A stretch of DNA of 64,000 nucleotides, from IMG/VR virus record IMGVR_UViG_3300035498_000530, positions 158,732 through 222,731 of that record, one strand, 5' to 3'. Made by a program: the position numbers and the translations under genes. Positions 1-64,000 of the stretch are shown here, piece after piece. The stretch is from a virus (Duplodnaviria; Caudoviricetes). The notes under the pieces are model-generated. The model was given only the letters and a program-made list of their open reading frames with translations. It searched no databases and was not told where the DNA came from. Within the stretch, counting starts at the first letter, position 1. The number at the start of each line of letters is the position of its first letter.

Positions 1-449
1 GAAAGATTAAGACTAGTATGATTATCAATCTGATATCTATCTATAATCTTTCTAAGCTTCTTTATAGGAACAGTATCATTTACAAGATGTCCTATCTCGT
101 GGAGATACATAGCTAATACTTCTTTAGTTGTGAATCCGCCCATCTCTGGAGTCTTCTGGAATAACTTAGAATCAATCTCTATTCTATAATGAGATATTCT
201 AATATCATTCTCGCCAACAATTATATCATATATTGTTTCTTTACCACCATATAACTCTGGATATACCCTCATACCAAAGAATGGTTTATCAGTATTCTTT
301 GTATATATAATTTCTTTACAGGTACAATCTTTAAAGAATTGATTAGTTTCAGTTTTAAGTTTTGAAAGAGCCATATTCTTATTACTAGCACTTCTAAGAG
401 CACTAAATATAGATTCAAACTTGCTAAAATCATAGTTTATTCTATGCAT
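1..449 (-). CDS. Partial HExxH zinc-metallopeptidase-like protein, probably virion-associated (runs off the left edge)
   Basis: Not in the ORF track. Hand translation from ATG at 449 (RBS AAGGGAG) gives MHRINYDFSKF...KELLAMYLHEIGHLVND..., open to position 1. Confidence 0.7.
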   Translation of the reverse strand, partial: MHRINYDFSKFESIFSALRSASNKNMALSKLKTETNQFFKDCTCKEIIYTKNTDKPFFGMRVYPELYGGKETIYDIIVGENDIRISHYRIEIDSKLFQKTPEMGGFTTKEVLAMYLHEIGHLVNDTVPIKKLRKIIDRYQIDNHTSLNL

Positions 450-483
450 TTATCTATTCTCCCTTCTTAAAAAGTTTAAGAGA

Positions 484-511
484 AGCCTATAGCCTAGAAA
501 GGCTATAGGCT
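484..511 (-). terminator. Hairpin downstream of the major capsid gene
   Basis: Perfect 12-bp stem AGCCTATAGCCT/AGGCTATAGGCT with a 4-nt loop. Confidence 0.6.
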
Positions 512-548
512 ATATATTTAAAATTATTATTTAATAATAATCTATGTA

Positions 549-2477
549 TTAACCGTCAACTTCGTCATCAGCTACTACATCTTCCCAAGGTCTCTTAGGA
601 CCGCCTGTAGCAATTGCTGCTTCAACAGCTTTTCTTGTTGTTTCATCAAGGTTAGCTGTGTAGTCGTTCATAGCTGGCTTACCAATAGGATCATCATTAA
701 CAAAGTCTTCTCTGTAGCCCATTGGGTTAAGAATTCTAAGACGACCCTGAACTGGCTGGTACTCTACAAACTTCCAACGCTCAAATGCATGAATAGCTGG
801 AAGAGCATAGTTAGCCATGTTTCTAATTTCATTAGAAACGTACATCTGATAATCATAGATTCTGTAGATAATTCTCTCTGAATTTCTTGGGCAGAGGATG
901 ATTATCAAGTTGTTATCGTTTGTGAGCTTATCACTTGAGATGAACTGATATACTCTGTTGCCATCTGTTGTGATAGTTCTTGTGAAGTTAAGCTGAAGAG
1001 GTCCAATGTTGCTTGGTGAGCTATATACTGGATCTGTAGGCTTAATCTTTCTGATAAGGTCAGGACGACCAATGATATTGATTGTCATGTTAGGATCTCT
1101 GATAACCTGAAGAAGGTAAGATACATGAGTATCAAGAGCATCCATGAATGTCTTGTATCTCCACTCTACATGGTCAAGAGCATAGCCTTCACGAGGTGCG
1201 AAGTCAAATGCCTTAGCGATCTTCTCTGAATCAGAAATAGTAAGGAAGCTCTCATCAAGATTTTCCTTAATCTTATCATCCTTGTAGTTACCAAGAGTGA
1301 TATTAAACAGACTCATAAGCTTAGTAAGCTGATTGATCTGATAAAGTGCACCAATATCCTTAACTTCTTCAGGAGATACTGGTGTATTGATTGGGATTGC
1401 TGGTGGGATCTCAACGAGATCTGTCTTTACTGACCAAGCAACCTGGCATGTCTTAAGCATAGCAGATGAGGTATCGATCTTAGCTGAGATCTTAACCATA
1501 GATACACCTGCAACTGTAACATCCTTTGTAGCACCTGAAACTGTGTTCTTTGTTACTGTAGAACCAGCTTCACCGATTGCTGCCATAATTGTAATCTTAT
1601 TCTTCTTCATATAACCAGAAAGAATATCATGTACCTGAGTACCATCAGGGAATGTAACATCAACAGGTTCCATAAGCTGACGATCAATGTCACCATAACC
1701 CATTGTGAAGTTCTTCTTTACATTCTTCCAAACGATTACATCTGTTTCGCCGCCTGTAGCTACCTTATCTGTCTTAGTTGACTCATCATAGTAAAGGTCA
1801 CCAGCTACAGCAGTCTTCTTAACACCAACTGCACTAATATATGTAGAGATGTCAAGGTTATCATCTGCACCTGCACCCATAAGTTCGATTACATTAAGAT
1901 CAACCTGAGGTGTAGCGAGAGAAACTGGAATATCAACATATGGAGCTGTAGAATCAATAAGATCCTTCATCTTCAACTGATCTTTCCACATATCTACTTC
2001 TTCACCATTAGGACCAATGAGAGTTCTTGTCTCCATTGAGATAGTGAACTTAGGAGAAGTAGCTACAAACTTAGGAATAGCCTTGTCAAAGATTGTGTCC
2101 ATAAGAATTCTCTTATGAATAGGGAATGTCATACCAACAACTGGGTTATAAGCAGCCATTGGTGCATATTCAAGTATAGCTTCCTTATCATTAAGGAACT
2201 GCTCGTGCATCATTTCAATATGATCATCAAGAGCTCTTGCGTCACCCATGAATGATTCTGGATCGCATGAGTTTTCAACAAAGAAGTTCTCCATTGCAGC
2301 AGATGCTGATTTCTGTCTTAAAGCTTTCTGTGGCTCAAGAAACATATCTACAGCATTTTCTGTAAGGATATTCTGAGCAAGATTTGAGAATGCCGCAGCA
2401 TATTCTCTAATAGGATCATTTCTATATCCTTCGCCAATTCTGGCGTTCTTATTAGGTCTTTCACCAATAATAGGCAT
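549..2477 (-). CDS. Major capsid protein precursor (AR9/PBS1-like jumbo phage)
   Basis: 642 aa with strong RBS and late promoter. About 100-aa propeptide ending at AILE|Y. HK97/T4 gp23-like layout. Located near the prohead protease. Confidence 0.75.
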   Translation of the reverse strand: MPIIGERPNKNARIGEGYRNDPIREYAAAFSNLAQNILTENAVDMFLEPQKALRQKSASAAMENFFVENSCDPESFMGDARALDDHIEMMHEQFLNDKEAILEYAPMAAYNPVVGMTFPIHKRILMDTIFDKAIPKFVATSPKFTISMETRTLIGPNGEEVDMWKDQLKMKDLIDSTAPYVDIPVSLATPQVDLNVIELMGAGADDNLDISTYISAVGVKKTAVAGDLYYDESTKTDKVATGGETDVIVWKNVKKNFTMGYGDIDRQLMEPVDVTFPDGTQVHDILSGYMKKNKITIMAAIGEAGSTVTKNTVSGATKDVTVAGVSMVKISAKIDTSSAMLKTCQVAWSVKTDLVEIPPAIPINTPVSPEEVKDIGALYQINQLTKLMSLFNITLGNYKDDKIKENLDESFLTISDSEKIAKAFDFAPREGYALDHVEWRYKTFMDALDTHVSYLLQVIRDPNMTINIIGRPDLIRKIKPTDPVYSSPSNIGPLQLNFTRTITTDGNRVYQFISSDKLTNDNNLIIILCPRNSERIIYRIYDYQMYVSNEIRNMANYALPAIHAFERWKFVEYQPVQGRLRILNPMGYREDFVNDDPIGKPAMNDYTANLDETTRKAVEAAIATGGPKRPWEDVVADDEVDG

Positions 2478-2544
2478 ATTATTGCACTCCTTTCGAATTT
2501 ATATTATCTATTTAATATTAAATAGCTCTATTATTCTGCTATTT

Positions 2545-2556
2545 TATTATATTGTT
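2545..2556 (-). promoter_or_regulatory. Late promoter AACA-N6-TA (capsid gene)
   Basis: Minus strand reads AACA-ATATAA-TA, matching the AR9 late promoter consensus. Confidence 0.7.
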
Positions 2557-2590
2557 AAGTTATTAATTCTAAGAATTAAGCTTTACAGAC

Positions 2591-2624
2591 AAAAAATAAA
2601 GCCTAGTAGAATTAACTACTAGGC
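2591..2624 (-). terminator. Rho-independent terminator
   Basis: Stem GCCTAGTAG/CTACTAGGC followed on the minus strand by TTTATTTTTT. This tail is shared by many terminators in the window. Confidence 0.75.
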
Positions 2625-2631
2625 ATAAATA

Positions 2632-5600
2632 TTATTCATCTGGGGCTTCATCTTTATCTGTTTTTGTTTCTGGGTTTTCTTCGTCAGATTCAAAGGCAGC
2701 ACCAAGCTCTTCAAGTATAGAATTTATACTATTCAATGCAGCTAAACATTCCTGATACGTAATAGTATTCTCTATAAATGTCTTATTATCAAAATTATGA
2801 AGCATATTATAACTAATAAGCTCTTTAAGTTCTGTTATCTTACGACTCAAGAAATCCAATACAGTTTGAGTATTACTATTTCTTGGAACTTTATTGATAT
2901 CATCAGACAATCTAAGAACTGTTTCATATAAATCCATATAGTCTCTTTTGAGTCTATATTTCTTTTCCTTCATTTGTTCTGGATCTATGTCACTGAAAAG
3001 TTCTTTTTCTATATTCTTGATTTCGTCACTAAGACTTCCTTCTTCTCCCTCTTCACCGTCTTCAGGGATTTCTCCTTCTGTATCATCTCCACCATCTGGA
3101 TTTTCTTCATCAGAGTCTAATGGTTCGTCTCCACCACCAGTATCTCCTCCACCATCTCCAGTAGGAATTTCACCAGAAGTATCACCGCCAGTTTCATCAG
3201 AATCCAAAGGCTCATCACCTGCATCTCCTTCGTCACTATCAAGTGGTTCGTCTCCACCTTCATCTGAATCTAATGACTCATTATCTCCACCGGCATCATC
3301 AGTTGGCTCATCCATAGGCTCGTCTCCAGCATCGTCTGTAGGTTCATCCATTGGTTCATCTGAACCACCATCTGATGAACCACCTCCACCGGAACCTCCG
3401 GCTGTATAGCTACCATCTGGATCTGTTCCAAATCCATCATTAGTATCTTTATTAGCGTCATCAGCTACAGGATCATTATTCTTAACTTCTATTTCATTAA
3501 GAATATTATATTCCTCTTCTTTAGTAAAGAAGAATCCACCAGTTTCATGAGCATAATCAGAAGAATATTCAGATTTATCTTCTTCATCAGTACAATTATC
3601 GCAAGTCTTAAGCTGATCTAAATAATAAGATCTAAATGAATTATTAGTATCAGCAATTCTTAATATCTCATCTGCACTTATATCAAATTTGTTTATAGCA
3701 TCATATATATTCTCTGATGTAAATTTGATATTATCATTCTTTATGATATTAAAGTTCTTTATAGTATCTAAGACTCCTTCTTTGGAATCTAAAGACATAG
3801 TATTCGTATGAGGATCAGCATATTTATTTTCATTTATTCCATTCAATATATCTCTTTCTTGAGCTTTGGAGAAGAATAAACCCATGTGATCAACTCCTTC
3901 CTTTTTAACTTTAGAGTTCTTTTTAGAATCGATCTTCTTCTTAATAGGATCGTTTTCTACATTACTCTTAACTCTATCTTTTGCTATAGATAATCTATTC
4001 TTTGCTATATCTTTTCCTTTGGATACAGCATCTTTGATATTACTTACATTTCTTTCAATATTATCAAATAGCTTTGGTCTACTTTCATTATTATCTTCAG
4101 TAGATTCATTCACATTTTCATTATCTATATTTATCATTTTATATCTCCTTGAACCGATACCAAGTTTGTGAGCATATTCTAATATATGAGTGCCATTACG
4201 AGTTTCTATTCTTTCTATTACATCTTTACCGTCTTCGGCAGAATATACCAAATCAACACAAGCTTGATCTAATGCTACTGGATCTAAAGATGCAAGAATT
4301 CCTATATCTTTCATCGTAGGTTCCTCTGGATGAGAACTGCAATCACAATCTACCGACATATTATTCATTACATTTATAAATAATATTCTTCCTTCTTTAG
4401 CTGAGCATACTGATTGGGCAGCTTCAGCCATAGATTCTAAGAAAGGTATTTGTTCTCCACCTTTCCAAGTTCTTTTACTTCTTCCTGCAGTATGTATTAA
4501 TCTCTTTCCTACTTGGGAAGCAAATCCGATAGAGATATTTTTCAATGCTCCACCGAATCCTCCCATAGCATGTCCTTTAAAGTGAGATAATATAAGGAAT
4601 GAATCATAAGACTGAAATGTTTCTCCAACAAAGTTTTCAGTAAGATGATTTCCTCCTGTTACAGGTAAAGATATTTGACCATCTGAATCCATAATATCGA
4701 CGTCAGCAATATCTAAGAATCCATGATCTTGTATTACTTTTATATGCTCTTGTGTAGTATTTCGTTTTCCTTCGTAGGCAGTATTGCATTCGCATATTAT
4801 ACCATTGACTTCATCTACAACAAGTTTAATTAATTCTGGTTTCAAATAATTATTATTACCAGCTTCTCCAGTAGATAACTTAACACCTACTCTACCAGAT
4901 ATACATCCATTGTTAGATATCTTAAATATCTTTAATAGTGATTCTGGAGAAATATTTGATGTAAAGTATACTACCGAATCATCAAATCCAGAATTAGGAA
5001 TATTTCTTACTGATGATAATCTTTCATAATAGGAGTCATCCTTAGGAAACTTATCATCAAAACTTTCTTTTATAGCTTTAGGCCCTTTCCAATACCTCTT
5101 AAAATCATTCTTTTCTCCAACATGAATATCAAGTTGTTCTTCTTTATCAAAGTAGTATTCTATTTTCTTTATGATATTATTAGCTAATTCTTTTCTATCT
5201 TCTTCGTCGCAATAGTTAAAGAATCTTATAGCTTGTAATACATGTTCTTTATCATTCAAAGGATACTTTCTCTTCTTAGGAAGACCAAATTCTTTATCTG
5301 ATAATCCTTTACGATCTTTAGAAGATAAAGCTTCTTCATTTATAGTTCCATAACTCATAAATATCATAGTATCTGTTTGATCATATTCCTTCCATCCAGT
5401 TTTGTTATATAAATTTATAGCAGGAGTATTATTCTTTCTTACAGATAATTTTATAGTTTTTAGATCATTAATTGCTATCTGAAGTAACTTTGTTCCTATT
5501 CCTTTGTGTTTCATATTATCAGCTACTTCTAAAGCTTGAATCCAAATACCATCACTTTTCTTTTCTGTATTGATTAATCCAACAAATTCATTATTAGAAT

Positions 5601-6375
5601 TTATATATAAATACCCTTTAGTATTGGAATTTACTCTAATATGCCTAAGCATTTTGAATTTGCTTTTATAGATATCAATAGTTTTTTCATCAAGATTAAG
5701 TCTTTTAAAATCATTAATATTACTAGATTCATAAATTGAGTCTTCTGGAACACATGGCAAATCATTATTAAAAATAGCGTTAGGTTCTATATTACTCTTT
5801 GGTTTTCCGAATAGATTTCTATTACTTATTCTTTTTTCCATATAAGTCATATATTCTGCTCCATTCATACCATACAATTTATTATCTAATGCATTATATT
5901 CTATTAAGAAGCTTTTAGTAATCCTACTTCCAGCATCCTTATTTAAATTGTATATGATGTAATTTAAAGCATCTTTTTCTGTATTGAATTCATATACTCC
6001 TCGTTTAGGTTTCCAAGAAGATTCAAACCAATAAAATTTATTACCATACTTGAATACAATGAATGTATGTGTTGGTGTACTACCATCAGTATCTACTCCA
6101 ATATGATAATATGATTTAAACTTTATATCTGGAAAATTTCTTTTAAAGTAATATGCTTCATATGTTACATAATCCCAACATACTCCTCCTTTATATTTAT
6201 TAAACTCCTGAGGACTAAGCATTCTATAATAATTATCAAAATCTTCACGTTTAATTTCAATAATAGGATTACCATTATTAGGAATTATATATTCATACAT
6301 ATTTAACTCTTGGTTAAATCTTATGATTTCTTCTAGGCTAGTTTTACTATTAGCCTCATTAAAAAATATACCCAT
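2632..6375 (-). CDS. Multidomain head/cargo polyprotein: transglutaminase-like + GNAT + DUF6582-like + DUF362 + acidic repeats + helical C-terminus
   Basis: Cys/His/Glu triad motifs GGVCWD, THTF, WFES. GNAT motifs KHKGIGTKLL and NTPAINLY. Small domain EFGLPKKRKYPLNDKEHV. DUF362 motifs SHFKGHAMGGFGGALKN and DPVALDQAC. D/E/G-rich repeats near the C-terminus. Confidence 0.75.
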   Translation of the reverse strand: MGIFFNEANSKTSLEEIIRFNQELNMYEYIIPNNGNPIIEIKREDFDNYYRMLSPQEFNKYKGGVCWDYVTYEAYYFKRNFPDIKFKSYYHIGVDTDGSTPTHTFIVFKYGNKFYWFESSWKPKRGVYEFNTEKDALNYIIYNLNKDAGSRITKSFLIEYNALDNKLYGMNGAEYMTYMEKRISNRNLFGKPKSNIEPNAIFNNDLPCVPEDSIYESSNINDFKRLNLDEKTIDIYKSKFKMLRHIRVNSNTKGYLYINSNNEFVGLINTEKKSDGIWIQALEVADNMKHKGIGTKLLQIAINDLKTIKLSVRKNNTPAINLYNKTGWKEYDQTDTMIFMSYGTINEEALSSKDRKGLSDKEFGLPKKRKYPLNDKEHVLQAIRFFNYCDEEDRKELANNIIKKIEYYFDKEEQLDIHVGEKNDFKRYWKGPKAIKESFDDKFPKDDSYYERLSSVRNIPNSGFDDSVVYFTSNISPESLLKIFKISNNGCISGRVGVKLSTGEAGNNNYLKPELIKLVVDEVNGIICECNTAYEGKRNTTQEHIKVIQDHGFLDIADVDIMDSDGQISLPVTGGNHLTENFVGETFQSYDSFLILSHFKGHAMGGFGGALKNISIGFASQVGKRLIHTAGRSKRTWKGGEQIPFLESMAEAAQSVCSAKEGRILFINVMNNMSVDCDCSSHPEEPTMKDIGILASLDPVALDQACVDLVYSAEDGKDVIERIETRNGTHILEYAHKLGIGSRRYKMINIDNENVNESTEDNNESRPKLFDNIERNVSNIKDAVSKGKDIAKNRLSIAKDRVKSNVENDPIKKKIDSKKNSKVKKEGVDHMGLFFSKAQERDILNGINENKYADPHTNTMSLDSKEGVLDTIKNFNIIKNDNIKFTSENIYDAINKFDISADEILRIADTNNSFRSYYLDQLKTCDNCTDEEDKSEYSSDYAHETGGFFFTKEEEYNILNEIEVKNNDPVADDANKDTNDGFGTDPDGSYTAGGSGGGGSSDGGSDEPMDEPTDDAGDEPMDEPTDDAGGDNESLDSDEGGDEPLDSDEGDAGDEPLDSDETGGDTSGEIPTGDGGGDTGGGDEPLDSDEENPDGGDDTEGEIPEDGEEGEEGSLSDEIKNIEKELFSDIDPEQMKEKKYRLKRDYMDLYETVLRLSDDINKVPRNSNTQTVLDFLSRKITELKELISYNMLHNFDNKTFIENTITYQECLAALNSINSILEELGAAFESDEENPETKTDKDEAPDE
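3030..3370 (-). repeat. Coding tandem repeats (DEPMDEPTDDAG x2; DEPLDSDE-like x4) in an acidic low-complexity linker
   Basis: Read from the translation; coordinates approximate. Confidence 0.8.
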
Positions 6376-6415
6376 ATTATTTCCTCCTTAAATATATTTA
6401 GAGTATAATATGTAA

Positions 6416-8782
6416 TTAATTTTTCATTGTGGTAGTTTGTTTTCCTAAGTCTGCTGTTCTTGTTGCTGCAGACTGGCCCCATTCTACTTTCATCTTATAT
6501 CTTATTCTCTGATGCTGTCTTTGTAATGCTCTTTGAGTCATATACAAATTCTTTAAAGCTTTCATATCATCTTTATCTTCAGCCATTTTAATCTGCTTTT
6601 CACAAAGATTTAATTCTACTTCAATTTCATCTAAAATAAGCTGTCTTTCTTTTGCTTGAGATGTTTTAGCACAAGCAATAGCACCAATAACACCTACAAC
6701 AGCAATTACTGGATTTACTAACCATGCTGCACCTGTTGCTAATCCCCAATGGATAACTTTAGATGCACTAGGAATCAATTGTCCTTTAATAACCGCTTCT
6801 CTATTTCCTTTCTGCATTGCACGTTCTGCAGAAGAAATAACTGTATTTACTGAAGCATCCACTTGTCTTGATAATATTTTATCTTTATCAGCAAGACTCT
6901 GTATTCCTCGCTTGAGATTCTCAGAAGCAAGTTTAAGAGAGTTAGTAATACTAAGTTCATTTACATAAGTAGTATTAGTAATATTCTCTATTACATTATA
7001 TCTCAAGTCAAGATCATTTATAACAGATTCTGTTGTACAAGAACAAGTACTCTTTTTATTACATTTACTATGTTCCAAGTCCCAGATACAAGTATTTAAT
7101 ACACTCTTTGAATAGAAATCTGTACTTTCTGCATCTTTCAATTCTTTAAGTCTACTAGAGAATACTTTATTCAATGATTCCGGATTGATTATCTCTGGTT
7201 TATTTATAGATATAGTAGTAAGAACTTCTGCTACATTATTACCAAAACCAGTAGATATTTTTGATGCTTGATTTGCTAAAGTTATATCAATAAAATTATC
7301 ATCAAGATCTATCATTCTATTGATACTTTCTTCTATACATAATACAGACTTAAGATGCTCTATTAATGATTCATCTAAGTCTTCATCATCGTCATCATCC
7401 ACAAGATTAAGATTATAATCATAATCTTCAAATTTATATACAGCATCTTCAAGAGACTTCTTATATTCTTCTGCTCTCTTGATAGCTTTTTCATCACTTA
7501 ATTTATCTATCTTCTTTTCTACTTTTTCTATTTCTTTATTATATTCAGATATCAGCTTCTTCATCTGCTTACGCTCCAAGGTAAGCTTCAATGTGAAATC
7601 TGCACATAATGCTATGAATCCTGGAATAAGACCAAAAGAAAAAGCACCAATTATCATCAATCCTCTGAGAAGACCAAGAAAATTTGGAATACCATCAATA
7701 ATATCCTGAGGGTCTTTGGTATATATCTTATATATAAGAGACTTCATAGCTGCCGGAGTCTTCTTGGGAAGCATCTTGAATTCATCAATAAGCTTATCTA
7801 CACTATTACCTATCTTGGCTTTCATATCGTCATTCTCAAGTATAGAATTAATGAAATTATCACTAAGATCTGTAATACCATAACTCATAAGCTCATTAAT
7901 AGCATCATTAGAAGTATTATATTCTGACTCGAAGATATACAAACTATTTATTTCTTTATCATCATATCCATTTACTTTAGACAAAGTAGTTTTAAGATCT
8001 TTGATATGATTTTCAGTAAGAGTTTCAGGACTCAGCATAAAATAATCTGTAACAGTTTCAAGTATAGTTTTTCTATCACAATGTATAGCATTCTTATACA
8101 ATGTATACTGTATATTCTCCAAAGCAACTTTATACTTAACCCCATAAGGAATATCATAAGTATCAATAAAGTTACATAAAGTAAATATAGTATCCTTAAC
8201 ATCATAAGAATTTTCCTGCACATACTGATTGAATGAGAATCTCTTATTAAGCTTCTTCTGATTAGAGATAACTGTACATATAGCTTCACTTATACTACAA
8301 GTATCAAGAATCTTATCAAAGCATTTTTCAATAGATTCACTCTGAGGTTTAGGTTTATTGTTTGATGGTTGTGGTTGACCAAGGGTTTTAGATGCTGCTG
8401 TTTTAGCTTTAGTAATTTCAGCTTTTACTGCAGTACCAATCTTATGTCTATTCATCTGGTCAGTACTCTTTCCGTTACGAACTTTCTTCGTAGACGGAAC
8501 AATTTCTTTAGATATTTTGTTTTCAACTTCTTCACACAGATATCTACAAGCTTCTTCTATTCTGTAGATATTTTGAGACTCTTGATTACAAATTTCAATG
8601 AATGCATGGACCTGTTCTTGAATCATTGCATTTTTGTTCTTGATCAGATTCAAATAATTAAAATAATTATACTGTGGTATGTCTGCTACAGATAAAAAAT
8701 TTGAATTATTTGTAGCTGATTCTGTTACCATATTGGGTAATGATAATTCTTTTGATAATACGTCTTTCATGTTAATTAGCAT
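6416..8782 (-). CDS. Putative virion (inner head) protein with coiled coils and hydrophobic segments
   Basis: 788 aa. Late-type promoter AACT-TAATAG-TA at 8811-8822. Several x-x-E-S sites. Upstream of the polyprotein and capsid genes. Confidence 0.5.
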   Translation of the reverse strand: MLINMKDVLSKELSLPNMVTESATNNSNFLSVADIPQYNYFNYLNLIKNKNAMIQEQVHAFIEICNQESQNIYRIEEACRYLCEEVENKISKEIVPSTKKVRNGKSTDQMNRHKIGTAVKAEITKAKTAASKTLGQPQPSNNKPKPQSESIEKCFDKILDTCSISEAICTVISNQKKLNKRFSFNQYVQENSYDVKDTIFTLCNFIDTYDIPYGVKYKVALENIQYTLYKNAIHCDRKTILETVTDYFMLSPETLTENHIKDLKTTLSKVNGYDDKEINSLYIFESEYNTSNDAINELMSYGITDLSDNFINSILENDDMKAKIGNSVDKLIDEFKMLPKKTPAAMKSLIYKIYTKDPQDIIDGIPNFLGLLRGLMIIGAFSFGLIPGFIALCADFTLKLTLERKQMKKLISEYNKEIEKVEKKIDKLSDEKAIKRAEEYKKSLEDAVYKFEDYDYNLNLVDDDDDEDLDESLIEHLKSVLCIEESINRMIDLDDNFIDITLANQASKISTGFGNNVAEVLTTISINKPEIINPESLNKVFSSRLKELKDAESTDFYSKSVLNTCIWDLEHSKCNKKSTCSCTTESVINDLDLRYNVIENITNTTYVNELSITNSLKLASENLKRGIQSLADKDKILSRQVDASVNTVISSAERAMQKGNREAVIKGQLIPSASKVIHWGLATGAAWLVNPVIAVVGVIGAIACAKTSQAKERQLILDEIEVELNLCEKQIKMAEDKDDMKALKNLYMTQRALQRQHQRIRYKMKVEWGQSAATRTADLGKQTTTMKN

Positions 8783-8898
8783 CAGGATCCACCCTTCCTT
8801 TATAATAATTTACTATTAAGTTAACCTTAAAATGTTTAGATACATATTATAATAATGATATAGATATATCAATATATAATACAAGGGAGGAACCAAAG

Positions 8899-9270
8899 AT
8901 GCTTAGTGAAAGCAAAAAGAAACTTCATATGGCTATAAAGGTAGCCACAGTAAAGGCATACAAACTTCTTGAAAAGGAGATTGGTGAAAATGAATTAGCA
9001 ATCGAATTGTTAAGACATAAAGAAAGGGATTCTTTAATAGATCTTGATCGTATAATCAAGAATGTTAAAGCTCCAGAGTACAATAATAATGAAAAGACAA
9101 TGAGTCTTCTTTATTATAGTATAAATGATACTTTAGATAGAGGATTTACATCTTTTTACAAATGTGCATCAGAAGATAAGACATATGGTAAAAATGTAAA
9201 TGTAGATAATTGTAGACTTATAATTGATAAGTATGTTTCTACAGTAAAATCACTTGTCTATAACTATTGA
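8899..9270 (+). CDS. Hypothetical early protein
   Basis: RBS GGGAGG; ACATATTAT at 8842-8850. Confidence 0.7.
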   Translation: MLSESKKKLHMAIKVATVKAYKLLEKEIGENELAIELLRHKERDSLIDLDRIIKNVKAPEYNNNEKTMSLLYYSINDTLDRGFTSFYKCASEDKTYGKNVNVDNCRLIIDKYVSTVKSLVYNY

Positions 9271-9278
9271 AAAGAGAT

Positions 9279-9313
9279 AACCGATGGATTTTACTCCATC
9301 GGTTTTATTTTTT
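9279..9313 (+). terminator. Terminator between convergent genes
   Basis: Stem AACCGATGGA/TCCATCGGTT followed by TTATTTTTT. Confidence 0.7.
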
Positions 9314-9314
9314 G

Positions 9315-10073
9315 TTAAACTGTCATTATAATAGGTAAATTAGTCTGAGCTCCACTAACCTGAGCAGATTCCAATCTATCCAGAACTTCAGCACGTCTAC
9401 TTGCTTTATCCTGAAGATCTGATAATTTAAGATCTATATTTACATATACTGTCTCTAATGCTTCATAATATTTAAGCTCTTCATATAACCAAGATGCAAC
9501 ATCTGCTGTAGCAAGATCTTCAAACACACCCATCATTGTAGGACTTATTGTACATAATGATGGACTATGTACACATAATACTTGTACAGGAACGTTCTGA
9601 AGTCCATGTGATAAATCCATATTATTTACACTAACAAGTCTAAACATATTTGGTTCTTTGAATTCTATATAGATTCCTCTATTGAATAAAGACATATGAT
9701 CTGCTCTCATTTGCATAAGACCTATATCATCAAGACCATATGCATCTGAATATACATCATACAAACCATATGCTCCAGGAGATTCTCTTCCTGTATATTC
9801 ATCCCAATCAATATCCTTAACACCAAGGATTTCTACTGAATCACATATACTATCTTCTATATAAAACCATCCATTCTTTTTCTTAGCATTATCTACATGA
9901 ATCGTTATCTTATTAGGAAAATATCTACTGAATGTGACTAATGAATCTTCTATGATTACTGCATTAGCCCATTCATCCTTACATAAATAATCTGGTAATT
10001 TAAGCTGTCTTGTACCGAGTCGTCGTTCTATTTTATTAAGAAGTCTCGTCATATTATTGATATTATGAGCCAT
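9315..10073 (-). CDS. Putative neck/head-completion protein (T4 gp13-like)
   Basis: 252 aa. N-terminal LLNKIERRLG and C-terminal helix plus LPIIMTV resemble myophage neck proteins. Resemblance only. Confidence 0.45.
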   Translation of the reverse strand: MAHNINNMTRLLNKIERRLGTRQLKLPDYLCKDEWANAVIIEDSLVTFSRYFPNKITIHVDNAKKKNGWFYIEDSICDSVEILGVKDIDWDEYTGRESPGAYGLYDVYSDAYGLDDIGLMQMRADHMSLFNRGIYIEFKEPNMFRLVSVNNMDLSHGLQNVPVQVLCVHSPSLCTISPTMMGVFEDLATADVASWLYEELKYYEALETVYVNIDLKLSDLQDKASRRAEVLDRLESAQVSGAQTNLPIIMTV

Positions 10074-10158
10074 ATTAACTCCTCCTTAAAAATGGTTATT
10101 TTTATATATTATTATAATGTAAACTATAATATATCTCAAAACTAAGGAGGCAACAAAC

Positions 10159-11070
10159 ATGTTGGACTTAAACTTTTTAAAACAAAACCATCAGATACTT
10201 GAGTATACTGAGAATAAAATAATAGAGGTATTCAATTTATTGAATCCTAAACTTACATTTTATAATTGTAGATTAGAAATATCATATTTATATACAACAG
10301 ATTTTAATTTAGGAGCATTTGGATCTGGTATTACAACAATATATGTATATAATGTCATAGATTCTGCAGTTGAAATTATGGATTCTGTATTTACAGTTAA
10401 TGGATATATAAATCAAGAGACTATATATAAGATTATAAATTCATTAGTATATTCAGCTGTTGTACATGAATTATGTCACTCAAAACAATTGATGCTAAAT
10501 ATATGCAGAGATGATATCTACATGGCTCATATTGAAAATGAGAATGAAATAGAAACAAAATATCAATTAAATAATCTTATAGGGAATGGAGTAATATCAA
10601 TAGATGAAATTGATATGAACATAATTAATTTTATTAATAAAGCTACAATACCAGAGAACTACAGTGGATATGATCATTCTATAAATGGAGTTCATTGGCT
10701 ATTATATAAAATTCTTCAGTACGATAAAGAAGAATATTTTGAACATGCAATTTCTGGGGAATTTGGAATGATTGATTGTGATATTCTTAAAAGAATCGAT
10801 GATGTATTAAAATCTGGAGCAAAAATAAATATAAAATTATACAATGAAGAAACTCAAAAATTGTATCATGCTTGTCTTAATCCAGAAGAAAAAGATGTTA
10901 TCGATTATAATGCTCTTGCATATCTTATAGATGGATATAATAGTATGGATTTTTATAGCGCAGAAATCTATACAAAATTAGCGACAGCATTTTTTATAGG
11001 TTTTCATATATATGATGTATCTTTATCAATTCAACCAACTAAGCGATTTCCCATAGGTAGCATATATTAA
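10159..11070 (+). CDS. HExxH zincin-like protein
   Basis: VVHELCHSKQ with a downstream ENEIE. Early motif ATATATTAT at 10104-10112. Confidence 0.6.
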   Translation: MLDLNFLKQNHQILEYTENKIIEVFNLLNPKLTFYNCRLEISYLYTTDFNLGAFGSGITTIYVYNVIDSAVEIMDSVFTVNGYINQETIYKIINSLVYSAVVHELCHSKQLMLNICRDDIYMAHIENENEIETKYQLNNLIGNGVISIDEIDMNIINFINKATIPENYSGYDHSINGVHWLLYKILQYDKEEYFEHAISGEFGMIDCDILKRIDDVLKSGAKINIKLYNEETQKLYHACLNPEEKDVIDYNALAYLIDGYNSMDFYSAEIYTKLATAFFIGFHIYDVSLSIQPTKRFPIGSIY

Positions 11071-11077
11071 TTAATAT

Positions 11078-11109
11078 TAAAGGGGTCTAAATAGATCCCT
11101 TTATTTTTT
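11078..11109 (+). terminator. Rho-independent terminator
   Basis: Stem TAAAGGGGTCTA/TAGATCCCTTTA followed by a T-tract. Confidence 0.7.
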
Positions 11110-11129
11110 CTTTCGTTTAGCCAGTTTTA

Positions 11130-11141
11130 AACATATGAGTA
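11130..11141 (+). promoter_or_regulatory. Late promoter AACA-N6-TA (prohead protease)
   Basis: AACA-TATGAG-TA. Confidence 0.7.
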
Positions 11142-11172
11142 ATATGATATTACATTTAAAGGAGGATTATAT

Positions 11173-12045
11173 ATGAGCAAAGCAAGTACCCCTATAGGAT
11201 ACATATTACAAGAAGAATCTTCTGTAGTTAAAAATATGAAAATAGTTGCAGAAAGCGGTAGAAGAGTTACAGCTGAAGGCATTCTTCAGACAGCAGAAGA
11301 ATTGAATAGAAATGGAAGATTCTATGAAAGAAAAGAACTTTTCCCAGAATTAACTGGTCCTAGAATAACAGAATTACTTAGTACTGGTAATCTTAAAGGT
11401 GAAGATGGTCATCCTTCTTCAAAAGAACTTACTAGACAGCAGACTATAGATCCAATGTTTACTTGTGTAAAGTATCTTAAACTTTGGACCAAAGGTGATG
11501 ATATCTGGGCTACTTTCAGAGGAGATAATACAGCAAGAGGTGAATACTTCGATCTCGATCTTAGAGATGGTGATCTTCCATCATTCTCTCTTAGAGCCTT
11601 AGGTACTATTGATAATAAAGGTGGTAAGGCTTATGTAAGAAATGTAAGAGTTATCACTTGGGATAGAGTATATTATCCATCTCATAAGAGAGCATATACT
11701 AAAGGTATTGTATCAGAATCTGGTAGTCTTTTATCTTCTAAACTTGCTGCTCCAAGGGGTGGTATAAACGAAAGTGGTATTCTTACTATAGATGGTTCAT
11801 CTAATCAGTTATATGAAACAGAATCTTCAGGTATTATAGCTCCTGTGACTAATGATTCAGTAATTAATTATATTAAGACAGAATCAGCTAATATTCATAC
11901 TATTATGAATAATTTCGATATTTTCTATGATACTATAAGCCTTACTGAAGACGGTAACTCTATTCAGATGGTAGATAAAGCTGGTAATACTATTATAGTA
12001 AGTCTTGAGAAATATATATTTGATGAGATTATGAACTATATTTAA
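11173..12045 (+). CDS. Prohead core protease (T4 gp21-like, peptidase S77)
   Basis: Motifs EGILQTAEELNRNGRFY, GEDGHP (catalytic His), SFSLRALG (catalytic Ser) and ITWDRVYYPS. Confidence 0.9.
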   Translation: MSKASTPIGYILQEESSVVKNMKIVAESGRRVTAEGILQTAEELNRNGRFYERKELFPELTGPRITELLSTGNLKGEDGHPSSKELTRQQTIDPMFTCVKYLKLWTKGDDIWATFRGDNTARGEYFDLDLRDGDLPSFSLRALGTIDNKGGKAYVRNVRVITWDRVYYPSHKRAYTKGIVSESGSLLSSKLAAPRGGINESGILTIDGSSNQLYETESSGIIAPVTNDSVINYIKTESANIHTIMNNFDIFYDTISLTEDGNSIQMVDKAGNTIIVSLEKYIFDEIMNYI

Positions 12046-12046
12046 C

Positions 12047-12080
12047 AAAAAATAAACGGGATGGTTTAAAACCATCCCGT
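12047..12080 (-). terminator. Terminator between convergent genes
   Basis: Stem ACGGGATGGTTT/AAACCATCCCGT with a TTTATTTTTT tail on the minus strand. Confidence 0.7.
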
Positions 12081-12086
12081 ATTCTT

Positions 12087-13061
12087 TTAACTAAATGCAA
12101 GAGCAATAGTATTATAGCTATCAACTAAAACAAATTCTACCTTTTGATATTTGTCTCTAAGTGATTGAACTATTTTCATCATTGCCTTAATAGATCTTAA
12201 TGATACCATATCATCTTTCAATATAGCAAACTCATATATATTATTTTTTGGTATTTCTAATATATTTATCTTGAATCCTTTTGCTTTTTTGCTTATGGTT
12301 GTTTTTAAGATTCCTCCGGTTAATGTGATCTTGTCTAAATCACTTAATTCACAGTTATTCCCAATAAATGTAACAAGTCCGCCACATACACTTTCAAATG
12401 CTTTATCATTATTTAATGGAGTACCATCAACTATAGGTTCTCCTTTACAAGTAATAATATTATTATTGAATATCTTAACAGTTTGTATTACATTATACAT
12501 ATAATCTTCCCTATCAAGAATATCTATAAATATATCATTCATCTCTAATACATTATAATACGTATTACTCATTATTTCTACAGCTTCAATTCTTAAATCC
12601 TCATCAGGATCTCTATAGGAGCCATATGTCAAACTTGCAGTAATACCATATGCTGCATATAAGAACATCATAGATTTAAATAATTCTGAATATGTATCAT
12701 CCTTTACTATAGATGATATAGTTTCTTTGATATATTCTACAAAATCATCATCTATCTCTACATTCATTTTAATATTGCTAATTGAACAGATCGATGCAAT
12801 ACATAATTCTTCTAAATCTATAATAATAGATTCTTCGCTATATTTATAATATTTCATATCACTATTTCCGACGATACAAACACCTAAGTTTAAAGGCTTA
12901 AATTCATATGATACAATATATGAATCTTTTAACTTGAATATCAATTCATCAAGATAGCCTGATACATATCTCTTTACCATATTCATATAAGTCTTTGTTG
13001 TTTTATTTAAGTATTTTGAAAATAAACATGCCTTTCTTACTACTTCTTTTGGATCTTTCAT
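12087..13061 (-). CDS. Hypothetical protein
   Basis: 324-aa ORF coupled to the upstream ORF (RBS GAGGAGG). Confidence 0.7.
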   Translation of the reverse strand: MKDPKEVVRKACLFSKYLNKTTKTYMNMVKRYVSGYLDELIFKLKDSYIVSYEFKPLNLGVCIVGNSDMKYYKYSEESIIIDLEELCIASICSISNIKMNVEIDDDFVEYIKETISSIVKDDTYSELFKSMMFLYAAYGITASLTYGSYRDPDEDLRIEAVEIMSNTYYNVLEMNDIFIDILDREDYMYNVIQTVKIFNNNIITCKGEPIVDGTPLNNDKAFESVCGGLVTFIGNNCELSDLDKITLTGGILKTTISKKAKGFKINILEIPKNNIYEFAILKDDMVSLRSIKAMMKIVQSLRDKYQKVEFVLVDSYNTIALAFS

Positions 13062-13840
13062 TACTCATCCTCCTCAGCTTTAAGCATAATTACAACAGTA
13101 TCATCTTCTTTTTCTATAATCTTATCTATAACACAATCAATGACTCCAATGGTTTCCATAATCTTATAGTTTCTTTTCGGAGTAATGACTATATTATTGT
13201 ATATGAATGTGATATCTTTATATTTAGATAAAGATATATCATCAAAATAGTCAGTAAAAGTATGTGTAATATATGTAGAATACATTATTCCTAAATCGGC
13301 TTCTCTGAAGTCTAAAATATAATTATCTATAATAGAACCAAGATCATACTTGTCAGTATAATTTTTTACTACGTATCGTATACTTTCATTAAATAACTCA
13401 TATATATTGTAGATATGTATTGTTATAAGCTCTGGATCATCTGTCTTAGGACGTGAATATACATCATTAACAGCAATAATAAAATCATTGAGTATTAATA
13501 TTTTTAATGCTACAATCATATCGAATCCATTATTCATTACTTTCATTAATCTCTCTGATACTGTATATATTCTTTCTTCACTAATAAGCAATTTATGAAT
13601 ATGAGGATCATAATCTATACGATTTCCGGTTTCCATAGATAAGTATAAATCCTCGTTATTTACCTTTCCTAAATACATTGCAAAATTGATTCTATATGGA
13701 GCTCCTGCTGACATAAGAAACTCGTTATAGATATTGTTAAACCATGAGAATATCCAATCATTTCTCATAAAAATTAACTGACTGAATTGCTCAGAGTTTA
13801 AAATTTCATCTAACTGCTTTTGTTTTTCCATTTTAATCAT
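13061..13840 (-). CDS. Hypothetical protein
   Basis: 259-aa ORF; the start may be a few codons downstream. Confidence 0.7.
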   Translation of the reverse strand: MIKMEKQKQLDEILNSEQFSQLIFMRNDWIFSWFNNIYNEFLMSAGAPYRINFAMYLGKVNNEDLYLSMETGNRIDYDPHIHKLLISEERIYTVSERLMKVMNNGFDMIVALKILILNDFIIAVNDVYSRPKTDDPELITIHIYNIYELFNESIRYVVKNYTDKYDLGSIIDNYILDFREADLGIMYSTYITHTFTDYFDDISLSKYKDITFIYNNIVITPKRNYKIMETIGVIDCVIDKIIEKEDDTVVIMLKAEEDE

Positions 13841-13907
13841 CCTTTCTTGATTTTTAAAAAGTTATGCCATATGGAATAAAATCCATATGGCTGTATTTAA
13901 TATTAGA

Positions 13908-13980
13908 TGGCTCACATGGGGCTTGAACCCATGACCCCTTGATTAAAAGTCAAGTGCTCTACCGACTGAGCTAGTGAACC
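13908..13980 (-). tRNA. tRNA-Lys(UUU), CCA not encoded
   Basis: Minus strand: acceptor GGTTCAC/GTGAGCC, D arm GCTC-AGTCGGTA-GAGC, anticodon arm CTTGA-CT-TTT-AA-TCAAG, T arm ATGGG-TTCAAGC-CCCAT, discriminator A. 73 nt. Confidence 0.95.
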
Positions 13981-13982
13981 TC

Positions 13983-13994
13983 TAATATATTGTT
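13983..13994 (-). promoter_or_regulatory. Late promoter immediately upstream of the tRNA
   Basis: AACA-ATATAT-TA; predicted +1 is 3 nt before the tRNA 5' end. Confidence 0.6.
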
Positions 13995-14011
13995 GATACT
14001 ATAGTAAATTA

Positions 14012-14866
14012 TTACTTCATATCAAAAATTACATATGCTGTAGAATCATCATATTTAGTCTTAGATCTCATACTATGTTTATTAGTCTTAACGATATTGT
14101 TAATCTCATAGCAATATAAGATATAATTATCTTCACATATGTAATTTATATTACCTTTAAAGACTGGTATACTAATTACACCATCATTAATGGTTTTAAA
14201 TACAATATACACGTCTTTTCCTATATGAATATTTCCTCTGATGTAATCATATAGCATATTTATACCCATAGAGTAATCATTTTCAAATGTAAACTCATCA
14301 AAGCATTTTTTAGAGTCATCTGCATATCTGTATATAGTATTAAGCAATAACTTTACATAATCATTATATGCAACATCTCTATTCTTAGAAACCATAGCTA
14401 AATAATAATCCTTAGAACTACCAAAGGTAGAACATGAATCATCTATATCATGGTATAAAAGAGTTATGAGCTTATTATAATCAACAATCTTACTGTATGG
14501 AGTTATTTCATCTCTAACAAAATCTAATGTATGAAGTAGAGACGATAAATTACTGTATTCAGTATCTATTGGTAATAATAAACTATCGCTTAATACTATT
14601 TTTGAAAATTCCTCTACAAGTTTTAGTTTTATAAAATCTTCTCCTATATTACCATTTCTAAGAAGATAATTATAAAAAGTTTCTGTATATACTGTAATAG
14701 TATCTCCTGTAGTGTTTATTACAATGAAATCATCTGTTGGAGATCTACGAGATATTTCAACATTGCTAATCATTATATTATACTTTTTAAGCATACTTAA
14801 TAAAGATCCACAAATGCTATTGCATACTCGTTCTATTATAGCTATATGTCTCAGTTTATTTATCAT
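14012..14866 (-). CDS. Hypothetical protein
   Basis: 284-aa ORF overlapping the upstream stop; RBS GGAGGGA. Confidence 0.7.
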   Translation of the reverse strand: MINKLRHIAIIERVCNSICGSLLSMLKKYNIMISNVEISRRSPTDDFIVINTTGDTITVYTETFYNYLLRNGNIGEDFIKLKLVEEFSKIVLSDSLLLPIDTEYSNLSSLLHTLDFVRDEITPYSKIVDYNKLITLLYHDIDDSCSTFGSSKDYYLAMVSKNRDVAYNDYVKLLLNTIYRYADDSKKCFDEFTFENDYSMGINMLYDYIRGNIHIGKDVYIVFKTINDGVISIPVFKGNINYICEDNYILYCYEINNIVKTNKHSMRSKTKYDDSTAYVIFDMK

Positions 14867-15575
14867 GTCCTTCCCTCCTTAATTTGGCTAACTCGTCCAA
14901 AAATGAAATCCTAGTATTAGAATTACTAGTTGAAGTTGCCGGTGTTTCTTCGACATATTCTGGTACATTGTTTCCGAATGATGTCATATTATATCCAAAT
15001 TCTGGTCTTTGTATATAATTCATCATCATTGCAGAATGATTTATCGGATCAAATTTATTCACTATATAATGCAATTCTACAAATCTTTCTATAGAAATAT
15101 CTGTATATACATTACTACTACCTATATACAATCTGACCCCTGGTTTATTGAATGAAATTGTTGGTTCAAGACCAACAAAATTATTCCCATATACCTCCAT
15201 TTGTAATGGTGGTACAGCAGTTACTACTTTATATCCTCCTTCTTTATCTTTTTTAAATATATTATTAAAATCTGGACCATCGAACCAGACCATGGCCATA
15301 TTCAATAATTTAATGAACATAATAAAATCATTAAGATATAGAACTATTTGAGTCCTATCAGTTGTTTCTGTTTTGCTTTTTGTTATATTAAAATGATAGG
15401 AATACCTTCTTCTTATCATAATACCAGAACTAAGATTATATTCCTCATGTATAGGATTAATCGTATTCTGTGATTTATTTTTACTATATAAAGATGTTGT
15501 AAAAGTAAATAATGTATAAGGATCCAACTGACATAAAACATCAGTTATCTTATTATAATCTTTATAATCATACAT
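14856..15575 (-). CDS. Hypothetical protein
   Basis: 239-aa ORF; RBS AAGGGGG. Confidence 0.7.
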   Translation of the reverse strand: MYDYKDYNKITDVLCQLDPYTLFTFTTSLYSKNKSQNTINPIHEEYNLSSGIMIRRRYSYHFNITKSKTETTDRTQIVLYLNDFIMFIKLLNMAMVWFDGPDFNNIFKKDKEGGYKVVTAVPPLQMEVYGNNFVGLEPTISFNKPGVRLYIGSSNVYTDISIERFVELHYIVNKFDPINHSAMMMNYIQRPEFGYNMTSFGNNVPEYVEETPATSTSNSNTRISFLDELAKLRREGHDK

Positions 15576-15609
15576 AAGGGATTTCCCCCTTGAGTAGTTT
15601 AATCTTCAT
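15568..15609 (-). CDS. 13-aa leader peptide MKIKLLKGEIPYV
   Basis: AAGGAGG RBS 7 nt before ATG; its stop overlaps the start of the 239-aa gene (ATGTATGA). Confidence 0.45.
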   Translation of the reverse strand: MKIKLLKGEIPYV

Positions 15610-15729
15610 AAAGTTTCCTCCTTGTATGTACTACTATGATAATAATATATGTCTAAATATGTTTTAGTATCATAGTAAATAAAAAATAAAGAGCTCCGAA
15701 GAACTCTTTATTTTCTTGTTTTCGCATAA

Positions 15730-16737
15730 TTAATTATATACGATTTCAGATTCAATATCATATGTTGCAGGATTTACACTATTTGGACTTGCAGTTAATA
15801 ATACATATTTTATTTTAGAATTATTAAATTCTACAGCATAGTTATGAATATTATTCATATAATAATCGCCGTTATAATGCATATTAAAATTATATTTGTT
15901 AGTCGGCTGACCAATATTATTCTTATCTGCAAGCTCTATGAGATATGCCTTAATACCTTTATTAGTATAAATTCTTTTAGCTACATCACTAGCTAATTGC
16001 AACATTCCAGGATTGATATCATTAGATACAAAATTCAAACGCATCATCTTTCTATTGAAATCATTGCCGTTTTTATTTTGATCTTGTTCTATTGATACTA
16101 TAGGACTTCTATTAATTGAATTAGATATATTCTTGCTAGCCCTCTGACCAATGTTTATTGTATTAGAATCATTTGGTAATGAAAGCCCGCAGTTATTTAT
16201 AGCTTTTGCTTTTTGTTTATTATTATAATTTTCTGATATTATATATTTAAGAACATCATTCTTTGGATATACCCATTCTCTAAAGTATAAATCTTTATTA
16301 TAATAATAGCAATGAGCAGCAAATTCTGTACAACGCTCAATAATTAAGAATAAGTCCATATTAGCATAATAAGTTGGAAGTACTATATTTTCTAATTCTG
16401 TCTTAATCCATATTGGATTTTGTACTGGCCGCTCATCGGATATAAATAAATTCCCATTATTAATTGTAAAATATCCTTCATCAAGACCAATTGATATAGC
16501 ATAACTTGTATATAACTTGTTATCTATAATTGCAATTGGATAATGATCTTTAGAAGAGAAATATTTATCTATCCAGACATCTTTCTCATCTTTAGATATA
16601 TTACATACTGTTGGAAATTTATATATTCCAGCTGCAAGCTTTGCATCCATGACATTTGGGCTTTCTAAGTCTATATCTTTCTCAGACATATACTTTCCTA
16701 TAGCATCATTTAAACTAAATCTTTTTCCTGTTTTCAT
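15730..16737 (-). CDS. Hypothetical early protein (start revised to 16737)
   Basis: AAGGAGG precedes MKTGK; early motif ACATATTAT at 16783-16791 lies inside the longer ORF call. Confidence 0.7.
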   Translation of the reverse strand: MKTGKRFSLNDAIGKYMSEKDIDLESPNVMDAKLAAGIYKFPTVCNISKDEKDVWIDKYFSSKDHYPIAIIDNKLYTSYAISIGLDEGYFTINNGNLFISDERPVQNPIWIKTELENIVLPTYYANMDLFLIIERCTEFAAHCYYYNKDLYFREWVYPKNDVLKYIISENYNNKQKAKAINNCGLSLPNDSNTINIGQRASKNISNSINRSPIVSIEQDQNKNGNDFNRKMMRLNFVSNDINPGMLQLASDVAKRIYTNKGIKAYLIELADKNNIGQPTNKYNFNMHYNGDYYMNNIHNYAVEFNNSKIKYVLLTASPNSVNPATYDIESEIVYN

Positions 16738-16850
16738 TTTAAATTCCTCCTTAAGAATTAAATATATTTTGTTATCATTGTAATAATATGTATCCAAAAA
16801 ACATATTAAAACAGGATGAGAATATATCTCATCCTGTATGGTTTTATAGA

Positions 16851-18398
16851 TTAATCATCAAAGAATATTATAGGAGACATAGGTCTCTTAGATTTTCTCT
16901 TCGGATTTTGTTTCCATCTATCTATTTCATCTAACTTCTGATATATAATATTATCATTATATTTTTCTGTAGAACAACTAGTAGCATACTTCTCAAATAT
17001 AGGTTCTTTAGCATAATAATATTTTCTGGTTTGGTAAAATCCGGTATCAACTAATTCTCTATATGAAGTATTTTTATCTCTAGTTCTTCCTAAAGTTTGC
17101 CTCGCAATTACCTCTGATTTAAAAGGCTCAGCAAGTACGATTGTCTCTTTTAAGCCTTTTATATCCATGGCAGCACCACAAGACTTGGTAGTTGATAAAA
17201 TGACATCTTTTTCTAATTGCTCTTGCTTAGTGCTCTTATCAGATACAGATGTAAATATACCAACTCTACCATAAAAATCTGGACAATTTTCCATTATCCA
17301 ATCATATACATATTTTATAGCATCATTTGTTCCTATATAAACTAGAACTTTACCATCTACTTCTGTTCTTATATGATGCATTAATATCATAAGCATATTC
17401 TGAAAATTCTCTTGTTTTACTACATAATTAGTATACTTATTTCTATCAATACCATATATTCTATTAGAACAGAATTTCATGTCTTTTGGTGTTGGTTCAG
17501 AATTATAGAACATTGCTATATATTCTGTCCTAGGATCTAGATCTTCATCGAACATATCTAGCTTAGGAACATTCTTAAAATATAACTTATATAAAGCATT
17601 CTCATCTTTATCACTCCTTGCTGGGGTCGCAGTAAGATATAATGTAAGATAAGTATTACTAGCATAATCTATCTTGCACATATTATCAAAATTAAGATGG
17701 GCTTCATCATAAATCTTTATACATAATTTCAAGAATCTAAACAATTCTCCAATACTTTCCCAACTGGTATTCTTAGCATAAGTTTCTAATGTCTGATGAG
17801 ATACAAGATATATTTTATATCTATCTATCAATTTAGGATTATTAAGAAGCTTATGTATATCAGAAGTTCCAGTGATATGACATATTTGTTTTTTGGTTAT
17901 ATCAGTATATTCTTGTATACGAACTTTCCACTGATTTAACCATTCTACAGAACTGGTTATTATTATTGCAGGTACACTTAGATATGCTACAGCAGCAATA
18001 GTAATATATGTCTTACCAAATCCTGTAGGACAAGCTATTAGCTTTTGAGAATAATCATTAGTCCAACTATACTCTTTATTACCTAGAATAAATCTTAATG
18101 CTTCAGATTGTCTATCATCTCTAGGTAATGTTTTAATCATAGTATCAGATGTTTTCATAAAATCATCTGTTTTAGCAAAAGTTGCTTTTGCTTTAACTTG
18201 ATTTTCTACATACCATATATCTATACCTCTGGGGAGATATAGAATACATTTCTCAGGATCATACTTAGCACATTTGAAATTAAGTGAATAATTTACCGGA
18301 TCCTGTATTATGAAGAATGATTCAAGTCTGCTACAATCTCCATAGTGGTAATCATTTACCACTATGGATGTTTGTCTAACTTCAATTTTGTTTTCCAT
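16851..18398 (-). CDS. Superfamily 2 DNA helicase (UvsW/Rad25-like, DEAH)
   Basis: CPTGFGKT (Walker A), YDEAH, LTATP, QTLGRTR. Confidence 0.9.
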   Translation of the reverse strand: MENKIEVRQTSIVVNDYHYGDCSRLESFFIIQDPVNYSLNFKCAKYDPEKCILYLPRGIDIWYVENQVKAKATFAKTDDFMKTSDTMIKTLPRDDRQSEALRFILGNKEYSWTNDYSQKLIACPTGFGKTYITIAAVAYLSVPAIIITSSVEWLNQWKVRIQEYTDITKKQICHITGTSDIHKLLNNPKLIDRYKIYLVSHQTLETYAKNTSWESIGELFRFLKLCIKIYDEAHLNFDNMCKIDYASNTYLTLYLTATPARSDKDENALYKLYFKNVPKLDMFDEDLDPRTEYIAMFYNSEPTPKDMKFCSNRIYGIDRNKYTNYVVKQENFQNMLMILMHHIRTEVDGKVLVYIGTNDAIKYVYDWIMENCPDFYGRVGIFTSVSDKSTKQEQLEKDVILSTTKSCGAAMDIKGLKETIVLAEPFKSEVIARQTLGRTRDKNTSYRELVDTGFYQTRKYYYAKEPIFEKYATSCSTEKYNDNIIYQKLDEIDRWKQNPKRKSKRPMSPIIFFDD

Positions 18399-20581
18399 TA
18401 TTCATCACCATTCAACCAAACCTCAGAAGTTACTAATTCTGGATTTGTAATTAATTCTATAGGACTTATAGGCCTATGTTTCTTAGTACTCTTTGGCTTT
18501 TCATAGTCTATATCATTTTGTGGATGTACTTTGACAAAATCATCATACATACTAGAACCATGTTTTTTGAATGTCAAAGGAGATACTAAATTCTTAGAGA
18601 ACTTTTGATACATAAATGACTTTATTGGAGATGGATTCATCATCAATGCTTGATCCAATGTCAATATAGTATAATCCTCATTAGGATTTTCCCAATTAGG
18701 CATCATAAATACATCATTAGCAGATCTCATTTGATTAGATAATAATACTTCATAATGAATTGCCATAACTGAAATATTACATTCCATCTGAGTCTGAATC
18801 ATTTCTTGTAAGATCTGATTTTTATCCATAGATGTTGTTACATCTTTCTTATTGAGAATATCACTAATCCTATACAATGAACGACTAAGTTCATTATTCT
18901 GAATCTTGATACAGAAGATATCTACACCTTCAAGTTCACTTAATGGTATTATTATCTTATCACCATCAATACCTTTACCATATTCTCTGATAGCTCTATT
19001 CAAATCACTAGTTATATAAAGTTTATCCTTTTCTTTAGTAGTGATTGGATATTCATTAACGCCATCTATTATAGTAAATCTTGTTACATACTCATTGTAT
19101 ACTTCGCTATATCTTGAGTTCATAGCATATTCATCATAATCCTCAAGTTTTTCTGACATAGAATATGCTGCTTGTGCATACTCATCATCATTTTCCAATT
19201 CGATATCACTCTTATAAACCTCAAGGAATTGGTTTTTAATATATTCGCAGTCGTTCAATCTTAAGGTATTTCCATCAACGGTTATCCATTCTTTAAAACT
19301 ACCTTCCCAATCCATAGCTACCACAGATGCTCTAAGCAAATGTTTAGCAGAAAGAAGTCTTTGAGTTAATATAGAAGTCAAAGACTCTGCTGCATTCTTT
19401 CCTGGATTTATATGTCTTAAACTATATGCTAAGTTACCATAGCACTTATAGCATATACCTTTTCCTTTGGCATGACTAGCACAAGTCATCGGACTTCTGA
19501 GATATATAGTCATACCAATGAGATGATAATCATCATCTTTGATAATTCTTTCAACTCCACCTGGATTCATTCTATACCATCTATCTCTAAAGAAAGATAA
19601 CATTTTTTCTGAAATTATTGTTATCATTATAAAGTTCTTTGTACAGCAATCATAGTGAGGGTCTGGATGTATTTTTGTATCTACATTATTCAGACCAACT
19701 ATTCTTGCCAAATGTCCTGAGGTTCCTATATTATCTTTATTGATAATCTGAGCTTGTCTACCTACAGAGGCATCTATAAAGATATCTTCAAGAGTCTCTA
19801 AACCTCTATTCATGAATGATTTATTTATAGAATATTCAAATATTCCTCCATGACCATCTGGTTTAGGACCTATATTAACAGCTACTTCTTTAAACTGAGC
19901 TGGGTTAATACCTTCACCGGTTCTAAAAGAATCAGCAATACAGAAATCATATCCAAGATATTTCTTTGCATCTTTGATATGCTCTATAAGTTTCTTAGTA
20001 TATTTCATACCAACATCTGGTACATCTTCTATTGGAACATCGCTTAAATCAAGATGCATCAAATCATTGAATTCTTTATCCTTTTGCATAAGAAAGATAA
20101 AGTCTTCATTACACATTGTATTACATAAATACATCTGAAAGTTTGCTATATCCAATAATCTATATATAGAATCATCTATAGTATTATTTATTATTACTGG
20201 ATCCAATAATGTTCTATTTGGATCTATATGATTCTTATCTATCCACTCCTTAATAGAATTAGGAGTAATATCTTCTGGGAAATATAAATTATTTGAATGT
20301 ATTCTTCTTCCTACATTAACTATCATTCCCCAGAGTATCATATTAAACCATAAGTCTTGTATAGTCAATCTACAAGGACCTTCTGGAAATATTACTTCTA
20401 CTTTGACAGATTGGCACCATTCTGTTTCTATACTATCCATCATTATATTCAATATTCCATCAACGTATCCTTTCCAATTAGAACTATTGACTTCATCTGT
20501 TATTATTGTTTGATATCCATAAGTTGCTAATGGAGCCATACAATAATAGTTTTCGTACTTTGTACACGGTGTCATACTCAT
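18398..20581 (-). CDS. Non-virion RNA polymerase beta' subunit, C-terminal part
   Basis: Bridge helix TSGHLARIV. Zn site LRSPMTC...GICYKCYG. Trigger loop TQRLLSAKH. IHYEVLLSNQMR. Early promoter at 20613-20621. Confidence 0.88.
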   Translation of the reverse strand: MSMTPCTKYENYYCMAPLATYGYQTIITDEVNSSNWKGYVDGILNIMMDSIETEWCQSVKVEVIFPEGPCRLTIQDLWFNMILWGMIVNVGRRIHSNNLYFPEDITPNSIKEWIDKNHIDPNRTLLDPVIINNTIDDSIYRLLDIANFQMYLCNTMCNEDFIFLMQKDKEFNDLMHLDLSDVPIEDVPDVGMKYTKKLIEHIKDAKKYLGYDFCIADSFRTGEGINPAQFKEVAVNIGPKPDGHGGIFEYSINKSFMNRGLETLEDIFIDASVGRQAQIINKDNIGTSGHLARIVGLNNVDTKIHPDPHYDCCTKNFIMITIISEKMLSFFRDRWYRMNPGGVERIIKDDDYHLIGMTIYLRSPMTCASHAKGKGICYKCYGNLAYSLRHINPGKNAAESLTSILTQRLLSAKHLLRASVVAMDWEGSFKEWITVDGNTLRLNDCEYIKNQFLEVYKSDIELENDDEYAQAAYSMSEKLEDYDEYAMNSRYSEVYNEYVTRFTIIDGVNEYPITTKEKDKLYITSDLNRAIREYGKGIDGDKIIIPLSELEGVDIFCIKIQNNELSRSLYRISDILNKKDVTTSMDKNQILQEMIQTQMECNISVMAIHYEVLLSNQMRSANDVFMMPNWENPNEDYTILTLDQALMMNPSPIKSFMYQKFSKNLVSPLTFKKHGSSMYDDFVKVHPQNDIDYEKPKSTKKHRPISPIELITNPELVTSEVWLNGDE

Positions 20582-20627
20582 TTTCTTTTCCTCCTTTAAG
20601 TATTCTAAATATATAATATCTAAATAC

Positions 20628-22748
20628 TCACAGCTTTAAAATGTTTGAATAGTTTATATTAGCTTTATTAAATCTATAAAGCCCTATACTATCCAATGGG
20701 AAGTTCTTTATATTATCATTCACAATAGAACTATAATCAATAAACTCGATTATCCATTGTGGTACTGGCTCTCCAATTGGAAGAGCTACAGAATCTATTT
20801 CAGAACTAAACTCAGTATATTCATTCATGAGTTTTATGATTTGCTCATATTTCTTTGGATTATCTACACTGAGATGTGCTATATTTTCTCTATTTATAGA
20901 TACCTTTATGATATCAATAGAATTTCTTGCACTTAAATCTAATGCTTCATATCCTTCATCTCTCAAAGCATTATATACTATACTAGCTTTAATACCTTGA
21001 ATACTCATCGGCTTAGGATAATTATGCATAGCTTTTACTGTTAAAGGCTTATAATAACTCTTATCGCCTTTTTGAAGCTGAGATATTATACCTTTCTCAA
21101 ATATAATAAGCTTCTTTAATACTGTCAATGGATTAATCTTATCAACGTCAAGAATATCATCTTTTAATATCTTTTGAAGTTGTTTCTTAGCACCCTCTGA
21201 CAATGTGTTTTTATTTATAGGTAAACCCATTATTGCTAATGACTTAGACTTAGATACTGGATTTCCCTCTTGGAGTTCTCTGATATCAGCATAGTTTTTC
21301 TTACCATCCGTTGCTAATAATCTCTTGAATAAGAACTCATTTTTCATTATTATCATACACTTATGAGTCTCAGGATCATAGGAATAACTATTCTTTGTAT
21401 ACCTTTCCATATAATCAACTATAAGTGCTGAACCAATATATCCCATTATATTTATAATAGAATGCCTTAAAGAATCTTGCGGTATAAGATATATAGGATT
21501 TTGAAGTCTTTCTTTCTCCAATATCTCATCATCTACAAAACTATAATCTATTTTACCCTTAATTTCTTTAATAGGATTTATAGTTTCGTAATCACCAAAT
21601 TCATCTGCCTTAATAAACTTAATAGGATCATATAGCCAATGGGCTATATGAATATCTTCTTCTTTGATAAGTTCAAGTACAAATCTATACCAAGCATCAA
21701 GTGATATGATATTACTATCTGTATCTGTAACTATATCTATTGCTCTTGGCATTATTTCTACTCTATCTAATCTATCAATATAATGATGACCATAATATAC
21801 ATATTCCTTTACGATATCCAATACAGTATCCAATTCCACTTTGATTTCTTCTGGTGGTTTATTCGGATTAAGGAATGGTTTCTTAAGCATCTTAAGAAGA
21901 TTTATAAGAGATTTCTTCATTGTAGAATTTAGAAAGAAGCTATAAAGATTATTCTTATAATATAATCTATTTATATCTTCTTGTGATAAACTCTCAAGAA
22001 TATTCATAACTATTTGCATATCTTTATCAGTTGGAGTCCAATAGAATCCTGCTGTTGACATAATCTTATACCAACATTCCTCTACTGTTATATCTTCATC
22101 TAAGATATCTAAGTCTTTAAATACTCTTTCATTCTTTTCTCCTATGACGTTATGAATGAATGTAATAATTTCATTCAACGAACCAAACTTTACGTTATTA
22201 GCCAAGAATGATTCAAAGAATAATAAAGATGCAGAAGTATATGATCTACCCTGTGTAGTAGTACTTTCTGCAACATGCAAGTTATAAAATAAACAATTAG
22301 GCTGACCCAATGCACCATATAAGGCATTTGCATCGATCTTTGCCAAAAGCTGAACTAAGTTATATTTCTGAAACATTTCTGATCCAACCGGATACTTAAA
22401 CATTTCTTTTTTAGCTTTAGTTCTATTGTCTATAAACTTCTGTAATAATTTTGAGAATGGATTATCCATCTCAGAATGATGATACCACATAACACCTGCT
22501 GATGTTATGATAGGCTTTCTGTTTTCAAAGTAATTTACAATCTCTAAACCATCTGTATCTACTGTTTGATTTAAGTAGTTATTATAGATTTTGAGACTAA
22601 AATTCTTAAATCTTTTATTAATAGAATAATCTACTGCTGAGTTTAAAGCTTCATACGACATCTCAGGATTATTCAGTTTTAACATGTCTATTGCAATATT
22701 TTTATACCTTTGTATTGCACTAGACTCCAAAAAATCTTGTTCATTCAT
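20628..22748 (-). CDS. Split family-B DNA polymerase, C-terminal part (motifs B and C)
   Basis: KIDANALYG (motif B), TDTDS (motif C), KKNY. No exonuclease domain and no motif A. Late-type promoter at 22774-22785. Confidence 0.88.
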   Translation of the reverse strand: MNEQDFLESSAIQRYKNIAIDMLKLNNPEMSYEALNSAVDYSINKRFKNFSLKIYNNYLNQTVDTDGLEIVNYFENRKPIITSAGVMWYHHSEMDNPFSKLLQKFIDNRTKAKKEMFKYPVGSEMFQKYNLVQLLAKIDANALYGALGQPNCLFYNLHVAESTTTQGRSYTSASLLFFESFLANNVKFGSLNEIITFIHNVIGEKNERVFKDLDILDEDITVEECWYKIMSTAGFYWTPTDKDMQIVMNILESLSQEDINRLYYKNNLYSFFLNSTMKKSLINLLKMLKKPFLNPNKPPEEIKVELDTVLDIVKEYVYYGHHYIDRLDRVEIMPRAIDIVTDTDSNIISLDAWYRFVLELIKEEDIHIAHWLYDPIKFIKADEFGDYETINPIKEIKGKIDYSFVDDEILEKERLQNPIYLIPQDSLRHSIINIMGYIGSALIVDYMERYTKNSYSYDPETHKCMIIMKNEFLFKRLLATDGKKNYADIRELQEGNPVSKSKSLAIMGLPINKNTLSEGAKKQLQKILKDDILDVDKINPLTVLKKLIIFEKGIISQLQKGDKSYYKPLTVKAMHNYPKPMSIQGIKASIVYNALRDEGYEALDLSARNSIDIIKVSINRENIAHLSVDNPKKYEQIIKLMNEYTEFSSEIDSVALPIGEPVPQWIIEFIDYSSIVNDNIKNFPLDSIGLYRFNKANINYSNILKL

Positions 22749-22828
22749 TGAAGTTTCCTCCCTTTCTTTCTTGTATTTAAATGTTTTTGGACCTGTATAA
22801 ACTTAATTAAATCACATTTACTTAGAAT

Positions 22829-22840
22829 AACATTAATGTA
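22829..22840 (+). promoter_or_regulatory. Late promoter AACA-N6-TA
   Basis: AACA-TTAATG-TA upstream of the 145-aa gene and terminase. Confidence 0.7.
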
Positions 22841-22910
22841 AATGGATATTTATATCTGATTCCAAAAATATAATATATAATATTTTAAATTTTTAAGGAG
22901 GAATAATAGT

Positions 22911-23348
22911 ATGGGTTTATTTAATAATACCAAAACTGAAGAAAATATAATGGAAATGGAACTTCAGAATCCTAATGAACTTGCTGAAGCCATGATCCTT
23001 GACGAACTTTCATTCTTGACAGACGATCAGAAAGAAGAATTCGCTGTATCAGAAGTTTGTACAGAGCTTATTGAAGAAGGCCTTCTTAAGAGACAGTCTG
23101 TAGTAAGACTTACAAGAAATGATGACCTTTCTAGAAGAATGAAGCTTGCTGCGTTCCAGCTTGCTAAGGAAAGACAGGATCCACTCTGGTCAATGCTTGT
23201 AAAGAACAGAGTAAAAGAAAGAGCTCTTATTGGTAAAATTATGCAGAAATACCGTGGTCAGGCAGGCAAAGCTGCTAAGGTTTCTCAGAAGACTTATATC
23301 AAAGGCAAGTTGCCACTTTCAATGCTTAGACCTACAAAGATGGGCTAA
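22911..23348 (+). CDS. Hypothetical late protein (acidic N-half, basic C-half)
   Basis: Strong RBS and late promoter. Confidence 0.75.
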   Translation: MGLFNNTKTEENIMEMELQNPNELAEAMILDELSFLTDDQKEEFAVSEVCTELIEEGLLKRQSVVRLTRNDDLSRRMKLAAFQLAKERQDPLWSMLVKNRVKERALIGKIMQKYRGQAGKAAKVSQKTYIKGKLPLSMLRPTKMG

Positions 23349-23406
23349 TACTTAACTAGAGGATGAAGTTTATCTTCATCCTCAATTTTTATATGGAGGT
23401 GTCATT

Positions 23407-25584
23407 ATGCCAAATATTGGATCTCCAATGACATTGACAGTATATCCTCACTTGGAGACTACAAATAAATCTTTTTTAAATATGCATTACTTCTTAAAAG
23501 AAAAAGGAATTAAGAATAATGCATTTATGCTTGCATTATATGATACTGATCTTGCTGGTATTAATCCACACGATCCTGCATTGAATTTTGTAATGAAGCA
23601 GAAGATACATATAGAATGCCAAAGAAACTATTGGTATTTCTTAAGAGAATGTGTAAGAATACCTGTTTCTGGCGCTACTGGTGGTGGTGCTAAATATGAA
23701 CTCCACCGAGGAAACTTAGCATTTAATTTTTGTTCTTGTTTGAATCTTAATATATTCTTTGAGATTCCAAGACAGCAATATAAGACAGTATCTGCTTTAT
23801 GTAGATACTTATATTTGTTTAACTTTGGTACTACTAATTCTGAGATATCATTCTTGCATATACAGATGAAGTACTCTAAGGCAAACTTACAAGCTTTTAA
23901 AGAATTAAGAGAATCTCTTCCATCTTATCTTAGAATGGATCAACAATTCTCTAGTAGAGACGGTCGTAAATTAAAAGCCCCAAATACAACAGAATCATTA
24001 CAACACCCATTTGCTAACAACAAGATTAGAACTGTAGCATCTGCTAGATCAGAGCAAGCAGCAGCAAACCTCCTCAGAGGTCGTTCTCTTCCATTGATTT
24101 GGGCAGATGAGTGGGCATTTATACCATATAACAAAACCATATATTCAAATACAGCACCTGCATTTAAGACTGTTGCTGATATTGCTAAAAGAAATGGTAC
24201 AGCATATGGTATTCTTATTACAACAACTCCTGGATTCTTGACTACAGATGAAGGACTTTCAGCTTTCAATATGAAAGAGAATGCTACTAAGTTTGATGAA
24301 TCCTGGTATGATATGAATTATCAACAATTGACTCAACTACTTGAGGCAAATGTAAATTCAGATTTCGTATATATAAGATTTACTTATCAGCAATTAGGAC
24401 GTTCAGAAGAATGGTTTAGAGAAATATGCAAACTTATGCTTTCTGGTGGTGCTACATGGGCTGATATCAGAAGAGAAGTTCTTCTTGAATGGTCTAATAG
24501 TGTTAATAATTCTCCATTTACCCAAGAGCAAATGGAAATTGTTTCTCAGCTTACTAGAGAACCTAAGAAGAGAGTACTTCTTCTCGGTAAATATTACTTT
24601 AATATATATCAAGAGATCGATACAAAGAGAGTAATTCCTATAATGGGTGTCGATGTATCTGGTGGTTATAATCGAGATTCATCTGCTATTACTCTTATTG
24701 ATCCAGCCACAACTAAAGTATTTGCTGACTTTAATTGTAATTATATTCCTACGGATGAATTGTCACTTGTTATTTTGGAAATATTAAAGATGCTTCCAGC
24801 TGGATGTGTAATTAATATAGAGAGAAATGGTGGTTTCGGTGCATCTGTCATAGGAAACTTGCTCAAGACTAGAGCAAAGAAATACTTATATTTTGAGATG
24901 AAAGAAAGAGAGTTAGAAGAAACCGTACAGACTATAAGAAGCAAAAAGAGAAAACAGCTTGTTAAAGTATATGGTTTCGATAACACCAAAGATTCCAGAA
25001 ATCTTCTTATGGATATTCTTAGAGATCGTATGGAGAACCATAAAGATAAATTTGTGTCTAAGAAGATATATGAAGAGCTCTTAGGTCTTGAATATAAGAA
25101 AAACGGAAGAATTGATCACTCATCCAATACCCACGATGACCAAATATTCTCATATCTTCTTGCATTATATGTATGGTATTATGGTGTAAATCTTAAGGAA
25201 GATTTCCATATAGATAAACGTGATCTTGTAACTGATAGCGATTCTATAGATGAAGTTATCACATTTGAAGAAAAGAAAACAGATATTCTTAAAGATATGT
25301 ATACTCATCCAGCTATATCTACAAAGCTTAAAGAAATGGAATCTGCTAAAGGTATGCTATATCATGAATGGGAAGCACAGCAGAAAAAAGAAGATGAAGA
25401 AGCATTGAGATCTTTATTATCTCAAGATCATATACGAAGAGTATATGAAGATAAGTATGGATATGCTGAAGGAGAATTAGATAGAGAATATAAGAATAAT
25501 GAGGAAATGATATATAAGAGTATATATGCAGATCTTGATAACGCAGATTATGAATATGATAATATTGATTATCTAGAAGAATAG
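23407..25584 (+). CDS. terL: Terminase large subunit
   Basis: PRQQYKT (Walker A), WADEWAF (Walker B), TTTP, nuclease motifs GVDVSGG, NIERN and HDDQI. Confidence 0.92.
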   Translation: MPNIGSPMTLTVYPHLETTNKSFLNMHYFLKEKGIKNNAFMLALYDTDLAGINPHDPALNFVMKQKIHIECQRNYWYFLRECVRIPVSGATGGGAKYELHRGNLAFNFCSCLNLNIFFEIPRQQYKTVSALCRYLYLFNFGTTNSEISFLHIQMKYSKANLQAFKELRESLPSYLRMDQQFSSRDGRKLKAPNTTESLQHPFANNKIRTVASARSEQAAANLLRGRSLPLIWADEWAFIPYNKTIYSNTAPAFKTVADIAKRNGTAYGILITTTPGFLTTDEGLSAFNMKENATKFDESWYDMNYQQLTQLLEANVNSDFVYIRFTYQQLGRSEEWFREICKLMLSGGATWADIRREVLLEWSNSVNNSPFTQEQMEIVSQLTREPKKRVLLLGKYYFNIYQEIDTKRVIPIMGVDVSGGYNRDSSAITLIDPATTKVFADFNCNYIPTDELSLVILEILKMLPAGCVINIERNGGFGASVIGNLLKTRAKKYLYFEMKERELEETVQTIRSKKRKQLVKVYGFDNTKDSRNLLMDILRDRMENHKDKFVSKKIYEELLGLEYKKNGRIDHSSNTHDDQIFSYLLALYVWYYGVNLKEDFHIDKRDLVTDSDSIDEVITFEEKKTDILKDMYTHPAISTKLKEMESAKGMLYHEWEAQQKKEDEEALRSLLSQDHIRRVYEDKYGYAEGELDREYKNNEEMIYKSIYADLDNADYEYDNIDYLEE

Positions 25585-25676
25585 CTATTCTGGGAAGGCT
25601 TATAGTAGTCTTCCCAGGTTTATTTTATACATATTATCAAACTTTATATTAAAAATTTATATAGGAGGATAATATT

Positions 25677-26462
25677 ATGAGTCAATTTGCATCAAATAAC
25701 TATGAATATAATATTATGACAGAATCAGAAGTATCATCTATATTAGATCATTTTGATGATAATTTATTAATGGATGTCGTCCATAGATATCTAGAAACAA
25801 AGATGAATAATTATATTAGTAGACCAAATATAATCAATAGTCTTGAAAATAATTTTAAGCATTTGCTTGTTACATTCCCTGAAAAGAAAGAGGAAATAGA
25901 ACAGACAAGAATAAACACGTATGAAAAGATTATAGATACATTATGCTCTGAGTGTAATGTATCATTTAATTATCGTGATGATATGGATTATTTCACATGT
26001 GCTCAATATATGTGGGATTTTCTAGCATGTAACTTTAAAGATTATTTAGTTCTTTTCTTTACTAAATTCATTAGTCAGGAAAAAGATTCTATATATAATG
26101 CTCTTAAGTTAGATAAATATAAGAAGTCTAAAGATAGTAGTACAATATATGGTAAGAATAATTATGAAGATCAGCAGATTGCTATTATAGCAGCCAATAT
26201 AGCAGAAGTATTAAATTATATTAAAGGATTTGATATTTCGTTAGAAAATATTTTACACTTCTGCTATGATCGAGCAAGAGCAAACTTTATATCTTCAATT
26301 ATAATTGATAATGATGGTCAGTTCTATACTAAAGTTTATTATACTGCATTGGAAGCAAACTTTGGAGAAGTTATAACGGATCTTAGATTATCAATTCAGA
26401 GAGAATATGCTAATAATCTATCTGCATCATTTTATACTAATACAACACCAACGGAGGATTAA
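25677..26462 (+). CDS. Hypothetical late protein
   Basis: 261 aa; late-type AACT-TTATAT-TA at 25640-25651. Confidence 0.7.
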   Translation: MSQFASNNYEYNIMTESEVSSILDHFDDNLLMDVVHRYLETKMNNYISRPNIINSLENNFKHLLVTFPEKKEEIEQTRINTYEKIIDTLCSECNVSFNYRDDMDYFTCAQYMWDFLACNFKDYLVLFFTKFISQEKDSIYNALKLDKYKKSKDSSTIYGKNNYEDQQIAIIAANIAEVLNYIKGFDISLENILHFCYDRARANFISSIIIDNDGQFYTKVYYTALEANFGEVITDLRLSIQREYANNLSASFYTNTTPTED

Positions 26463-26467
26463 GATAA

Positions 26468-27490
26468 ATGAATAATATATTAGATGAAAAAACAAAGTCA
26501 GAAATGAATGCATTTAAGAAATTGTCAGAGGAAGTAATGGGTACTACTCTTGATGATTTGGAAGAAGAATCCAAACAAGAAGAATATAATGTGGAAATGG
26601 CTACAGAAGAACAGAAAACAGAAGAACTTAAAAATACACTTAGTTCTGATTATGGTTTATCTGATAATGATGTAGCTTCAATGATAAATATAATTAAAAA
26701 GCAAAAACAAGGAAAAGAAATTGAAATGAGAGATCTTCCTTTCTCTATGCAATCTCTTATGTCAAAGCTTTGTGTTGAGAATGGTATTTCAGGTCAGAAT
26801 AATATAAATTCTTTTATTAATGATACGCTTGAGAATATTAATTTTGGTGCTACTGTAGATGCTGAAATTAATAATTTCAATAGTATAATTCAGAAAGAAT
26901 TCCAAATGGATGGTATGGATCTTGTTGGAGAATACTCTACAAAGATGAAAGAATATTATGAAGTAACCATACTTGAAAATGCTAAGAAAGCAGAGGAAGA
27001 TGGTAATATAGAAAATGCTGAAAAACTTAGAAATATGTCTAAAGTATTTACTAAGTCATATAAGTATGATGAAATAATGGAAGCATTTAAGAAAGATAGA
27101 AAAATGAAAAAGAAAGTATTCTCAAAGAATACTGCTTCTACTTATGGTGAATGCTGTCTTAACTATAATATTCTTATGAAGAATCATTCAGATCTTATAG
27201 TAAGAGACGCAGCAGAAGCCGGTAATGGATTATTTAAACATGTAGATACAGATATTACAAATATAGATATAGCTAAATTTATTATAGCTATATGCACTTT
27301 TATTGAAAGATATCTTAATATTGTATCTAACAAATTTGATATGGTTTATGCTTACTATCTTTTAACTCATCTTATGAATCTTAATGAAGCTTCAAAAGAT
27401 AATATAAGTGAATTTGATAAAGAAATTATTAATAATGCTACAAATTGTATTAGAGAGATAAAGAGAGTGGAAGAGGAAACATTAAATTAA
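26468..27490 (+). CDS. Hypothetical protein
   Basis: 340-aa helical ORF in the same operon. Confidence 0.7.
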   Translation: MNNILDEKTKSEMNAFKKLSEEVMGTTLDDLEEESKQEEYNVEMATEEQKTEELKNTLSSDYGLSDNDVASMINIIKKQKQGKEIEMRDLPFSMQSLMSKLCVENGISGQNNINSFINDTLENINFGATVDAEINNFNSIIQKEFQMDGMDLVGEYSTKMKEYYEVTILENAKKAEEDGNIENAEKLRNMSKVFTKSYKYDEIMEAFKKDRKMKKKVFSKNTASTYGECCLNYNILMKNHSDLIVRDAAEAGNGLFKHVDTDITNIDIAKFIIAICTFIERYLNIVSNKFDMVYAYYLLTHLMNLNEASKDNISEFDKEIINNATNCIREIKRVEEETLN

Positions 27491-27513
27491 TAATTTAAAA
27501 AGGAGGTTATATA

Positions 27514-29073
27514 ATGACCGCATTAGATCAAATTCTTAAAGAGGATATGGAATCACAGGATCATATATCAATAATGCTTGATGATAATGAAGGGATAGAT
27601 TCATTTATTTCTGATCTTGAAGCAGAAGAACTTGAAAGTGAGATATGTCCATTATGTGGTAAATCTCTTATTGACTGTGAATGTGAAGATAGTTCAGAAG
27701 AATATTATTATGAAGAAGAACTTCCAGATGAACTTAATGAAATAGATGATAGTTTGTATGAGTTTGCTGAGGTATCATCAAAAAAATCTAATGCCCTTAA
27801 TGAAGCTTACTTCGGAAAGACTAAAGAAATTCTTGAATGCCAATCTTTGTTAGGGGCTATAAGACAAAAATATTCTGGATCTGCTTACAATATAAAGATT
27901 AATACAGATCCATTGTTACTGGAGTTTAATGAAAAAATAGCTAATATATTTGGATTATATTGTTATGAATTATATATTCAGGCTGGTTTAACATATAATG
28001 CATATACTATGCCAATATCATATGCTATTGATTATAATCCTAAAAAGGCATTAGCTAATAAAAATGGATTTAAATATGATAAAGCTGCCAAATATTCTGT
28101 AATGACAGTTATATATCAAGGATTAATGTTTTCAGATAAATTTACCGATGCAGAAATTATGGCAATACTTCTTCATGAAATGGGGCATAATTTTTCATCT
28201 GTAGTTGATGGAGATATTAGAACAATGAATATGGCATTAATAATATATAGCTTATTAGTAGATATAAAGCATATATTAAATAATTTAATACATTTGACAC
28301 CTGCTATGGCTCCAATGGCAATTAAAAATGTTTTATTCGATATTGATACTTATATTAGAAAGAATATTAAACCATTATACTATATTAATGGTATATTTGA
28401 TGATATATCTGCAATAATCGGAGATATTGTAAATAATATAAGTGGTGTAATAGACTTTGCTACATTTGGTACTTTAAGAGCTGGATTAAAAATTTTGGAT
28501 GCTCTTAGAGGACAAATTTTATCACTGATAGTGATGTCTTATAAGTATAAAGATGAGAAAATAGCAGATAGTATTTCTACAGCTTATGGATATTCTCAAG
28601 ATCTTCAATCAGCATTGTATAAGATGGAACAAAATGAAGGCGGAATAATAACAAAGAAAGTACTTAAAGATATTCCACTTATAGGAGCTGTTCAAGGAGT
28701 TTTAGAAATTCCTTCATATGCTATAGTGTATGCTTTAGATGAACATCCTGTATTTATAGAAAGATCAAATTCATCTATAAAGTTATTAGAAAGAGAATTA
28801 TCTAAATCTAATCTAGATCCTAAGATGAGAAAAGTAATAGAAAATGATCTTGATCAATTAAAGAAAAAGCAAAAAGAATTACTTGATTCAGGTAAAGGCC
28901 TTAAAGATAACATGTATGCTAAAAAGATATATTGGTCATGGCTTTTAGGTAATTTTGATGGTGATATAAAGCATAATATATTTGATTCTGATTATGTAAC
29001 AGACAAATTAGATTCATCTTATAATAGAGCACAAGAAAGAAATACAGAAATAAATAAGGTTAAACTTATTTAA
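27514..29073 (+). CDS. M48-like zinc metallopeptidase with an acidic N-terminal propeptide
   Basis: AILLHEMGHNF, EKIADS and a later EHP. Acidic N-terminus with CPLCG...CEC ending at ALNE|AYF. Confidence 0.75.
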   Translation: MTALDQILKEDMESQDHISIMLDDNEGIDSFISDLEAEELESEICPLCGKSLIDCECEDSSEEYYYEEELPDELNEIDDSLYEFAEVSSKKSNALNEAYFGKTKEILECQSLLGAIRQKYSGSAYNIKINTDPLLLEFNEKIANIFGLYCYELYIQAGLTYNAYTMPISYAIDYNPKKALANKNGFKYDKAAKYSVMTVIYQGLMFSDKFTDAEIMAILLHEMGHNFSSVVDGDIRTMNMALIIYSLLVDIKHILNNLIHLTPAMAPMAIKNVLFDIDTYIRKNIKPLYYINGIFDDISAIIGDIVNNISGVIDFATFGTLRAGLKILDALRGQILSLIVMSYKYKDEKIADSISTAYGYSQDLQSALYKMEQNEGGIITKKVLKDIPLIGAVQGVLEIPSYAIVYALDEHPVFIERSNSSIKLLERELSKSNLDPKMRKVIENDLDQLKKKQKELLDSGKGLKDNMYAKKIYWSWLLGNFDGDIKHNIFDSDYVTDKLDSSYNRAQERNTEINKVKLI

Positions 29074-29138
29074 ATATCAGAGGATTGGATATTTCCAATC
29101 CTCTATTTTTTGTCTTAGACAAGCTACCTATAATGATC

Positions 29139-29150
29139 AACATTCATATA
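29139..29150 (+). promoter_or_regulatory. Late promoter AACA-N6-TA
   Basis: AACA-TTCATA-TA. Confidence 0.7.
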
Positions 29151-29172
29151 ATAAAAATAAAGGAGTGATATT

Positions 29173-30720
29173 ATGGCCACTTATCCAGTTAATAGTAAGA
29201 TGAGATGTAAACATCCTCATCCTCATAGAAATGTAATGAGAAGTCCAGATTTTTCTTTTTGTGATGGATGCCATTATGTTCATTGTATCGGTAATGATAC
29301 TAGCTGTATGAAAGATTTTTGTCATAAAGATAATTATATCAATCATCCTCACCAGCATTGTAACTTTGATGATCCTCATGATCATTATGATGATCACTGG
29401 TGTCCATATGATAGATATAAAACTTATCATGGACATATGCATATTGATCCTTGTCATCATGCCCATGAAATGGTAACAACACCAGTATATGATTACGATT
29501 ATGAAAGAAATACATATGTTCCAAATTATAGAGGAGATGCTGGTCTTGTTCTTAATATAGATTATAAAGTAAAGAATACTATTGATATAGATATTACTTA
29601 TGAAAATGGTATGTCTCTTGTTGGAGAAGTATCAGAGGGTGGTACATATGATTTTATATATGCTGACTCTGGTGTTCTTAAAAGAGATGTTGGTATTCTT
29701 AATAAGATTACTGTAACTAATGGTACAGTTCCTGATACTAGATTGGGATATTCTCAGCTTACAGACGTTGCTAGCATATATCTTGAGTTTGATTGTTCTA
29801 GTAAAGGAAATTCTCATATAGTAAATCTTGATATTAATCTTCTTAGGTCTATTGCATTAGTAACAGAAGATGATACTGATGAAGACGAAGTAGTAATCAA
29901 AACTAAAGATGGTACTACATATGAAACAATCTCAGTAGCATTAGATGCTTGTAAAGATGGTGATACATTATATGGTAATAGCAAATTTGAAATCAATGAA
30001 GATTTGACTGTAGATAAAGCTGTTAGCCTTGATGGTTTCATATTTAATAACTCTAAGTTATCATATGATAGTATTGAAACAGAAAATATTGTATATATTA
30101 CAAACAATACATTTAACAATGGTTCTAGTTTAATAACTACTGGTATTATAGATGAAGTTGTTCTTGATTCTAATACATTCACTAGCGATATTCCTTATAC
30201 GGAAGATCTTGGTGTTAGAACTCCTGTAACTATAAATAGTACTGGATCTGTTACTATAACAAATAATATATTTAATAGCATAGAATGCGCATATTATAAT
30301 GATATAGAACTAGATTCAGAAAATGGAGCTTTAAAGAGTTCTACAATAAGTAATAATAAATTTAATGGATCAATATATAATGATGCTATAGTTATAACCA
30401 ATGTAGAAGAGAATGCTTTAATAGTAATTAAAGATAATGTATTTGAGCATTCTGCTAATCCAATTAAGTTAAGCAACTATAGTAATGTAGAAGCTATATT
30501 TAGATTCATTAATAATACATATCTTCATAGTGATACTAAAGAAGAAGATGCTGGATTTATAAATCTTGCACAGATCAACGAAGAGGATTTCTCTAAGTAT
30601 AGTATTTATATTGAAGAGCTCTACTTCAGAGGTCATCATTTAACAGAAGTCGGAACTGGAGAGAAGAGAGTATGGTACACAACTGATACTGAAACCATTC
30701 CTAAGGTAGTATTCTTCTAA
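29173..30720 (+). CDS. Late protein with a His/Cys-rich N-terminus and a pectin-lyase-like beta-helix C-terminus
   Basis: 18 His and 9 Cys in the first ~100 aa. YETISVALDA..DGDTL cap followed by repeated ITNNTF/ISNNKF beta-helix coils. Confidence 0.65.
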   Translation: MATYPVNSKMRCKHPHPHRNVMRSPDFSFCDGCHYVHCIGNDTSCMKDFCHKDNYINHPHQHCNFDDPHDHYDDHWCPYDRYKTYHGHMHIDPCHHAHEMVTTPVYDYDYERNTYVPNYRGDAGLVLNIDYKVKNTIDIDITYENGMSLVGEVSEGGTYDFIYADSGVLKRDVGILNKITVTNGTVPDTRLGYSQLTDVASIYLEFDCSSKGNSHIVNLDINLLRSIALVTEDDTDEDEVVIKTKDGTTYETISVALDACKDGDTLYGNSKFEINEDLTVDKAVSLDGFIFNNSKLSYDSIETENIVYITNNTFNNGSSLITTGIIDEVVLDSNTFTSDIPYTEDLGVRTPVTINSTGSVTITNNIFNSIECAYYNDIELDSENGALKSSTISNNKFNGSIYNDAIVITNVEENALIVIKDNVFEHSANPIKLSNYSNVEAIFRFINNTYLHSDTKEEDAGFINLAQINEEDFSKYSIYIEELYFRGHHLTEVGTGEKRVWYTTDTETIPKVVFF

Positions 30721-30774
30721 TGGATTGATTAATAATTAATGATAATCACATCTAAATAAGGAGGTGAATACTAC

Positions 30775-31500
30775 ATGGCTTATAATGTACCACCATTTCT
30801 TAAAAGAGATGGAGAAGCATTGATATTTAATACTGATGGTGAACTTATTTTCTATGTTCCTGAGTATTATTTCGAATCAAAGAATGCTTCTATAGTAGGT
30901 GAATATGTTAATATTCTTGGAGTATTGGATTATGCTATATTTAATGCTTCAGGAAAATCAAGTGGTTTAAAACCATTTAGATTTCCGACGATGTTTATGT
31001 GTAAACCATCGGAGATAGTAAAAATGAAAGATATTAAACTGACTAAATATACAGAGTCTCAAGATTACAGATTTTTAAAATTCCGTAAAGGAGACGAAGT
31101 AGTAACGTCAGTTAAAGTACCACAAGATGCAGATAATATAGAATTATTGATGCAGTTATTTACAAGTGGTCATATACCAACAACAATAGCATATGATATT
31201 ATGTATGAATATTTCATAGAATCAGCACATCTGAATGGAGCCAACTTTGGTATGACTACTCAGCAATTCGGATTCTTAGTATCTGAAATTTGTAGAGATC
31301 CAAAAGATTTAAGTAAACCATTTCGATTATCAAAATCATCTGATATGTATGGATATAAATGTATTAATATCAGACAAGTACCAAAATTTGTTAGCCCTTA
31401 TACTGCTGTAACTAGTGAAAACTGGGACGAGGCTATGGTTAGTGCTGTTCTTAATGATAAGACAGCTGATGTACCACAGGAAAAAATAATCATGAACTAG
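30775..31500 (+). CDS. Virion RNA polymerase beta' C-terminal fragment
   Basis: LNGANFGMTTQQFGFLVSEICR and SPYTAVTSENWDEAMVSAVL align by eye with the RpoC C-terminal regions (INDKHIEVIVRQM and SFISAASFQETTRVLTEAA). Located in a late operon. Confidence 0.6.
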   Translation: MAYNVPPFLKRDGEALIFNTDGELIFYVPEYYFESKNASIVGEYVNILGVLDYAIFNASGKSSGLKPFRFPTMFMCKPSEIVKMKDIKLTKYTESQDYRFLKFRKGDEVVTSVKVPQDADNIELLMQLFTSGHIPTTIAYDIMYEYFIESAHLNGANFGMTTQQFGFLVSEICRDPKDLSKPFRLSKSSDMYGYKCINIRQVPKFVSPYTAVTSENWDEAMVSAVLNDKTADVPQEKIIMN

Positions 31501-31511
31501 AGGGCTTTACT

Positions 31512-31523
31512 AACATATGAATA
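31512..31523 (+). promoter_or_regulatory. Late promoter AACA-N6-TA (sheath/tube)
   Basis: AACA-TATGAA-TA. Confidence 0.7.
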
Positions 31524-31580
31524 AAAGCATTTAGCTTAATTTTAAAAATAAATTATTTTATTAAAAAGGAGGAAAAAAGA

Positions 31581-34337
31581 ATGTATCCTAGTACGAGATT
31601 TTCAATTATAGATAACAGTGCTATAACTACTCCTACTATAACTGATACAAGCCTTTATCAGGTTTTGCAGATGATTGGCTTTAGTTCAGATCAGGGTCCA
31701 GAGAAGTATAACATTGTTTCAGGTAAAAATTTCTTTTCTCTTTATGGTAGCAATATTAGCTTTAAGAAGCATGGTCAGCCATTGCTTCAGGCTGCTATGG
31801 CAATTAATTCAGGTGCAAGACTCTATGCAAAGAGAATTGTAGCAGAAGATTCTGCACTTGCCAATATTGGTGTAGTTGCAGTTCTTGAAAAGAAAGGCGA
31901 TGTAATCACTCTTAGATATCAGAAAGCTGTTATTCCTGATGCTAAGGGTACAGAGTATGAAAACTATAAGAATCATGCTACACTTATTAAGAAAGCATTT
32001 AATACATCAGTAGCAAATGTACTTAATAATGGTAATGAGTTTGATGATGATTATTATGATGCTTGCATCGATAAGACAAATCATACACTCAAGGTTGATG
32101 GCCCTGTATACTTCCCACTTTTTGTAATTGCAGAAAATGGTAGAGGTATATCATACAAGTCAATTAAAATTATTCCAGATTTCTCTGGTTCTAAATATTA
32201 TACTTTCATTAAGTATCAGCTTGAGATTAAGAGAGACAATGAAACTCTTCAGACAGTAAACTTTGCTCTTGATCCTGATACTGTATATGATGGCACAAAC
32301 CTTTCAGTTGAAAATGCATTTAGATCATCTACTCAGCTTATTTGTAAGCAGAATGCAGATGTAATTAAGCAGTTTATTAATGCACTTTCAGCTATTCTTG
32401 ATATCGATGTAGATACACTTAATACATGTGATATTCTTACACTTAGAGATACTAGAAAGCAGTCTCTTAATTATAAGAAGGGTGCTAAAGGTAATACAGT
32501 TATATATGTTGATAATTCAAATTATTTAACATATAATTTCGATTCAGTAGGCAAAGCTACTAGCGATAAAACTATATCTGCAGCAGAATTTGATAAAACT
32601 GGTAGTAGCACTATTAAATTTGTAACTGGTTATAAATCTTCACATACTGTTGGTGCAGATTGTGAAAATGTAGTATCTGTTAAGATTACTAAGATTGCTG
32701 GTACTTCATATAGCAATGCTAAATATGCTGATACTACAGCTATTGAACTCGATGCTGCTGCTACTTCTGGTAATGTTGAAGAGTGGACAGCTAATTTGTC
32801 AGACTTTGATACTCTTGATGTTAGTTTGGCTATTACTACACAGGAATATCAGTATACTAAGACTATTACAGTAGAAGCTACTTCTGGTACTGTAAAGATT
32901 GATCTTGGTGAAATTGATAGTTGGGATGCTAATGATTGGTCACAGGGTACTATTCCTGAAGAAACAGAAGATACTGCTAGTACTATTAGTCTTCTTTCTG
33001 AAGAAGATACAGCAGCAACTACTAAGATCGTTACAGCATATAAAAATAATGATACTAATATCTATTATGTAATAAATGATGATGGTACAACTACAACTGC
33101 ATACAATGCAGATGGTACTAAGGCAGATTCAGCCGAAACAAAATCAGCAGATGATGTTACGGATGAATACTCATATACAAAATCTGAGTCATTTAGTATT
33201 ACAGTAGAAACAACAAGTGATACTGTATCAGATGTTACTGATAAGACTACTACTGAAGATAGTACTTCTGAAAGTACACCAACAACAGGTACAGGTACAG
33301 TAGAAATTATTGATGAGGATTCAGACACAACAGCAATTAAAGATCCCGAGTCAGTAGCTGATCATCTTAATATGTACGATAATTATACTATTACTGAGCA
33401 TATGAATCTTGGTGGTGGTAGTAATGGTACATTTGGTGATGCTCCTATAAATTCAAAAACATACGACGCAAGAATGGTTAAAGTATTTGATGGCTCATAC
33501 GATTCAGAAATCTATGATCTTGATAATATTAAGATCGATGTTATTGTTGATGCTAACTATTCTCATGGTAAAGAAATCCATGGTTCAACAGTAAGACTTA
33601 ACGATGTTAAGACAGCTATTCAGGAATTTGTACAGTTCCGTGAAGACTGTGTATATTTTGCTGATATGGGTACAGATGTTTATGATCTTGTTCAGGTTAA
33701 AGAAGAATATGCAAAGTTCATTCCAGATAAGTTCACAGCAATCTATCATAACAGCTATAATGTAAATGATCCATATACATATAAAGAAATCACAGTAACA
33801 ATTGGTTACCATATTGCTCAGCTTCTTTATAGCCATTTTGTAAATGGTTCTTCAAGACCTTTTGCTGGCCAGCTTTATGGTGTTACTCTTGATGGTGTTG
33901 TAGATGGTACTCTTAATTATATTCCAACAAAGCGTCCTAATGATATAGACGAAAAAGAAGAGTTGGATGATCTTAGAGTAAACTATGCATCATATTATGA
34001 TGGTATCCTTACTGTAGAGACTGAATATACTTCACAGACAAATTATACTCAGTTCTCATATATTAATAATATTATCCTTGTTCAGGATCTTATTAAGTCT
34101 ATTAGATCAAGATGTCCTAAGATTAGATATACATTTATCGATGGCGACGATCTTACATTCTATCAGCAGGAGATCCAGAAAGTTATTGATAATATTGCAC
34201 CTTCATTCCTTTCAATCTCATTTGAGTATGTAGAGGATGAAACATATGCACAGAACAAAATATTCTATGGTGCTATTGAAGTTAAGTTCAGAAACTTCGT
34301 TCAGAGCGAGTACTTCAAAGTAACTGCCATAGGTTAA
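31581..34337 (+). CDS. Tail sheath protein with a large central insertion
   Basis: N-terminal MYP...FSSDQGPE...YGS...SGARLYAKRIV. C-terminal LGGGSNG, DANY, REDC and LDDLRVNY. Followed by a tube-sized gene. Confidence 0.85.
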   Translation: MYPSTRFSIIDNSAITTPTITDTSLYQVLQMIGFSSDQGPEKYNIVSGKNFFSLYGSNISFKKHGQPLLQAAMAINSGARLYAKRIVAEDSALANIGVVAVLEKKGDVITLRYQKAVIPDAKGTEYENYKNHATLIKKAFNTSVANVLNNGNEFDDDYYDACIDKTNHTLKVDGPVYFPLFVIAENGRGISYKSIKIIPDFSGSKYYTFIKYQLEIKRDNETLQTVNFALDPDTVYDGTNLSVENAFRSSTQLICKQNADVIKQFINALSAILDIDVDTLNTCDILTLRDTRKQSLNYKKGAKGNTVIYVDNSNYLTYNFDSVGKATSDKTISAAEFDKTGSSTIKFVTGYKSSHTVGADCENVVSVKITKIAGTSYSNAKYADTTAIELDAAATSGNVEEWTANLSDFDTLDVSLAITTQEYQYTKTITVEATSGTVKIDLGEIDSWDANDWSQGTIPEETEDTASTISLLSEEDTAATTKIVTAYKNNDTNIYYVINDDGTTTTAYNADGTKADSAETKSADDVTDEYSYTKSESFSITVETTSDTVSDVTDKTTTEDSTSESTPTTGTGTVEIIDEDSDTTAIKDPESVADHLNMYDNYTITEHMNLGGGSNGTFGDAPINSKTYDARMVKVFDGSYDSEIYDLDNIKIDVIVDANYSHGKEIHGSTVRLNDVKTAIQEFVQFREDCVYFADMGTDVYDLVQVKEEYAKFIPDKFTAIYHNSYNVNDPYTYKEITVTIGYHIAQLLYSHFVNGSSRPFAGQLYGVTLDGVVDGTLNYIPTKRPNDIDEKEELDDLRVNYASYYDGILTVETEYTSQTNYTQFSYINNIILVQDLIKSIRSRCPKIRYTFIDGDDLTFYQQEIQKVIDNIAPSFLSISFEYVEDETYAQNKIFYGAIEVKFRNFVQSEYFKVTAIG

Positions 34338-34359
34338 TAAGTTATGGAGGTGAAAAATA

Positions 34360-35355
34360 ATGGCAACTACATCAAATGTTAATAATATATATGCATATCT
34401 TAAGAGCCCTAAATCTCTTGAAAAATATACACTTGCTAGAGGTGTATCTGATTTCTCTGAGATGGCTCAGTGGAATAGATATGAAAAAGGTTACTACTTC
34501 TTAACAGTAGTAGATATTCCATTATTCCTCAAGAGACTTGCTCAGAATAATGCTGAATATGCTGGCCTTATAAATACTTATGTTCATATCCTTGAATATG
34601 AATTCAGAGGATTATCAGGTCTTGAAGATATGACTGGCGAAACTGCAGAAATCAGTGACGGTATCTCAACTGTTAATATGATTAATAAAGTTACAATGCA
34701 GTCAGCTTCAACATTCTCAATGAACTATAATGAAAGATCTGGTTCTGTCCTTACAAGAGTTAATGAACTCTTCCTTAGAGGTGTAAAAGATCCAAGAACT
34801 CAGATTAAGCATTATGATGGTCTTATTGATGCTGGTCTTATATCTCATGATGAAATTGGTTTTGAATCTGAAGTATTCAAATTCCTTTATTTCACAACAG
34901 ATAATACAGCTCTTCATATTGAAAAAGCTTATTACATTGTAGCAGCTCAGCCTACAAAGGCAGAACTTTCAATGTATAGTGGCGAAAAGGGTACATATGA
35001 ATATCCAGAACTTTCAATGGAATTCTCAGGTTATCCAATTACTGGTCCTAAGGTAGACTTTGTAGCTCAGAGTATTCTTAACCATATTACAAGTAGTAGT
35101 GCTGGTAACTATAGATTCCATAAAGATTCTTCTGGTGCTGATATTTCTGGAGATACATCATATGGATTCCAGTATGATGGAGTTACTAATGATAATAATA
35201 CCGGTCTTGCAGATGGTGGTAACTGGACATACCAAACTTCTAATGATGCTAGTAAATCTGCGGCTAGTAGATGGAATTTTTCAAATTCTGCTAGTAAGGT
35301 ATCAACAGATAGTAGTAATACAAGTCATATATCTAATTTCTCAGGAAATACATGA
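34360..35355 (+). CDS. Tail tube protein
   Basis: Directly after the sheath gene. Tube-like pattern FSMNYNERSGS...AYYIVAAQPT...ELSMEFSG. Confidence 0.7.
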   Translation: MATTSNVNNIYAYLKSPKSLEKYTLARGVSDFSEMAQWNRYEKGYYFLTVVDIPLFLKRLAQNNAEYAGLINTYVHILEYEFRGLSGLEDMTGETAEISDGISTVNMINKVTMQSASTFSMNYNERSGSVLTRVNELFLRGVKDPRTQIKHYDGLIDAGLISHDEIGFESEVFKFLYFTTDNTALHIEKAYYIVAAQPTKAELSMYSGEKGTYEYPELSMEFSGYPITGPKVDFVAQSILNHITSSSAGNYRFHKDSSGADISGDTSYGFQYDGVTNDNNTGLADGGNWTYQTSNDASKSAASRWNFSNSASKVSTDSSNTSHISNFSGNT

Positions 35356-35410
35356 TAATAAATTTATAAAAATAATCCCAGATAGGTATAAACCTATCTG
35401 GGTTTTTATT

Positions 35411-37669
35411 TTATTCTTCTGGTTCTTCCTCTTCAGGAGCCTTTTCTACAGCTGCAATATGCTGTGCTCTTATTTTTAATTCATTTACTATATTAAGATC
35501 TATATAGCTACTCAGATAATGTTCTTGCATAAGTTTAGTGAATACATTTTTAACTGTTTCATCTTCCTCATCTATCATTTCCATTTCTACAATAGTATTT
35601 GCAAAGTCTCTTGCATTTGTTACTATCTGGTTTGTATTGGTGATATTCAAAAACATTGGAGGAGGTAATATAACCTCAAGAATCTGATCATCTTCAAATT
35701 CTGCATTATATATCTTTGTAAATACTTCACTCAATATATGATTGAATCTAGACTGTCTATTATAGACATGTCTTAAGAATTTACCATTTGTCATTACAAC
35801 CTGAACTGCGTAGTCTGCTGTCTGTCTAGAATTAACTACTTCTATTGGAACATCAGTACTATTTACAGCAGCAGTTTCAAGAATTTCCAATAATTCCTGC
35901 TTAGGATCTATCTGTTGACCTGGCATTACTTCAAATTCTATAGCAGTATTTCCGTTCGCAGATCTAGGTATAATTAAATCATTATATCTACCTGAAATAT
36001 TCAATATATTATTCAGGTTATCAATTTGTCTAACGCCAAAGTTAGACTTTTTAATTTGATTTATTACATTAAGAAGAGATTTAGCTATATTAGTTTCAAC
36101 AGATTGATTTACGTAATATACTCTCTTATCAAATCCTCTAGTAAGAATACCAAGTACATAAGTTATATATAAACTACAGTACAATTTTGCTGGTATCAAA
36201 CCTTTATGAAGATCTGATAATCCTCTATGAGTTTTCTCATCTTTCTTGAAGTATGAATGAACCATATCTTCAGGTGGAATGAATGATACTCTAACACTAT
36301 CTACATTATTAGAATACAAATCGTTATACTTAAGAATCATATAGATTTCTTTTCTAAGATCTTGATTACTATTGATAAAGTTAGCGTCTATCTGTTGAGA
36401 AATCTGACCAGCAAGAAACTTAATTGTATTATCTTGAGCTTCTTTTTTATTTTGTTGCTGTAGGTTTCTATTAGCAGCTGTAGTATATACAGCAGGAGAT
36501 ATAAGCTTATTATCAAACTCCATTGGATTCTTATTGAATACTTCTATATAATAATATCCAAGGCAAAGATCTTCAATATATATAGGAATAACTCTAGCTC
36601 TATCAAGTATCTTTACAACACATCCAGGAACTTTAAGTTCTTTCTTAGATTTAGATGATTTCTCATTTCCTATGATAAGACCATCCTGAGAGTTTCCATC
36701 GTATTCAAATGACAGATCATCTCTAACTGTTTTATCCAAAGGTTTCTTTAATTTGTGTTGCCCTATAGTGGTTTCATCTTCAAGAGATTCATTAAGAGCT
36801 GATTCTGATATTACTTTTCTCTTTTCAGATACTATATTATAATTAGATATAATAGATTCTATCATAGAACTCTGATCGAACTCTAACTTAATATCTTTAA
36901 TACCAGATTCTTTTAATGTTTCTAATGTAATCTCTCCATTAAGTTGCATCTTTTCTACACCAGATTCTGTTATAATTGTTCCTTCAGAGCAATTCAAGTT
37001 AGTAGACTGCATTGTAGAAATAGATTTATTCCTAAGAAGTTTAGCCATAGCTTTCTTATAAGGAACAATATATACAAAAGCCTCACCATATTTAGCTGTT
37101 CTATCATACAATCTATCTGTAAACTCAGCAGCATCATATGTAGACTTCATAAGATTTATATTATCGGCATAGTTTTCTTGTTTCTCAAGACCTTTAACTT
37201 GGATATTATTAATATAATCATTACTGAAGTGATCGGAAGAAAGAACATTGTCTTTCTTTGTACTTAATGCCTCTAATAACTTAGGCATATACTTACAAAC
37301 TGTATCTATTTCTTGGTCCAAATCAGTAAGATATTTATTTTCTGTATAAGAAGATAATAATCCGTCCATAAGAGACTTATCTTCAAATAGCTCTTCTATT
37401 TTTCTTTTAGTTTCAGAATCTCCTGTAACAGTATTAATTCTAGAATACAATCTTGATATATTCGGAACTCCTGTATTGTTCATACTATTATTCAGTATAG
37501 TAGATAAAGAGTCATCTATCTTTCCTACTATATTATTCAAATCTCTCGAATTAGGAGTTGAAGTAAAATATGTATTAGATGATATTCTATCCATAAAACT
37601 TTGCAGAGAATCCATCAATTTATTTATTTTCTTTGATGATCGCTGTTCTTCTTTTTTAGTTTGAGCCAT
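35411..37669 (-). CDS. Portal protein
   Basis: KYGEAFVYI; LTRGFDKRVYYV (T4 gp20-like R..RR.FY); DLIIPR; EVMPGQ; STDVP. Late promoter at 37700-37711. Confidence 0.85.
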   Translation of the reverse strand: MAQTKKEEQRSSKKINKLMDSLQSFMDRISSNTYFTSTPNSRDLNNIVGKIDDSLSTILNNSMNNTGVPNISRLYSRINTVTGDSETKRKIEELFEDKSLMDGLLSSYTENKYLTDLDQEIDTVCKYMPKLLEALSTKKDNVLSSDHFSNDYINNIQVKGLEKQENYADNINLMKSTYDAAEFTDRLYDRTAKYGEAFVYIVPYKKAMAKLLRNKSISTMQSTNLNCSEGTIITESGVEKMQLNGEITLETLKESGIKDIKLEFDQSSMIESIISNYNIVSEKRKVISESALNESLEDETTIGQHKLKKPLDKTVRDDLSFEYDGNSQDGLIIGNEKSSKSKKELKVPGCVVKILDRARVIPIYIEDLCLGYYYIEVFNKNPMEFDNKLISPAVYTTAANRNLQQQNKKEAQDNTIKFLAGQISQQIDANFINSNQDLRKEIYMILKYNDLYSNNVDSVRVSFIPPEDMVHSYFKKDEKTHRGLSDLHKGLIPAKLYCSLYITYVLGILTRGFDKRVYYVNQSVETNIAKSLLNVINQIKKSNFGVRQIDNLNNILNISGRYNDLIIPRSANGNTAIEFEVMPGQQIDPKQELLEILETAAVNSTDVPIEVVNSRQTADYAVQVVMTNGKFLRHVYNRQSRFNHILSEVFTKIYNAEFEDDQILEVILPPPMFLNITNTNQIVTNARDFANTIVEMEMIDEEDETVKNVFTKLMQEHYLSSYIDLNIVNELKIRAQHIAAVEKAPEEEEPEE

Positions 37670-37767
37670 CGTACATTAACCCTCCTTAAGTTTGTCTTAT
37701 ATTTATATGTTTTCTTGCTATTATATTTGTAAAAGTAGATATTACTGATTGTATATTATAATTATGA

Positions 37768-37787
37768 ATAAGATACATGTATCTTAT
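37768..37787. promoter_or_regulatory. Perfect 20-bp palindrome ATAAGATACATGTATCTTAT (copy 1)
   Basis: Lies between two early motifs (37751-37759 and 37805-37813); identical copy at 63979-63998. Confidence 0.7.
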
Positions 37788-37836
37788 AGTAACGTCATAA
37801 CAAAATATATTATAAAATAAACTGGAGGTAATAATT

Positions 37837-38256
37837 ATGACAACAGAACAAGAAAGATTTGAAACAATCAAACGAAGTTCATATTTGTATTCTGCAATAT
37901 TAGCAAGTATGGAAAACAATGGTAAAGAGGATGGCATAACAGAAGATGCTGCAATGAATACATTCGGTACAGGGTTAATAATAGATTGTCTTTCAGCTCT
38001 TAAAGTGGACAACTATATTGATTGGGATCCATTCAAGAAAGCAAAATTTATGAATTCAGCTATAAAAATAATGGAGTATTTAATCAAACTCTATCGTAGC
38101 AACAATTCTAAATCAAGAGTAGTTGATTTGTATTATGAATGCAGAACTGCATATAATGTAGCATTAATATATGGTCTTACACAAGACCAATATTTTAACT
38201 ACATTGTAGAATATGTATGCAATACAATGAGACTTTTAGGAGGAATGGATGAATAA
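37837..38256 (+). CDS. Hypothetical early protein
   Basis: GGAGG RBS; ATATATTAT at 37805-37813. Confidence 0.7.
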   Translation: MTTEQERFETIKRSSYLYSAILASMENNGKEDGITEDAAMNTFGTGLIIDCLSALKVDNYIDWDPFKKAKFMNSAIKIMEYLIKLYRSNNSKSRVVDLYYECRTAYNVALIYGLTQDQYFNYIVEYVCNTMRLLGGMDE

Positions 38257-38357
38257 GTCATTGCAGAAGCAAAAAATAAAGAGGACTGACATTTTAGTCA
38301 GTCCTCTAAGTTTTTGCTCTATAGAAGTATTTTATTTTTAGGAACATAGTAAATATC

Positions 38358-38930
38358 CTAGATATATAGATACTTATAATATGATGTAACACACATATTT
38401 TTCTTTTTTGTAATAGTATACTTTACTATGAATGTGCCATTATCTGAATCTAATATTTGTAATGAAAGTTTATCAGACTTTGCTAATGGAACCATTCCTT
38501 TGAATATATAAAATCTATGATTATCTATTACTACAAGAACAGCACCATCCTTAGACTTTATATTAAAATACATATCACTAAATATCTGTGTATCGCTCAC
38601 ATTAATAATATTTACATAGTTGCCAAATATGCACTGATTATACATATTAATTAGCATATTCTTATTTAATACTATATTTGGCAAAAACATAATATCTTCT
38701 ACAGTATAATATTCCATATTCATATCTGATAATGCCTTAATATATGATAATGAGTTATATAATTCTTTATCATATATAGTAGTTTCTATTACTCTAATAT
38801 GAGTAAAGTTCTCATCTGTTCCTATCAGGATTCCAGATGGTATTAAATAGAAATATTCTGTTTTAAGTATTTTTACATACTCAATTAATTCATCGAGTGT
38901 ACTCTTACTCATTTCTTTATAATTATTCAT
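38358..38930 (-). CDS. Hypothetical protein coupled to DNA polymerase, possibly a sliding-clamp-like fold
   Basis: Overlaps the polymerase stop codon. N-terminal helix/strand pattern is reminiscent of PCNA/gp45; function is speculative. Confidence 0.5.
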   Translation of the reverse strand: MNNYKEMSKSTLDELIEYVKILKTEYFYLIPSGILIGTDENFTHIRVIETTIYDKELYNSLSYIKALSDMNMEYYTVEDIMFLPNIVLNKNMLINMYNQCIFGNYVNIINVSDTQIFSDMYFNIKSKDGAVLVVIDNHRFYIFKGMVPLAKSDKLSLQILDSDNGTFIVKYTITKKKNMCVTSYYKYLYI

Positions 38931-40905
38931 TTTTGAATTTCTCCTTCATCTCAGCTGTCACAGTATGGTCGAATACAATAGGGTTTATTAATTCTCCGTC
39001 TTTAAAAGTCTTAATTGGATTAACTTTATTTGTAAATATAATTCCAGGATTTGTTCCTTTAGTTCTATCTACATATCCATTATATAATACTTGCCAATTA
39101 TATTCTTTAAGATCATCTATCAGTTCACTAAATGATGCTAAAGCTAACCATCTAGAACAGAACTCTAAATAACATCCTGACTGATAATCTTCTATAAACT
39201 GTCCGCCTCTATTATACCTATCTCTATTAAATCTATTATCCAAATCATGCACAGGATTATCTATTAATATCTTTCCTATCTGTGTATTAGGAGCCATATT
39301 ATTTTCCTGTATAACACTCGGATATAGTCTTGTAAAGTCAAAGTCTACAAGATTATCATATACACTTACTGGAGTATCATTAATTCTAAGCTTAGAATAA
39401 TCTGTAATCTTTAATGGGTCTGCTACATAAGCTCCAGGGAATTTCTCATCTGGTTTCTTATTATACTTATTAGCATTATTTCCTATTATATATCCAAATC
39501 TATCAAACTCTATTGTTCCTCTATTTGTAAGATATACAGTCTGACGATGTATCTTTGAATATGGTGTATTATTCTCTAAAGATTTTGCAAAGATATAATC
39601 TATATCATTAGACTTATACTCTATTGAAAGCTGTACTATAACGTCCATGATATTATAGAATACATATGTCTTATAACTCTTATAAGACAATTCTGTAATA
39701 CTACTACATATATCATGATAATCCAACTTATTAACACCTGCTACTATTTCTCCTATAGTATCCAATTTATAATTTGGAAACTTAGATTGTCCTTTACGTC
39801 TTGAAGCAAATTGTATCATCTGGTCTACATATACTGTATATGATGATACATCAAATCTATCATTTCTTTCTTCAATCTCCTTACGTTTCTGAGTTGCTCT
39901 ATCAATATCATCTACAAAGTAATAACACTTCTTTTCTTTGAAATCCTCTGAACAAATTGTATTTACAACTTCTTCTTCTGGCATCTGACTTATATTACTA
40001 AGTCTACAAATTATATATGGAATATCGAATGCCATATTCCATGCCATTGCAAAGTCAGGTTTATAATAATTCATAATTACAAAGAAATCTTTTATTAACT
40101 TAATTTCATCCTCTTCATCATAAAATATCATATACAATTCAGGAACCATATTATCTCTAATATATCCTACTCTAGTAGCCTGTTTCCATCCACCAACTGC
40201 ATCTATAGCAAAATCATGGAATTCCTTTGTTAATTCTCCACTTGCATATTCTTTTTCAAGTTGCGCTATCTGTTCAATATTTTCTTTATCTCTTAATAAG
40301 AAAGTAAATATCTTTCTCTCTTTCTCAAGAATAAGAGTTATAGCATCTATGGGACATTCACCTGGTTCTGGGAAATCTCCAGCCATATGCTTAGTTCTAA
40401 CCTCAATATCAAAATATGCTTTTGATAATGCATATGGTGCATTTGTATATGTCTTTGAGAACTGCATTCTATAATAATCTTCTATATCCATATCAGAGTT
40501 CAATATCTCTTTTATAAGATGAAGTTTATTATTCTCTTTTCTATTACCAGTCTTTATATTATCATAAAACCAATCTAAGTTACCTGTATTTTCTGCTATA
40601 GATTTTAATACATCTTTATACTTAGTCGTTATTGGTTCTACATCTTCCTTCTTTACACAAAATAAATTATTGGATACATTTACTCCGTCCTTAAGTTTAT
40701 AATAAGTATATTCTGGATTCTCTATTTGATCAACTAATTTCTCTCCTGTTGTATTATCTCTGGCTACGACCGTTAATAAATCTGGTCCATATTTCTTTTT
40801 AATATTTCCGCTAGAATCATAACTAGCATTTATCAGCGTAGGTCGCTGATACATAGTTGATAATATTGTTAAATCTGATCCTTCCGGATAATTTTTAAAT
40901 AGCAT
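38923..40905 (-). CDS. Split family-B DNA polymerase, N-terminal part (3'-5' exonuclease plus motif A)
   Basis: FDIEV (ExoI), WNMAFDIPYI (ExoII), YNIMDV (ExoIII), FPGAYV, DFTRLYPSVI (motif A). Confidence 0.92.
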   Translation of the reverse strand: MLFKNYPEGSDLTILSTMYQRPTLINASYDSSGNIKKKYGPDLLTVVARDNTTGEKLVDQIENPEYTYYKLKDGVNVSNNLFCVKKEDVEPITTKYKDVLKSIAENTGNLDWFYDNIKTGNRKENNKLHLIKEILNSDMDIEDYYRMQFSKTYTNAPYALSKAYFDIEVRTKHMAGDFPEPGECPIDAITLILEKERKIFTFLLRDKENIEQIAQLEKEYASGELTKEFHDFAIDAVGGWKQATRVGYIRDNMVPELYMIFYDEEDEIKLIKDFFVIMNYYKPDFAMAWNMAFDIPYIICRLSNISQMPEEEVVNTICSEDFKEKKCYYFVDDIDRATQKRKEIEERNDRFDVSSYTVYVDQMIQFASRRKGQSKFPNYKLDTIGEIVAGVNKLDYHDICSSITELSYKSYKTYVFYNIMDVIVQLSIEYKSNDIDYIFAKSLENNTPYSKIHRQTVYLTNRGTIEFDRFGYIIGNNANKYNKKPDEKFPGAYVADPLKITDYSKLRINDTPVSVYDNLVDFDFTRLYPSVIQENNMAPNTQIGKILIDNPVHDLDNRFNRDRYNRGGQFIEDYQSGCYLEFCSRWLALASFSELIDDLKEYNWQVLYNGYVDRTKGTNPGIIFTNKVNPIKTFKDGELINPIVFDHTVTAEMKEKFKNE

Positions 40906-41006
40906 TGTTATCTTCCTCCTTTGGGTATTAATTTAAAGTTTCTAAATTTGTAATTTTGTATACTTGAAACATTCAAGTAAAGTATATTTAAGGAGAGTGA
41001 ATCCAA

Positions 41007-41912
41007 ATGGGATATTTTTCTAATCTATTTGAGACACGAGATGAAAGACGTGTAGCAGAAGTAGATAATGTTGAAATTGTAGATGCAGCTCCACCTAAAA
41101 AGAAACGTGGTAGACCTGCTGGTAGTAAGAATAAAACTGATAATGATAATGAAGGATATACAGAAACAAGTCAGAATAGTTTGACTATGCTGCAATCCAA
41201 TACACCATATGAATCTTCATATGAATCTACTAATAATGCACTCAAAACTGCAGTTGTTCAGTTAGATTATTTGAACAATGAAGTTATGGAACAGATAAAA
41301 TATATAAAAGATTCTAAGACACTTAAGAAAAAGTATGATTATATCTCTAATCTTTCTGAAGTGTCCAGTGGTATTATAAGTAGTAAGATATCTGCTCTTA
41401 GAGAACTTAATAGCACAATTACAAAATGTCATGATCTTGAACTTAAGCGTGCTAAAGATATGAAAATATCTATGGATACTAAGAGTGATGATGAAAGACT
41501 TATGGATATGTATAATGCATACATATCTGCTCCTATGGGACAAACATATAACTTTATTCCACCGCAGTTGGAGCTTGTTCAAGCTAATCCTAATGGAATA
41601 AATAGAATGATTGTCGATGAAGGAACCATGTATGATCAGTACCAAGCAAACAAAACTCCAGAGCAGAATCTTATGTTGCTTGCTGATGATCCTAATATTA
41701 AAACGGTAGTCGTATATGACCAAGGAACTGGTCAAAGAAGATTTGATGTTGTAGATATGAGAAATGGTCAAAGTGTTCCTAATATGCCACTCCCCGATCC
41801 AGCATTCTTGGATGATACAACAATCAATCTTAAGACAGGTACTGCAAGAAACAGTAATATAAATATGAACTATCCACTTATTGTAACTGGTTCGGATCTT
41901 AGTAAATTTTAA
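41007..41912 (+). CDS. Late protein with an AT-hook-like motif and coiled coil
   Basis: PPKKKRGRPAGSKNK at residues 29-43; late promoter AACA-TTCAAG-TA at 40968-40979. Confidence 0.65.
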   Translation: MGYFSNLFETRDERRVAEVDNVEIVDAAPPKKKRGRPAGSKNKTDNDNEGYTETSQNSLTMLQSNTPYESSYESTNNALKTAVVQLDYLNNEVMEQIKYIKDSKTLKKKYDYISNLSEVSSGIISSKISALRELNSTITKCHDLELKRAKDMKISMDTKSDDERLMDMYNAYISAPMGQTYNFIPPQLELVQANPNGINRMIVDEGTMYDQYQANKTPEQNLMLLADDPNIKTVVVYDQGTGQRRFDVVDMRNGQSVPNMPLPDPAFLDDTTINLKTGTARNSNINMNYPLIVTGSDLSKF

Positions 41913-41929
41913 TAAGTTAACATATAATT

Positions 41930-42010
41930 GAGTGATATATTTCATAGCCTGACGACGCCTATCGTCGAAAAGAACACCGCCCTATAGAACCCAATCTATA
42001 GGGTATTTTT
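41930..42010 (+). ncRNA. Candidate late small RNA (~80 nt)
   Basis: Promoter AACA-TATAAT-TG (41919-41930), hairpin GACGA/TCGTC, terminator CCCTATAGA/TCTATAGGG plus T-tract. No RBS-led ORF. Confidence 0.4.
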
Positions 42011-42013
42011 ATC

Positions 42014-42137
42014 AAAAAAATAAACCCGTATACCCTTGAGCATGGGTATACGGAATTTATGTTTATTAACCTAACTAGTGCATACCGGATTCGATTTTTA
42101 TTTTTTGTCGCCAGGTAATAAACTATTTTGTTACATT
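42014..42137 (-). ncRNA. Candidate early small RNA (~120 nt)
   Basis: Early motif ACATATTAT (42141-42149). Own terminator CCGTATACCC/GGGTATACGG plus TTTATTTTTTT. Isolated from sbcC by a further terminator at 42166-42211. No RBS-led ORF. Confidence 0.45.
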
Positions 42138-42165
42138 GATATAATATGTAGTTATATACAATATT

Positions 42166-42211
42166 AAAAAATAAAAAATAAAGACCCATGGACTCTGAAT
42201 AGTCCATGGGT
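42166..42211 (-). terminator. Terminator of the sbcC operon
   Basis: Stem ACCCATGGACT/AGTCCATGGGT followed by T-tracts on the minus strand. Confidence 0.75.
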
Positions 42212-42220
42212 TCTTTGTGT

Positions 42221-44890
42221 TTAATAATGATAAATGACGTTACCATTTATCTCCTTCTTGCCATTATTCCTGAGTACTATAACATCCACATCGGAATTCA
42301 TGATTTCATTGTTATGAGATATGATTATGGCTTGATTAATACTCAATTTGTTCAATAGTTCGTGCAAGAAGTTAACGAACATAGTTCTATTGAAATTATC
42401 AAGGCCTGCGTCTATCTCATCTAGTCGTGGGATATTAAGCTTCGTTGAACTCTGGTATAATAAGCTAAATTGAATAACAGTACTAACCATACATATCTGT
42501 GAATTACTCATACTAGTAATATCATCAGTCTTGAGTCCTGCCACCGAGCATGGAATTTTGAACTCTTTCTCATTAATTACGAATGGGAGAATCTCGATTT
42601 CTCCTCCAAACATAAGACCAAGAAGATCATTAGCTATACTAAGAATCTTATTCATATAAAGATTAAGGAATATAAGCTGAATACCACTATTCGGAGAACT
42701 ATAATATTTTATAGCTTCTATCTTGTCATACTTAGCTCTATATTCTGCTAACTCATTTGTATAATCGGTTATAAGACTTAATGAATGTATATACTTATCT
42801 CTTTCATCTAACATAGGCCCTAACTCTGCATCTAATCTCTTTAATGCTAAATCATTAGACTCTATAGATGAAATAAGATTATTAATAGTAATCATATCCT
42901 TTTCAATCTGATCATACTTCTTCTTAATTTCTTCCTTATAAGACTTTATTTCTTCAAGCCTTAATAAGGATTTCTGTACATTCTCGAATGCCAATATATG
43001 TTCATCTAATTCGAGTTTGCTATTCTTATGCTTGGAAATTTCAGTTTGATGAACTTCCATAGTATTCTTTAAACTGTTTATATTACTATTGATAGTTTCT
43101 ATATCGCTAGTAATCTCATCTATTATTTGTTTCTTATATTCATAACTCTTCAATTCGTTCTCAATCGTAACTAGTCTAGCTTTAGCTTCTCTGTTCAAAT
43201 CTAATACATTGGCTATATCTAGATAAGAATATAAAAGTTCTATCTCTCTAAAGTCTATACCATTGAAAAGTTTCCTAAATAACAGATCTATATCAGTAAA
43301 AATTTCTCCACCTGGGAGTTTAACAAGTATATTGCTTATTGGTTCGATACTACTTATAATAGCATCTATATAAAACTTACATTTTTCTATTACCTTTAAG
43401 TTATTATACATGTTAAGATTTACATCTATGGATTTCTCAAGTTCTTCTTTACTAGATATAAGCTCATTATATCTTTCTTCGATATTAGACGAAGATATCT
43501 CCACTGCTTTTGATATAAATGGGCAACTATCTATAGTACATCCAGAAGGTCTTTTATCAAGTATTGATAATATAGATAATTGCGCTTCTGCTGTATTGAT
43601 ATCACTATTTATACTATCAAGTGAACTCTGTAATTCTTTAACCTTCTTTTCATATGCACCAGGGTCTTCATAAGTACCACTTAATACTATCTGAGTTGTA
43701 TCATAATCAAAGTTATCCTTCAATGAGTTTATTGATTCTTTAATACCCATCAAAGACTTAACTCCTGCTACCAACTCAGAACTAGTTATAGTAGTATCTA
43801 TACTAAGACCCATATTAGATATCATACCATTATATTTAGTAATATCATTCTTGAGTTTATTATTCTCCTCTAAAATAGAAGAATAATGTTCATCAGACTT
43901 TAAGTTATTCAGCTTAGTCTGCTTATCTATTATAGCTTGAGATTCTTTCTCCACTTGTTCAATCAGAGAGTTGTTCTTTTCGATCATAGTCTCTATTATT
44001 GTTTCTTCTCTAATTGATTCTTTTCTCATATCTTCAAGCATAGAGTTAACTTTATCAAGACTCATATTCTCCATTATAGGAGCCTTAATTGTAGTTTCTT
44101 CTAATATAAATGAATTAAGCTTTTCATCATATTCCTTTGCTTTAGATTGAATGGATTTATCTGGATCGATCATATCTATTCTTGCTCTTGCATCAGATAT
44201 AGCTTGCATTATATTATCTCTTTCTCCACTAATAGAGTTTATTCTATTATTAAGAGATACTAATGCTCCATTAATCATCTCTGGATCTCCTAAGTTTCCT
44301 AACTTAGAAGTTATATTATTAATCATAGATTTAAATATAGATGATCGTTTGCTTAAAGTTTTATGAATATTGTTATAAACCTCAAGATTACTCAATATAT
44401 AATTTATATATTGCTTTCTCTCTGCCGGTTTCTTAGTTGCAAGTCCACGATTCTCACAACCAATTTCGGACAAAGAAACAAAGTTAGAATCTAGTCCTAA
44501 CTCTGTATATAGTATATCTTTACAACTAGAAATATTCCCGTTAGGATTCAGTTCAACAACCTCTCCACAAATTGTTTTCCTGATAAATCCTTTGGTATTC
44601 TCTCTTTTTCCATTAGACCCGATTTGATGAACATATTCTATTTCGTACATAGTTCCATCACTATCTATATATCCTATAATCTTTCTAGCACTTTTGTTTG
44701 GCATAAAGTTTATACTATTATCAGGTAAAGGATTAAGAGCACGAATCAACGTGCTCTTTCCGCTACCATTATCTCCTATGATCATTATAAGATCATGGTT
44801 ACATTTAGTGAAATCTATATCGATTTCTGCAAGATTCATACCACTATATATACCTATATAGTTTTCCAATCTTAATCTTGTTAATCTCAT
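42221..44890 (-). CDS. sbcC: SbcC/Rad50-like SMC ATPase (T4 gp46-like)
   Basis: GDNGSGKST (Walker A), long coiled coils around a central CTIDSCPF hook, SMSNSQ signature, LDEIDAGLD, ISH. Confidence 0.9.
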   Translation of the reverse strand: MRLTRLRLENYIGIYSGMNLAEIDIDFTKCNHDLIMIIGDNGSGKSTLIRALNPLPDNSINFMPNKSARKIIGYIDSDGTMYEIEYVHQIGSNGKRENTKGFIRKTICGEVVELNPNGNISSCKDILYTELGLDSNFVSLSEIGCENRGLATKKPAERKQYINYILSNLEVYNNIHKTLSKRSSIFKSMINNITSKLGNLGDPEMINGALVSLNNRINSISGERDNIMQAISDARARIDMIDPDKSIQSKAKEYDEKLNSFILEETTIKAPIMENMSLDKVNSMLEDMRKESIREETIIETMIEKNNSLIEQVEKESQAIIDKQTKLNNLKSDEHYSSILEENNKLKNDITKYNGMISNMGLSIDTTITSSELVAGVKSLMGIKESINSLKDNFDYDTTQIVLSGTYEDPGAYEKKVKELQSSLDSINSDINTAEAQLSILSILDKRPSGCTIDSCPFISKAVEISSSNIEERYNELISSKEELEKSIDVNLNMYNNLKVIEKCKFYIDAIISSIEPISNILVKLPGGEIFTDIDLLFRKLFNGIDFREIELLYSYLDIANVLDLNREAKARLVTIENELKSYEYKKQIIDEITSDIETINSNINSLKNTMEVHQTEISKHKNSKLELDEHILAFENVQKSLLRLEEIKSYKEEIKKKYDQIEKDMITINNLISSIESNDLALKRLDAELGPMLDERDKYIHSLSLITDYTNELAEYRAKYDKIEAIKYYSSPNSGIQLIFLNLYMNKILSIANDLLGLMFGGEIEILPFVINEKEFKIPCSVAGLKTDDITSMSNSQICMVSTVIQFSLLYQSSTKLNIPRLDEIDAGLDNFNRTMFVNFLHELLNKLSINQAIIISHNNEIMNSDVDVIVLRNNGKKEINGNVIYHY

Positions 44891-45171
44891 TTTGATTTCC
44901 CCCTAAACTTAGAATGTATAATATCTGTATCAAACAGTGGTTTTGGTAATCCGTCTGTCCAATTGATTAAATACGTTCTATTACATTTTGTACACTTTAT
45001 ATATGATAATGGGTACTTCTCTTGATTTAGAAATTCTAAAACCTGAGAAGTGCTAAAATTTCTAACCATAGCTGGATAGCCTATTGGTTTATTATACATA
45101 TTATATATTTCCATTGTATCTGTCCCACAGTCAGGGCAGTATGTTCTTTTTAAGAATACAATAGGATTCAT
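44887..45171 (-). CDS. Small zinc-ribbon protein
   Basis: CPDC...CTKC. GAGGTG RBS favours MNPIVF as the start. Late-type motif at 45183-45194. Confidence 0.7.
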   Translation of the reverse strand: MNPIVFLKRTYCPDCGTDTMEIYNMYNKPIGYPAMVRNFSTSQVLEFLNQEKYPLSYIKCTKCNRTYLINWTDGLPKPLFDTDIIHSKFRGKSK

Positions 45172-45207
45172 TTCCATCACCTCAATATAAAGTTAGTAGA
45201 ATAGTAA

Positions 45208-45453
45208 TTACTTCTCTTTTGTATACTTGATGTCTTTAATATACCCTTTAGTAACTACAACTGTATCTACATATCTACTGCCATTTGGGTCTTTAACAAT
45301 ATCTGTATACTGTTTAGCCACACCATTGACAATAACCTGACCAAGAGAGAGGTTTTTACCTCTCTTTTTAGCCAGTTCTCTTTTCATATCCATCTGTTCT
45401 TTAGAGAATACGAAATATACATATTCGTTAGACTGTAGTGCCATTATCATCAC
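45208..45453 (-). CDS. Hypothetical small protein
   Basis: ~80-aa ORF overlapping the RNAP beta-N gene end; AGGAGGTG RBS. Confidence 0.65.
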   Translation of the reverse strand: MMIMALQSNEYVYFVFSKEQMDMKRELAKKRGKNLSLGQVIVNGVAKQYTDIVKDPNGSRYVDTVVVTKGYIKDIKYTKEK

Positions 45454-47218
45454 CTCCTAAATCTAATGTGATTAAGCCATCATCAGTCATATCAATTGAA
45501 TTCTTTTCTGCAGTCTGATCGATAACTATTATAGGTTTTATCAACTGCTTCATAGACTGAATAGAATCATTTATTATACACTTAGATTCATCTCCAATTC
45601 CTAAAACAGCTTCTTTAAACTCTATAGCCTGTTTAACACCGATCATCTTTCTATAGTCTTCAACCATATTTGAAAAACTCTCATCCCATGTATGAGGTTC
45701 TTCAAATTCTGAAAAAGATCCATCATAGATATCTCCTGTTGGACACAATATTCCAGTAACACCAGGATCAGTATTAGAACTTGAATCAAGATCTAATCTT
45801 CCTAAATGCTCTGGATATACATATCTATATGACTTTGGTATAGTATTACCTTTCTTCTCTCCAATACCAGCAATACCTTTATAACTAAATTTCAACCCAG
45901 CATCATATACATCAAGATCGTTTACCATATTACGATAATTAACTAGTGTACATTTGGTTGATAATTGAGTTAATAGATAGTTTGGTTTAGTCACTATAGC
46001 TCTCTTGATATCCATTATATCTGCTCTTTTACCCAAATCTGATATTCTATATATACCCTTAGCAAGTTTCATAGCATATAAAGATGCTATATAATCTGCT
46101 TTACGTATTCTCTTTGTAGAAATATCAAGATTATCTTTCTGTCTAAGAGCATCAAACTCTGTCATTACCCATTTAATGATATGATAAGTATCACACTTCA
46201 TTTCCTCAGGTAAATGAATAGTTTCTTTTGTTATCTGATCATATATGAATTCAAATGAATCCAATATATTCAGACCTTTCTCATAAGAATTATTACTAAA
46301 CTCTGAACCTAAAGTATCTATCCAATATGCAGTTGTAAACATATTATCTATTTTGCTATTCTTGTTTATAGACAATATTGTATTATATACAAAAGACTGC
46401 ACTATTGTAGACCTTTCAAATATGAACTTGGCTACACTTACATAGATATCATTCTTCATAAATGTAAAGAAGTTATCATCATTAGGATCATAGTCAGTTA
46501 TACGAACTACATGAGATGGTATATGGAATAACTCTAAAGTTCCATACCATCCATACTTAGCAAGAAAATACTTAAATATAGATATAGTCTTACTAAACAT
46601 ACCACCTTTATAATAATATATAGAAATCTGTTCTTTCTTTGTAGTCTTGACAGATTCAATAGTTCTATAGATTCTTATAGCCATAAACATCGTCTTCAAT
46701 GTAACGCTCTGAACCTTAGAATTGCTATTACTATTATTATAAGTAGAAGCATCAACGATTTGATACATAGCACTATATTCATTACCAGATATCTTAAAGT
46801 AATACTTATTTATAATTCTTGGTACTGATATATAAACTCTAATCTCTTCTTCTTTCTCTTTGATGCCAATATGATAATCAACCACAAGAAGTTTTATATC
46901 AGAATCTTTAAGATTTATATAATCATAAACTGATGTAATCTTCTTTATTGGTTTTCCATCTTTACCTTTTTTAACTTGAGATTCATCATAAGCTTTAAGA
47001 GTATCTCTAATCTCTTTATAATCTTCTATTACAGTGAAATTAGTAACCTTAATTACGAATGAACCATTTCTTTGACAAGATAATATAACTTTCTTCAAAG
47101 CTTCAATTATATCTTCATCTTTAAAATTAAACAGGGATTCATTAAACTTATCAAAATGCTCATCCCCGAACATAGATACAAGATCACTCTGTGTCATTAT
47201 CTTCAGCCCCTTCTCCAT
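45428..47218 (-). CDS. Non-virion RNA polymerase beta subunit, N-terminal part
   Basis: YFKISGNEYSAMYQI (cf. RpoB FIINGTERVIVSQL) and RYVYPEHLGRLDLDSSSNTDPGV (cf. RDVHPTHYGRVCPIETPEG). The true start may be MTQSD. Confidence 0.85.
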   Translation of the reverse strand: MEKGLKIMTQSDLVSMFGDEHFDKFNESLFNFKDEDIIEALKKVILSCQRNGSFVIKVTNFTVIEDYKEIRDTLKAYDESQVKKGKDGKPIKKITSVYDYINLKDSDIKLLVVDYHIGIKEKEEEIRVYISVPRIINKYYFKISGNEYSAMYQIVDASTYNNSNSNSKVQSVTLKTMFMAIRIYRTIESVKTTKKEQISIYYYKGGMFSKTISIFKYFLAKYGWYGTLELFHIPSHVVRITDYDPNDDNFFTFMKNDIYVSVAKFIFERSTIVQSFVYNTILSINKNSKIDNMFTTAYWIDTLGSEFSNNSYEKGLNILDSFEFIYDQITKETIHLPEEMKCDTYHIIKWVMTEFDALRQKDNLDISTKRIRKADYIASLYAMKLAKGIYRISDLGKRADIMDIKRAIVTKPNYLLTQLSTKCTLVNYRNMVNDLDVYDAGLKFSYKGIAGIGEKKGNTIPKSYRYVYPEHLGRLDLDSSSNTDPGVTGILCPTGDIYDGSFSEFEEPHTWDESFSNMVEDYRKMIGVKQAIEFKEAVLGIGDESKCIINDSIQSMKQLIKPIIVIDQTAEKNSIDMTDDGLITLDLGGDDNGTTV

Positions 47219-47828
47219 CTGTCAGTATAATTTTTATTTCCTTTCCTATGGGATTTGGAACATCTGGTCCTTTATCCCTAAACACTAATTCAGCCTCTAT
47301 ATCTAATGCTTTACACATTGTTTTGATCTTACTCAGTGTTATATTTGGTCTCTGCAATATACGTTTATCGTTAGTAAAGTTAGGACCAAATCGTCCTTCG
47401 TACTTATCTAAATCGATATTCTTATTACATATTGCCTCTTTCATTAACCTCATCTCTGGTGCATCTGTATCCTTTATTATAGGAGTATAGATATGATCAG
47501 GTGAAGTTAATATACTTCTTTCTTGTCTTGATAACTCATTCTGTCTATCTATTATATCCTTCATTGTAGATATATTATCGAAATCTATAACATCTTTATC
47601 AGAATAATTATGAGCATCATTTTCTGATGGGTCATTATAAATTAATAATGCATCCCCATCAATTCTAAACCCAGGTCTCGGATCTGTCTGGGTTCTCATT
47701 GGATATAATAATCCATCCTTTTGAATTGCAACATCATCATCTATAGAAAACTTACTTCTGTTTTCTATATATTCATCCTCACTCATAACACTAAATATCT
47801 TGTTATGAATAACTCCTTTATTATACAT
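47184..47828 (-). CDS. Hypothetical protein with a C-terminal HTH-like region
   Basis: NITLSKIKTMCKALDIE resembles a Cro/XRE C-terminal helix pair. Confidence 0.55.
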   Translation of the reverse strand: MYNKGVIHNKIFSVMSEDEYIENRSKFSIDDDVAIQKDGLLYPMRTQTDPRPGFRIDGDALLIYNDPSENDAHNYSDKDVIDFDNISTMKDIIDRQNELSRQERSILTSPDHIYTPIIKDTDAPEMRLMKEAICNKNIDLDKYEGRFGPNFTNDKRILQRPNITLSKIKTMCKALDIEAELVFRDKGPDVPNPIGKEIKIILTDGEGAEDNDTE

Positions 47829-47901
47829 GTCTTATTATCCTCCTTCTCCAAATCTAAAAAATAAATAGCTCGTGCATAAAACTGCACGAGCCTTGTATTT
47901 A

Positions 47902-48618
47902 TTAGAGTGAAACTATAGGTGTAATGAGTCCATTACTATTTCTTCTAGCATCGAAATCAATTGGAAGCAATGTCAATCTCATTGCTGCCTTCTCACCCAT
48001 ACTGATTGTAGAAGCATTACTTACACTAATAGGTTCTGACTTAGCAATAACCTTCTTAATATTTGCACCTGGAGTGATTGCGAAAATCTTATCATCACCT
48101 TCTACAGCCACAGAAGCTGTGAAAAGATCATCCTCAATACTCATTTCCTCTTCTTCATTAGCATTCTTATCAAGCCAATTATTAAGAGTCTTTCCAAATG
48201 ACTGACTCAAGCTTACAAGAGCAATTGAGTCAAGATATCTGAAATGATTTCTCTTTGCAGCTGCTTCAGCAATTGCAAATTGAAGCTGTGAATCATACTG
48301 ACTCATTACTGATGTATCTTCAGTAATATCATCTTTATTAACAGACATTGACACAAGCCAGTTATTAACTTCTTCATCTTCTGAGTCTTGATTATATTCT
48401 ACAATCATACTCAACAAAATTTCATTTTCTGAATTTTTAAGTACGGCAGCTACTTTCTTATTCTTGTCCTTCTCTGATGATAAGAGTTTAGCCATACCAT
48501 AAATAATGGAATCGAATACCTTATAAGCTGATGTTGCTGATAATTCATATGTGTCATCTAATATAAGTGACAAATAATCATCCATAAATTTTGAATCTTG
48601 TAATTTAACTTTTGACAT
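47902..48618 (-). CDS. Hypothetical early protein
   Basis: Strong RBS; ATATATTAT at 48687-48695. Confidence 0.7.
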   Translation of the reverse strand: MSKVKLQDSKFMDDYLSLILDDTYELSATSAYKVFDSIIYGMAKLLSSEKDKNKKVAAVLKNSENEILLSMIVEYNQDSEDEEVNNWLVSMSVNKDDITEDTSVMSQYDSQLQFAIAEAAAKRNHFRYLDSIALVSLSQSFGKTLNNWLDKNANEEEEMSIEDDLFTASVAVEGDDKIFAITPGANIKKVIAKSEPISVSNASTISMGEKAAMRLTLLPIDFDARRNSNGLITPIVSL

Positions 48619-48768
48619 TTTTTGTTCCTCCTTAAATTAAAAAAAGTATAGTATTACAATTGATCAAGAAAATCTCGATCAGAGTAATAATATATATTTA
48701 TTAAAAAGTTTTAGACTGTGTAATTTTTTACACAAACAAATGAGTTGATGTAATTCAACCCATTTGTG

Positions 48769-51087
48769 TCACTTTAGATACTTATTTGGATTCTCAACAA
48801 AGTCATTATATTTAACTATAGTAGTTCCATAACTAATAGCCTTTGTTAATTTTGAACTTGTATATCCAGGAATATTTGGAATAATCAATATGTCTGTTTT
48901 CTTAGTGACAGCACTATCATTTGCATCGTGTCCGTCTCTATTAAGTTTATCACATAATATTTGATCCCTTATTCCTGAGAAACGTATTACCTTTCCAGTT
49001 GGTTCTGTAGAGCCAGTTGTCTTAATAACATTTGGCATATCCTGTATAAGAATTATATCCTGGAAGAATAACTCACGTTCATTAATAATAGTAGATGCTA
49101 TAGTTGGTCCAATACCATTTATAGCTACTAACTTATTATACAAATCTACATCCATTAGTAAAACTAATTCTTCTATTGATATTACTTTAAGAATCAGTTT
49201 CCAAGTTTCTATAGATATATTAGTGAATCCTAAAGATCCAATAATTCTATAGTCGAAGATTGGTTCGTTCTTTAAAGACTCTACCTGATCTATAAATTTC
49301 TGGGAAGTCAATTCTCCTAATATAGGAACAAGTTCGTCTTTCTTTATTTTAAACAATTCATTTAATGATGATTTGTTTATTCTTGTTAAGAATTCATCAC
49401 TAAATCCTTTGAAACCTAACTTCTTAACCATATTCACCATTCTAGATATCTTACGACCCGAACATCTTGCATTAGGACACATAATACTTTTCTTAGATGG
49501 TGACATTATTAATTCAGATCCACATTCGGGGCAATGTGTTATAAATTGCTCAGGTGGATTTGGATTATTTCTATTATGCTCATTGTCTGGCTTTGTGACA
49601 TATGGCATAACATCATTTACATACTCTACATCAATTATATCTCCTACTTTGAGTTGAAGACTATTGAATCTATTTAGAGAATGTCCAGAAGACTTTGTAT
49701 GGACTCCACCATAAAACTCTACTGAATTATAATTGATCATTGGAGTTATAATACCATTCTGACCAATTGTATAGGAATATCCTGTAAAGATAGTTTGCTT
49801 CTTCATTGTATTAAATTTGATAGCTATACTATACTTGTTTACAGAATTCTCTCTTCCTAAAGCCTTTATTAAATCATCATCAATATATGAGACAACAACT
49901 CCATCATACATAAATGGAATTATTGATCTCATATACTCAGCTTCTTGAACAAACTTATTAACTTGGAATAGTATTTCTATATAATTACCTTCGATAACTA
50001 CATATCTTAAATACTCCCCACTGTTATAATACTTATTCAAAAACTCAACCTCTGTTAATCTGTCTACATCTTCTATAGAAGTTGCCAGAGGTACCAAGGT
50101 TATATAATCTCTGAACTGTCTAGCATCACTAGAACCAAACAATCCAATTATCGTATTCCTTGGATTTTTATACTCTCTGGAACGCATTGAGGCTATCCTT
50201 TCCATATTCATATATGTTATAATAGCCTCAAACTTCATTCCAAATGGCTTAGAAGTATCCACAACTCCTCTAGCGTGTCTAAATTGATACCCCTCCAATA
50301 TAGGAGTGATATCACTAGCCACGTCAAGTTCTGTATCTCCTCTAGTCCTTGCGGAGATTACGTGATCTGTGACCTCAGCCTCGACTGATATCCCATCGTA
50401 CTTAAGTTCGCATATCATACGAAATCTTCTGTTTGGATCCAAAATACCCATCTGAATATGCTTCTGAATGAAGTCTCTTTCAAATATGCTAACTTTTGGA
50501 TCATCAAACACTCCACGTTCTATAGCTTGCGAATTAAGAACAAACTTGCATTTGTCCAAAGTCCCCACCAGCTTAGGATACATGTGTGCTGTATTCAAAG
50601 TCCTTTTGCTTATATAATAATCCTCAATTATTGGAGTTTTAAGATAACTATATTTATTAAACTCTGGGACTCTAAATAGCTGTTCATCATTCAAAAATAA
50701 TGACTCATCTATTTTTTCTTGCTCCAACTCCAGTATAGGATTTATCTTTCCCTCTACTGAAGTTTGGAGTGAATCACTAACTTGTGATTCAAATATTACA
50801 GGTATGGCTCCTACAGGATAGGAGCCTCTGTACTTAGAATATAATACAATGAGCAAATCATATATTCCATCTTCCAAGAATAAGATTTCTCTATCAGTAT
50901 TATTATATAAGATATTTGAAATATCCAATATATCTTTCAATGTATCTAGATCTGTTTCATCTAGAACTGGTTTGTTTAGAAGGTCTACCGCTACGGTATT
51001 TATTTCTTTAGCATTACTAAAGTTTATAGCTTCGACCTTCCCACATCGTAGATCATTAAGTATATCTTTAATAATCATAGTTCTCAC
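48769..51087 (-). CDS. ligA: NAD-dependent DNA ligase
   Basis: ELKYDGIS adenylation motif, TRGD, DGVVV, IAIKF, CPECG...CPN..C zinc finger, HhH motifs and BRCT. The start may be 51078. Confidence 0.93.
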   Translation of the reverse strand: MRTMIIKDILNDLRCGKVEAINFSNAKEINTVAVDLLNKPVLDETDLDTLKDILDISNILYNNTDREILFLEDGIYDLLIVLYSKYRGSYPVGAIPVIFESQVSDSLQTSVEGKINPILELEQEKIDESLFLNDEQLFRVPEFNKYSYLKTPIIEDYYISKRTLNTAHMYPKLVGTLDKCKFVLNSQAIERGVFDDPKVSIFERDFIQKHIQMGILDPNRRFRMICELKYDGISVEAEVTDHVISARTRGDTELDVASDITPILEGYQFRHARGVVDTSKPFGMKFEAIITYMNMERIASMRSREYKNPRNTIIGLFGSSDARQFRDYITLVPLATSIEDVDRLTEVEFLNKYYNSGEYLRYVVIEGNYIEILFQVNKFVQEAEYMRSIIPFMYDGVVVSYIDDDLIKALGRENSVNKYSIAIKFNTMKKQTIFTGYSYTIGQNGIITPMINYNSVEFYGGVHTKSSGHSLNRFNSLQLKVGDIIDVEYVNDVMPYVTKPDNEHNRNNPNPPEQFITHCPECGSELIMSPSKKSIMCPNARCSGRKISRMVNMVKKLGFKGFSDEFLTRINKSSLNELFKIKKDELVPILGELTSQKFIDQVESLKNEPIFDYRIIGSLGFTNISIETWKLILKVISIEELVLLMDVDLYNKLVAINGIGPTIASTIINERELFFQDIILIQDMPNVIKTTGSTEPTGKVIRFSGIRDQILCDKLNRDGHDANDSAVTKKTDILIIPNIPGYTSSKLTKAISYGTTIVKYNDFVENPNKYLK

Positions 51088-51117
51088 CTCTCTTATGATT
51101 ATAATATACTATTATAA

Positions 51118-53397
51118 TCAACTTTCGATTTCTTCATATTCTTCTTTCTCCTTTTGTCTATTCATAGCTTCAGTTGAAAGAAGATATTTCTGATCTTCCT
51201 CATAGATATACTCTATAGGTTGAGATACAATAGGAACTCTTCTTCTATTTATCTCCTTAGGAAGACTCCTAGGATCATAGACTTCACCCTTACCAATTGG
51301 TATTATTGGGCTCCTATTTTGTATATGATATCCAAATTGCATTGGTGGTAATATAGTAGCAATTGGATTAATAATTTTCTTCTTAATCTTCTGGAACAAA
51401 ATCCTGATTCCTATAACCTTGAAATAACAGTTAATAGTTTCAGCATTTCTGTTCTTATCATTATCATTTACTTTTATATCGAAATTATATGGATCTCCTG
51501 TGGCAAGATTTTTTGCTCTTAATCTTGCATTTTGAGATGCAATATATTCCATTATAAGTTTCATTGTAACTCCAATTCCGGTATGAAGTAAATTTCCGAT
51601 TTCCATTTCACCAAATTTTACAGGTGTCTTAGATATTGTAGATTTGAAGTTCTTTGCATTCTTTGACCTTGAGTTTGCACTCTTTATATTAATAGCTGAT
51701 AAAGATGTTGCACTGAACTTTTCTTCAGCTCTCTGCTTTAATCTGTGTATATACTGATAAGCTATCAATAATGGTCTATTTGTTTGTACCATTCTTATTG
51801 AACCATCTGAACCCTTCATAGGAACAAATGCTCTTTGAGGTTTAGCGAATGGGAAAGCCTCATACAATTCAGCTAAAATATCTATTGTAGGGGATCCTGT
51901 TATTGGTTTCAAACTAACTATAAGTCCATCATCTACAACGATACTATTAAACAAGCACATCATTTCATCAAAATCATCATGAATTTTTTCTAATGTTTTA
52001 CTTATAAACTCTGCTTGTTCTGGATTTATTATCTTATAGAATTTAATTATCATTTCAAATGACAGATATATATCTAAATTATTATCTACTATGAAATGAA
52101 CAAGTGATGTAGCTACATGATTTATACTCATTTCATCGGTCTGACCATAGTTTTCTCTATTAGGCATAGTATTTATATTGAATATAAGTTCTGCCCTCTG
52201 ACCATTTGGTAGCATTGGCATCATTTCAGCTGGAAGTATAGATGATACTACACCCTTGCCACCATATCTATTACATATCTTGTCTCCAATTTTTAATCCA
52301 TTTCTTTCCATTACAGTTATTTTAATAACTGCATTTGAGAATTTCTTTTCATTAATATATTGCTTTCCTTCAAGTAAATCTTTGGAATTGTAATATACTT
52401 TTTGAGCTTCGTATTCAAGAGAACAGCCTTCTCTTAATACTAAATCATTTATAGTATCAACTACAGTTTGAGCAAATCTTCTCTGCTCAAGATAATACCC
52501 ATAGATTTGCTGATAATATGGATTTGTAGATATAAATTCTATATTATTACAACTTACATTAATATCAACAACTTGTCCTTTGATACTGTATTTATCATCA
52601 GACATCATTAATGTTTTCAAATTTCTATCAGATTGAGAATATAATATTTCATTCTTATTCTCTCTTCTTGTTCCCATAAGAATGCCATCATCATTGACAT
52701 ATTCATAAAGATCTGGAACTACTTTATATTCGCCATCTTTACCATATATATTGAGAGGCATATCATTTTCATTAAGTGTTATAACAACTTCATGGAATGT
52801 TGGAGACCCCATTTTATTTTGAGCAGGCTCTGATAAACGTATTCCATCTTCTGTTGTATCTAATGTTGCTACATAGCAAGTTAATAAGTTTACTCCGTCT
52901 TTTCTAAGTCCATTATCTTCAAAAGATGTACTAGTCCTAATAATACTTCCTTTATAAACTGTTTGACCTATATCAAGATCATCAAGATATGAATTATTAT
53001 ATCTATATCCATACTCTTCAGTAATATGCTTATAATCAGTTCTTTCTATCATACGCAATTCATTAGTAATTAGATTTTTAAGCAATACATAGTAGTGATT
53101 CATAGGAATATCTGTATTTAAAAATAAAGGTATCTTTGATACTACTGTATAATCATTATCATATACCTCATAAGATGATGAAAGCCTTCCTGCTTCTTTC
53201 ATATTTCCATGAGGTGCAACTTTTGGTACTTCTGCTTTTTCAAGTACCATTTTTTGGCTATTTTGTGCCGCAGCCATAATTTTTCTAGAACCAGAATTCA
53301 ATGTATTAAATGGATAATAACCATTTTTACCGGCAATCTGATCTAGATTCTTAATTCTATTTTTTGGCTCTAGCATCGATTCTTTAAAATTTTTCAT
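51118..53397 (-). CDS. Non-virion RNA polymerase beta subunit, C-terminal part
   Basis: SRKIMAAAQNSQ, TTEDGI, IGDKICNRYGGKGVVS, MPNRENYGQ, KFGEME. Early motif at 53450-53458. Confidence 0.92.
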   Translation of the reverse strand: MKNFKESMLEPKNRIKNLDQIAGKNGYYPFNTLNSGSRKIMAAAQNSQKMVLEKAEVPKVAPHGNMKEAGRLSSSYEVYDNDYTVVSKIPLFLNTDIPMNHYYVLLKNLITNELRMIERTDYKHITEEYGYRYNNSYLDDLDIGQTVYKGSIIRTSTSFEDNGLRKDGVNLLTCYVATLDTTEDGIRLSEPAQNKMGSPTFHEVVITLNENDMPLNIYGKDGEYKVVPDLYEYVNDDGILMGTRRENKNEILYSQSDRNLKTLMMSDDKYSIKGQVVDINVSCNNIEFISTNPYYQQIYGYYLEQRRFAQTVVDTINDLVLREGCSLEYEAQKVYYNSKDLLEGKQYINEKKFSNAVIKITVMERNGLKIGDKICNRYGGKGVVSSILPAEMMPMLPNGQRAELIFNINTMPNRENYGQTDEMSINHVATSLVHFIVDNNLDIYLSFEMIIKFYKIINPEQAEFISKTLEKIHDDFDEMMCLFNSIVVDDGLIVSLKPITGSPTIDILAELYEAFPFAKPQRAFVPMKGSDGSIRMVQTNRPLLIAYQYIHRLKQRAEEKFSATSLSAINIKSANSRSKNAKNFKSTISKTPVKFGEMEIGNLLHTGIGVTMKLIMEYIASQNARLRAKNLATGDPYNFDIKVNDNDKNRNAETINCYFKVIGIRILFQKIKKKIINPIATILPPMQFGYHIQNRSPIIPIGKGEVYDPRSLPKEINRRRVPIVSQPIEYIYEEDQKYLLSTEAMNRQKEKEEYEEIES

Positions 53398-53463
53398 TTT
53401 TCATCCCTCCTGTATGAAATTGGTATGGAGCTGTACCCCATACCAATTTATAATATATCATTA

Positions 53464-54702
53464 TTACAAATTATTGTTTATCTGTGCCATGATATCACTC
53501 ATTATATTCATAGAGTTGGAGTTTGTCTGACTCTGCTGATCCACAAAATCTATCTGAGCTTTAAGCACTTCAATGCATTTGCTAATGAATACATTAGTTA
53601 ATTCAGGATTTTCTGCTAATTCCTTTTTAAAATTCTTCTGAGCAAACTTAATATTCTCTGCTCCTTCAATATAGTAGTAGGCTCCAGCACCTTTAACTTT
53701 ACCTATATTTTTAAGCATTAAGAACATTGATAATTCTGCATCGAATCCAGTATTATAATTGAATATCAATGGAACTGACTGATTGACACTTGCTACTCTA
53801 GATTTAAGCAAGCTTACGTCTACAATAGAACCATTAATACCAAATTCTTTATCTGGTTTGAGTTTTGAATTGTCATCGAACCTTATGATATTATTTGACA
53901 TATAAATTGGAGTATTGCCTCCTGGAAGGGTTTCGTTCTGCTTAAGATATGAAATCTGAGATTTTGTCATCTTAAACTGATTGATTTCAACTTTCTGATT
54001 TATATGATTGATAACAAATATGATTATATTTGCCATCTTAAGTAAAGGAGTAATCCTTTTAAATAAAGATGCATTAGCCTTAGCAGTTGCAGTTGCAGAC
54101 ATCTGACCAGACATATCATCTTCTTCAGTATACTTCTCTGGCATAAGCAATGCCAATGAGTCAAGTATAACTACCGTTGGTTCAAGCTTATATATCTTCT
54201 CTCCACTAGTGTCATACAGACCTGTATCATACAAATAAGCAGATCTATTTGCCAACTTAGTATCATGTATAAGCTTGATTCTTTCATATACATTCTCTGT
54301 ATTAATACCAGTATTTCTGGAAACATATCGTTCGTCCAAATCTTTTCCAGTAAATCCTGATAATATTTCTTTTCTACCTCTTGTAATACCACCCTCAATA
54401 AGCTCTTCAAATATACAAGAAGTCTTAAAAGGTCTTATTATGTTTGCTGCAGCTTGTTCTACCCATGTAGTTTTACCACAACCAGAACGTCCTATAACCA
54501 TGTTTATAGAACCATCCTGTATTCCTACAGAATAATATTCTGTATTAACTCCGTTTGTATTTACATGTATTTTACATCCATTCATAAAGTCAAATGGAAG
54601 AAAACCAGTTGAATAATAAACATCGAATTCTGTTTCAGTTTTCATTCTTGGGTCTTTCATCTTTGATACTTGTTCCCTAAAACTTTCAGCCAAAATACTC
54701 AT
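53464..54702 (-). CDS. recA: RecA/UvsX-like recombinase
   Basis: GRSGCGKTT, VILDSLA, INHI, PGG. Promoter AACC-TTTAAT-TA at 54731-54742. Confidence 0.88.
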   Translation of the reverse strand: MSILAESFREQVSKMKDPRMKTETEFDVYYSTGFLPFDFMNGCKIHVNTNGVNTEYYSVGIQDGSINMVIGRSGCGKTTWVEQAAANIIRPFKTSCIFEELIEGGITRGRKEILSGFTGKDLDERYVSRNTGINTENVYERIKLIHDTKLANRSAYLYDTGLYDTSGEKIYKLEPTVVILDSLALLMPEKYTEEDDMSGQMSATATAKANASLFKRITPLLKMANIIIFVINHINQKVEINQFKMTKSQISYLKQNETLPGGNTPIYMSNNIIRFDDNSKLKPDKEFGINGSIVDVSLLKSRVASVNQSVPLIFNYNTGFDAELSMFLMLKNIGKVKGAGAYYYIEGAENIKFAQKNFKKELAENPELTNVFISKCIEVLKAQIDFVDQQSQTNSNSMNIMSDIMAQINNNL

Positions 54703-54796
54703 TACGATTTATCCTCCTTAGAAATAATTTTAATTAAAGGTTACCCATCGTGTAAAAAAATAAAGGTAGATGCTATACACATCTACCTTATTTGTA

Positions 54797-55720
54797 TTAC
54801 TTATACAATGATAATACTGGGAACCTAAGTCCTGTATTTATTTGATCCTGAATGCACTGATATGTGCGTGGGAATCTATTTGAAGACATTCCCTGTACAT
54901 CATATAATACTGGCTTTGTTCCTTCTCTGATAAATTTATCTTTGTTAGCTATTATGCTATACTGAGAAAGGATATTCAATATAGATGCTCTTGGTACGTT
55001 TTCCAAAATGGTAAACAATCCAATCAGCATATTTGTAATTCTACCAATATCTGTATTTGGCTTTACTATACTGGCATCACATAAAGTATCTATTATCAAT
55101 GCTGGCAATCTATCATATAATACTTCATAAATCCAGATTACTTCCTGAGCACTAATAACATTTTCTGCTTCCAGTATTGCTTTATTAACCATAGATACTT
55201 GCTCATATTCATCAAAACTAGAATGCTTAGAAGCAAGTATTTTGTATATATCTCTTTGAGATACTTTATCTAATCTATTACACAATGAAGTATATTCATT
55301 ATAATGATAGAAAGATATAAATTGACAACCAATGGCAAATATTTCACTTCTATTAGGTTCATTTATTAAGAATTTAAATAACTTTATTTTTGATTCCTCA
55401 GTAAGATTTACTTTATTTGAAGTGACCATATCATATAACATAGATATTACTCTTCTATTTAAGAAGTCTGGACCAATTTTATTTATTGTATCATTGATCG
55501 CTGCATAAATAGCTTGTGACAAATCTGCATCAGGAATATTAGGATCATTAGACATTAATATCTCTGGAGCTTTTAAAATCACATCAGGATTTATAAATTC
55601 TCTGATGCTTCTTGTTTTTACTTGATTCTTGTCTAGATCTATTTTCTTTTTAAGATCTATACCAACCATTTCTGCGAATGATTGACCTGTGGTAATCATT
55701 CTATTTCTTTGTCCTCCCAT
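54797..55720 (-). CDS. Hypothetical helical protein downstream of the tubulin-like gene
   Basis: 307 aa; AAGGAGG RBS. Confidence 0.7.
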   Translation of the reverse strand: MGGQRNRMITTGQSFAEMVGIDLKKKIDLDKNQVKTRSIREFINPDVILKAPEILMSNDPNIPDADLSQAIYAAINDTINKIGPDFLNRRVISMLYDMVTSNKVNLTEESKIKLFKFLINEPNRSEIFAIGCQFISFYHYNEYTSLCNRLDKVSQRDIYKILASKHSSFDEYEQVSMVNKAILEAENVISAQEVIWIYEVLYDRLPALIIDTLCDASIVKPNTDIGRITNMLIGLFTILENVPRASILNILSQYSIIANKDKFIREGTKPVLYDVQGMSSNRFPRTYQCIQDQINTGLRFPVLSLYK

Positions 55721-55744
55721 TTTCTTTTCCTCCTTAAATCACCA

Positions 55745-56959
55745 TTAGAATTTGGAATCATCAATATTCATTCCCATAGAAATTCCCATCTCTGATTCCT
55801 TTTTATGAGTTTTATTTACATGTTTCTCCGGTTGTTTATTCTTATTTTTCTTCCTTCTATTGGTATCTCTTGAGTCGATCAATACATCTGTAGGATCATC
55901 TTCAAGATCTCCAATAGTATTAAAGAAATTATCATTAGACTTATCTACATAAGAAGACTGTGTTCTATATCTTTCATATGTAGCCATAACTTCATCCATA
56001 GGCATCTTCATACCTGAAGAAATTATGCACATATATTCTTCGGTTCCCACATACTGCTTATGTATATATAAATCCAAAGGAAATCCCAAACGGTCTTTAA
56101 TAACCTTGAAATCATTATCAATATGATTCAAAGTCTTTTCCTCAGCATTAAGAATAATACCCAATTTAAATGCTGATGGTGTTGTATCTAATGATTTGCT
56201 ATCATCAAGCATATCATTTACAATCTGATTAAACTGATCTGGATTCTTTATCTTTTCATCCAACTTAATATGCTCTATCTGCATATAACCCGGATAAGTT
56301 GAAAGATTAGTCAAATCCTGTTTATCGATATTTTGCTCTGATTCAACAATCATGAGACCCTGCAGAATCTTTAATCTCTCAGCAAACTCAATATTCGCTG
56401 CCTGCTCTGCTGTCTTTCTATTACCAGTTCCATCAAGGAATTTCTTATTACTTGTAGCTTCTACTGCAATTCCTGGAACTATTTCTTTAAAGAAGTTAAC
56501 GGTATTCTGAATACCCTTAACATCATCTTCAAAACCAATCAATGCATAAATATGTACATTGAAATATTCATCATCATCCATATCCTCATAAATTGATCTT
56601 GCTAATTCTGGTATTGCACCTGAACCGGTGCCACCTTCAGTTGATCCTACAATAACAGTAAGATCATCCTTTTCAATCCATGTAGACAAATCCAATGATT
56701 TTGTCTCCAATGAATTTACCATAAGTTCTTTTGCCAAGGCTCTGTTCTTACCACAGCCACCTGGTGATTCTTTAAACTGATGATAAATGTCAATATACTC
56801 CTGAGGTACATCTCTAGAAGTACTGTTCAGTATCATACAATTCTCTCTTGATATAGCCTCCTGGTTAATAGCCTCTATAACAGCTTTACCACCAGCAGCA
56901 CCTACACCTATTACCTTTACCTTAATCATTTTTGTATTTGCCTCCTTTATATTTTTCAT
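55745..56959 (-). CDS. Tubulin/FtsZ-family GTPase (PhuZ/TubZ-like)
   Basis: VIGVGAAGG, GCGKN, EGGTGSG (tubulin signature), NIDKQDL (T7 loop). Start at 56959 or 56929 by RBS. Early motif at 57007-57015. Confidence 0.88.
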   Translation of the reverse strand: MKNIKEANTKMIKVKVIGVGAAGGKAVIEAINQEAISRENCMILNSTSRDVPQEYIDIYHQFKESPGGCGKNRALAKELMVNSLETKSLDLSTWIEKDDLTVIVGSTEGGTGSGAIPELARSIYEDMDDDEYFNVHIYALIGFEDDVKGIQNTVNFFKEIVPGIAVEATSNKKFLDGTGNRKTAEQAANIEFAERLKILQGLMIVESEQNIDKQDLTNLSTYPGYMQIEHIKLDEKIKNPDQFNQIVNDMLDDSKSLDTTPSAFKLGIILNAEEKTLNHIDNDFKVIKDRLGFPLDLYIHKQYVGTEEYMCIISSGMKMPMDEVMATYERYRTQSSYVDKSNDNFFNTIGDLEDDPTDVLIDSRDTNRRKKNKNKQPEKHVNKTHKKESEMGISMGMNIDDSKF

Positions 56960-57081
56960 AGCAAATCGCTCCTTTCTTATAAATCGTAATATATCATTAC
57001 AAAAAAATAATATATAATCATGAAACGATTTGATAGTAGCGATGGATATATTTCTATACCCATCACTACTCATATGTTTTA

Positions 57082-57858
57082 TTAACTTCTTATTACATTG
57101 TAAGAGTTAATCATTATACTCTCAATATCGTATTCCCATCTTGTGCTTGTACAATAATTATGATTTCCATTTGGACTATATCTCATTGTATGTACAGATG
57201 TTTGACCTCTATCGAAATAGTTTTCTCTAATCCATAAAGATCCATATATTATTCCATGTTCTACAGAATCAAATTTGTATGCTCTTGATGCTCCTAAACC
57301 ATCAAAGCATCCAATACCAAAATAATTATACTTGCCTGCGTGGTGTTCGCCATAACCACTTTCTACTGCCGCATGAGCAAATATATATACTGGATCAAGA
57401 CCAGATATATCACTTGCTTCTATAAAATACTTTGCTTCAAAGTATGTCTTGCCATTCTTTCTTCTGTAGTGTTGTATAACTTTTTCCATATCATCAAGAG
57501 TTACATCTCCTCTTTTTTCAATGGAAGTAAATCTGCTCGGAACCCACTGTGTTATAGTAGTAGTTTCTGTTTCTTCTTCAGTAGTACTTTCAACAGTAGT
57601 GGATTCCGTTTCCGATATAGATGTTTCTACTGTAGTTTCTTCTGTTGTTATTTCTGATATAAATTCTTCTGGAAATTGGATTGGTACTATTACTACATCT
57701 GCAGTATTTGTTGCTGTTAAATCTTGTACATATGTATGAAATAATTCCATAGCATTAACATCATTAGCATCTAATATTGCATATATGATTAATGCTACAC
57801 AATATACAGTTAACATACCTGTACCTATCTTTAAAAACGTTTCTAAAATTTTCTTCAT
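57082..57858 (-). CDS. Membrane-anchored GH73 glucosaminidase (cell-wall hydrolase)
   Basis: N-terminal TM helix, T/E/S linker, HAAVESGYG (catalytic Glu), NYFGI, NYCTS. Start revised by the AAGGAGG RBS. Confidence 0.85.
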   Translation of the reverse strand: MKKILETFLKIGTGMLTVYCVALIIYAILDANDVNAMELFHTYVQDLTATNTADVVIVPIQFPEEFISEITTEETTVETSISETESTTVESTTEEETETTTITQWVPSRFTSIEKRGDVTLDDMEKVIQHYRRKNGKTYFEAKYFIEASDISGLDPVYIFAHAAVESGYGEHHAGKYNYFGIGCFDGLGASRAYKFDSVEHGIIYGSLWIRENYFDRGQTSVHTMRYSPNGNHNYCTSTRWEYDIESIMINSYNVIRS

Positions 57859-57925
57859 CGTATTGTCCTCCTTATAAGACATAAAAATTCGGGAATAGGT
57901 GACGAACCTATTCCCTGTGTATAAT

Positions 57926-58054
57926 TTATCTAGCTTCGTTTGTTTCCTGATTGTCTTTGGATGATTTTTTGATAGTCTCCTGTTCGTCCTCCGTCAACAC
58001 ATCAAATCCAAGACCAAGGTCTCCGACCTCGTTAATTACACCGAACTGTGGCAT
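57926..58054 (-). CDS. 42-aa early protein MPQFGVINEVGDLGLGFDVLTEDEQETIKKSSKDNQETNEAR
   Basis: Below the ORF-track cutoff. GGGAGG RBS, ATATATTAT at 58080-58088, hairpin downstream. Confidence 0.7.
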   Translation of the reverse strand: MPQFGVINEVGDLGLGFDVLTEDEQETIKKSSKDNQETNEAR

Positions 58055-58117
58055 AATTCTTTTCCTCCCTTCCATACTTATAATATATAATTGTTATTAT
58101 TATAATTTACTTTTACA

Positions 58118-58843
58118 TTAGTACTCTCTTTTTACTCTCTTGCTCTTATTCTTAATAGTATTAGGAAGATAGTAATCATCAGAGATAATGTTTGATTTTA
58201 TCATACTTCCGAGAAGATAAGTATTTAATAGATTGTTAGATAAAGAATCATCAATATCTTTAGGTAATTCTTCTAATCGTACTTGACCTAGAGTATTTAT
58301 AGTATTATACATAATACTCTTATCTTGCATAGCATCAGCCCTTGGTCTTGCAAATTCTTCTACAGTTTTATCAAGACCCATTACTATAAGAGCATCCATC
58401 TCTCTATCAGATGTCTTACCATTCTTATCATAATTAACAAGAAGACCAGTCTTCATATCTCTTTCATCAATATTTACAGACATAGAATTCTTCTTAGTAA
58501 TGAACTGTTTAAGCTTCTTCAGATGGAGATAAACTACGTAACATGGTTTACTCCATACAGGTTCATCTTTATCATTTTTATATAAATAATTCAATGCCAC
58601 TGGTTCAATAAGTGGAACATCAAGAATTTCTGCTGCTTTATTTATAGCAGCCATATCTGGTTCAATTTCAAATGAGTTATATTGGAAATTGAATGGGAAC
58701 TCTCTAGATACATAAGTCTTAAACTGAGCATCAGACATTCCAGCAAACATCTGTTTATAGTGCTCAGAATTCTTTCCAGTTGGATCTAAAGCATCCATAA
58801 CTTTAATAACTAAAGCTTCTGCTTTCTTTCTCTGTGGAGTCAT
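58118..58843 (-). CDS. Virion RNA polymerase beta C-terminal fragment
   Basis: YLHLKKLKQFITKKNSMS...GKTSDREMDAL matches RpoB YMLKLNHLVDDKMHAR...GQRFGEMEVWAL. Late promoter at 58866-58877. Confidence 0.72.
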   Translation of the reverse strand: MTPQRKKAEALVIKVMDALDPTGKNSEHYKQMFAGMSDAQFKTYVSREFPFNFQYNSFEIEPDMAAINKAAEILDVPLIEPVALNYLYKNDKDEPVWSKPCYVVYLHLKKLKQFITKKNSMSVNIDERDMKTGLLVNYDKNGKTSDREMDALIVMGLDKTVEEFARPRADAMQDKSIMYNTINTLGQVRLEELPKDIDDSLSNNLLNTYLLGSMIKSNIISDDYYLPNTIKNKSKRVKREY

Positions 58844-58924
58844 TCTGATTACCTCCTTTATATTTTAATATAATGTTTACAAGGCAAAAAATAAAGCACA
58901 GGGAATGAACCCTGTGCCTTAGTA

Positions 58925-59560
58925 TTATTCGTCGAATAATCTTTCCTTTAATGCTGCTATAGGATAGATTCTGACTAACTGATCATTATTTAAAATATTA
59001 TCCTGTATTATTTTCTTGTAGAAATATCCACAAAAATCATTTGTGAAATTATAATCAGAAAACAATGCATTTATATATTCAATCAATGCTCCACGCATAC
59101 TTGCCCCTGCAAAAATGTAATCTTTATCCATTTCTTTGATCATATCAATTATTTCAAATACGTTATTGATAGCATCATAAGGATATCCATTTGGATCGCA
59201 GTGATCAAAATCAACATAATCTCTTTGAACTAAAAGTATTTCTTCAAGATTAGGTGATTCATAATTAACTTCTTCTGCATATTTATAGATCATACCATAC
59301 ATATATAATCCGCAATAATTAGACTGGCACCATTCATCTGACATAAATGGTTCCAATATAGATTTCTCTAACTCATAGTTATTACTATTATAAGCAGTAC
59401 GAGCAGCCATTACTTTATCATGTACAGCTTTCATATCTATAAGTATAAGACTTCTAAGATATTTAATTGTGCAATCATTTTTAATATGATCGATTTCATT
59501 ATCTTGTATACAAGGAAATGTATCATTCTTGATTATGTCTTTTAACTTTGTCTTTCCCAT
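58925..59560 (-). CDS. Hypothetical protein
   Basis: 211 aa; AGGAGG RBS. Confidence 0.7.
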   Translation of the reverse strand: MGKTKLKDIIKNDTFPCIQDNEIDHIKNDCTIKYLRSLILIDMKAVHDKVMAARTAYNSNNYELEKSILEPFMSDEWCQSNYCGLYMYGMIYKYAEEVNYESPNLEEILLVQRDYVDFDHCDPNGYPYDAINNVFEIIDMIKEMDKDYIFAGASMRGALIEYINALFSDYNFTNDFCGYFYKKIIQDNILNNDQLVRIYPIAALKERLFDE

Positions 59561-59578
59561 TTTCTTTTCCTCCTAAGT

Positions 59579-59902
59579 TTATCTATCTAATTCAGATACA
59601 AATTTTATTATACTTACTAATTGATCTGGTGTAACCATTTGCATGGTTTGTTCATCATATGATAATATTTCATGACCATCCATCTGATCAATAACTTCTT
59701 TTGTTACAAATTTGTCACCTTTTAATATAGCAACTTCTGCATCGGTGCAGTCAATATATGAATCTGGAGTTAGTCTAAAAGATGCAATATTTGAATTGAA
59801 TTTATTAGAACTGAATGTTGCATATCCAAATATTACACTTATTCTGTATAAATTACCCAACTCAATTTGAAATCCACTTGAATTCATTAGCCTAAACATC
59901 AT
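59579..59902 (-). CDS. Hypothetical protein
   Basis: 107-aa ORF in an early operon. Confidence 0.6.
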   Translation of the reverse strand: MMFRLMNSSGFQIELGNLYRISVIFGYATFSSNKFNSNIASFRLTPDSYIDCTDAEVAILKGDKFVTKEVIDQMDGHEILSYDEQTMQMVTPDQLVSIIKFVSELDR

Positions 59903-59918
59903 AGTTTATCATCCTTTC

Positions 59919-60068
59919 TTAATTAAGTCTTATCACTACTTCATCTGTTTCTTCATCAAAAGATAAATCTTCAGAATCATATGATATATCATCATAATTA
60001 TCATAAAATGATACTTCATGATTCTTATTAAAATCCTGAAGACGTGATATAAGTTCACCTACGGTCAT
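59919..60068 (-). CDS. 49-aa acidic early protein MTVGELISRLQDFNKNHEV...
   Basis: Below the ORF-track cutoff. AGGAGG RBS; GTATATTAT at 60116-60124. Confidence 0.7.
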   Translation of the reverse strand: MTVGELISRLQDFNKNHEVSFYDNYDDISYDSEDLSFDEETDEVVIRLN

Positions 60069-60185
60069 AATTTTCCTCCTTTGGTATTTTATTTTGTATA
60101 TTTCTATACACAGATATAATATACAGTTATACTGAATTTAAATAACAAAAATCCAGAAGGAACATAGAATTCCTTCTGGGAATGA

Positions 60186-61364
60186 TTACTTATTAGCATT
60201 ATGTATTACTAATGTAAAGTAAGTTAATACTGCTTTATGATAAGATAATTTTGTTGCTAATCTAGATCTTCTTCTAGTATATGCTGTAGAATTTTCACTA
60301 AGAAGATCTTCAAGAATATCTTTTTGTCTTAAGTAGTTCTTATCTTTAGAGTTAGGTTTTGCTGATAAAGTAAATGTAATAAAGTCGATATCTCTTACAT
60401 CTTTACGCTTAGACTGAGCATAGTATGAATATACTATAAGTCTTACTAACTCTCTTATTTCTATAATAGAATCTTTATCATTAAGAATAGATTCTATTAT
60501 AGACTTAATCTCATCAGTTCTTACATTATTGTCTGCAGCAGCTTTGCAATAAGAATAATTAACAGATGATGTTGTTATATAAGTTACTGCTTTCTCTATA
60601 GCACGTTCTGCTTTGAATGAATCATTATCTGCTAAATGATAATCATCTTCACTAAGACTATCTGAATCATATGTAAGATAAGCATCTTTATTCTCATAAG
60701 CATCATAATACAATGAAGCTATATTCTTAATGAATGATGCTATTCGATTTCTAAGCTGATCCAATACATATACAGCATCAGTATCATCAAAATCTTTAAA
60801 TCTAGAAGCATATGTAGTCATCCAAGTTTTAACTATAGATCTTATTGCTCCTATGGTGGATCCCTGAGTCTTGAGATCATATTTAGCACTAAGCATATTA
60901 TTTATAACATATTCCATTACTTCTCTATGTTCATTAGGAACAAATTTAGGAAATGATCCATAATGCACTGAAGGATAAAACTTGCCAGAGAATGCTAAAT
61001 ATAATGCGGCTAACTCTGCTTCTTTATCATTCTTCTTAATTATAAAATATCTTAATATACATAAAGCTGTTACAGTAAATGGATCTTTAGCACATATAGG
61101 ACTAAAGTTAGCTATAGTTCCATAGTATGTTTTCTGAATAGCATCTTTAGCTTTATTTATATCTATCTTTACTGTATTAAATAAATCATCAATATCAGTC
61201 TGACCAAATGGTATTCTTGTACATGGTCCTATATCATATAAATCATTATGACGTGCATCCATAAATCTAGATAATACTTTTTTATATCCAGTCATATTAG
61301 CAGCTAATTGTTTAGCCACATGAGGATATAAGTTTGTTAATAAACTCTCTGTTGGCTTTGCCAT
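60186..61364 (-). CDS. Late protein of unknown function (start revised to MAKPTE)
   Basis: AGGAGGT RBS before 61364; late promoter AACA-TATTAT-TA at 61389-61400. Confidence 0.7.
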   Translation of the reverse strand: MAKPTESLLTNLYPHVAKQLAANMTGYKKVLSRFMDARHNDLYDIGPCTRIPFGQTDIDDLFNTVKIDINKAKDAIQKTYYGTIANFSPICAKDPFTVTALCILRYFIIKKNDKEAELAALYLAFSGKFYPSVHYGSFPKFVPNEHREVMEYVINNMLSAKYDLKTQGSTIGAIRSIVKTWMTTYASRFKDFDDTDAVYVLDQLRNRIASFIKNIASLYYDAYENKDAYLTYDSDSLSEDDYHLADNDSFKAERAIEKAVTYITTSSVNYSYCKAAADNNVRTDEIKSIIESILNDKDSIIEIRELVRLIVYSYYAQSKRKDVRDIDFITFTLSAKPNSKDKNYLRQKDILEDLLSENSTAYTRRRSRLATKLSYHKAVLTYFTLVIHNANK

Positions 61365-61467
61365 AATAAAACCTCCTATTATCAATATTAATAATATGTT
61401 TTTGATATTATAATAGACTAGTAAGACAAAAAATAAAGAGGTGTATTTCTACACCTCTTTGACTAAC

Positions 61468-61713
61468 TTAAATTACTGTAATGATTTTTCCTTTATTACA
61501 TATATTGTCGGTGCTCATATCATTATAGTCTACTAACAACTCTACTATAGTTCTATTCGCAATCCCTTTAGCATACTTTAATTCTTCTGCTAATCCTTGC
61601 CAAAGTATACGATATATACCATTATACTCTGAAACTGTTCTTACTGTTATCTTTCTATTTTGATCCTTGCTTTCTTCGTTACATATAATGTTGAATAAAT
61701 CACGTACAAACAT
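61468..61713 (-). CDS. Hypothetical protein
   Basis: 81 aa; GGAGG RBS. Confidence 0.65.
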   Translation of the reverse strand: MFVRDLFNIICNEESKDQNRKITVRTVSEYNGIYRILWQGLAEELKYAKGIANRTIVELLVDYNDMSTDNICNKGKIITVI

Positions 61714-61737
61714 TTTCTTCCTCCGTATTGCCTTTTA

Positions 61738-62628
61738 TTACTTATTTATAGTTTCAATAAACTTACCTATAAGTGATGGAGCTATATCATTATAAAATTC
61801 ATTTATATCTACATCTATTGTATACTTAGGCTTTCTTATACCTTTGCGTGTTAAAGGATTTCTATAATTATTTAAAATATAGCTAATCTTTTCATTGTTC
61901 TCATCAGAATGCTTTATACAATTAGCAATATCATTGCGCAACCACTCTGATGCAGCATTTAATACATTTCCTATAGTATCACCATATACCACAAAATTAT
62001 CATTATAATATTCCGGTATCTTTACAACATACTGAAAATCTTCGGTTGTATTTGTATTTCCTGAACTGGTTTTTAAATTTTCATAAATAAATTTTTTGCT
62101 TCTCCTTTCTACTACAACCCTATAAACCATTTTTGCAATTTTATTTTTTGGTGATTCTGCAACTTTGATATCTTCCTGTGAAGGTATTTCTATAGTTGCT
62201 TTTTCATTTTCATTCTGCTTATTATAATTTGATTTAATAAGTTCAAGATATTCTCTGATCTCTTTGATCTCTTCTTTAGATAAAGCATCGTCGTCATCTT
62301 CTTCTTTCTTGCTTGACTCTTCGATATCTTTAATACTATCTTTGATATTTGCTAATTCAGCATTAACATGATCCTGGAAATATTCGATCCAATCATCAAT
62401 CTCATCAAAGTAATTCTCAATATCATCAGACATTGCCGCAGAATTTTCTATTAGAGTTTTAATACAATCAAATAAGTATATAAAACTTCTAAAATAAGAG
62501 TTAATATCATTAGCCATTTTGACTTGACTAGTAATATCATGAGCACTTACTTTGCAGTTGCCATTAAATATGTGTCTGTGTCTTAACTTTTTCTGTACGT
62601 TTTCGGTAAATAAATCCATTGTATCCAT
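61738..62628 (-). CDS. Coiled-coil protein with a C-terminal HicB-like segment
   Basis: YVVKIPE...VVYGDTIGNVLNAASEWL resembles the HicB N-terminal motif. Confidence 0.5.
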   Translation of the reverse strand: MDTMDLFTENVQKKLRHRHIFNGNCKVSAHDITSQVKMANDINSYFRSFIYLFDCIKTLIENSAAMSDDIENYFDEIDDWIEYFQDHVNAELANIKDSIKDIEESSKKEEDDDDALSKEEIKEIREYLELIKSNYNKQNENEKATIEIPSQEDIKVAESPKNKIAKMVYRVVVERRSKKFIYENLKTSSGNTNTTEDFQYVVKIPEYYNDNFVVYGDTIGNVLNAASEWLRNDIANCIKHSDENNEKISYILNNYRNPLTRKGIRKPKYTIDVDINEFYNDIAPSLIGKFIETINK

Positions 62629-62674
62629 GTCTAATTCCTCCTGTATGGTTTAATAGTTTTTAGTGTGCTATTTT

Positions 62675-63148
62675 TTAGTCAATGCTAACAATTGACTGTA
62701 TTCCATTTTTGTTATGTATAGCTTGACTTATATGCGTTCTTTTTGTTTCTACAATATATTGCATAGCCTTTACTATGGCTACCTTTATATCAAATGTATC
62801 TGTATAAACAAATGATTTTACATCTATACGGAAATATAATTTTCTGAAAGCTTCTCTCATTTCAGCTTCATAAGATCCAATCATAAACTTATTAGAACTC
62901 AGACTCTCTTCAAAATTCTTTATAATATTTATTGCAGTTTCAAATGAACCATCAATACGATATTCGTAATTATACTTCATTTGTTCTTCTCCACAAATAC
63001 CACATTCGTCGAATTCTTCTTTAAATTCATCACTGAATCTTGTAGTTGTCTTAAAATGAGAATCAAATCTACCAATATTTATATCTCTTTTTACAGATGA
63101 TTTAATTCCTTTTTCTATCGACTTTGCAACATCAATAAGAATTTCCAT
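62675..63148 (-). CDS. Hypothetical early protein (start revised)
   Basis: GGAGGT precedes MEILID; ATATATTAT at 63237-63245. Confidence 0.65.
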   Translation of the reverse strand: MEILIDVAKSIEKGIKSSVKRDINIGRFDSHFKTTTRFSDEFKEEFDECGICGEEQMKYNYEYRIDGSFETAINIIKNFEESLSSNKFMIGSYEAEMREAFRKLYFRIDVKSFVYTDTFDIKVAIVKAMQYIVETKRTHISQAIHNKNGIQSIVSID

Positions 63149-63161
63149 TGTAACCTCCATA

Positions 63162-63216
63162 TATTATAGTGGCTCTTGATCTTTAGTATTAATATAATCT
63201 CCACCACTGTTGTTTA
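63162..63216 (-). repeat. Bipartite leader repeat, copy A
   Basis: TAAACAACAGTGGTGGAGATTATA...AAGATCAAGAGCCACTATAATA. Confidence 0.75.
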
Positions 63217-63323
63217 CTTTGTATTACTACACAAATATAATATATGTCTATATATTTTATTAAATATAGCAATGCAAAAAAAATAAAAGCCTGGATGCGA
63301 TTCCAGGCTTATAATTTTTAGAA

Positions 63324-63836
63324 TTAGTACAATTCTTCATCAGAATGATCTTCTACAATTTTTGTATAGATAGAAACATCAAGATCATTTTCGATGCCAT
63401 ACATAATTTCCATTAACTGATTCTCATCAAATCCTAATTTTGCATAGGTTGATAAATCAATCTCTTTTTCAACACCAAGTATAATCACACGCATTTGCTC
63501 TGGTGAAAAATAACGATTAGCAGCTGTTGAAATATCTAGTCCTTTTCTGATTGCATCTTTTAATACATCCAATTGCTGAATATTGAATTCTGATTTTGCG
63601 ATTTCTGTTACATCGTGATCATCCTTCATCAAATTTCTTATTATAGCCATCTGAATACTGCTAAATTCTGCTTTAGCATAAACAGATACATCTAATTTAT
63701 CATTTAAACCCAAACGGATTTCGTACATTTGTTCTGAACTAAATTCAAATTTAGCATAAATAGATACATCTAATCCATCCTGTATTCCTAAACGTATCTG
63801 CTCCATCTGCTTGTAATCGAATACTTTATATGTCAT
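63324..63836 (-). CDS. 24-residue tandem repeat protein (F-x3-QM-x2-IRLG-x3-LDVS-x-YA)
   Basis: About six imperfect 24-aa repeats. Confidence 0.8.
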   Translation of the reverse strand: MTYKVFDYKQMEQIRLGIQDGLDVSIYAKFEFSSEQMYEIRLGLNDKLDVSVYAKAEFSSIQMAIIRNLMKDDHDVTEIAKSEFNIQQLDVLKDAIRKGLDISTAANRYFSPEQMRVIILGVEKEIDLSTYAKLGFDENQLMEIMYGIENDLDVSIYTKIVEDHSDEELY

Positions 63837-63849
63837 AATATTACCTCGC

Positions 63850-63917
63850 TATTATAGTGGCTCTTGGTCTTAGATTTTATTAGTTATTATTAGTATAACC
63901 TCCACCACTGTTGTTTA
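63850..63917 (-). repeat. Bipartite leader repeat, copy B
   Basis: TAAACAACAGTGGTGGAGGTTATA...AAGACCAAGAGCCACTATAATA, with a longer spacer than copy A. Confidence 0.75.
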
Positions 63918-63978
63918 TCTGTATATATTACTTATCCATACCTAGGAACATAGTAATTATACTATATGACAATACTAT

Positions 63979-63998
63979 ATAAGATACATGTATCTTAT
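63979..63998. promoter_or_regulatory. Perfect 20-bp palindrome (copy 2)
   Basis: ATAAGATACATGTATCTTAT, identical to 37768-37787. Confidence 0.7.
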
Positions 63999-64000
63999 TC

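What the first reader, a model, noticed from the sequence alone, without database searches (positions are those of the whole stretch)
2632..6375. Candidate capsid cargo polyprotein: unrelated enzyme domains separated by prohead-protease-type sites
Seen: four unrelated modules in one ORF beside the capsid gene. They are a papain/transglutaminase-like domain (C66, H103, E118), a GNAT (about aa 250-342), a DUF6582-like domain (about 349-410) and a DUF362 domain (about 468-750), followed by an acidic head-like region. Each boundary carries a hydrophobic-x-E site: FNE|A (7), IYE|S (216), INE|E (347), IKE|S (437), VNE|S (757), then INE|N and LNE|I. Established: T4 gp21-type proteases cut after (L/I)-x-E, and such a protease is encoded at 11173-12045. 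Inference: the phage appends enzymes to a head-core protein, packages them, frees them by maturation cleavage and possibly injects them. That would be a modular, swappable effector-delivery platform.
Basis: partly seen in the sequence, partly recalled or inferred. Interest (0 to 1): 0.88.

Follow-up and report, generated by a model that had tools for sequence, protein, structure and literature searches.

The report
Enzyme cargo fused to phage scaffold
An uncultured AR9-like giant gut phage has joined a swappable string of enzymes to the front of the acidic scaffold-like protein encoded beside its capsid gene, with head-protease-type cut sites at the joints; this looks like a natural way to load enzymes into the capsid, but no cutting, packing or injection has been measured.

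Summary
Window 2632-6375(-) is one intact 1247-aa ORF directly upstream of the major capsid gene. It carries a vasohibin/transglutaminase-like Cys-His-Glu domain, a RimI-like GNAT, a DUF6582-like module and DUF362.

The C-terminal third is new information. It is the conserved acidic, three-helix "scaffold-like" protein that all 34 related jumbo phages, and AR9 (g116), encode upstream of their capsid gene as a 195-380 aa protein.

Three close relatives form a natural series at this locus:
- no cargo (484 aa);
- a DUF5131 cargo (929 aa);
- the four-module cargo here.

Each cargo sits in frame before the ancestral start codon, which keeps its Shine-Dalgarno sequence, so a nested cargo-free short form is likely.

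The same modules recur in shuffled order in about 76 giant phage polyproteins. In one they are fused to a virion-RNA-polymerase beta subunit. Their joints carry I/V/L-x-E|S in 68% of junction windows, against 8% inside modules. This fits the Glu-specific T4 gp21-type protease encoded at 11173-12045.

Packaging, cleavage and injection are inferred, not shown. This scan has noted protease-jointed cargo polyproteins in other jumbo phages before. The scaffold fusion, the cargo series and the nested start are new here.

The parts
2632..6375 (-). Long form: 1247-aa cargo-plus-scaffold-like polyprotein (P0001)
   Evidence: Intact ORF with a strong SD (AAGGAGG) 7 nt before the ATG. The identical protein is seen on 4 contigs.
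6355..6375 (-). Motif copy 1, aa 1-7 (MGIFFNE|A): CTS-like N-terminal leader ending in hydrophobic-N-E
   Evidence: Residues 1-6 are disordered in the model. The same M-G-hydrophobic-F/Y start is found in 14 of 22 relatives' scaffold-like proteins.
5761..6354 (-). Transglutaminase/vasohibin-like Cys-His-Glu domain, aa 8-205
   Evidence: AF2 pLDDT 85. Foldseek matches VASH1/2 at E 2e-5. VIA gives Z 10.2 to VASH1, 9.7 to CPR-C4 and 8.4 to LapG. G64, C66, D68, H103 and E118 are invariant in 20 homologues.
5722..5760 (-). Linker aa 206-218 with IYE|S (E216)
   Evidence: pLDDT is below 50 over 206-225. Homologues end this domain with IFE|S, LNE|T or FYE|A.
5353..5721 (-). RimI-like GNAT acetyltransferase, aa 219-341
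   Evidence: PF00583 E 3.6e-9. TIGR01575 rimI is the best NCBIfam model, but below its cut-off. PDB 9mto RimI E 0.022.
5323..5352 (-). Junction aa 342-351 with INE|E (E347)
   Evidence: Homologous to the ...MSINE|S... junction that follows the GNAT in many polyproteins.
5086..5322 (-). DUF6582-like module a, aa 352-430
   Evidence: PF20223 at 26.4 bits (cut-off 27.3); phrog_16160 E 1.8e-5. The same module is a free 108-aa ORF in L005, lies inside the 929-aa head-cluster protein of L028, and sits at the N-terminus of virion RNAP beta in relatives.
4981..5085 (-). Linker aa 431-465 with IKE|S (E437)
   Evidence: Lies between the homology limits of DUF6582 and DUF362. The motif is listed.
4120..4980 (-). 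DUF362 domain, aa 466-752
   Evidence: PF04015 E 1.3e-44. It is 50-60% identical to the DUF362 domains of secreted or SLH bacterial proteins.
4105..4119 (-). Junction aa 753-757 with VNE|S (E757)
   Evidence: 26 of 35 phage junction clusters after DUF362 carry hydrophobic-x-E-[SATGN], against 3 of 17 in bacterial DUF362 proteins.
3886..4104 (-). Lys-rich linker aa 758-830. Its last 20 nt (3886-3905) hold an SD, AAGGAAGGAG, 8 nt before the internal ATG
   Evidence: Only 11 of 1095 internal in-frame ATGs in this genome have AGGAG/GGAGG upstream, against 62 of 104 true starts. P0096 has GAGG at the same place.
2632..3885 (-). Probable nested short form, aa 831-1247 (417 aa): the ancestral scaffold-like gene
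   Evidence: In locus L048 a free-standing 484-aa gene (P0265) starts at exactly this Met, between the same neighbours.
3829..3885 (-). Motif copy 2, aa 831-849 (MGLFFSKAQERDILNGINE|N)
   Evidence: Aligned with the N-terminus of P0265 and with the internal copy in P0096. All three have hydrophobic-x-E|S/N after it.
3592..3801 (-). DUF6582-like module b (degenerate), aa 859-928
   Evidence: Folds as a small helical domain, pLDDT 70-90. It aligns with the DUF6582-like stretch of P0096, which in turn matches module a.
3493..3540 (-). Motif copy 3, aa 946-961 (GGFFFTKEEEYNILNE|I)
   Evidence: Aligns with the N-terminal leader plus hydrophobic-x-E of all basal scaffold-like proteins. 22 of 22 have the site at residues 10-25; shuffles give 12.2 +/- 2.2.
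3037..3492 (-). Acidic, repeat-rich disordered tract, aa 962-1113
   Evidence: pLDDT 30-50. A D/E-rich repeat tract is present in all relatives.
2680..3036 (-). Conserved C-terminal three-helix domain, aa 1114-1232 (presumed prohead-core or capsid-binding part)
   Evidence: 25-73% identical to the C-termini of the syntenic 195-484 aa proteins of 36 relatives. Three long helices, pLDDT 70-80. AR9 g116 is related: hhalign E 1.6e-4, Foldseek probability 1.0.
11173..12045 (+). T4 gp21-type prohead protease (P0004), the presumed processing enzyme
   Evidence: PF03420 Peptidase_S77 at 43.8 bits (cut-off 27); phrog_207; PDB 5jbl (T4 gp21) E 3.2e-6.
549..2477 (-). Major capsid protein (P0002), with a conserved I-L-x-E near residue 40 and an invariant E103 ([IV]-[LF]-E|[YH]) just before the mature-capsid homology
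   Evidence: phrog_20655; AR9 capsid-protein match from residue 90. E103 is invariant and E40 nearly invariant in 23 sequences.
6416..8782 (-). Conserved 788-aa head-cluster protein (P0003), always upstream of the scaffold-like gene; probably co-transcribed with it
   Evidence: Syntenic 730-940 aa homologues in all relatives. Its L028 homologue carries a DUF6582-like insert.

Best explanation
P0001 is a natural cargo-scaffold fusion that works somewhat like a retroviral Gag-Pol.

The carrier. The last ~290-420 residues are this phage clade's scaffold-like head-core protein. It has a short N-terminal leader, a long acidic disordered tract and a conserved three-helix C-terminal domain, and it is encoded directly upstream of the capsid gene.

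The cargo. An accessory cassette of enzyme modules has been inserted in frame in front of the carrier's start codon. The modules are a transglutaminase/vasohibin-like Cys protease fold, a RimI-like GNAT, DUF6582 and DUF362. The insertion regenerated the leader at the new N-terminus.

Proposed steps (all inferred):
1. The mRNA gives a long cargo-bearing form from the first ATG. It probably also gives an abundant cargo-free short form from the retained SD and ATG at M831.
2. Both forms co-assemble into the prohead core through the shared C-terminal domain.
3. The T4 gp21-type, Glu-specific prohead protease (11173-12045) cuts at the I/V/L-x-E|S-type joints and at the repeated leader sites. This frees the modules inside the head and destroys the acidic scaffold part.
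4. The folded modules stay with the DNA and are probably ejected into the next host.

Shown here: the domain identities, the homology and synteny of the carrier, the cargo series, the internal SD/ATG, and the family-wide junction motif.

Inferred: translation of two forms, incorporation into proheads, cleavage, retention and injection.
For: (a) Carrier. In all 34 IMG/VR relatives the gene upstream of the capsid gene is a 195-380 aa protein built as leader, acidic repeats and a conserved C-terminal domain. That domain matches P0001 aa ~1000-1236. AR9 g116 has the same position and build.

(b) Swappable cargo.
- L048 has a 484-aa gene that starts at the Met which is internal in the other two phages.
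- L036 has 455 aa of DUF5131 cargo in front of that Met, flanked by an 18-nt direct repeat (17 of 18 identical) encoding MGLFYT.
- The window has 830 aa of different cargo at the same point.
- Capsid proteins are 85-92% identical among the three phages.

(c) Internal start. There is a strong SD 8 nt before M831. Such an SD occurs at 1% of internal ATGs genome-wide and at 60% of true starts. P0096 has an SD-like GAGG at the same place.

(d) Joints.
- Hydrophobic-x-E-[SATGN] occurs in 59 of 87 junction clusters of ~76 phage polyproteins, against 8% inside modules and 19% anywhere in the same proteins.
- Composition-matched shuffles give 18.9 +/- 3.7, with a maximum of 32 in 2000.
- The logo is P3 I>V>L, P2 N, P1 E, P1' S (40 of 59).
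- The rate is unchanged in polyproteins that lack the Cys-protease module (36/51 against 29/46).
- It is at background in bacterial DUF362 proteins (3/17).

(e) The same rule appears elsewhere in the head. All 22 basal scaffold-like proteins have hydrophobic-x-E at residues 10-25 (0 of 2000 shuffles reach this). The capsid protein has an invariant E103 in [IV]-[LF]-E just before its mature part.

(f) The protease is of the family whose characterised members all cut after Glu: S77, 5jbl; PMC5694885.

(g) The modules ride on proteins known or annotated as virion components. P0009 is DUF6582 plus DUF362 fused to the orthologue of AR9 g189, annotated as the virion RNAP beta subunit. P0028 ends in phrog_2926, 'virion structural protein'.

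(h) Linker 206-225 and residues 1-6 are disordered in the model.
Against: - There is no proteomic, structural or expression data for this uncultured phage. Packaging, cleavage and injection are all inferred.
- The refined motif also occurs inside DUF362 (E580, 585, 647, 651) and inside the C-terminal domain (E1202).
- In SPN3US and phiKZ, N-terminal extensions removed by the protease are mostly lost from the head (PMC10052503). The cargo could therefore be discarded rather than delivered.
- The scaffold role of the C-terminal domain rests on position, composition and fold only. [quoted passage not shown]
- Most other polyproteins that carry these modules lack the leader motif and the scaffold domain. 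Their route into the head, if any, is unknown.
- The genome record is only 68% complete.
Confidence: 0.58

Rival explanations
1. Self-processing polyvalent protein. The embedded transglutaminase/vasohibin-like Cys protease, not the prohead protease, cuts the joints, before or after delivery. This would resemble RNA-virus polyproteins and the peptidase-bearing polyvalent proteins of Iyer et al.
For: The domain has an intact, invariant Cys-His-Glu set. Its closest folds are real peptidases: vasohibin, CPR-C4 and LapG. From my own knowledge, vasohibin cuts next to Glu. Iyer et al. proposed autoproteolysis for polyvalent proteins (PMC5512222).
Against: The junction motif is as frequent in polyproteins without this domain (36/51) as in those with it (29/46). 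The same hydrophobic-x-E rule marks capsid and scaffold-like proteins of relatives whose genomes gave no match to this domain: G001, G002 and G005, each 93-100% complete. P1 = Glu is the hallmark of the gp21 family (PMC5694885).
Confidence: 0.1
2. The cargo acts in the producing cell or in the prohead and is not injected. The enzymes (acetyltransferase, transglutaminase-like domain, DUF362) modify head or core proteins during assembly, or are simply long propeptides. They are then degraded or expelled like other giant-phage propeptides.
For: In SPN3US nearly all cleavages remove N-terminal propeptides of up to 254 aa, which mostly leave the head (PMC10052503). The cargo lies N-terminal to the leader sites, as propeptides do.
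Against: Folded 15-35 kDa domains with intact catalytic residues are unlikely to leave through capsid pores. The cargo is dispensable and interchangeable between phages with 92% identical capsids, which fits accessory effectors better than assembly factors. The same modules sit on the virion RNAP beta subunit, which has to be ejected.
Confidence: 0.15
3. A tolerated gene fusion, or selfish cassette, with no capsid function. Accessory genes landed in frame at the 5' end of the scaffold-like gene. Only the short form, made from the internal start, matters. The long form is uncut or a by-product, and the junction motif is a linker habit of these phages.
For: The internal SD and ATG are retained. 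L048 does without any cargo. The insertion is flanked by an 18-nt direct repeat. Some related polyproteins begin with a homing-endonuclease-like domain (phrog_15137).
Against: Two different cassettes are both kept in frame without a stop over 1.4 and 2.5 kb in a 30% GC genome, and each regenerates the N-terminal leader. The ordered motif, with P3 aliphatic, P1 Glu and P1' Ser, far exceeds composition-matched shuffles. It is absent from bacterial homologues.
Confidence: 0.14
4. Assembly or annotation artefact: a chimeric contig or a missed frameshift or stop has joined separate genes.
For: The record is a metagenomic virus contig, 68% complete.
Against: The identical 1247-aa protein is on 4 contigs, up to 222 kb long. 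An independent relative from another sample has the same kind of fusion at the same junction.
Confidence: 0.02

Closest known systems
Phage T4 internal proteins IPI-III and Alt: capsid-targeting sequence (CTS) plus gp21 processing
   Same: Both have a short N-terminal leader of 7-25 aa ending in hydrophobic-x-Glu, a gp21-family (S77) protease encoded nearby, and an enzyme (Alt) that is packed into the head and injected (PMC5694885, PMC5512222). The leader here, M-G-hydrophobic-F/Y...hydrophobic-x-E, starts 14 of 22 scaffold-like proteins and several other proteins of this genome.
   Different: T4 cargo proteins are separate small genes that dock onto the gp22 core through the CTS. Here the cargo is covalently fused to the scaffold-like protein itself. 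Several enzymes share one chain, and the leader is repeated at internal joints. No sequence similarity to the T4 CTS was tested.
Polyvalent proteins of phages and conjugative elements (Iyer, Burroughs, Anand, de Souza, Aravind 2017, PMC5512222)
   Same: Two or more unrelated catalytic domains lie in one phage polypeptide, including RimI-like GNATs and peptidases. Domain order is shuffled between homologues. Delivery with the DNA is predicted in both cases.
   Different: DUF362 and scaffold fusions are not mentioned in that paper (0 occurrences), and transglutaminase- or papain-type peptidases are not named there either. The paper proposes processing by embedded metallopeptidases. Here the joints carry a Glu-specific motif that is independent of the embedded Cys protease and matches the prohead protease.
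Processed head, inner-body and ejection proteins of phiKZ, 201phi2-1 and SPN3US (proteases gp175 / gp245)
   Same: These are giant phages related to AR9. Many head proteins are cut after Glu by a gp21-like protease, the virion RNAP is packed in the head, and long N-terminal extensions carry several cut sites (PMC10052503, PMC5694885).
   Different: The motif there is A/S/G-x-E, whereas here P3 is aliphatic as in T4. The extensions there are discarded propeptides without recognisable enzymes. No scaffold counterpart is known in those phages (PMC5694885).
Nested in-frame scaffold genes (lambda C/Nu3, P2 gpO) and retroviral Gag / Gag-Pol (from my own knowledge, not tested here)
   Same: One reading frame gives a long enzyme-bearing form and a short structural form that share the C-terminal (phage) or N-terminal (Gag) assembly domain. 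A maturation protease then separates the parts.
   Different: In lambda and P2 the fused enzyme is the protease itself, not accessory enzymes. In retroviruses the ratio is set by frameshifting or readthrough, whereas here it would be set by internal initiation. There is no homology to either.
Engineered P22 scaffold-fusion nanoreactors and encapsulin cargo-loading peptides (from my own knowledge)
   Same: An enzyme is directed into an HK97-fold shell by fusion to the shell-binding scaffold part or peptide.
   Different: Those systems are man-made (P22) or use a short C-terminal peptide on separate cargo proteins (encapsulins). Neither has protease-cut joints or DNA co-packaging.

Membership tests
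Peptidase S77 (T4 gp21-type prohead protease): P0004 | Profile match above the curated cut-off | tested here: met
   PF03420 at 43.8 bits against a cut-off of 27; phrog_207 E 9e-19.
Peptidase S77 (T4 gp21-type prohead protease): P0004 | Similarity to the solved gp21 structure and presence of the catalytic His and Ser | tested here: inconclusive
   5jbl E 3.2e-6 over aa 34-175. The query has His (GHP) and Ser (FSLR) where the crystallised chain has Ala. Whether these are the catalytic positions rests on my memory of the mutant that was crystallised.
Peptidase S77 (T4 gp21-type prohead protease): P0004 | Cuts C-terminal to Glu | not testable with these tools
   Indirect only: conserved hydrophobic-x-E in the capsid protein, the scaffold-like proteins and the polyprotein joints.
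Polyvalent proteins (Iyer et al. 2017) | Two or more unrelated catalytic or effector domains in one polypeptide of a portal-terminase phage | tested here: met
   Transglutaminase-like, GNAT, DUF6582 and DUF362 modules in one ORF beside the capsid and protease genes.
Polyvalent proteins (Iyer et al. 2017) | Combinatorial shuffling of the same domains among homologues | tested here: met
   The four modules occur in at least six different orders in ~76 proteins of 850-2900 aa.
Polyvalent proteins (Iyer et al. 2017) | Packed in the capsid and transferred with the DNA | not testable with these tools
   Requires virion proteomics.
T4-type CTS-bearing head cargo | Short N-terminal leader ending at a protease site and shared by several head proteins | tested here: met
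   M-[GSA]-hydrophobic-[FY] starts 6 of 250 ORFs of the genome (4 of them with Gly, including P0001 and a phrog 'virion structural protein') and 14 of 22 scaffold-like proteins. Hydrophobic-x-E lies at residues 10-25 in 22 of 22.
T4-type CTS-bearing head cargo | The leader is necessary and sufficient for incorporation into the prohead core | not testable with these tools
   Requires fusion and packaging experiments.
Phage scaffolding / prohead-core protein (C-terminal part) | Gene directly upstream of the major capsid gene, in the head-gene cluster | tested here: met
   True in the window, in 34 IMG/VR relatives, in L036, in L048 and in AR9 (g116/g117).
Phage scaffolding / prohead-core protein (C-terminal part) | Acidic, largely disordered chain with a helical C-terminal domain | tested here: met
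   pLDDT 30-50 over 963-1113; three long helices over 1115-1232. The alignment is A3.
Phage scaffolding / prohead-core protein (C-terminal part) | Present in proheads and absent from mature virions | tested here: inconclusive
   AR9 g116 is annotated 'hypothetical protein', whereas its neighbours g112 and g115 are annotated 'virion protein'. This is an annotation, not a measurement.
Phage scaffolding / prohead-core protein (C-terminal part) | Required for, and bound to, the assembling capsid shell | not testable with these tools
   Requires co-expression and assembly experiments.
Transglutaminase-like / vasohibin-like cysteine peptidase fold (aa 8-205) | Papain-like alpha+beta fold with Cys at a helix start, and His and an acidic residue on strands | tested here: met
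   Foldseek probability 1.00, E 2e-5 to VASH1/2. VIA Z 10.2 / 9.7 / 8.4 to VASH1, CPR-C4 and LapG. C66, H103 and E118 are invariant.
GNAT (Acetyltransf_1) | Profile match above the cut-off and an acetyl-CoA loop of the type Q/R-x-x-G-x-G/A | tested here: met
   PF00583 at 37.3 bits against a cut-off of 20.7. The sequence reads H-K-G-I-G-T at aa 290-295.
DUF362 (PF04015; clan with the LarA N-terminal domain, PMC11770544) | Full-length profile match | tested here: met
   153 bits, profile positions 1-200 of 200.
DUF6582 (PF20223) | Profile match above the gathering score | tested here: inconclusive
   26.4 bits against 27.3. It is supported by phrog_16160 and by homologues that carry PF20223 in the precomputed tables.
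Nested in-frame long and short scaffold genes (lambda C/Nu3 type) | Internal SD plus ATG in frame; the short form exists as a free gene in relatives | tested here: met
Nested in-frame long and short scaffold genes (lambda C/Nu3 type) | Both products are made | not testable with these tools
   Requires ribosome profiling, a Western blot or N-terminal proteomics.

The most novel reading that the evidence does not exclude
AR9-like jumbo phages may have a general, programmable capsid-loading grammar with four elements:
- Accessory enzyme cassettes integrate in frame at the 5' end of genes for proteins bound for the head: the scaffold-like protein, the virion RNAP beta subunit and other virion proteins. 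Each integration duplicates a short leader.
- Nested initiation sets the ratio of cargo-bearing to cargo-free scaffold.
- A single joint code, I/V/L-x-E|S, lets the prohead protease release each enzyme inside the head for injection.
- The conserved acidic protein upstream of the capsid gene would then be the missing scaffold of giant phages.
Probability: 0.33. Interest if true: 0.85.

Novelty: new variant of a known kind. Interest (0 to 1): 0.72.

Why it matters
If the model is right, it matters in four ways.
1. It would show how giant phages equip their capsids with changeable sets of enzymes. The mechanism, covalent fusion to the scaffold plus protease-cut joints, is one that bioengineers invented independently for P22 and T4.
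2. It would name a candidate for the scaffold protein that has not been identified in any phiKZ/AR9-type giant phage (PMC5694885).
3. It would give a simple sequence rule, I/V/L-x-E|S at module joints, for predicting mature effector proteins in hundreds of metagenomic jumbo-phage polyproteins.
4. It would tie the computationally defined 'polyvalent proteins' to a concrete processing enzyme.

The natural series of no cargo, DUF5131 cargo and four-enzyme cargo in near-identical phages makes the idea directly testable by expressing a few genes.

Tried and rejected
- Complex prediction of the capsid protein (alignment A4) with the C-terminal domain (A3, residues 281-417) returned 'no answer'. It is not used either way.
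- A mixed alignment of fragments from all modules (A1) misaligned the N-terminal and GNAT pieces, so it was not used for folding. No full-length model was made. The linker status of E347, E437 and E757 therefore rests on homology limits only.
- A PDB sequence search found no solved DUF362 relative.
- The fold search of the C-terminal domain gave only generic three-helix bundles, best Z 10.9 to designed proteins. This is not informative about function.
- PHROGs, Pfam and NCBIfam gave no family for the C-terminal domain, for P0003, or for the three other proteins with an M-[GS]-hydrophobic-F start outside the window.
- The G-hydrophobic-F-F leader motif was sought in the other polyproteins and found only in P0001 and P0096, with one doubtful case in P0211. 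It is therefore not the general joint.
- The late-promoter pattern AAC(A/T)-N6-TA is not enriched in the window (128 found, 156 expected). There is no copy close to M831, so there is no evidence for a separate transcript of the short form.
- A second internal ATG with an SD (M747) was considered. It is most likely a coincidence of the conserved G-S-R-R-Y codons of DUF362.
- The idea that I-N-E joints are relics of TAAATG stop-start overlaps was considered and dropped. It would need compensating frame changes on both sides.
- A tblastn of the modules against the phage's own genome found no second copy of any module and no separate short scaffold gene. The record is only 68% complete.

Full report
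WHAT IS THERE

Window 2632-6375(-) is one intact ORF of 1247 aa (P0001). It has a strong Shine-Dalgarno sequence and no stop codon over 3.7 kb, in DNA of about 30% G+C. It lies between a conserved 788-aa gene (6416-8782, P0003) and the major capsid gene (549-2477, P0002). P0002 matches phrog_20655, and its only relatives among cultured phages are the capsid proteins of the AR9/PBS1 group. A T4 gp21-type prohead protease is encoded at 11173-12045 (PF03420, 43.8 bits; PDB 5jbl, E 3e-6). The window belongs to a 167-kb virus record that is 68% complete. The identical protein is on record from four contigs.

THE MODULES

- DUF362, aa 466-752, E 1e-44.
- A RimI-like GNAT, aa 219-341.
- A DUF6582-like module, aa 352-430. 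It scores just under the Pfam cut-off but is supported by phrog_16160.
- An N-terminal domain, aa 8-205. Pfam barely detects it. An AlphaFold model (pLDDT 85) places it among transglutaminase-like cysteine peptidases: vasohibin with Foldseek E 2e-5 and VIA Z 10.2, CPR-C4 with Z 9.7, and LapG with Z 8.4.

- a second, degenerate DUF6582-like module at aa 859-928;
- a disordered acidic tract at aa 962-1113;
- a conserved three-helix domain at aa 1114-1232;
- a 16-19 aa leader motif present three times, at M1, M831 and G946.

THE CARRIER

I fetched 34 related jumbo-phage loci through the capsid protein, which is 43-56% identical. In every one of them the gene directly upstream of the capsid gene is only 195-380 aa long. 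All these proteins have the same build:
- a short leader, often M-G-hydrophobic-F/Y;
- a hydrophobic-x-E site at residues 10-25;
- long D/E-rich repeats;
- a C-terminal domain that aligns with P0001 aa ~1115-1232.

All 22 distinct sequences have the hydrophobic-x-E site. Shuffled N-termini give 12.2 +/- 2.2, and 0 of 2000 shuffles reach 22.

Bacillus phage AR9 has the same arrangement. Its g116 is 213 aa, acidic, and sits directly upstream of the capsid gene g117. It is related with hhalign E 1.6e-4 and Foldseek probability 1.0. The record annotates it as 'hypothetical' while its neighbours are annotated 'virion protein'. Position, composition and fold are what one expects of a scaffolding or prohead-core protein. 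[quoted passage not shown] The C-terminal third of P0001 is thus an ancestral head-assembly protein, and the first ~830 residues are an addition.

A NATURAL CARGO SERIES

A search with the C-terminal domain alone found just two other close proteins.

P0096 is 929 aa and lies in locus L036, with the same neighbours: S77 protease, an 801-aa gene, P0096, then the capsid gene. It shares the last ~470 residues with P0001, including leader copies 2 and 3 and the DUF6582-like module b. In front of these it carries a DUF5131 domain (E 1e-34) instead of the four modules.

P0265 is 484 aa and lies in locus L048, again with the same neighbours. It starts exactly at the Met that is internal in the other two proteins.

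The capsid proteins of L036 and L048 are 92% identical, and both are 85% identical to the window's. So cargo has been gained, lost or exchanged recently at one precise point. In L036 the insert is flanked by an 18-nt direct repeat, 17 of 18 identical, that encodes MGLFYT. Each insertion therefore regenerates the leader at the new N-terminus.

The 484-aa form itself looks like an earlier round of the same process: leader, DUF6582-like module, leader, acidic tract, C-terminal domain.

A NESTED SHORT FORM

The ancestral start is still functional in appearance. AAGGAAGGAG lies 8 nt before the ATG of M831, and GAGG lies at the same spacing in P0096. In this genome only 11 of 1095 internal in-frame ATGs have AGGAG or GGAGG upstream, against 62 of 104 true starts. 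I infer that a 417-aa cargo-free form is translated along with the long form. This would solve the stoichiometry problem of a scaffold that carries 830 extra residues. It is not shown.

THE JOINTS

Within P0001 alone the site argument is weak. There are 36 hydrophobic-x-E sites and many lie inside domains. On the other hand, hydrophobic-N-E occurs exactly five times, always at a boundary: E7, 347, 757, 849 and 961.

The strong evidence is comparative. The four modules recur in shuffled order in about 76 proteins of 850-2900 aa on contigs of 220-290 kb. I projected the module ends onto these proteins and clustered the 25-aa junction windows at 50% identity. The results for hydrophobic-x-E-[SATGN] are as follows.

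| Set | Windows with the motif |
|---|---|
| Junction clusters after module ends | 59 of 87 (68%) |
| Junction clusters before module starts | 59 of 84 |
| Windows inside modules | 8% |
| Windows anywhere in the same proteins | 19% (binomial p about 1e-23) |
| Composition-matched shuffles of the junction windows | 18.9 +/- 3.7, maximum 32 in 2000 |
| Polyproteins with the Cys-protease module | 29 of 46 |
| Polyproteins without the Cys-protease module | 36 of 51 |
| Phage proteins, after DUF362 | 26 of 35 |
| Bacterial signal-peptide DUF362 proteins, after DUF362 | 3 of 17 |

The logo is P3 I>V>L, P2 N, P1 E, and P1' S in 40 of 59.

The capsid protein of the clade has an invariant Glu (E103) in [IV]-[LF]-E, just before the part that is homologous to the AR9 capsid protein. 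It also has a nearly invariant I-L-x-E at about residue 40. All characterised gp21-family proteases cut after Glu (PMC5694885, PMC10052503).

P0001's sites IYE|S, IKE|S, VNE|S and INE|N fit the family motif. INE|E and LNE|I fit only the looser form. LNE|I, however, aligns with the universal leader site of the scaffold-like proteins. The model shows residues 1-6 and 206-225 to be disordered.

OTHER CARRIERS

The modules are also attached to other proteins that are known or annotated as virion components.
- P0009 (1927 aa) is DUF6582 plus DUF362, then a VME|S joint, then an RNA polymerase beta subunit. That subunit matches AR9 g189, annotated as the virion RNAP beta subunit (E 3e-61). It gives no match to the non-virion beta genes g089 and g105.
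- Two complete relatives carry a DUF6582-like module on the same kind of subunit.
- P0028 ends in phrog_2926, 'virion structural protein'.
- The L028 homologue of P0003 contains a DUF6582-like insert.

This supports the idea that the cassettes travel into the head on proteins bound for it. It also suggests that DUF6582 may be an adaptor rather than an enzyme.

MECHANISM AND RIVALS

The reading I favour (0.58) is given under Best explanation. The long and short forms co-assemble through the shared C-terminal domain. The S77 protease cuts the joints and the leaders. The acidic scaffold part is destroyed, and the folded enzymes remain with the DNA and are probably ejected.

The rivals are:
- self-processing by the embedded Cys protease (0.10). 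The motif's independence of that domain argues against it;
- cargo that acts only during assembly, or is discarded like a propeptide (0.15);
- a tolerated or selfish in-frame insertion in which only the short form matters (0.14);
- an artefact (0.02).

What the enzymes do to the host is unknown. The GNAT is of the RimI (protein N-acetyltransferase) type. The Cys domain resembles peptidases and deamidases. DUF362 belongs to the LarA N-terminal clan (PMC11770544), and in bacteria it sits in secreted or cell-surface proteins.

COMPARISON WITH WHAT IS KNOWN

The parts are known individually:
- T4 CTS cargo and Alt;
- giant-phage head proteolysis;
- polyvalent proteins (PMC5512222, which does not mention DUF362 or scaffold fusions and does not name transglutaminase- or papain-type peptidases);
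- nested scaffold genes (lambda C/Nu3).

I found no paper that describes accessory enzymes fused to a scaffold-like protein with protease-type joints.

This scan has itself noted protease-jointed cargo polyproteins in several other jumbo phages. The general theme is therefore not unique to this window. Three things are new here: the identity of the carrier, the natural series of no cargo, one cargo and another cargo with its duplicated leader, and the retained internal start. I class the finding as a new variant of a known kind.

LIMITS

- The phage is uncultured and nothing is measured.
- The complex prediction gave no answer.
- No full-length model was obtained.
- The genome record is incomplete.

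Noticed in passing
P0009 (protein id); L045:4735-9978(-); L046:4149-9980(-): In related jumbo phages a DUF6582-like module (in P0009 together with DUF362) is fused to the N-terminus of an RNA polymerase beta subunit. P0009's polymerase part matches AR9 g189, the annotated virion RNAP beta subunit, and not the non-virion beta genes.
   Followed up: partly
window 22911-23348(+); own genome G000:C1 5409-6614(-), 6642-7913(-), 3991-5322(-) (locus L044): Four further proteins of this phage start with MGLF or MSVF, like the scaffold-like protein. Two have a Glu-Ser within the first 25 residues. The 145-aa one hits phrog_26909 'virion structural protein'; the others have no family. They may form a set of leader-tagged head proteins.
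   Followed up: partly
L028:6147-8936(+), aa 319-400: The homologue of the 788-aa head-cluster protein P0003 in one relative carries a DUF6582-like insert that is 45% identical to P0001 aa 345-431.
   Followed up: no
L005:7741-9202(+): One relative has a free 108-aa DUF6582 ORF, followed by two small ORFs that both begin MYIVEAAKNPI, just upstream of its scaffold-like gene.
   Followed up: no
L047:6041-6682(+) (AR9 g116): AR9 g116, directly upstream of the AR9 capsid gene, is an unannotated acidic protein with the same build as the carrier. It is a candidate for the unidentified scaffold of AR9/PBS1-type phages.
   Followed up: partly
P0005, P0030, P0108 (protein ids): P0005 and P0030 begin with an endonuclease domain (phrog_15137; P0030 also hits a homing-endonuclease family). 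P0108 has a similar Zn-finger-like N-terminus by eye. This hints that the cassettes may spread by homing.
   Followed up: no
P0010, P0026, P0124 (protein ids), C-terminal parts: Several polyproteins have a crotonase/ClpP-fold domain (phrog_1128, annotated 'enoyl-CoA hydratase-like') in their C-terminal part. A ClpP-like peptidase role was not examined.
   Followed up: no
window 4137-4160(-): A second internal in-frame ATG (M747) is preceded by AAGGAGA. This is probably a by-product of the conserved G-S-R-R-Y codons of DUF362.
   Followed up: partly
window 2545-2561(-) and 8811-8822(-): Matches to the AAC(A/T)-N6-TA late-promoter pattern lie just upstream of the capsid gene and of P0003, but not upstream of P0001. 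P0003 and P0001 may therefore share one transcript. The pattern itself is not enriched in the window.
   Followed up: partly
window 6416-8782(-) (P0003): The 788-aa protein shows two long hydrophobic stretches, at about aa 370-395 and 690-715, and an N-terminal M-V-T-E|S at about residue 21. It may be a processed, membrane-touching head protein.
   Followed up: no

Follow-up and report, generated by a model that had tools for sequence, protein, structure and literature searches.

A putative docking tag that covaries across replication and transcription proteins in a clade of uncultured jumbo phages

The window analyzed here, a 64,000-nucleotide stretch of an uncultured gut jumbo phage (IMG/VR record IMGVR_UViG_3300035498_000530, positions 158,732 to 222,731), belongs to a 68%-complete, 167-kb distant relative of phages AR9/PBS1. 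Short peptides with a PI core recur in the tails, linkers and insertions of its replication and non-virion transcription proteins. The SF2 (ResIII/DEAD) helicase (16851-18398, -) ends in a C-terminal tail (16854..16931, -) in which a basic run is followed by one terminal tag (..SPIIFF.., residues 506-513). The adjacent beta'-C piece of the non-virion RNA polymerase (RNAP; 18398-20581, -) has a C-terminal tail (18401..18499, -) with a double tag (PISPIELI, residues 704-711). PolB-C (20628-22748, -) carries two tags (residues 375 and 392) in an insert (21549..21641, -) that lies in a poorly conserved stretch before the conserved divDNApol region, and PolB-N (38923-40905, -) carries two to three, including those at residues 630 and 642, in its C-terminal tail (38926..39078, -). 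A 190-aa protein with a predicted clamp fold (38358..38930, -) starts 8 nt inside the end of PolB-N, overlapping its stop codon. A 97-aa Zn-ribbon protein (44887-45180, -) bears a tag at its N-terminus (MNPIVF, residue 6; 45145..45180, -), and the RNAP beta-N piece has one tag (KPIIVI, residue 562) in its C-terminal tail (45431..45556, -). Two tag-like sites (residues 219 and 234) occur in an extra tail of a 238-aa protein (47905..48021, -), two tags (residues 117 and 152) in the N-terminal linker of the NAD-dependent ligase (50608..50760, -), and three to four (residues 678-727) in the C-terminal tail of the RNAP beta-C piece (51121..51390, -). Two further proteins carry the tag in relatives but not visibly in this genome: a 301-aa protein with an AT-hook-like RGRP run (41007..41912, +), which here begins MGYFSNLF but carries the tag at its N-end in most relatives, and a 239-aa protein of unknown function (14856..15575, -).

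The first-pass annotation had drawn attention to these peptides as a shared motif, and its observation is confirmed, as every peptide it listed is present where it was placed. Several entries nevertheless require correction. A third PolB-C instance (residue 418) lies in a stretch that is conserved in all relatives whatever their variant and is not a tag, and the C-end of a 252-aa protein and the N-end of the capsid are likewise conserved structural motifs. A listed 355-aa protein has only internal PI sites and no homologue in five relatives, placing it outside the reach of the covariation analysis. The tail of the 238-aa protein is specific to this genome, as homologues end about 40 aa earlier, making its tags plausible without support from covariation.

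The annotation had named a lack of enrichment over the background of an Ile/Asn-rich proteome as grounds for rejection, and we asked whether PI occurs more often than expected. Genome-wide, it does not to any marked degree (143 observed versus 124.5 expected, a ratio of 1.15), and a naive test of terminal dipeptides is weak (odds ratio 1.75, p 1.8e-3 uncorrected) and would not survive correction for 400 dipeptides. By contrast, against within-protein shuffles, PI pairs within 30 aa of each other number 24 versus 9.0+-3.3 (z 4.6), and PI near protein ends numbers 44 versus 20.6+-4.4 (z 5.4). The dipeptide is thus clustered and concentrated at protein ends. When the same test was applied to relatives, it highlighted only each genome's own dipeptide (GM z 12.7, AF z 5.5, MV z 3.5), with other dipeptides mostly near zero; the exceptions were AI (z 2.5-3.8 in G000-G002) and PM (z 5.6 in G004), where G000-G005 denote the six genomes compared in detail.

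Locus searches of IMG/VR with single proteins returned nothing, but alignment queries recovered many metagenomic relatives, from gut and other samples, that carry the tag at the same places: the tails of RNAP beta-C, beta-N and beta'-C, of PolB-N and of the SF2 helicase, the Zn-ribbon N-end, the ligase N-linker and the PolB-C insert. In relatives the tag is also found on a DnaB-like helicase, RNase H and three proteins of unknown function. The 239-aa protein carries an N-terminal tag in G001, G002, G004 and G005. The core is re-spelled genome by genome, as PI.F, PM.F, PF, GM.Y, AF, AIT or MV.F, and within one genome the same core appears in unrelated proteins. For example, 120 beta-C homologues at 37-45% identity all have tails with two to three repeats whose core differs by phage; helicase orthologues carry two to three tags of their own variant (GM.Y three times in G001, AF three times in G002); beta'-C has one tag of the genome's own variant in each of G001-G005; PolB-N of relatives carries three; and the N-ends of Zn-ribbon paralogues follow the genome's variant (PM, AIT, PPF, GM.Y). 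In the PolB-C insert the aligned tag columns read PI / GM / AF / PI~VI / MV, whereas flanking conserved columns do not switch. Both ligase tags are aligned and covary in all six genomes, their columns likewise switching between PI, GM, AF and MV while flanking conserved columns do not, within a linker of local identity 0.29-0.40 compared with about 0.6-0.7 over most of the rest of the protein.

To quantify this pattern, we compared same-genome with cross-genome sharing of words between non-homologous tails. A permutation test over 17 distinct genomes and six client families gave 434 shared words against 275.5+-18.7 (z 8.5, 0/5000 permutations), whereas control tails gave z 1.9. A second set of 54 metagenome loci, comparing the PolB-N tail with the N-end of the neighboring 300-aa protein, gave z 7.1, a value inflated by near-duplicate loci. 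PolB-N versus Zn-ribbon gave z 2.9, and beta-N tails fell mostly outside the 6-kb flanks of these loci. Automatic extraction of tag cores from PolB-N tails was too noisy to power either a column-by-column co-evolution test of clamp against tag or a relative-rate test. Codons at tag positions vary (Pro, CCT 11 / CCA 5; Ile, ATT 8 / ATA 8; Gly, four codons), indicating that the constraint acts on the protein, and this variation together with the internal tag sites led us to reject the idea that the tags reflect a promoter or repeat inside gene ends.

The best candidate for a receptor is the 190-aa protein, which the same first-pass scan had flagged by eye as a possible clamp. An ORF of 180-210 aa lies directly after PolB-N in 6/6 genomes, where it overlaps the PolB-N stop, and was found in 64/80 metagenome loci, and the family has 696 representatives. 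Its AF2 model has a pLDDT of 84.8, and the top 38 of 48,161 PDB representatives in a structural comparison (VIA) are all sliding clamps or processivity factors, with Z 8.3-4.9 over 160-175 of 190 residues (one of them, split PCNA, over 80 residues). T4 gp45 scores Z 8.3 over 163 aa, whereas the next unrelated hit scores Z 4.5 and is partial; a first model gave the same picture. Nevertheless, a Z of about 8 is middling by the calibration of the method, and Foldseek searches of the PDB with both models gave no hit at E<=1e-3, with clamps dominating the first list but mixed with hotdog-fold proteins in the second. Look-alikes in the ESM Atlas were uninformative because the Atlas model is poor. 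The predicted structure has about nine strands and three long helices, fewer than a full two-domain clamp subunit, making ring formation doubtful. No clamp-loader family was found (PF13177 in 0/5 genomes), and AAA (PF00004) hits are not conserved across genomes. PHROGs and Pfam searches found nothing for this protein or for the 81-, 214-, 238-, 239-, 301- and 355-aa proteins, and a tblastn search of 50,697 cultured-phage records with the clamp-fold protein gave no match. A complex prediction combining three copies of it with helicase residues 476-515 returned no verdict, and binding to the tags is inferred rather than shown.

We propose that the peptide is a short linear docking motif consisting of a hydrophobic residue, two variable positions, a small residue (P, G or A), a hydrophobic residue, one variable position and F/Y, often preceded by basic residues and followed by acidic ones. 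It sits in flexible tails or linkers of the DNA-acting enzymes of the phage: both halves of the split family-B polymerase, the NAD-dependent ligase, the SF2 helicase, three of the separately translated pieces of the non-virion RNAP and small Zn-ribbon proteins. In this view, all copies in one genome would be read by a single phage-encoded receptor that co-evolves with them, explaining why the motif is re-spelled in every client at once. The motif, its placement and its covariation are established by our analysis, whereas the existence of the receptor, its binding to the tags and its identity are inferences. The most likely receptor is the clamp-fold protein, whose gene appears translationally coupled to PolB-N, and which would act as a processivity or tethering hub gathering replication, nick-sealing, primer-removal and late-transcription enzymes on replicating DNA, functionally like T4 gp45 or PCNA and possibly monomeric like HSV UL42 or PhiKZ Rhc. 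We hold the shared docking tag with a co-evolving partner with high confidence, but the evidence that this partner is the clamp-fold protein is evenly balanced, and the combined model is only somewhat more likely than not.

There are several reasons to consider a clamp. First, the clients are typical clamp clients, with RNAP in addition. Second, in PhiKZ, RNase H is fused to a clamp-like domain in the protein Rhc (preprints PMC13648687 and 10.64898/2026.10.01.755736), whereas here a separate RNase H carries C-terminal tags in G002-G004, constituting a gene-fusion argument for contact between RNase H and the clamp. Third, PhiKZ Rhc contacts a palm-insertion domain built from the DNAP-N tail and a DNAP-C insert, the same two segments that carry tags here, and Rhc is needed for a subset of late transcription. 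Finally, AR9 lacks both the beta-C tail and any clamp-profile hit. By contrast, the motif matches no canonical clamp-binding consensus, and several copies per client (three to four in beta-C) and separate tags on three RNAP pieces are unusual for clamp tethers. Moreover, the tags of this genome are more degenerate than those of G001, and some of its clients (the 239-aa and 301-aa proteins and RNase H) lack a clear PI tag. The annotation had read the motif as one docking tag recruiting DNA-acting proteins to a common hub, and this interpretation is supported by the cross-protein, genome-specific covariation that it predicts; of the three hubs it had suggested (a sliding clamp, a replication compartment or an import gate), the clamp gains support and the import gate loses ground.

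If correct, the tag network identifies from sequence alone which proteins of an uncultured jumbo-phage clade work together on DNA, and assigns at least five proteins of unknown function to that machinery. It also proposes a physical link between replication and late transcription by a phage multisubunit RNAP, a T4 paradigm (the gp45 clamp as a mobile enhancer) that has not been seen for jumbo-phage RNAPs. The concerted re-spelling of all clients represents a natural experiment in motif-receptor co-evolution, offering orthogonal peptide-receptor pairs and a direct way to find the receptor, and complements the 2026 preprints on the chimallivirus Rhc subunit. More speculatively, and less likely than not, this clade from gut and other metagenomes could use a private, rapidly re-coded peptide code in which one clamp-derived hub physically couples the split polymerase, two helicases, ligase and RNase H directly to the pieces of the multisubunit late RNAP. 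Each lineage would then possess an orthogonal tag-receptor pair, which could insulate its replisome and transcription machinery from co-infecting relatives or from host or defense mimics.

Of the alternatives, the best surviving, although unlikely, is that the tag is a targeting or import signal for a replication compartment, either a nucleus-like shell or a tubulin-positioned factory, read by a gate or importer rather than by the clamp-fold protein. Each separately translated RNAP piece and both polymerase halves carry their own tag, as expected if subunits are sorted before assembly, a PhuZ-like tubulin is conserved nearby, and the tagged set resembles the proteins found inside the phage nucleus in chimalliviruses. 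However, the UvsX-like recombinase and SbcC, which should also enter such a compartment, are untagged, as is the one beta'-N-like RNAP piece examined, and the chimallivirus papers examined describe no linear import signal. The chimallin family PF25677 was found in 0 of 5 genomes, including a complete one, at E<=1, although this model is built on Phikzvirus chimallins and may miss distant forms; with regard to a PicA-type importer, PhiKZ gp69 has no Pfam family. Less likely still, the tags could bind each other as homotypic beta-strand stickers, driving a replication and transcription condensate without a dedicated receptor. Clients with two to four copies (beta-C, PolB-N and the helicase) are multivalent, the alternating hydrophobic-x-aromatic pattern suits an extended strand, and identical cores would follow automatically from self-recognition, but a leading Pro or Gly is a poor residue for a steric zipper and the many clients with a single tag suit a receptor better than a network. 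It is improbable that the tags dock onto a host factor, such as the DnaN beta clamp, a chaperone or a protease adaptor, with spelling reflecting different hosts. Phage proteins do bind the host beta clamp (PDB 7EVP appeared among the fold matches), and the hydrophobic-x-aromatic core loosely recalls the bacterial clamp-binding pentapeptide. Nevertheless, the re-spelling is radical (PI.F to GM.Y, AF or AIT) and uniform within each genome, whereas the beta-clamp pocket is highly conserved, the tags lack the leading Gln, and AR9 encodes an annotated NAD-dependent ligase and a non-virion RNAP beta subunit but no beta-C tail. Finally, a composition artifact, in which PI-type dipeptides are simply common in an Ile- and Asn-rich proteome and in Pro-containing disordered tails, is contradicted by the clustering and terminal concentration, the variant-specific signal in each genome, the cross-protein covariation and the aligned tag columns, despite the near-expected genome-wide frequency of PI.

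AR9/PBS1-type jumbo phages with split multisubunit RNAPs are the nearest cultured relatives of the RNAP pieces (28% identity) and have similar gene content (UvsX, ligase). However, AR9 beta-C ends at residue 665 without a tail, its ligase gene is shorter (2,016 nt against 2,319 nt), and it has no clamp-profile hit. The tag system therefore seems specific to the metagenomic clade. Rhc, the RNase H-clamp processivity subunit of the split DNAP-N/DNAP-C polymerase of PhiKZ/Goslar (PMC13648687; 10.64898/2026.10.01.755736), offers parallels in the split family-B polymerase, the clamp-derived accessory protein, the functional link to RNase H and late transcription, and the position of the polymerase segments that contact it. 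In contrast, the clamp-fold protein here is a separate 190-aa gene, associated with the split polymerase by genomic position only, and RNase H is a separate, tagged 229-aa protein. Moreover, hhalign comparison of the clamp-fold protein with PhiKZ gp155 detected no profile similarity (probability 0.65%), and Rhc binds through a large folded interface, with no linear motif or multi-client network reported. The client motifs of sliding clamps, including the gp45-binding C-terminal peptides of T4/RB69 polymerase, ligase, gp33 and gp55, the PCNA PIP box and the bacterial beta-clamp binding motif, are likewise short hydrophobic/aromatic peptides in termini or linkers of polymerase, ligase, helicases and RNase H, and in T4 also of late-transcription proteins, with one hub serving many clients; here, too, a protein with a predicted clamp fold is encoded beside the polymerase. 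The tags differ in their consensus (small-hydrophobic-x-F/Y, with no Gln), their wholesale re-spelling between related phages, the presence of up to four copies per client and their location directly on pieces of a multisubunit RNAP rather than on adaptor factors, and no clamp loader accompanies them in the genomes searched. Herpesvirus UL42/UL44 processivity factors provide a precedent for a clamp fold that works without a loader and onto which a client tail peptide, that of the polymerase C-terminus, docks, and UL42, UL44, BMRF1 and PF-8 are all among the fold matches. The herpesvirus factors, however, are known for a single client, the polymerase, whereas here about a dozen clients are tagged, including RNAP.

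The region analyzed here corresponds to the minus strand of positions 80698-144697 of a single 167,464-bp virus record of roughly 30% GC that is estimated to be 68% complete. Its RNAP beta-C piece is only 28% identical to those of Bacillus phages AR9/PBS1 and Staphylococcus phage S6. Pfam and PHROGs searches confirm an SF2 helicase, the halves of a split family-B polymerase, an NAD-dependent ligase, RNAP beta pieces, a UvsX-like recombinase, an SbcC-like protein, terminase, sheath, major head protein and a PhuZ-like tubulin. The tubulin (window 55745-57073, minus strand; phrog_4733, E 1e-8) is conserved in relatives two genes upstream of the UvsX-like gene, next to a cell-wall hydrolase gene. 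Outside the window, on contig C1 of the same genome (G000), a single 7,033-aa ORF occupies positions 21088-42189, with homologues of 3,193-3,558 aa in relatives, and positions 147246-148961 encode a Cpn60/GroEL-like chaperonin (PF00118, E 9e-24) that is conserved in all five relatives examined. Several metagenomic relatives (L101, L103, L110 and other contigs) carry contig names that indicate a human-gut metagenome, and genomes are 200-275 kb.

The first-pass annotation listed PI-containing peptides in the ends and linkers of replication and transcription proteins, and this observation is confirmed, as every peptide it quoted is found where it was placed. Genome-wide, the PI dipeptide is barely over-represented (143 observed versus 124.5 expected), and a naive test for terminal dipeptides is weak. 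Position matters, however. When compared with within-protein shuffles, close PI pairs number 24 versus 9.0±3.3 and terminal PI dipeptides number 44 versus 20.6±4.4.

The decisive evidence comes from covariation. The beta-C piece has 195 metagenomic homologues, of which at least 120 are 37-45% identical. All of these 120 have a C-terminal tail with two or three repeats of basic residues followed by small-hydrophobic-x-x-x-small-hydrophobic-x-F/Y, but the core dipeptide differs by phage and includes PI, PM, PF, PV, AI, IM, GI and others. We compared gene neighborhoods from the metagenomic loci (L-numbered below) and the genomes of five relatives (G001-G005), whole or as far as their records extend, and found that unrelated proteins of one genome share that genome's spelling. 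In G001, for example, the pattern GM.Y occurs four times in beta-C, three times in PolB-N and three times in the helicase, and is also present in beta'-C, at the beta-N end, at the Zn-ribbon N-end, twice in the ligase linker, twice in the PolB-C insert and at the N-ends of two small proteins. In G002, AF sits at the same places. The corresponding spellings are [SC]PI.F in G003, [KR]PI[IV] in G004, [KQP]M[VI].F in G005, AIT[KR] in locus L002 and PPF in locus L012.

Statistical tests support this reading. Across 17 distinct genomes, word sharing between the tails of different protein families, compared for same versus different genomes, gave 434 versus 275.5±18.7 (z 8.5, 0/5000), whereas the same test on control tails (UvsX, the ligase C-end, SbcC, and the 214-aa and 81-aa proteins) gave a z value of 1.9. 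Each genome's own dipeptide is clustered (GM z 12.7 in G001, AF z 5.5 in G002 and PI z 4.9 in G000), with most other dipeptides near zero, although close pairs of PM are also clustered in the 230-kb relative G004 (z 5.6), in addition to PI (z 2.4). In a separate metagenome set, comparison of the PolB-N tail with the N-end of the neighboring ~300-aa protein at 54 loci gave a z value of 7.1, which is inflated by near-duplicates, and comparison of PolB-N with the Zn-ribbon protein at 10 loci gave a z value of 2.9. In MAFFT alignments, the tag columns of the ligase and PolB-C switch spelling while the flanks stay conserved. Moreover, synonymous codons vary at tag positions, so the constraint is on the peptide.

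Some PI-containing sites stay the same regardless of the genome's variant and are not tags, namely PolB-C residue 418, the C-end of the 252-aa protein and the capsid N-end. The 252-aa protein (window 9315-10073, minus strand) ends in a conserved N-Q/L-P-[IM]-[IM]-x-T-V motif in all relatives, which looks like a tag but behaves as a fixed structural end. In the same way, the MKAF sites of the 409-aa protein are unchanged in genomes whose tag is not AF. These sites serve as internal negative controls.

The proteins that consistently carry the tag are beta-C, beta-N, beta'-C, PolB-N, PolB-C, the SF2 helicase, the ligase and the Zn-ribbon proteins. In relatives, the tag is also found on a divergent DnaB-like helicase (PF20307), which is missing from this incomplete genome, on RNase H (PF00075), and in the families of the 239-aa, 301-aa, 248-aa and 559-aa proteins. 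The 301-aa protein (window 41007-41912, plus strand) has an AT-hook-like run (..KKRGRPAGSK..) near its N-end, and in most relatives its extreme N-end carries the genome's tag. By contrast, UvsX, SbcC, one beta'-N-like piece, chaperonin, capsid, terminase and sheath are untagged. Two proteins in the first-pass list fall outside the covariation evidence: the tail of the 238-aa protein is an extension specific to this genome, and the 355-aa protein has no homologue in the five relatives. PolB-N itself varies among relatives. One sub-clade (L107-L109, L115-L121 and L146) has a longer, well-conserved C-terminal domain (..FNNFTEIF..DGYLYSKPK) in place of the variable tagged tail, and in several other loci (L112, L133-L136, L149, L151 and L160) the PolB-N reading frame stops early, at about 470-510 aa, although the tblastn match continues, suggesting inserted elements (intein, intron or homing endonuclease) in the polymerase gene.

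Which protein might read the tag? The best candidate is the predicted product of a 190-aa ORF (38358-38930) that overlaps the PolB-N stop codon and is syntenic in all six genomes. It belongs to a family of 696 representatives at 50% identity, but no cultured phage matched it among the records searched. With a 143-sequence alignment, AF2 modeled this protein with a pLDDT of 84.8 and a pTM of 0.81. An exhaustive structural comparison of the model with 48,161 PDB representatives placed only sliding clamps and viral processivity factors in the first 38 positions, including T4 gp45 (Z 8.3 over 163 aa at an rmsd of 4.0), beta clamps, 9-1-1, PCNA, UL42, UL44, BMRF1 and PF-8, before dropping to partial hits at Z 4.5. 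A first model from a shallower alignment behaved the same way, whereas Foldseek alone gave no significant match.

The interpretation offered by the first-pass annotation, a common docking tag that recruits DNA-acting proteins to one hub, is supported. What the analysis establishes is the peptide and its covariation across unrelated proteins of the same genome; binding of the tag to any partner is inferred. The receptor is probably the clamp-fold protein, although we place this at about an even chance. Several features argue against a classical ring clamp, as no clamp loader was found in the genomes searched, the predicted fold is reduced, hhalign detected no similarity to the clamp-like Rhc subunit discussed below, and the motif is non-canonical. 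The alternative that the tag is read by an import gate is weakened, but not excluded, by the absence of a chimallin hit in the genomes searched. Explanations based on composition or on constraint at the DNA level do not account for the covariation. In the papers searched, we found no description of such a proteome-wide, lineage-recoded tag.

Comparison with other jumbo phages provides context. AR9 has neither the beta-C tail nor a clamp-profile hit. In PhiKZ and Goslar, two 2026 preprints (PMC13648687 and 10.64898/2026.10.01.755736) report that the split polymerase uses Rhc, an RNase H fused to a monomeric clamp-like domain, which contacts the thumb and a palm-insertion domain made from the DNAP-N tail and a DNAP-C insert, and which is also needed for some late transcription. 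Three points line up with the window studied here. First, the tagged polymerase segments correspond in position to the segments that contact Rhc. Second, RNase H is a separate protein here but is tagged in relatives, which gives a gene-fusion argument for an RNase H-clamp contact. Finally, the RNAP pieces are tagged.
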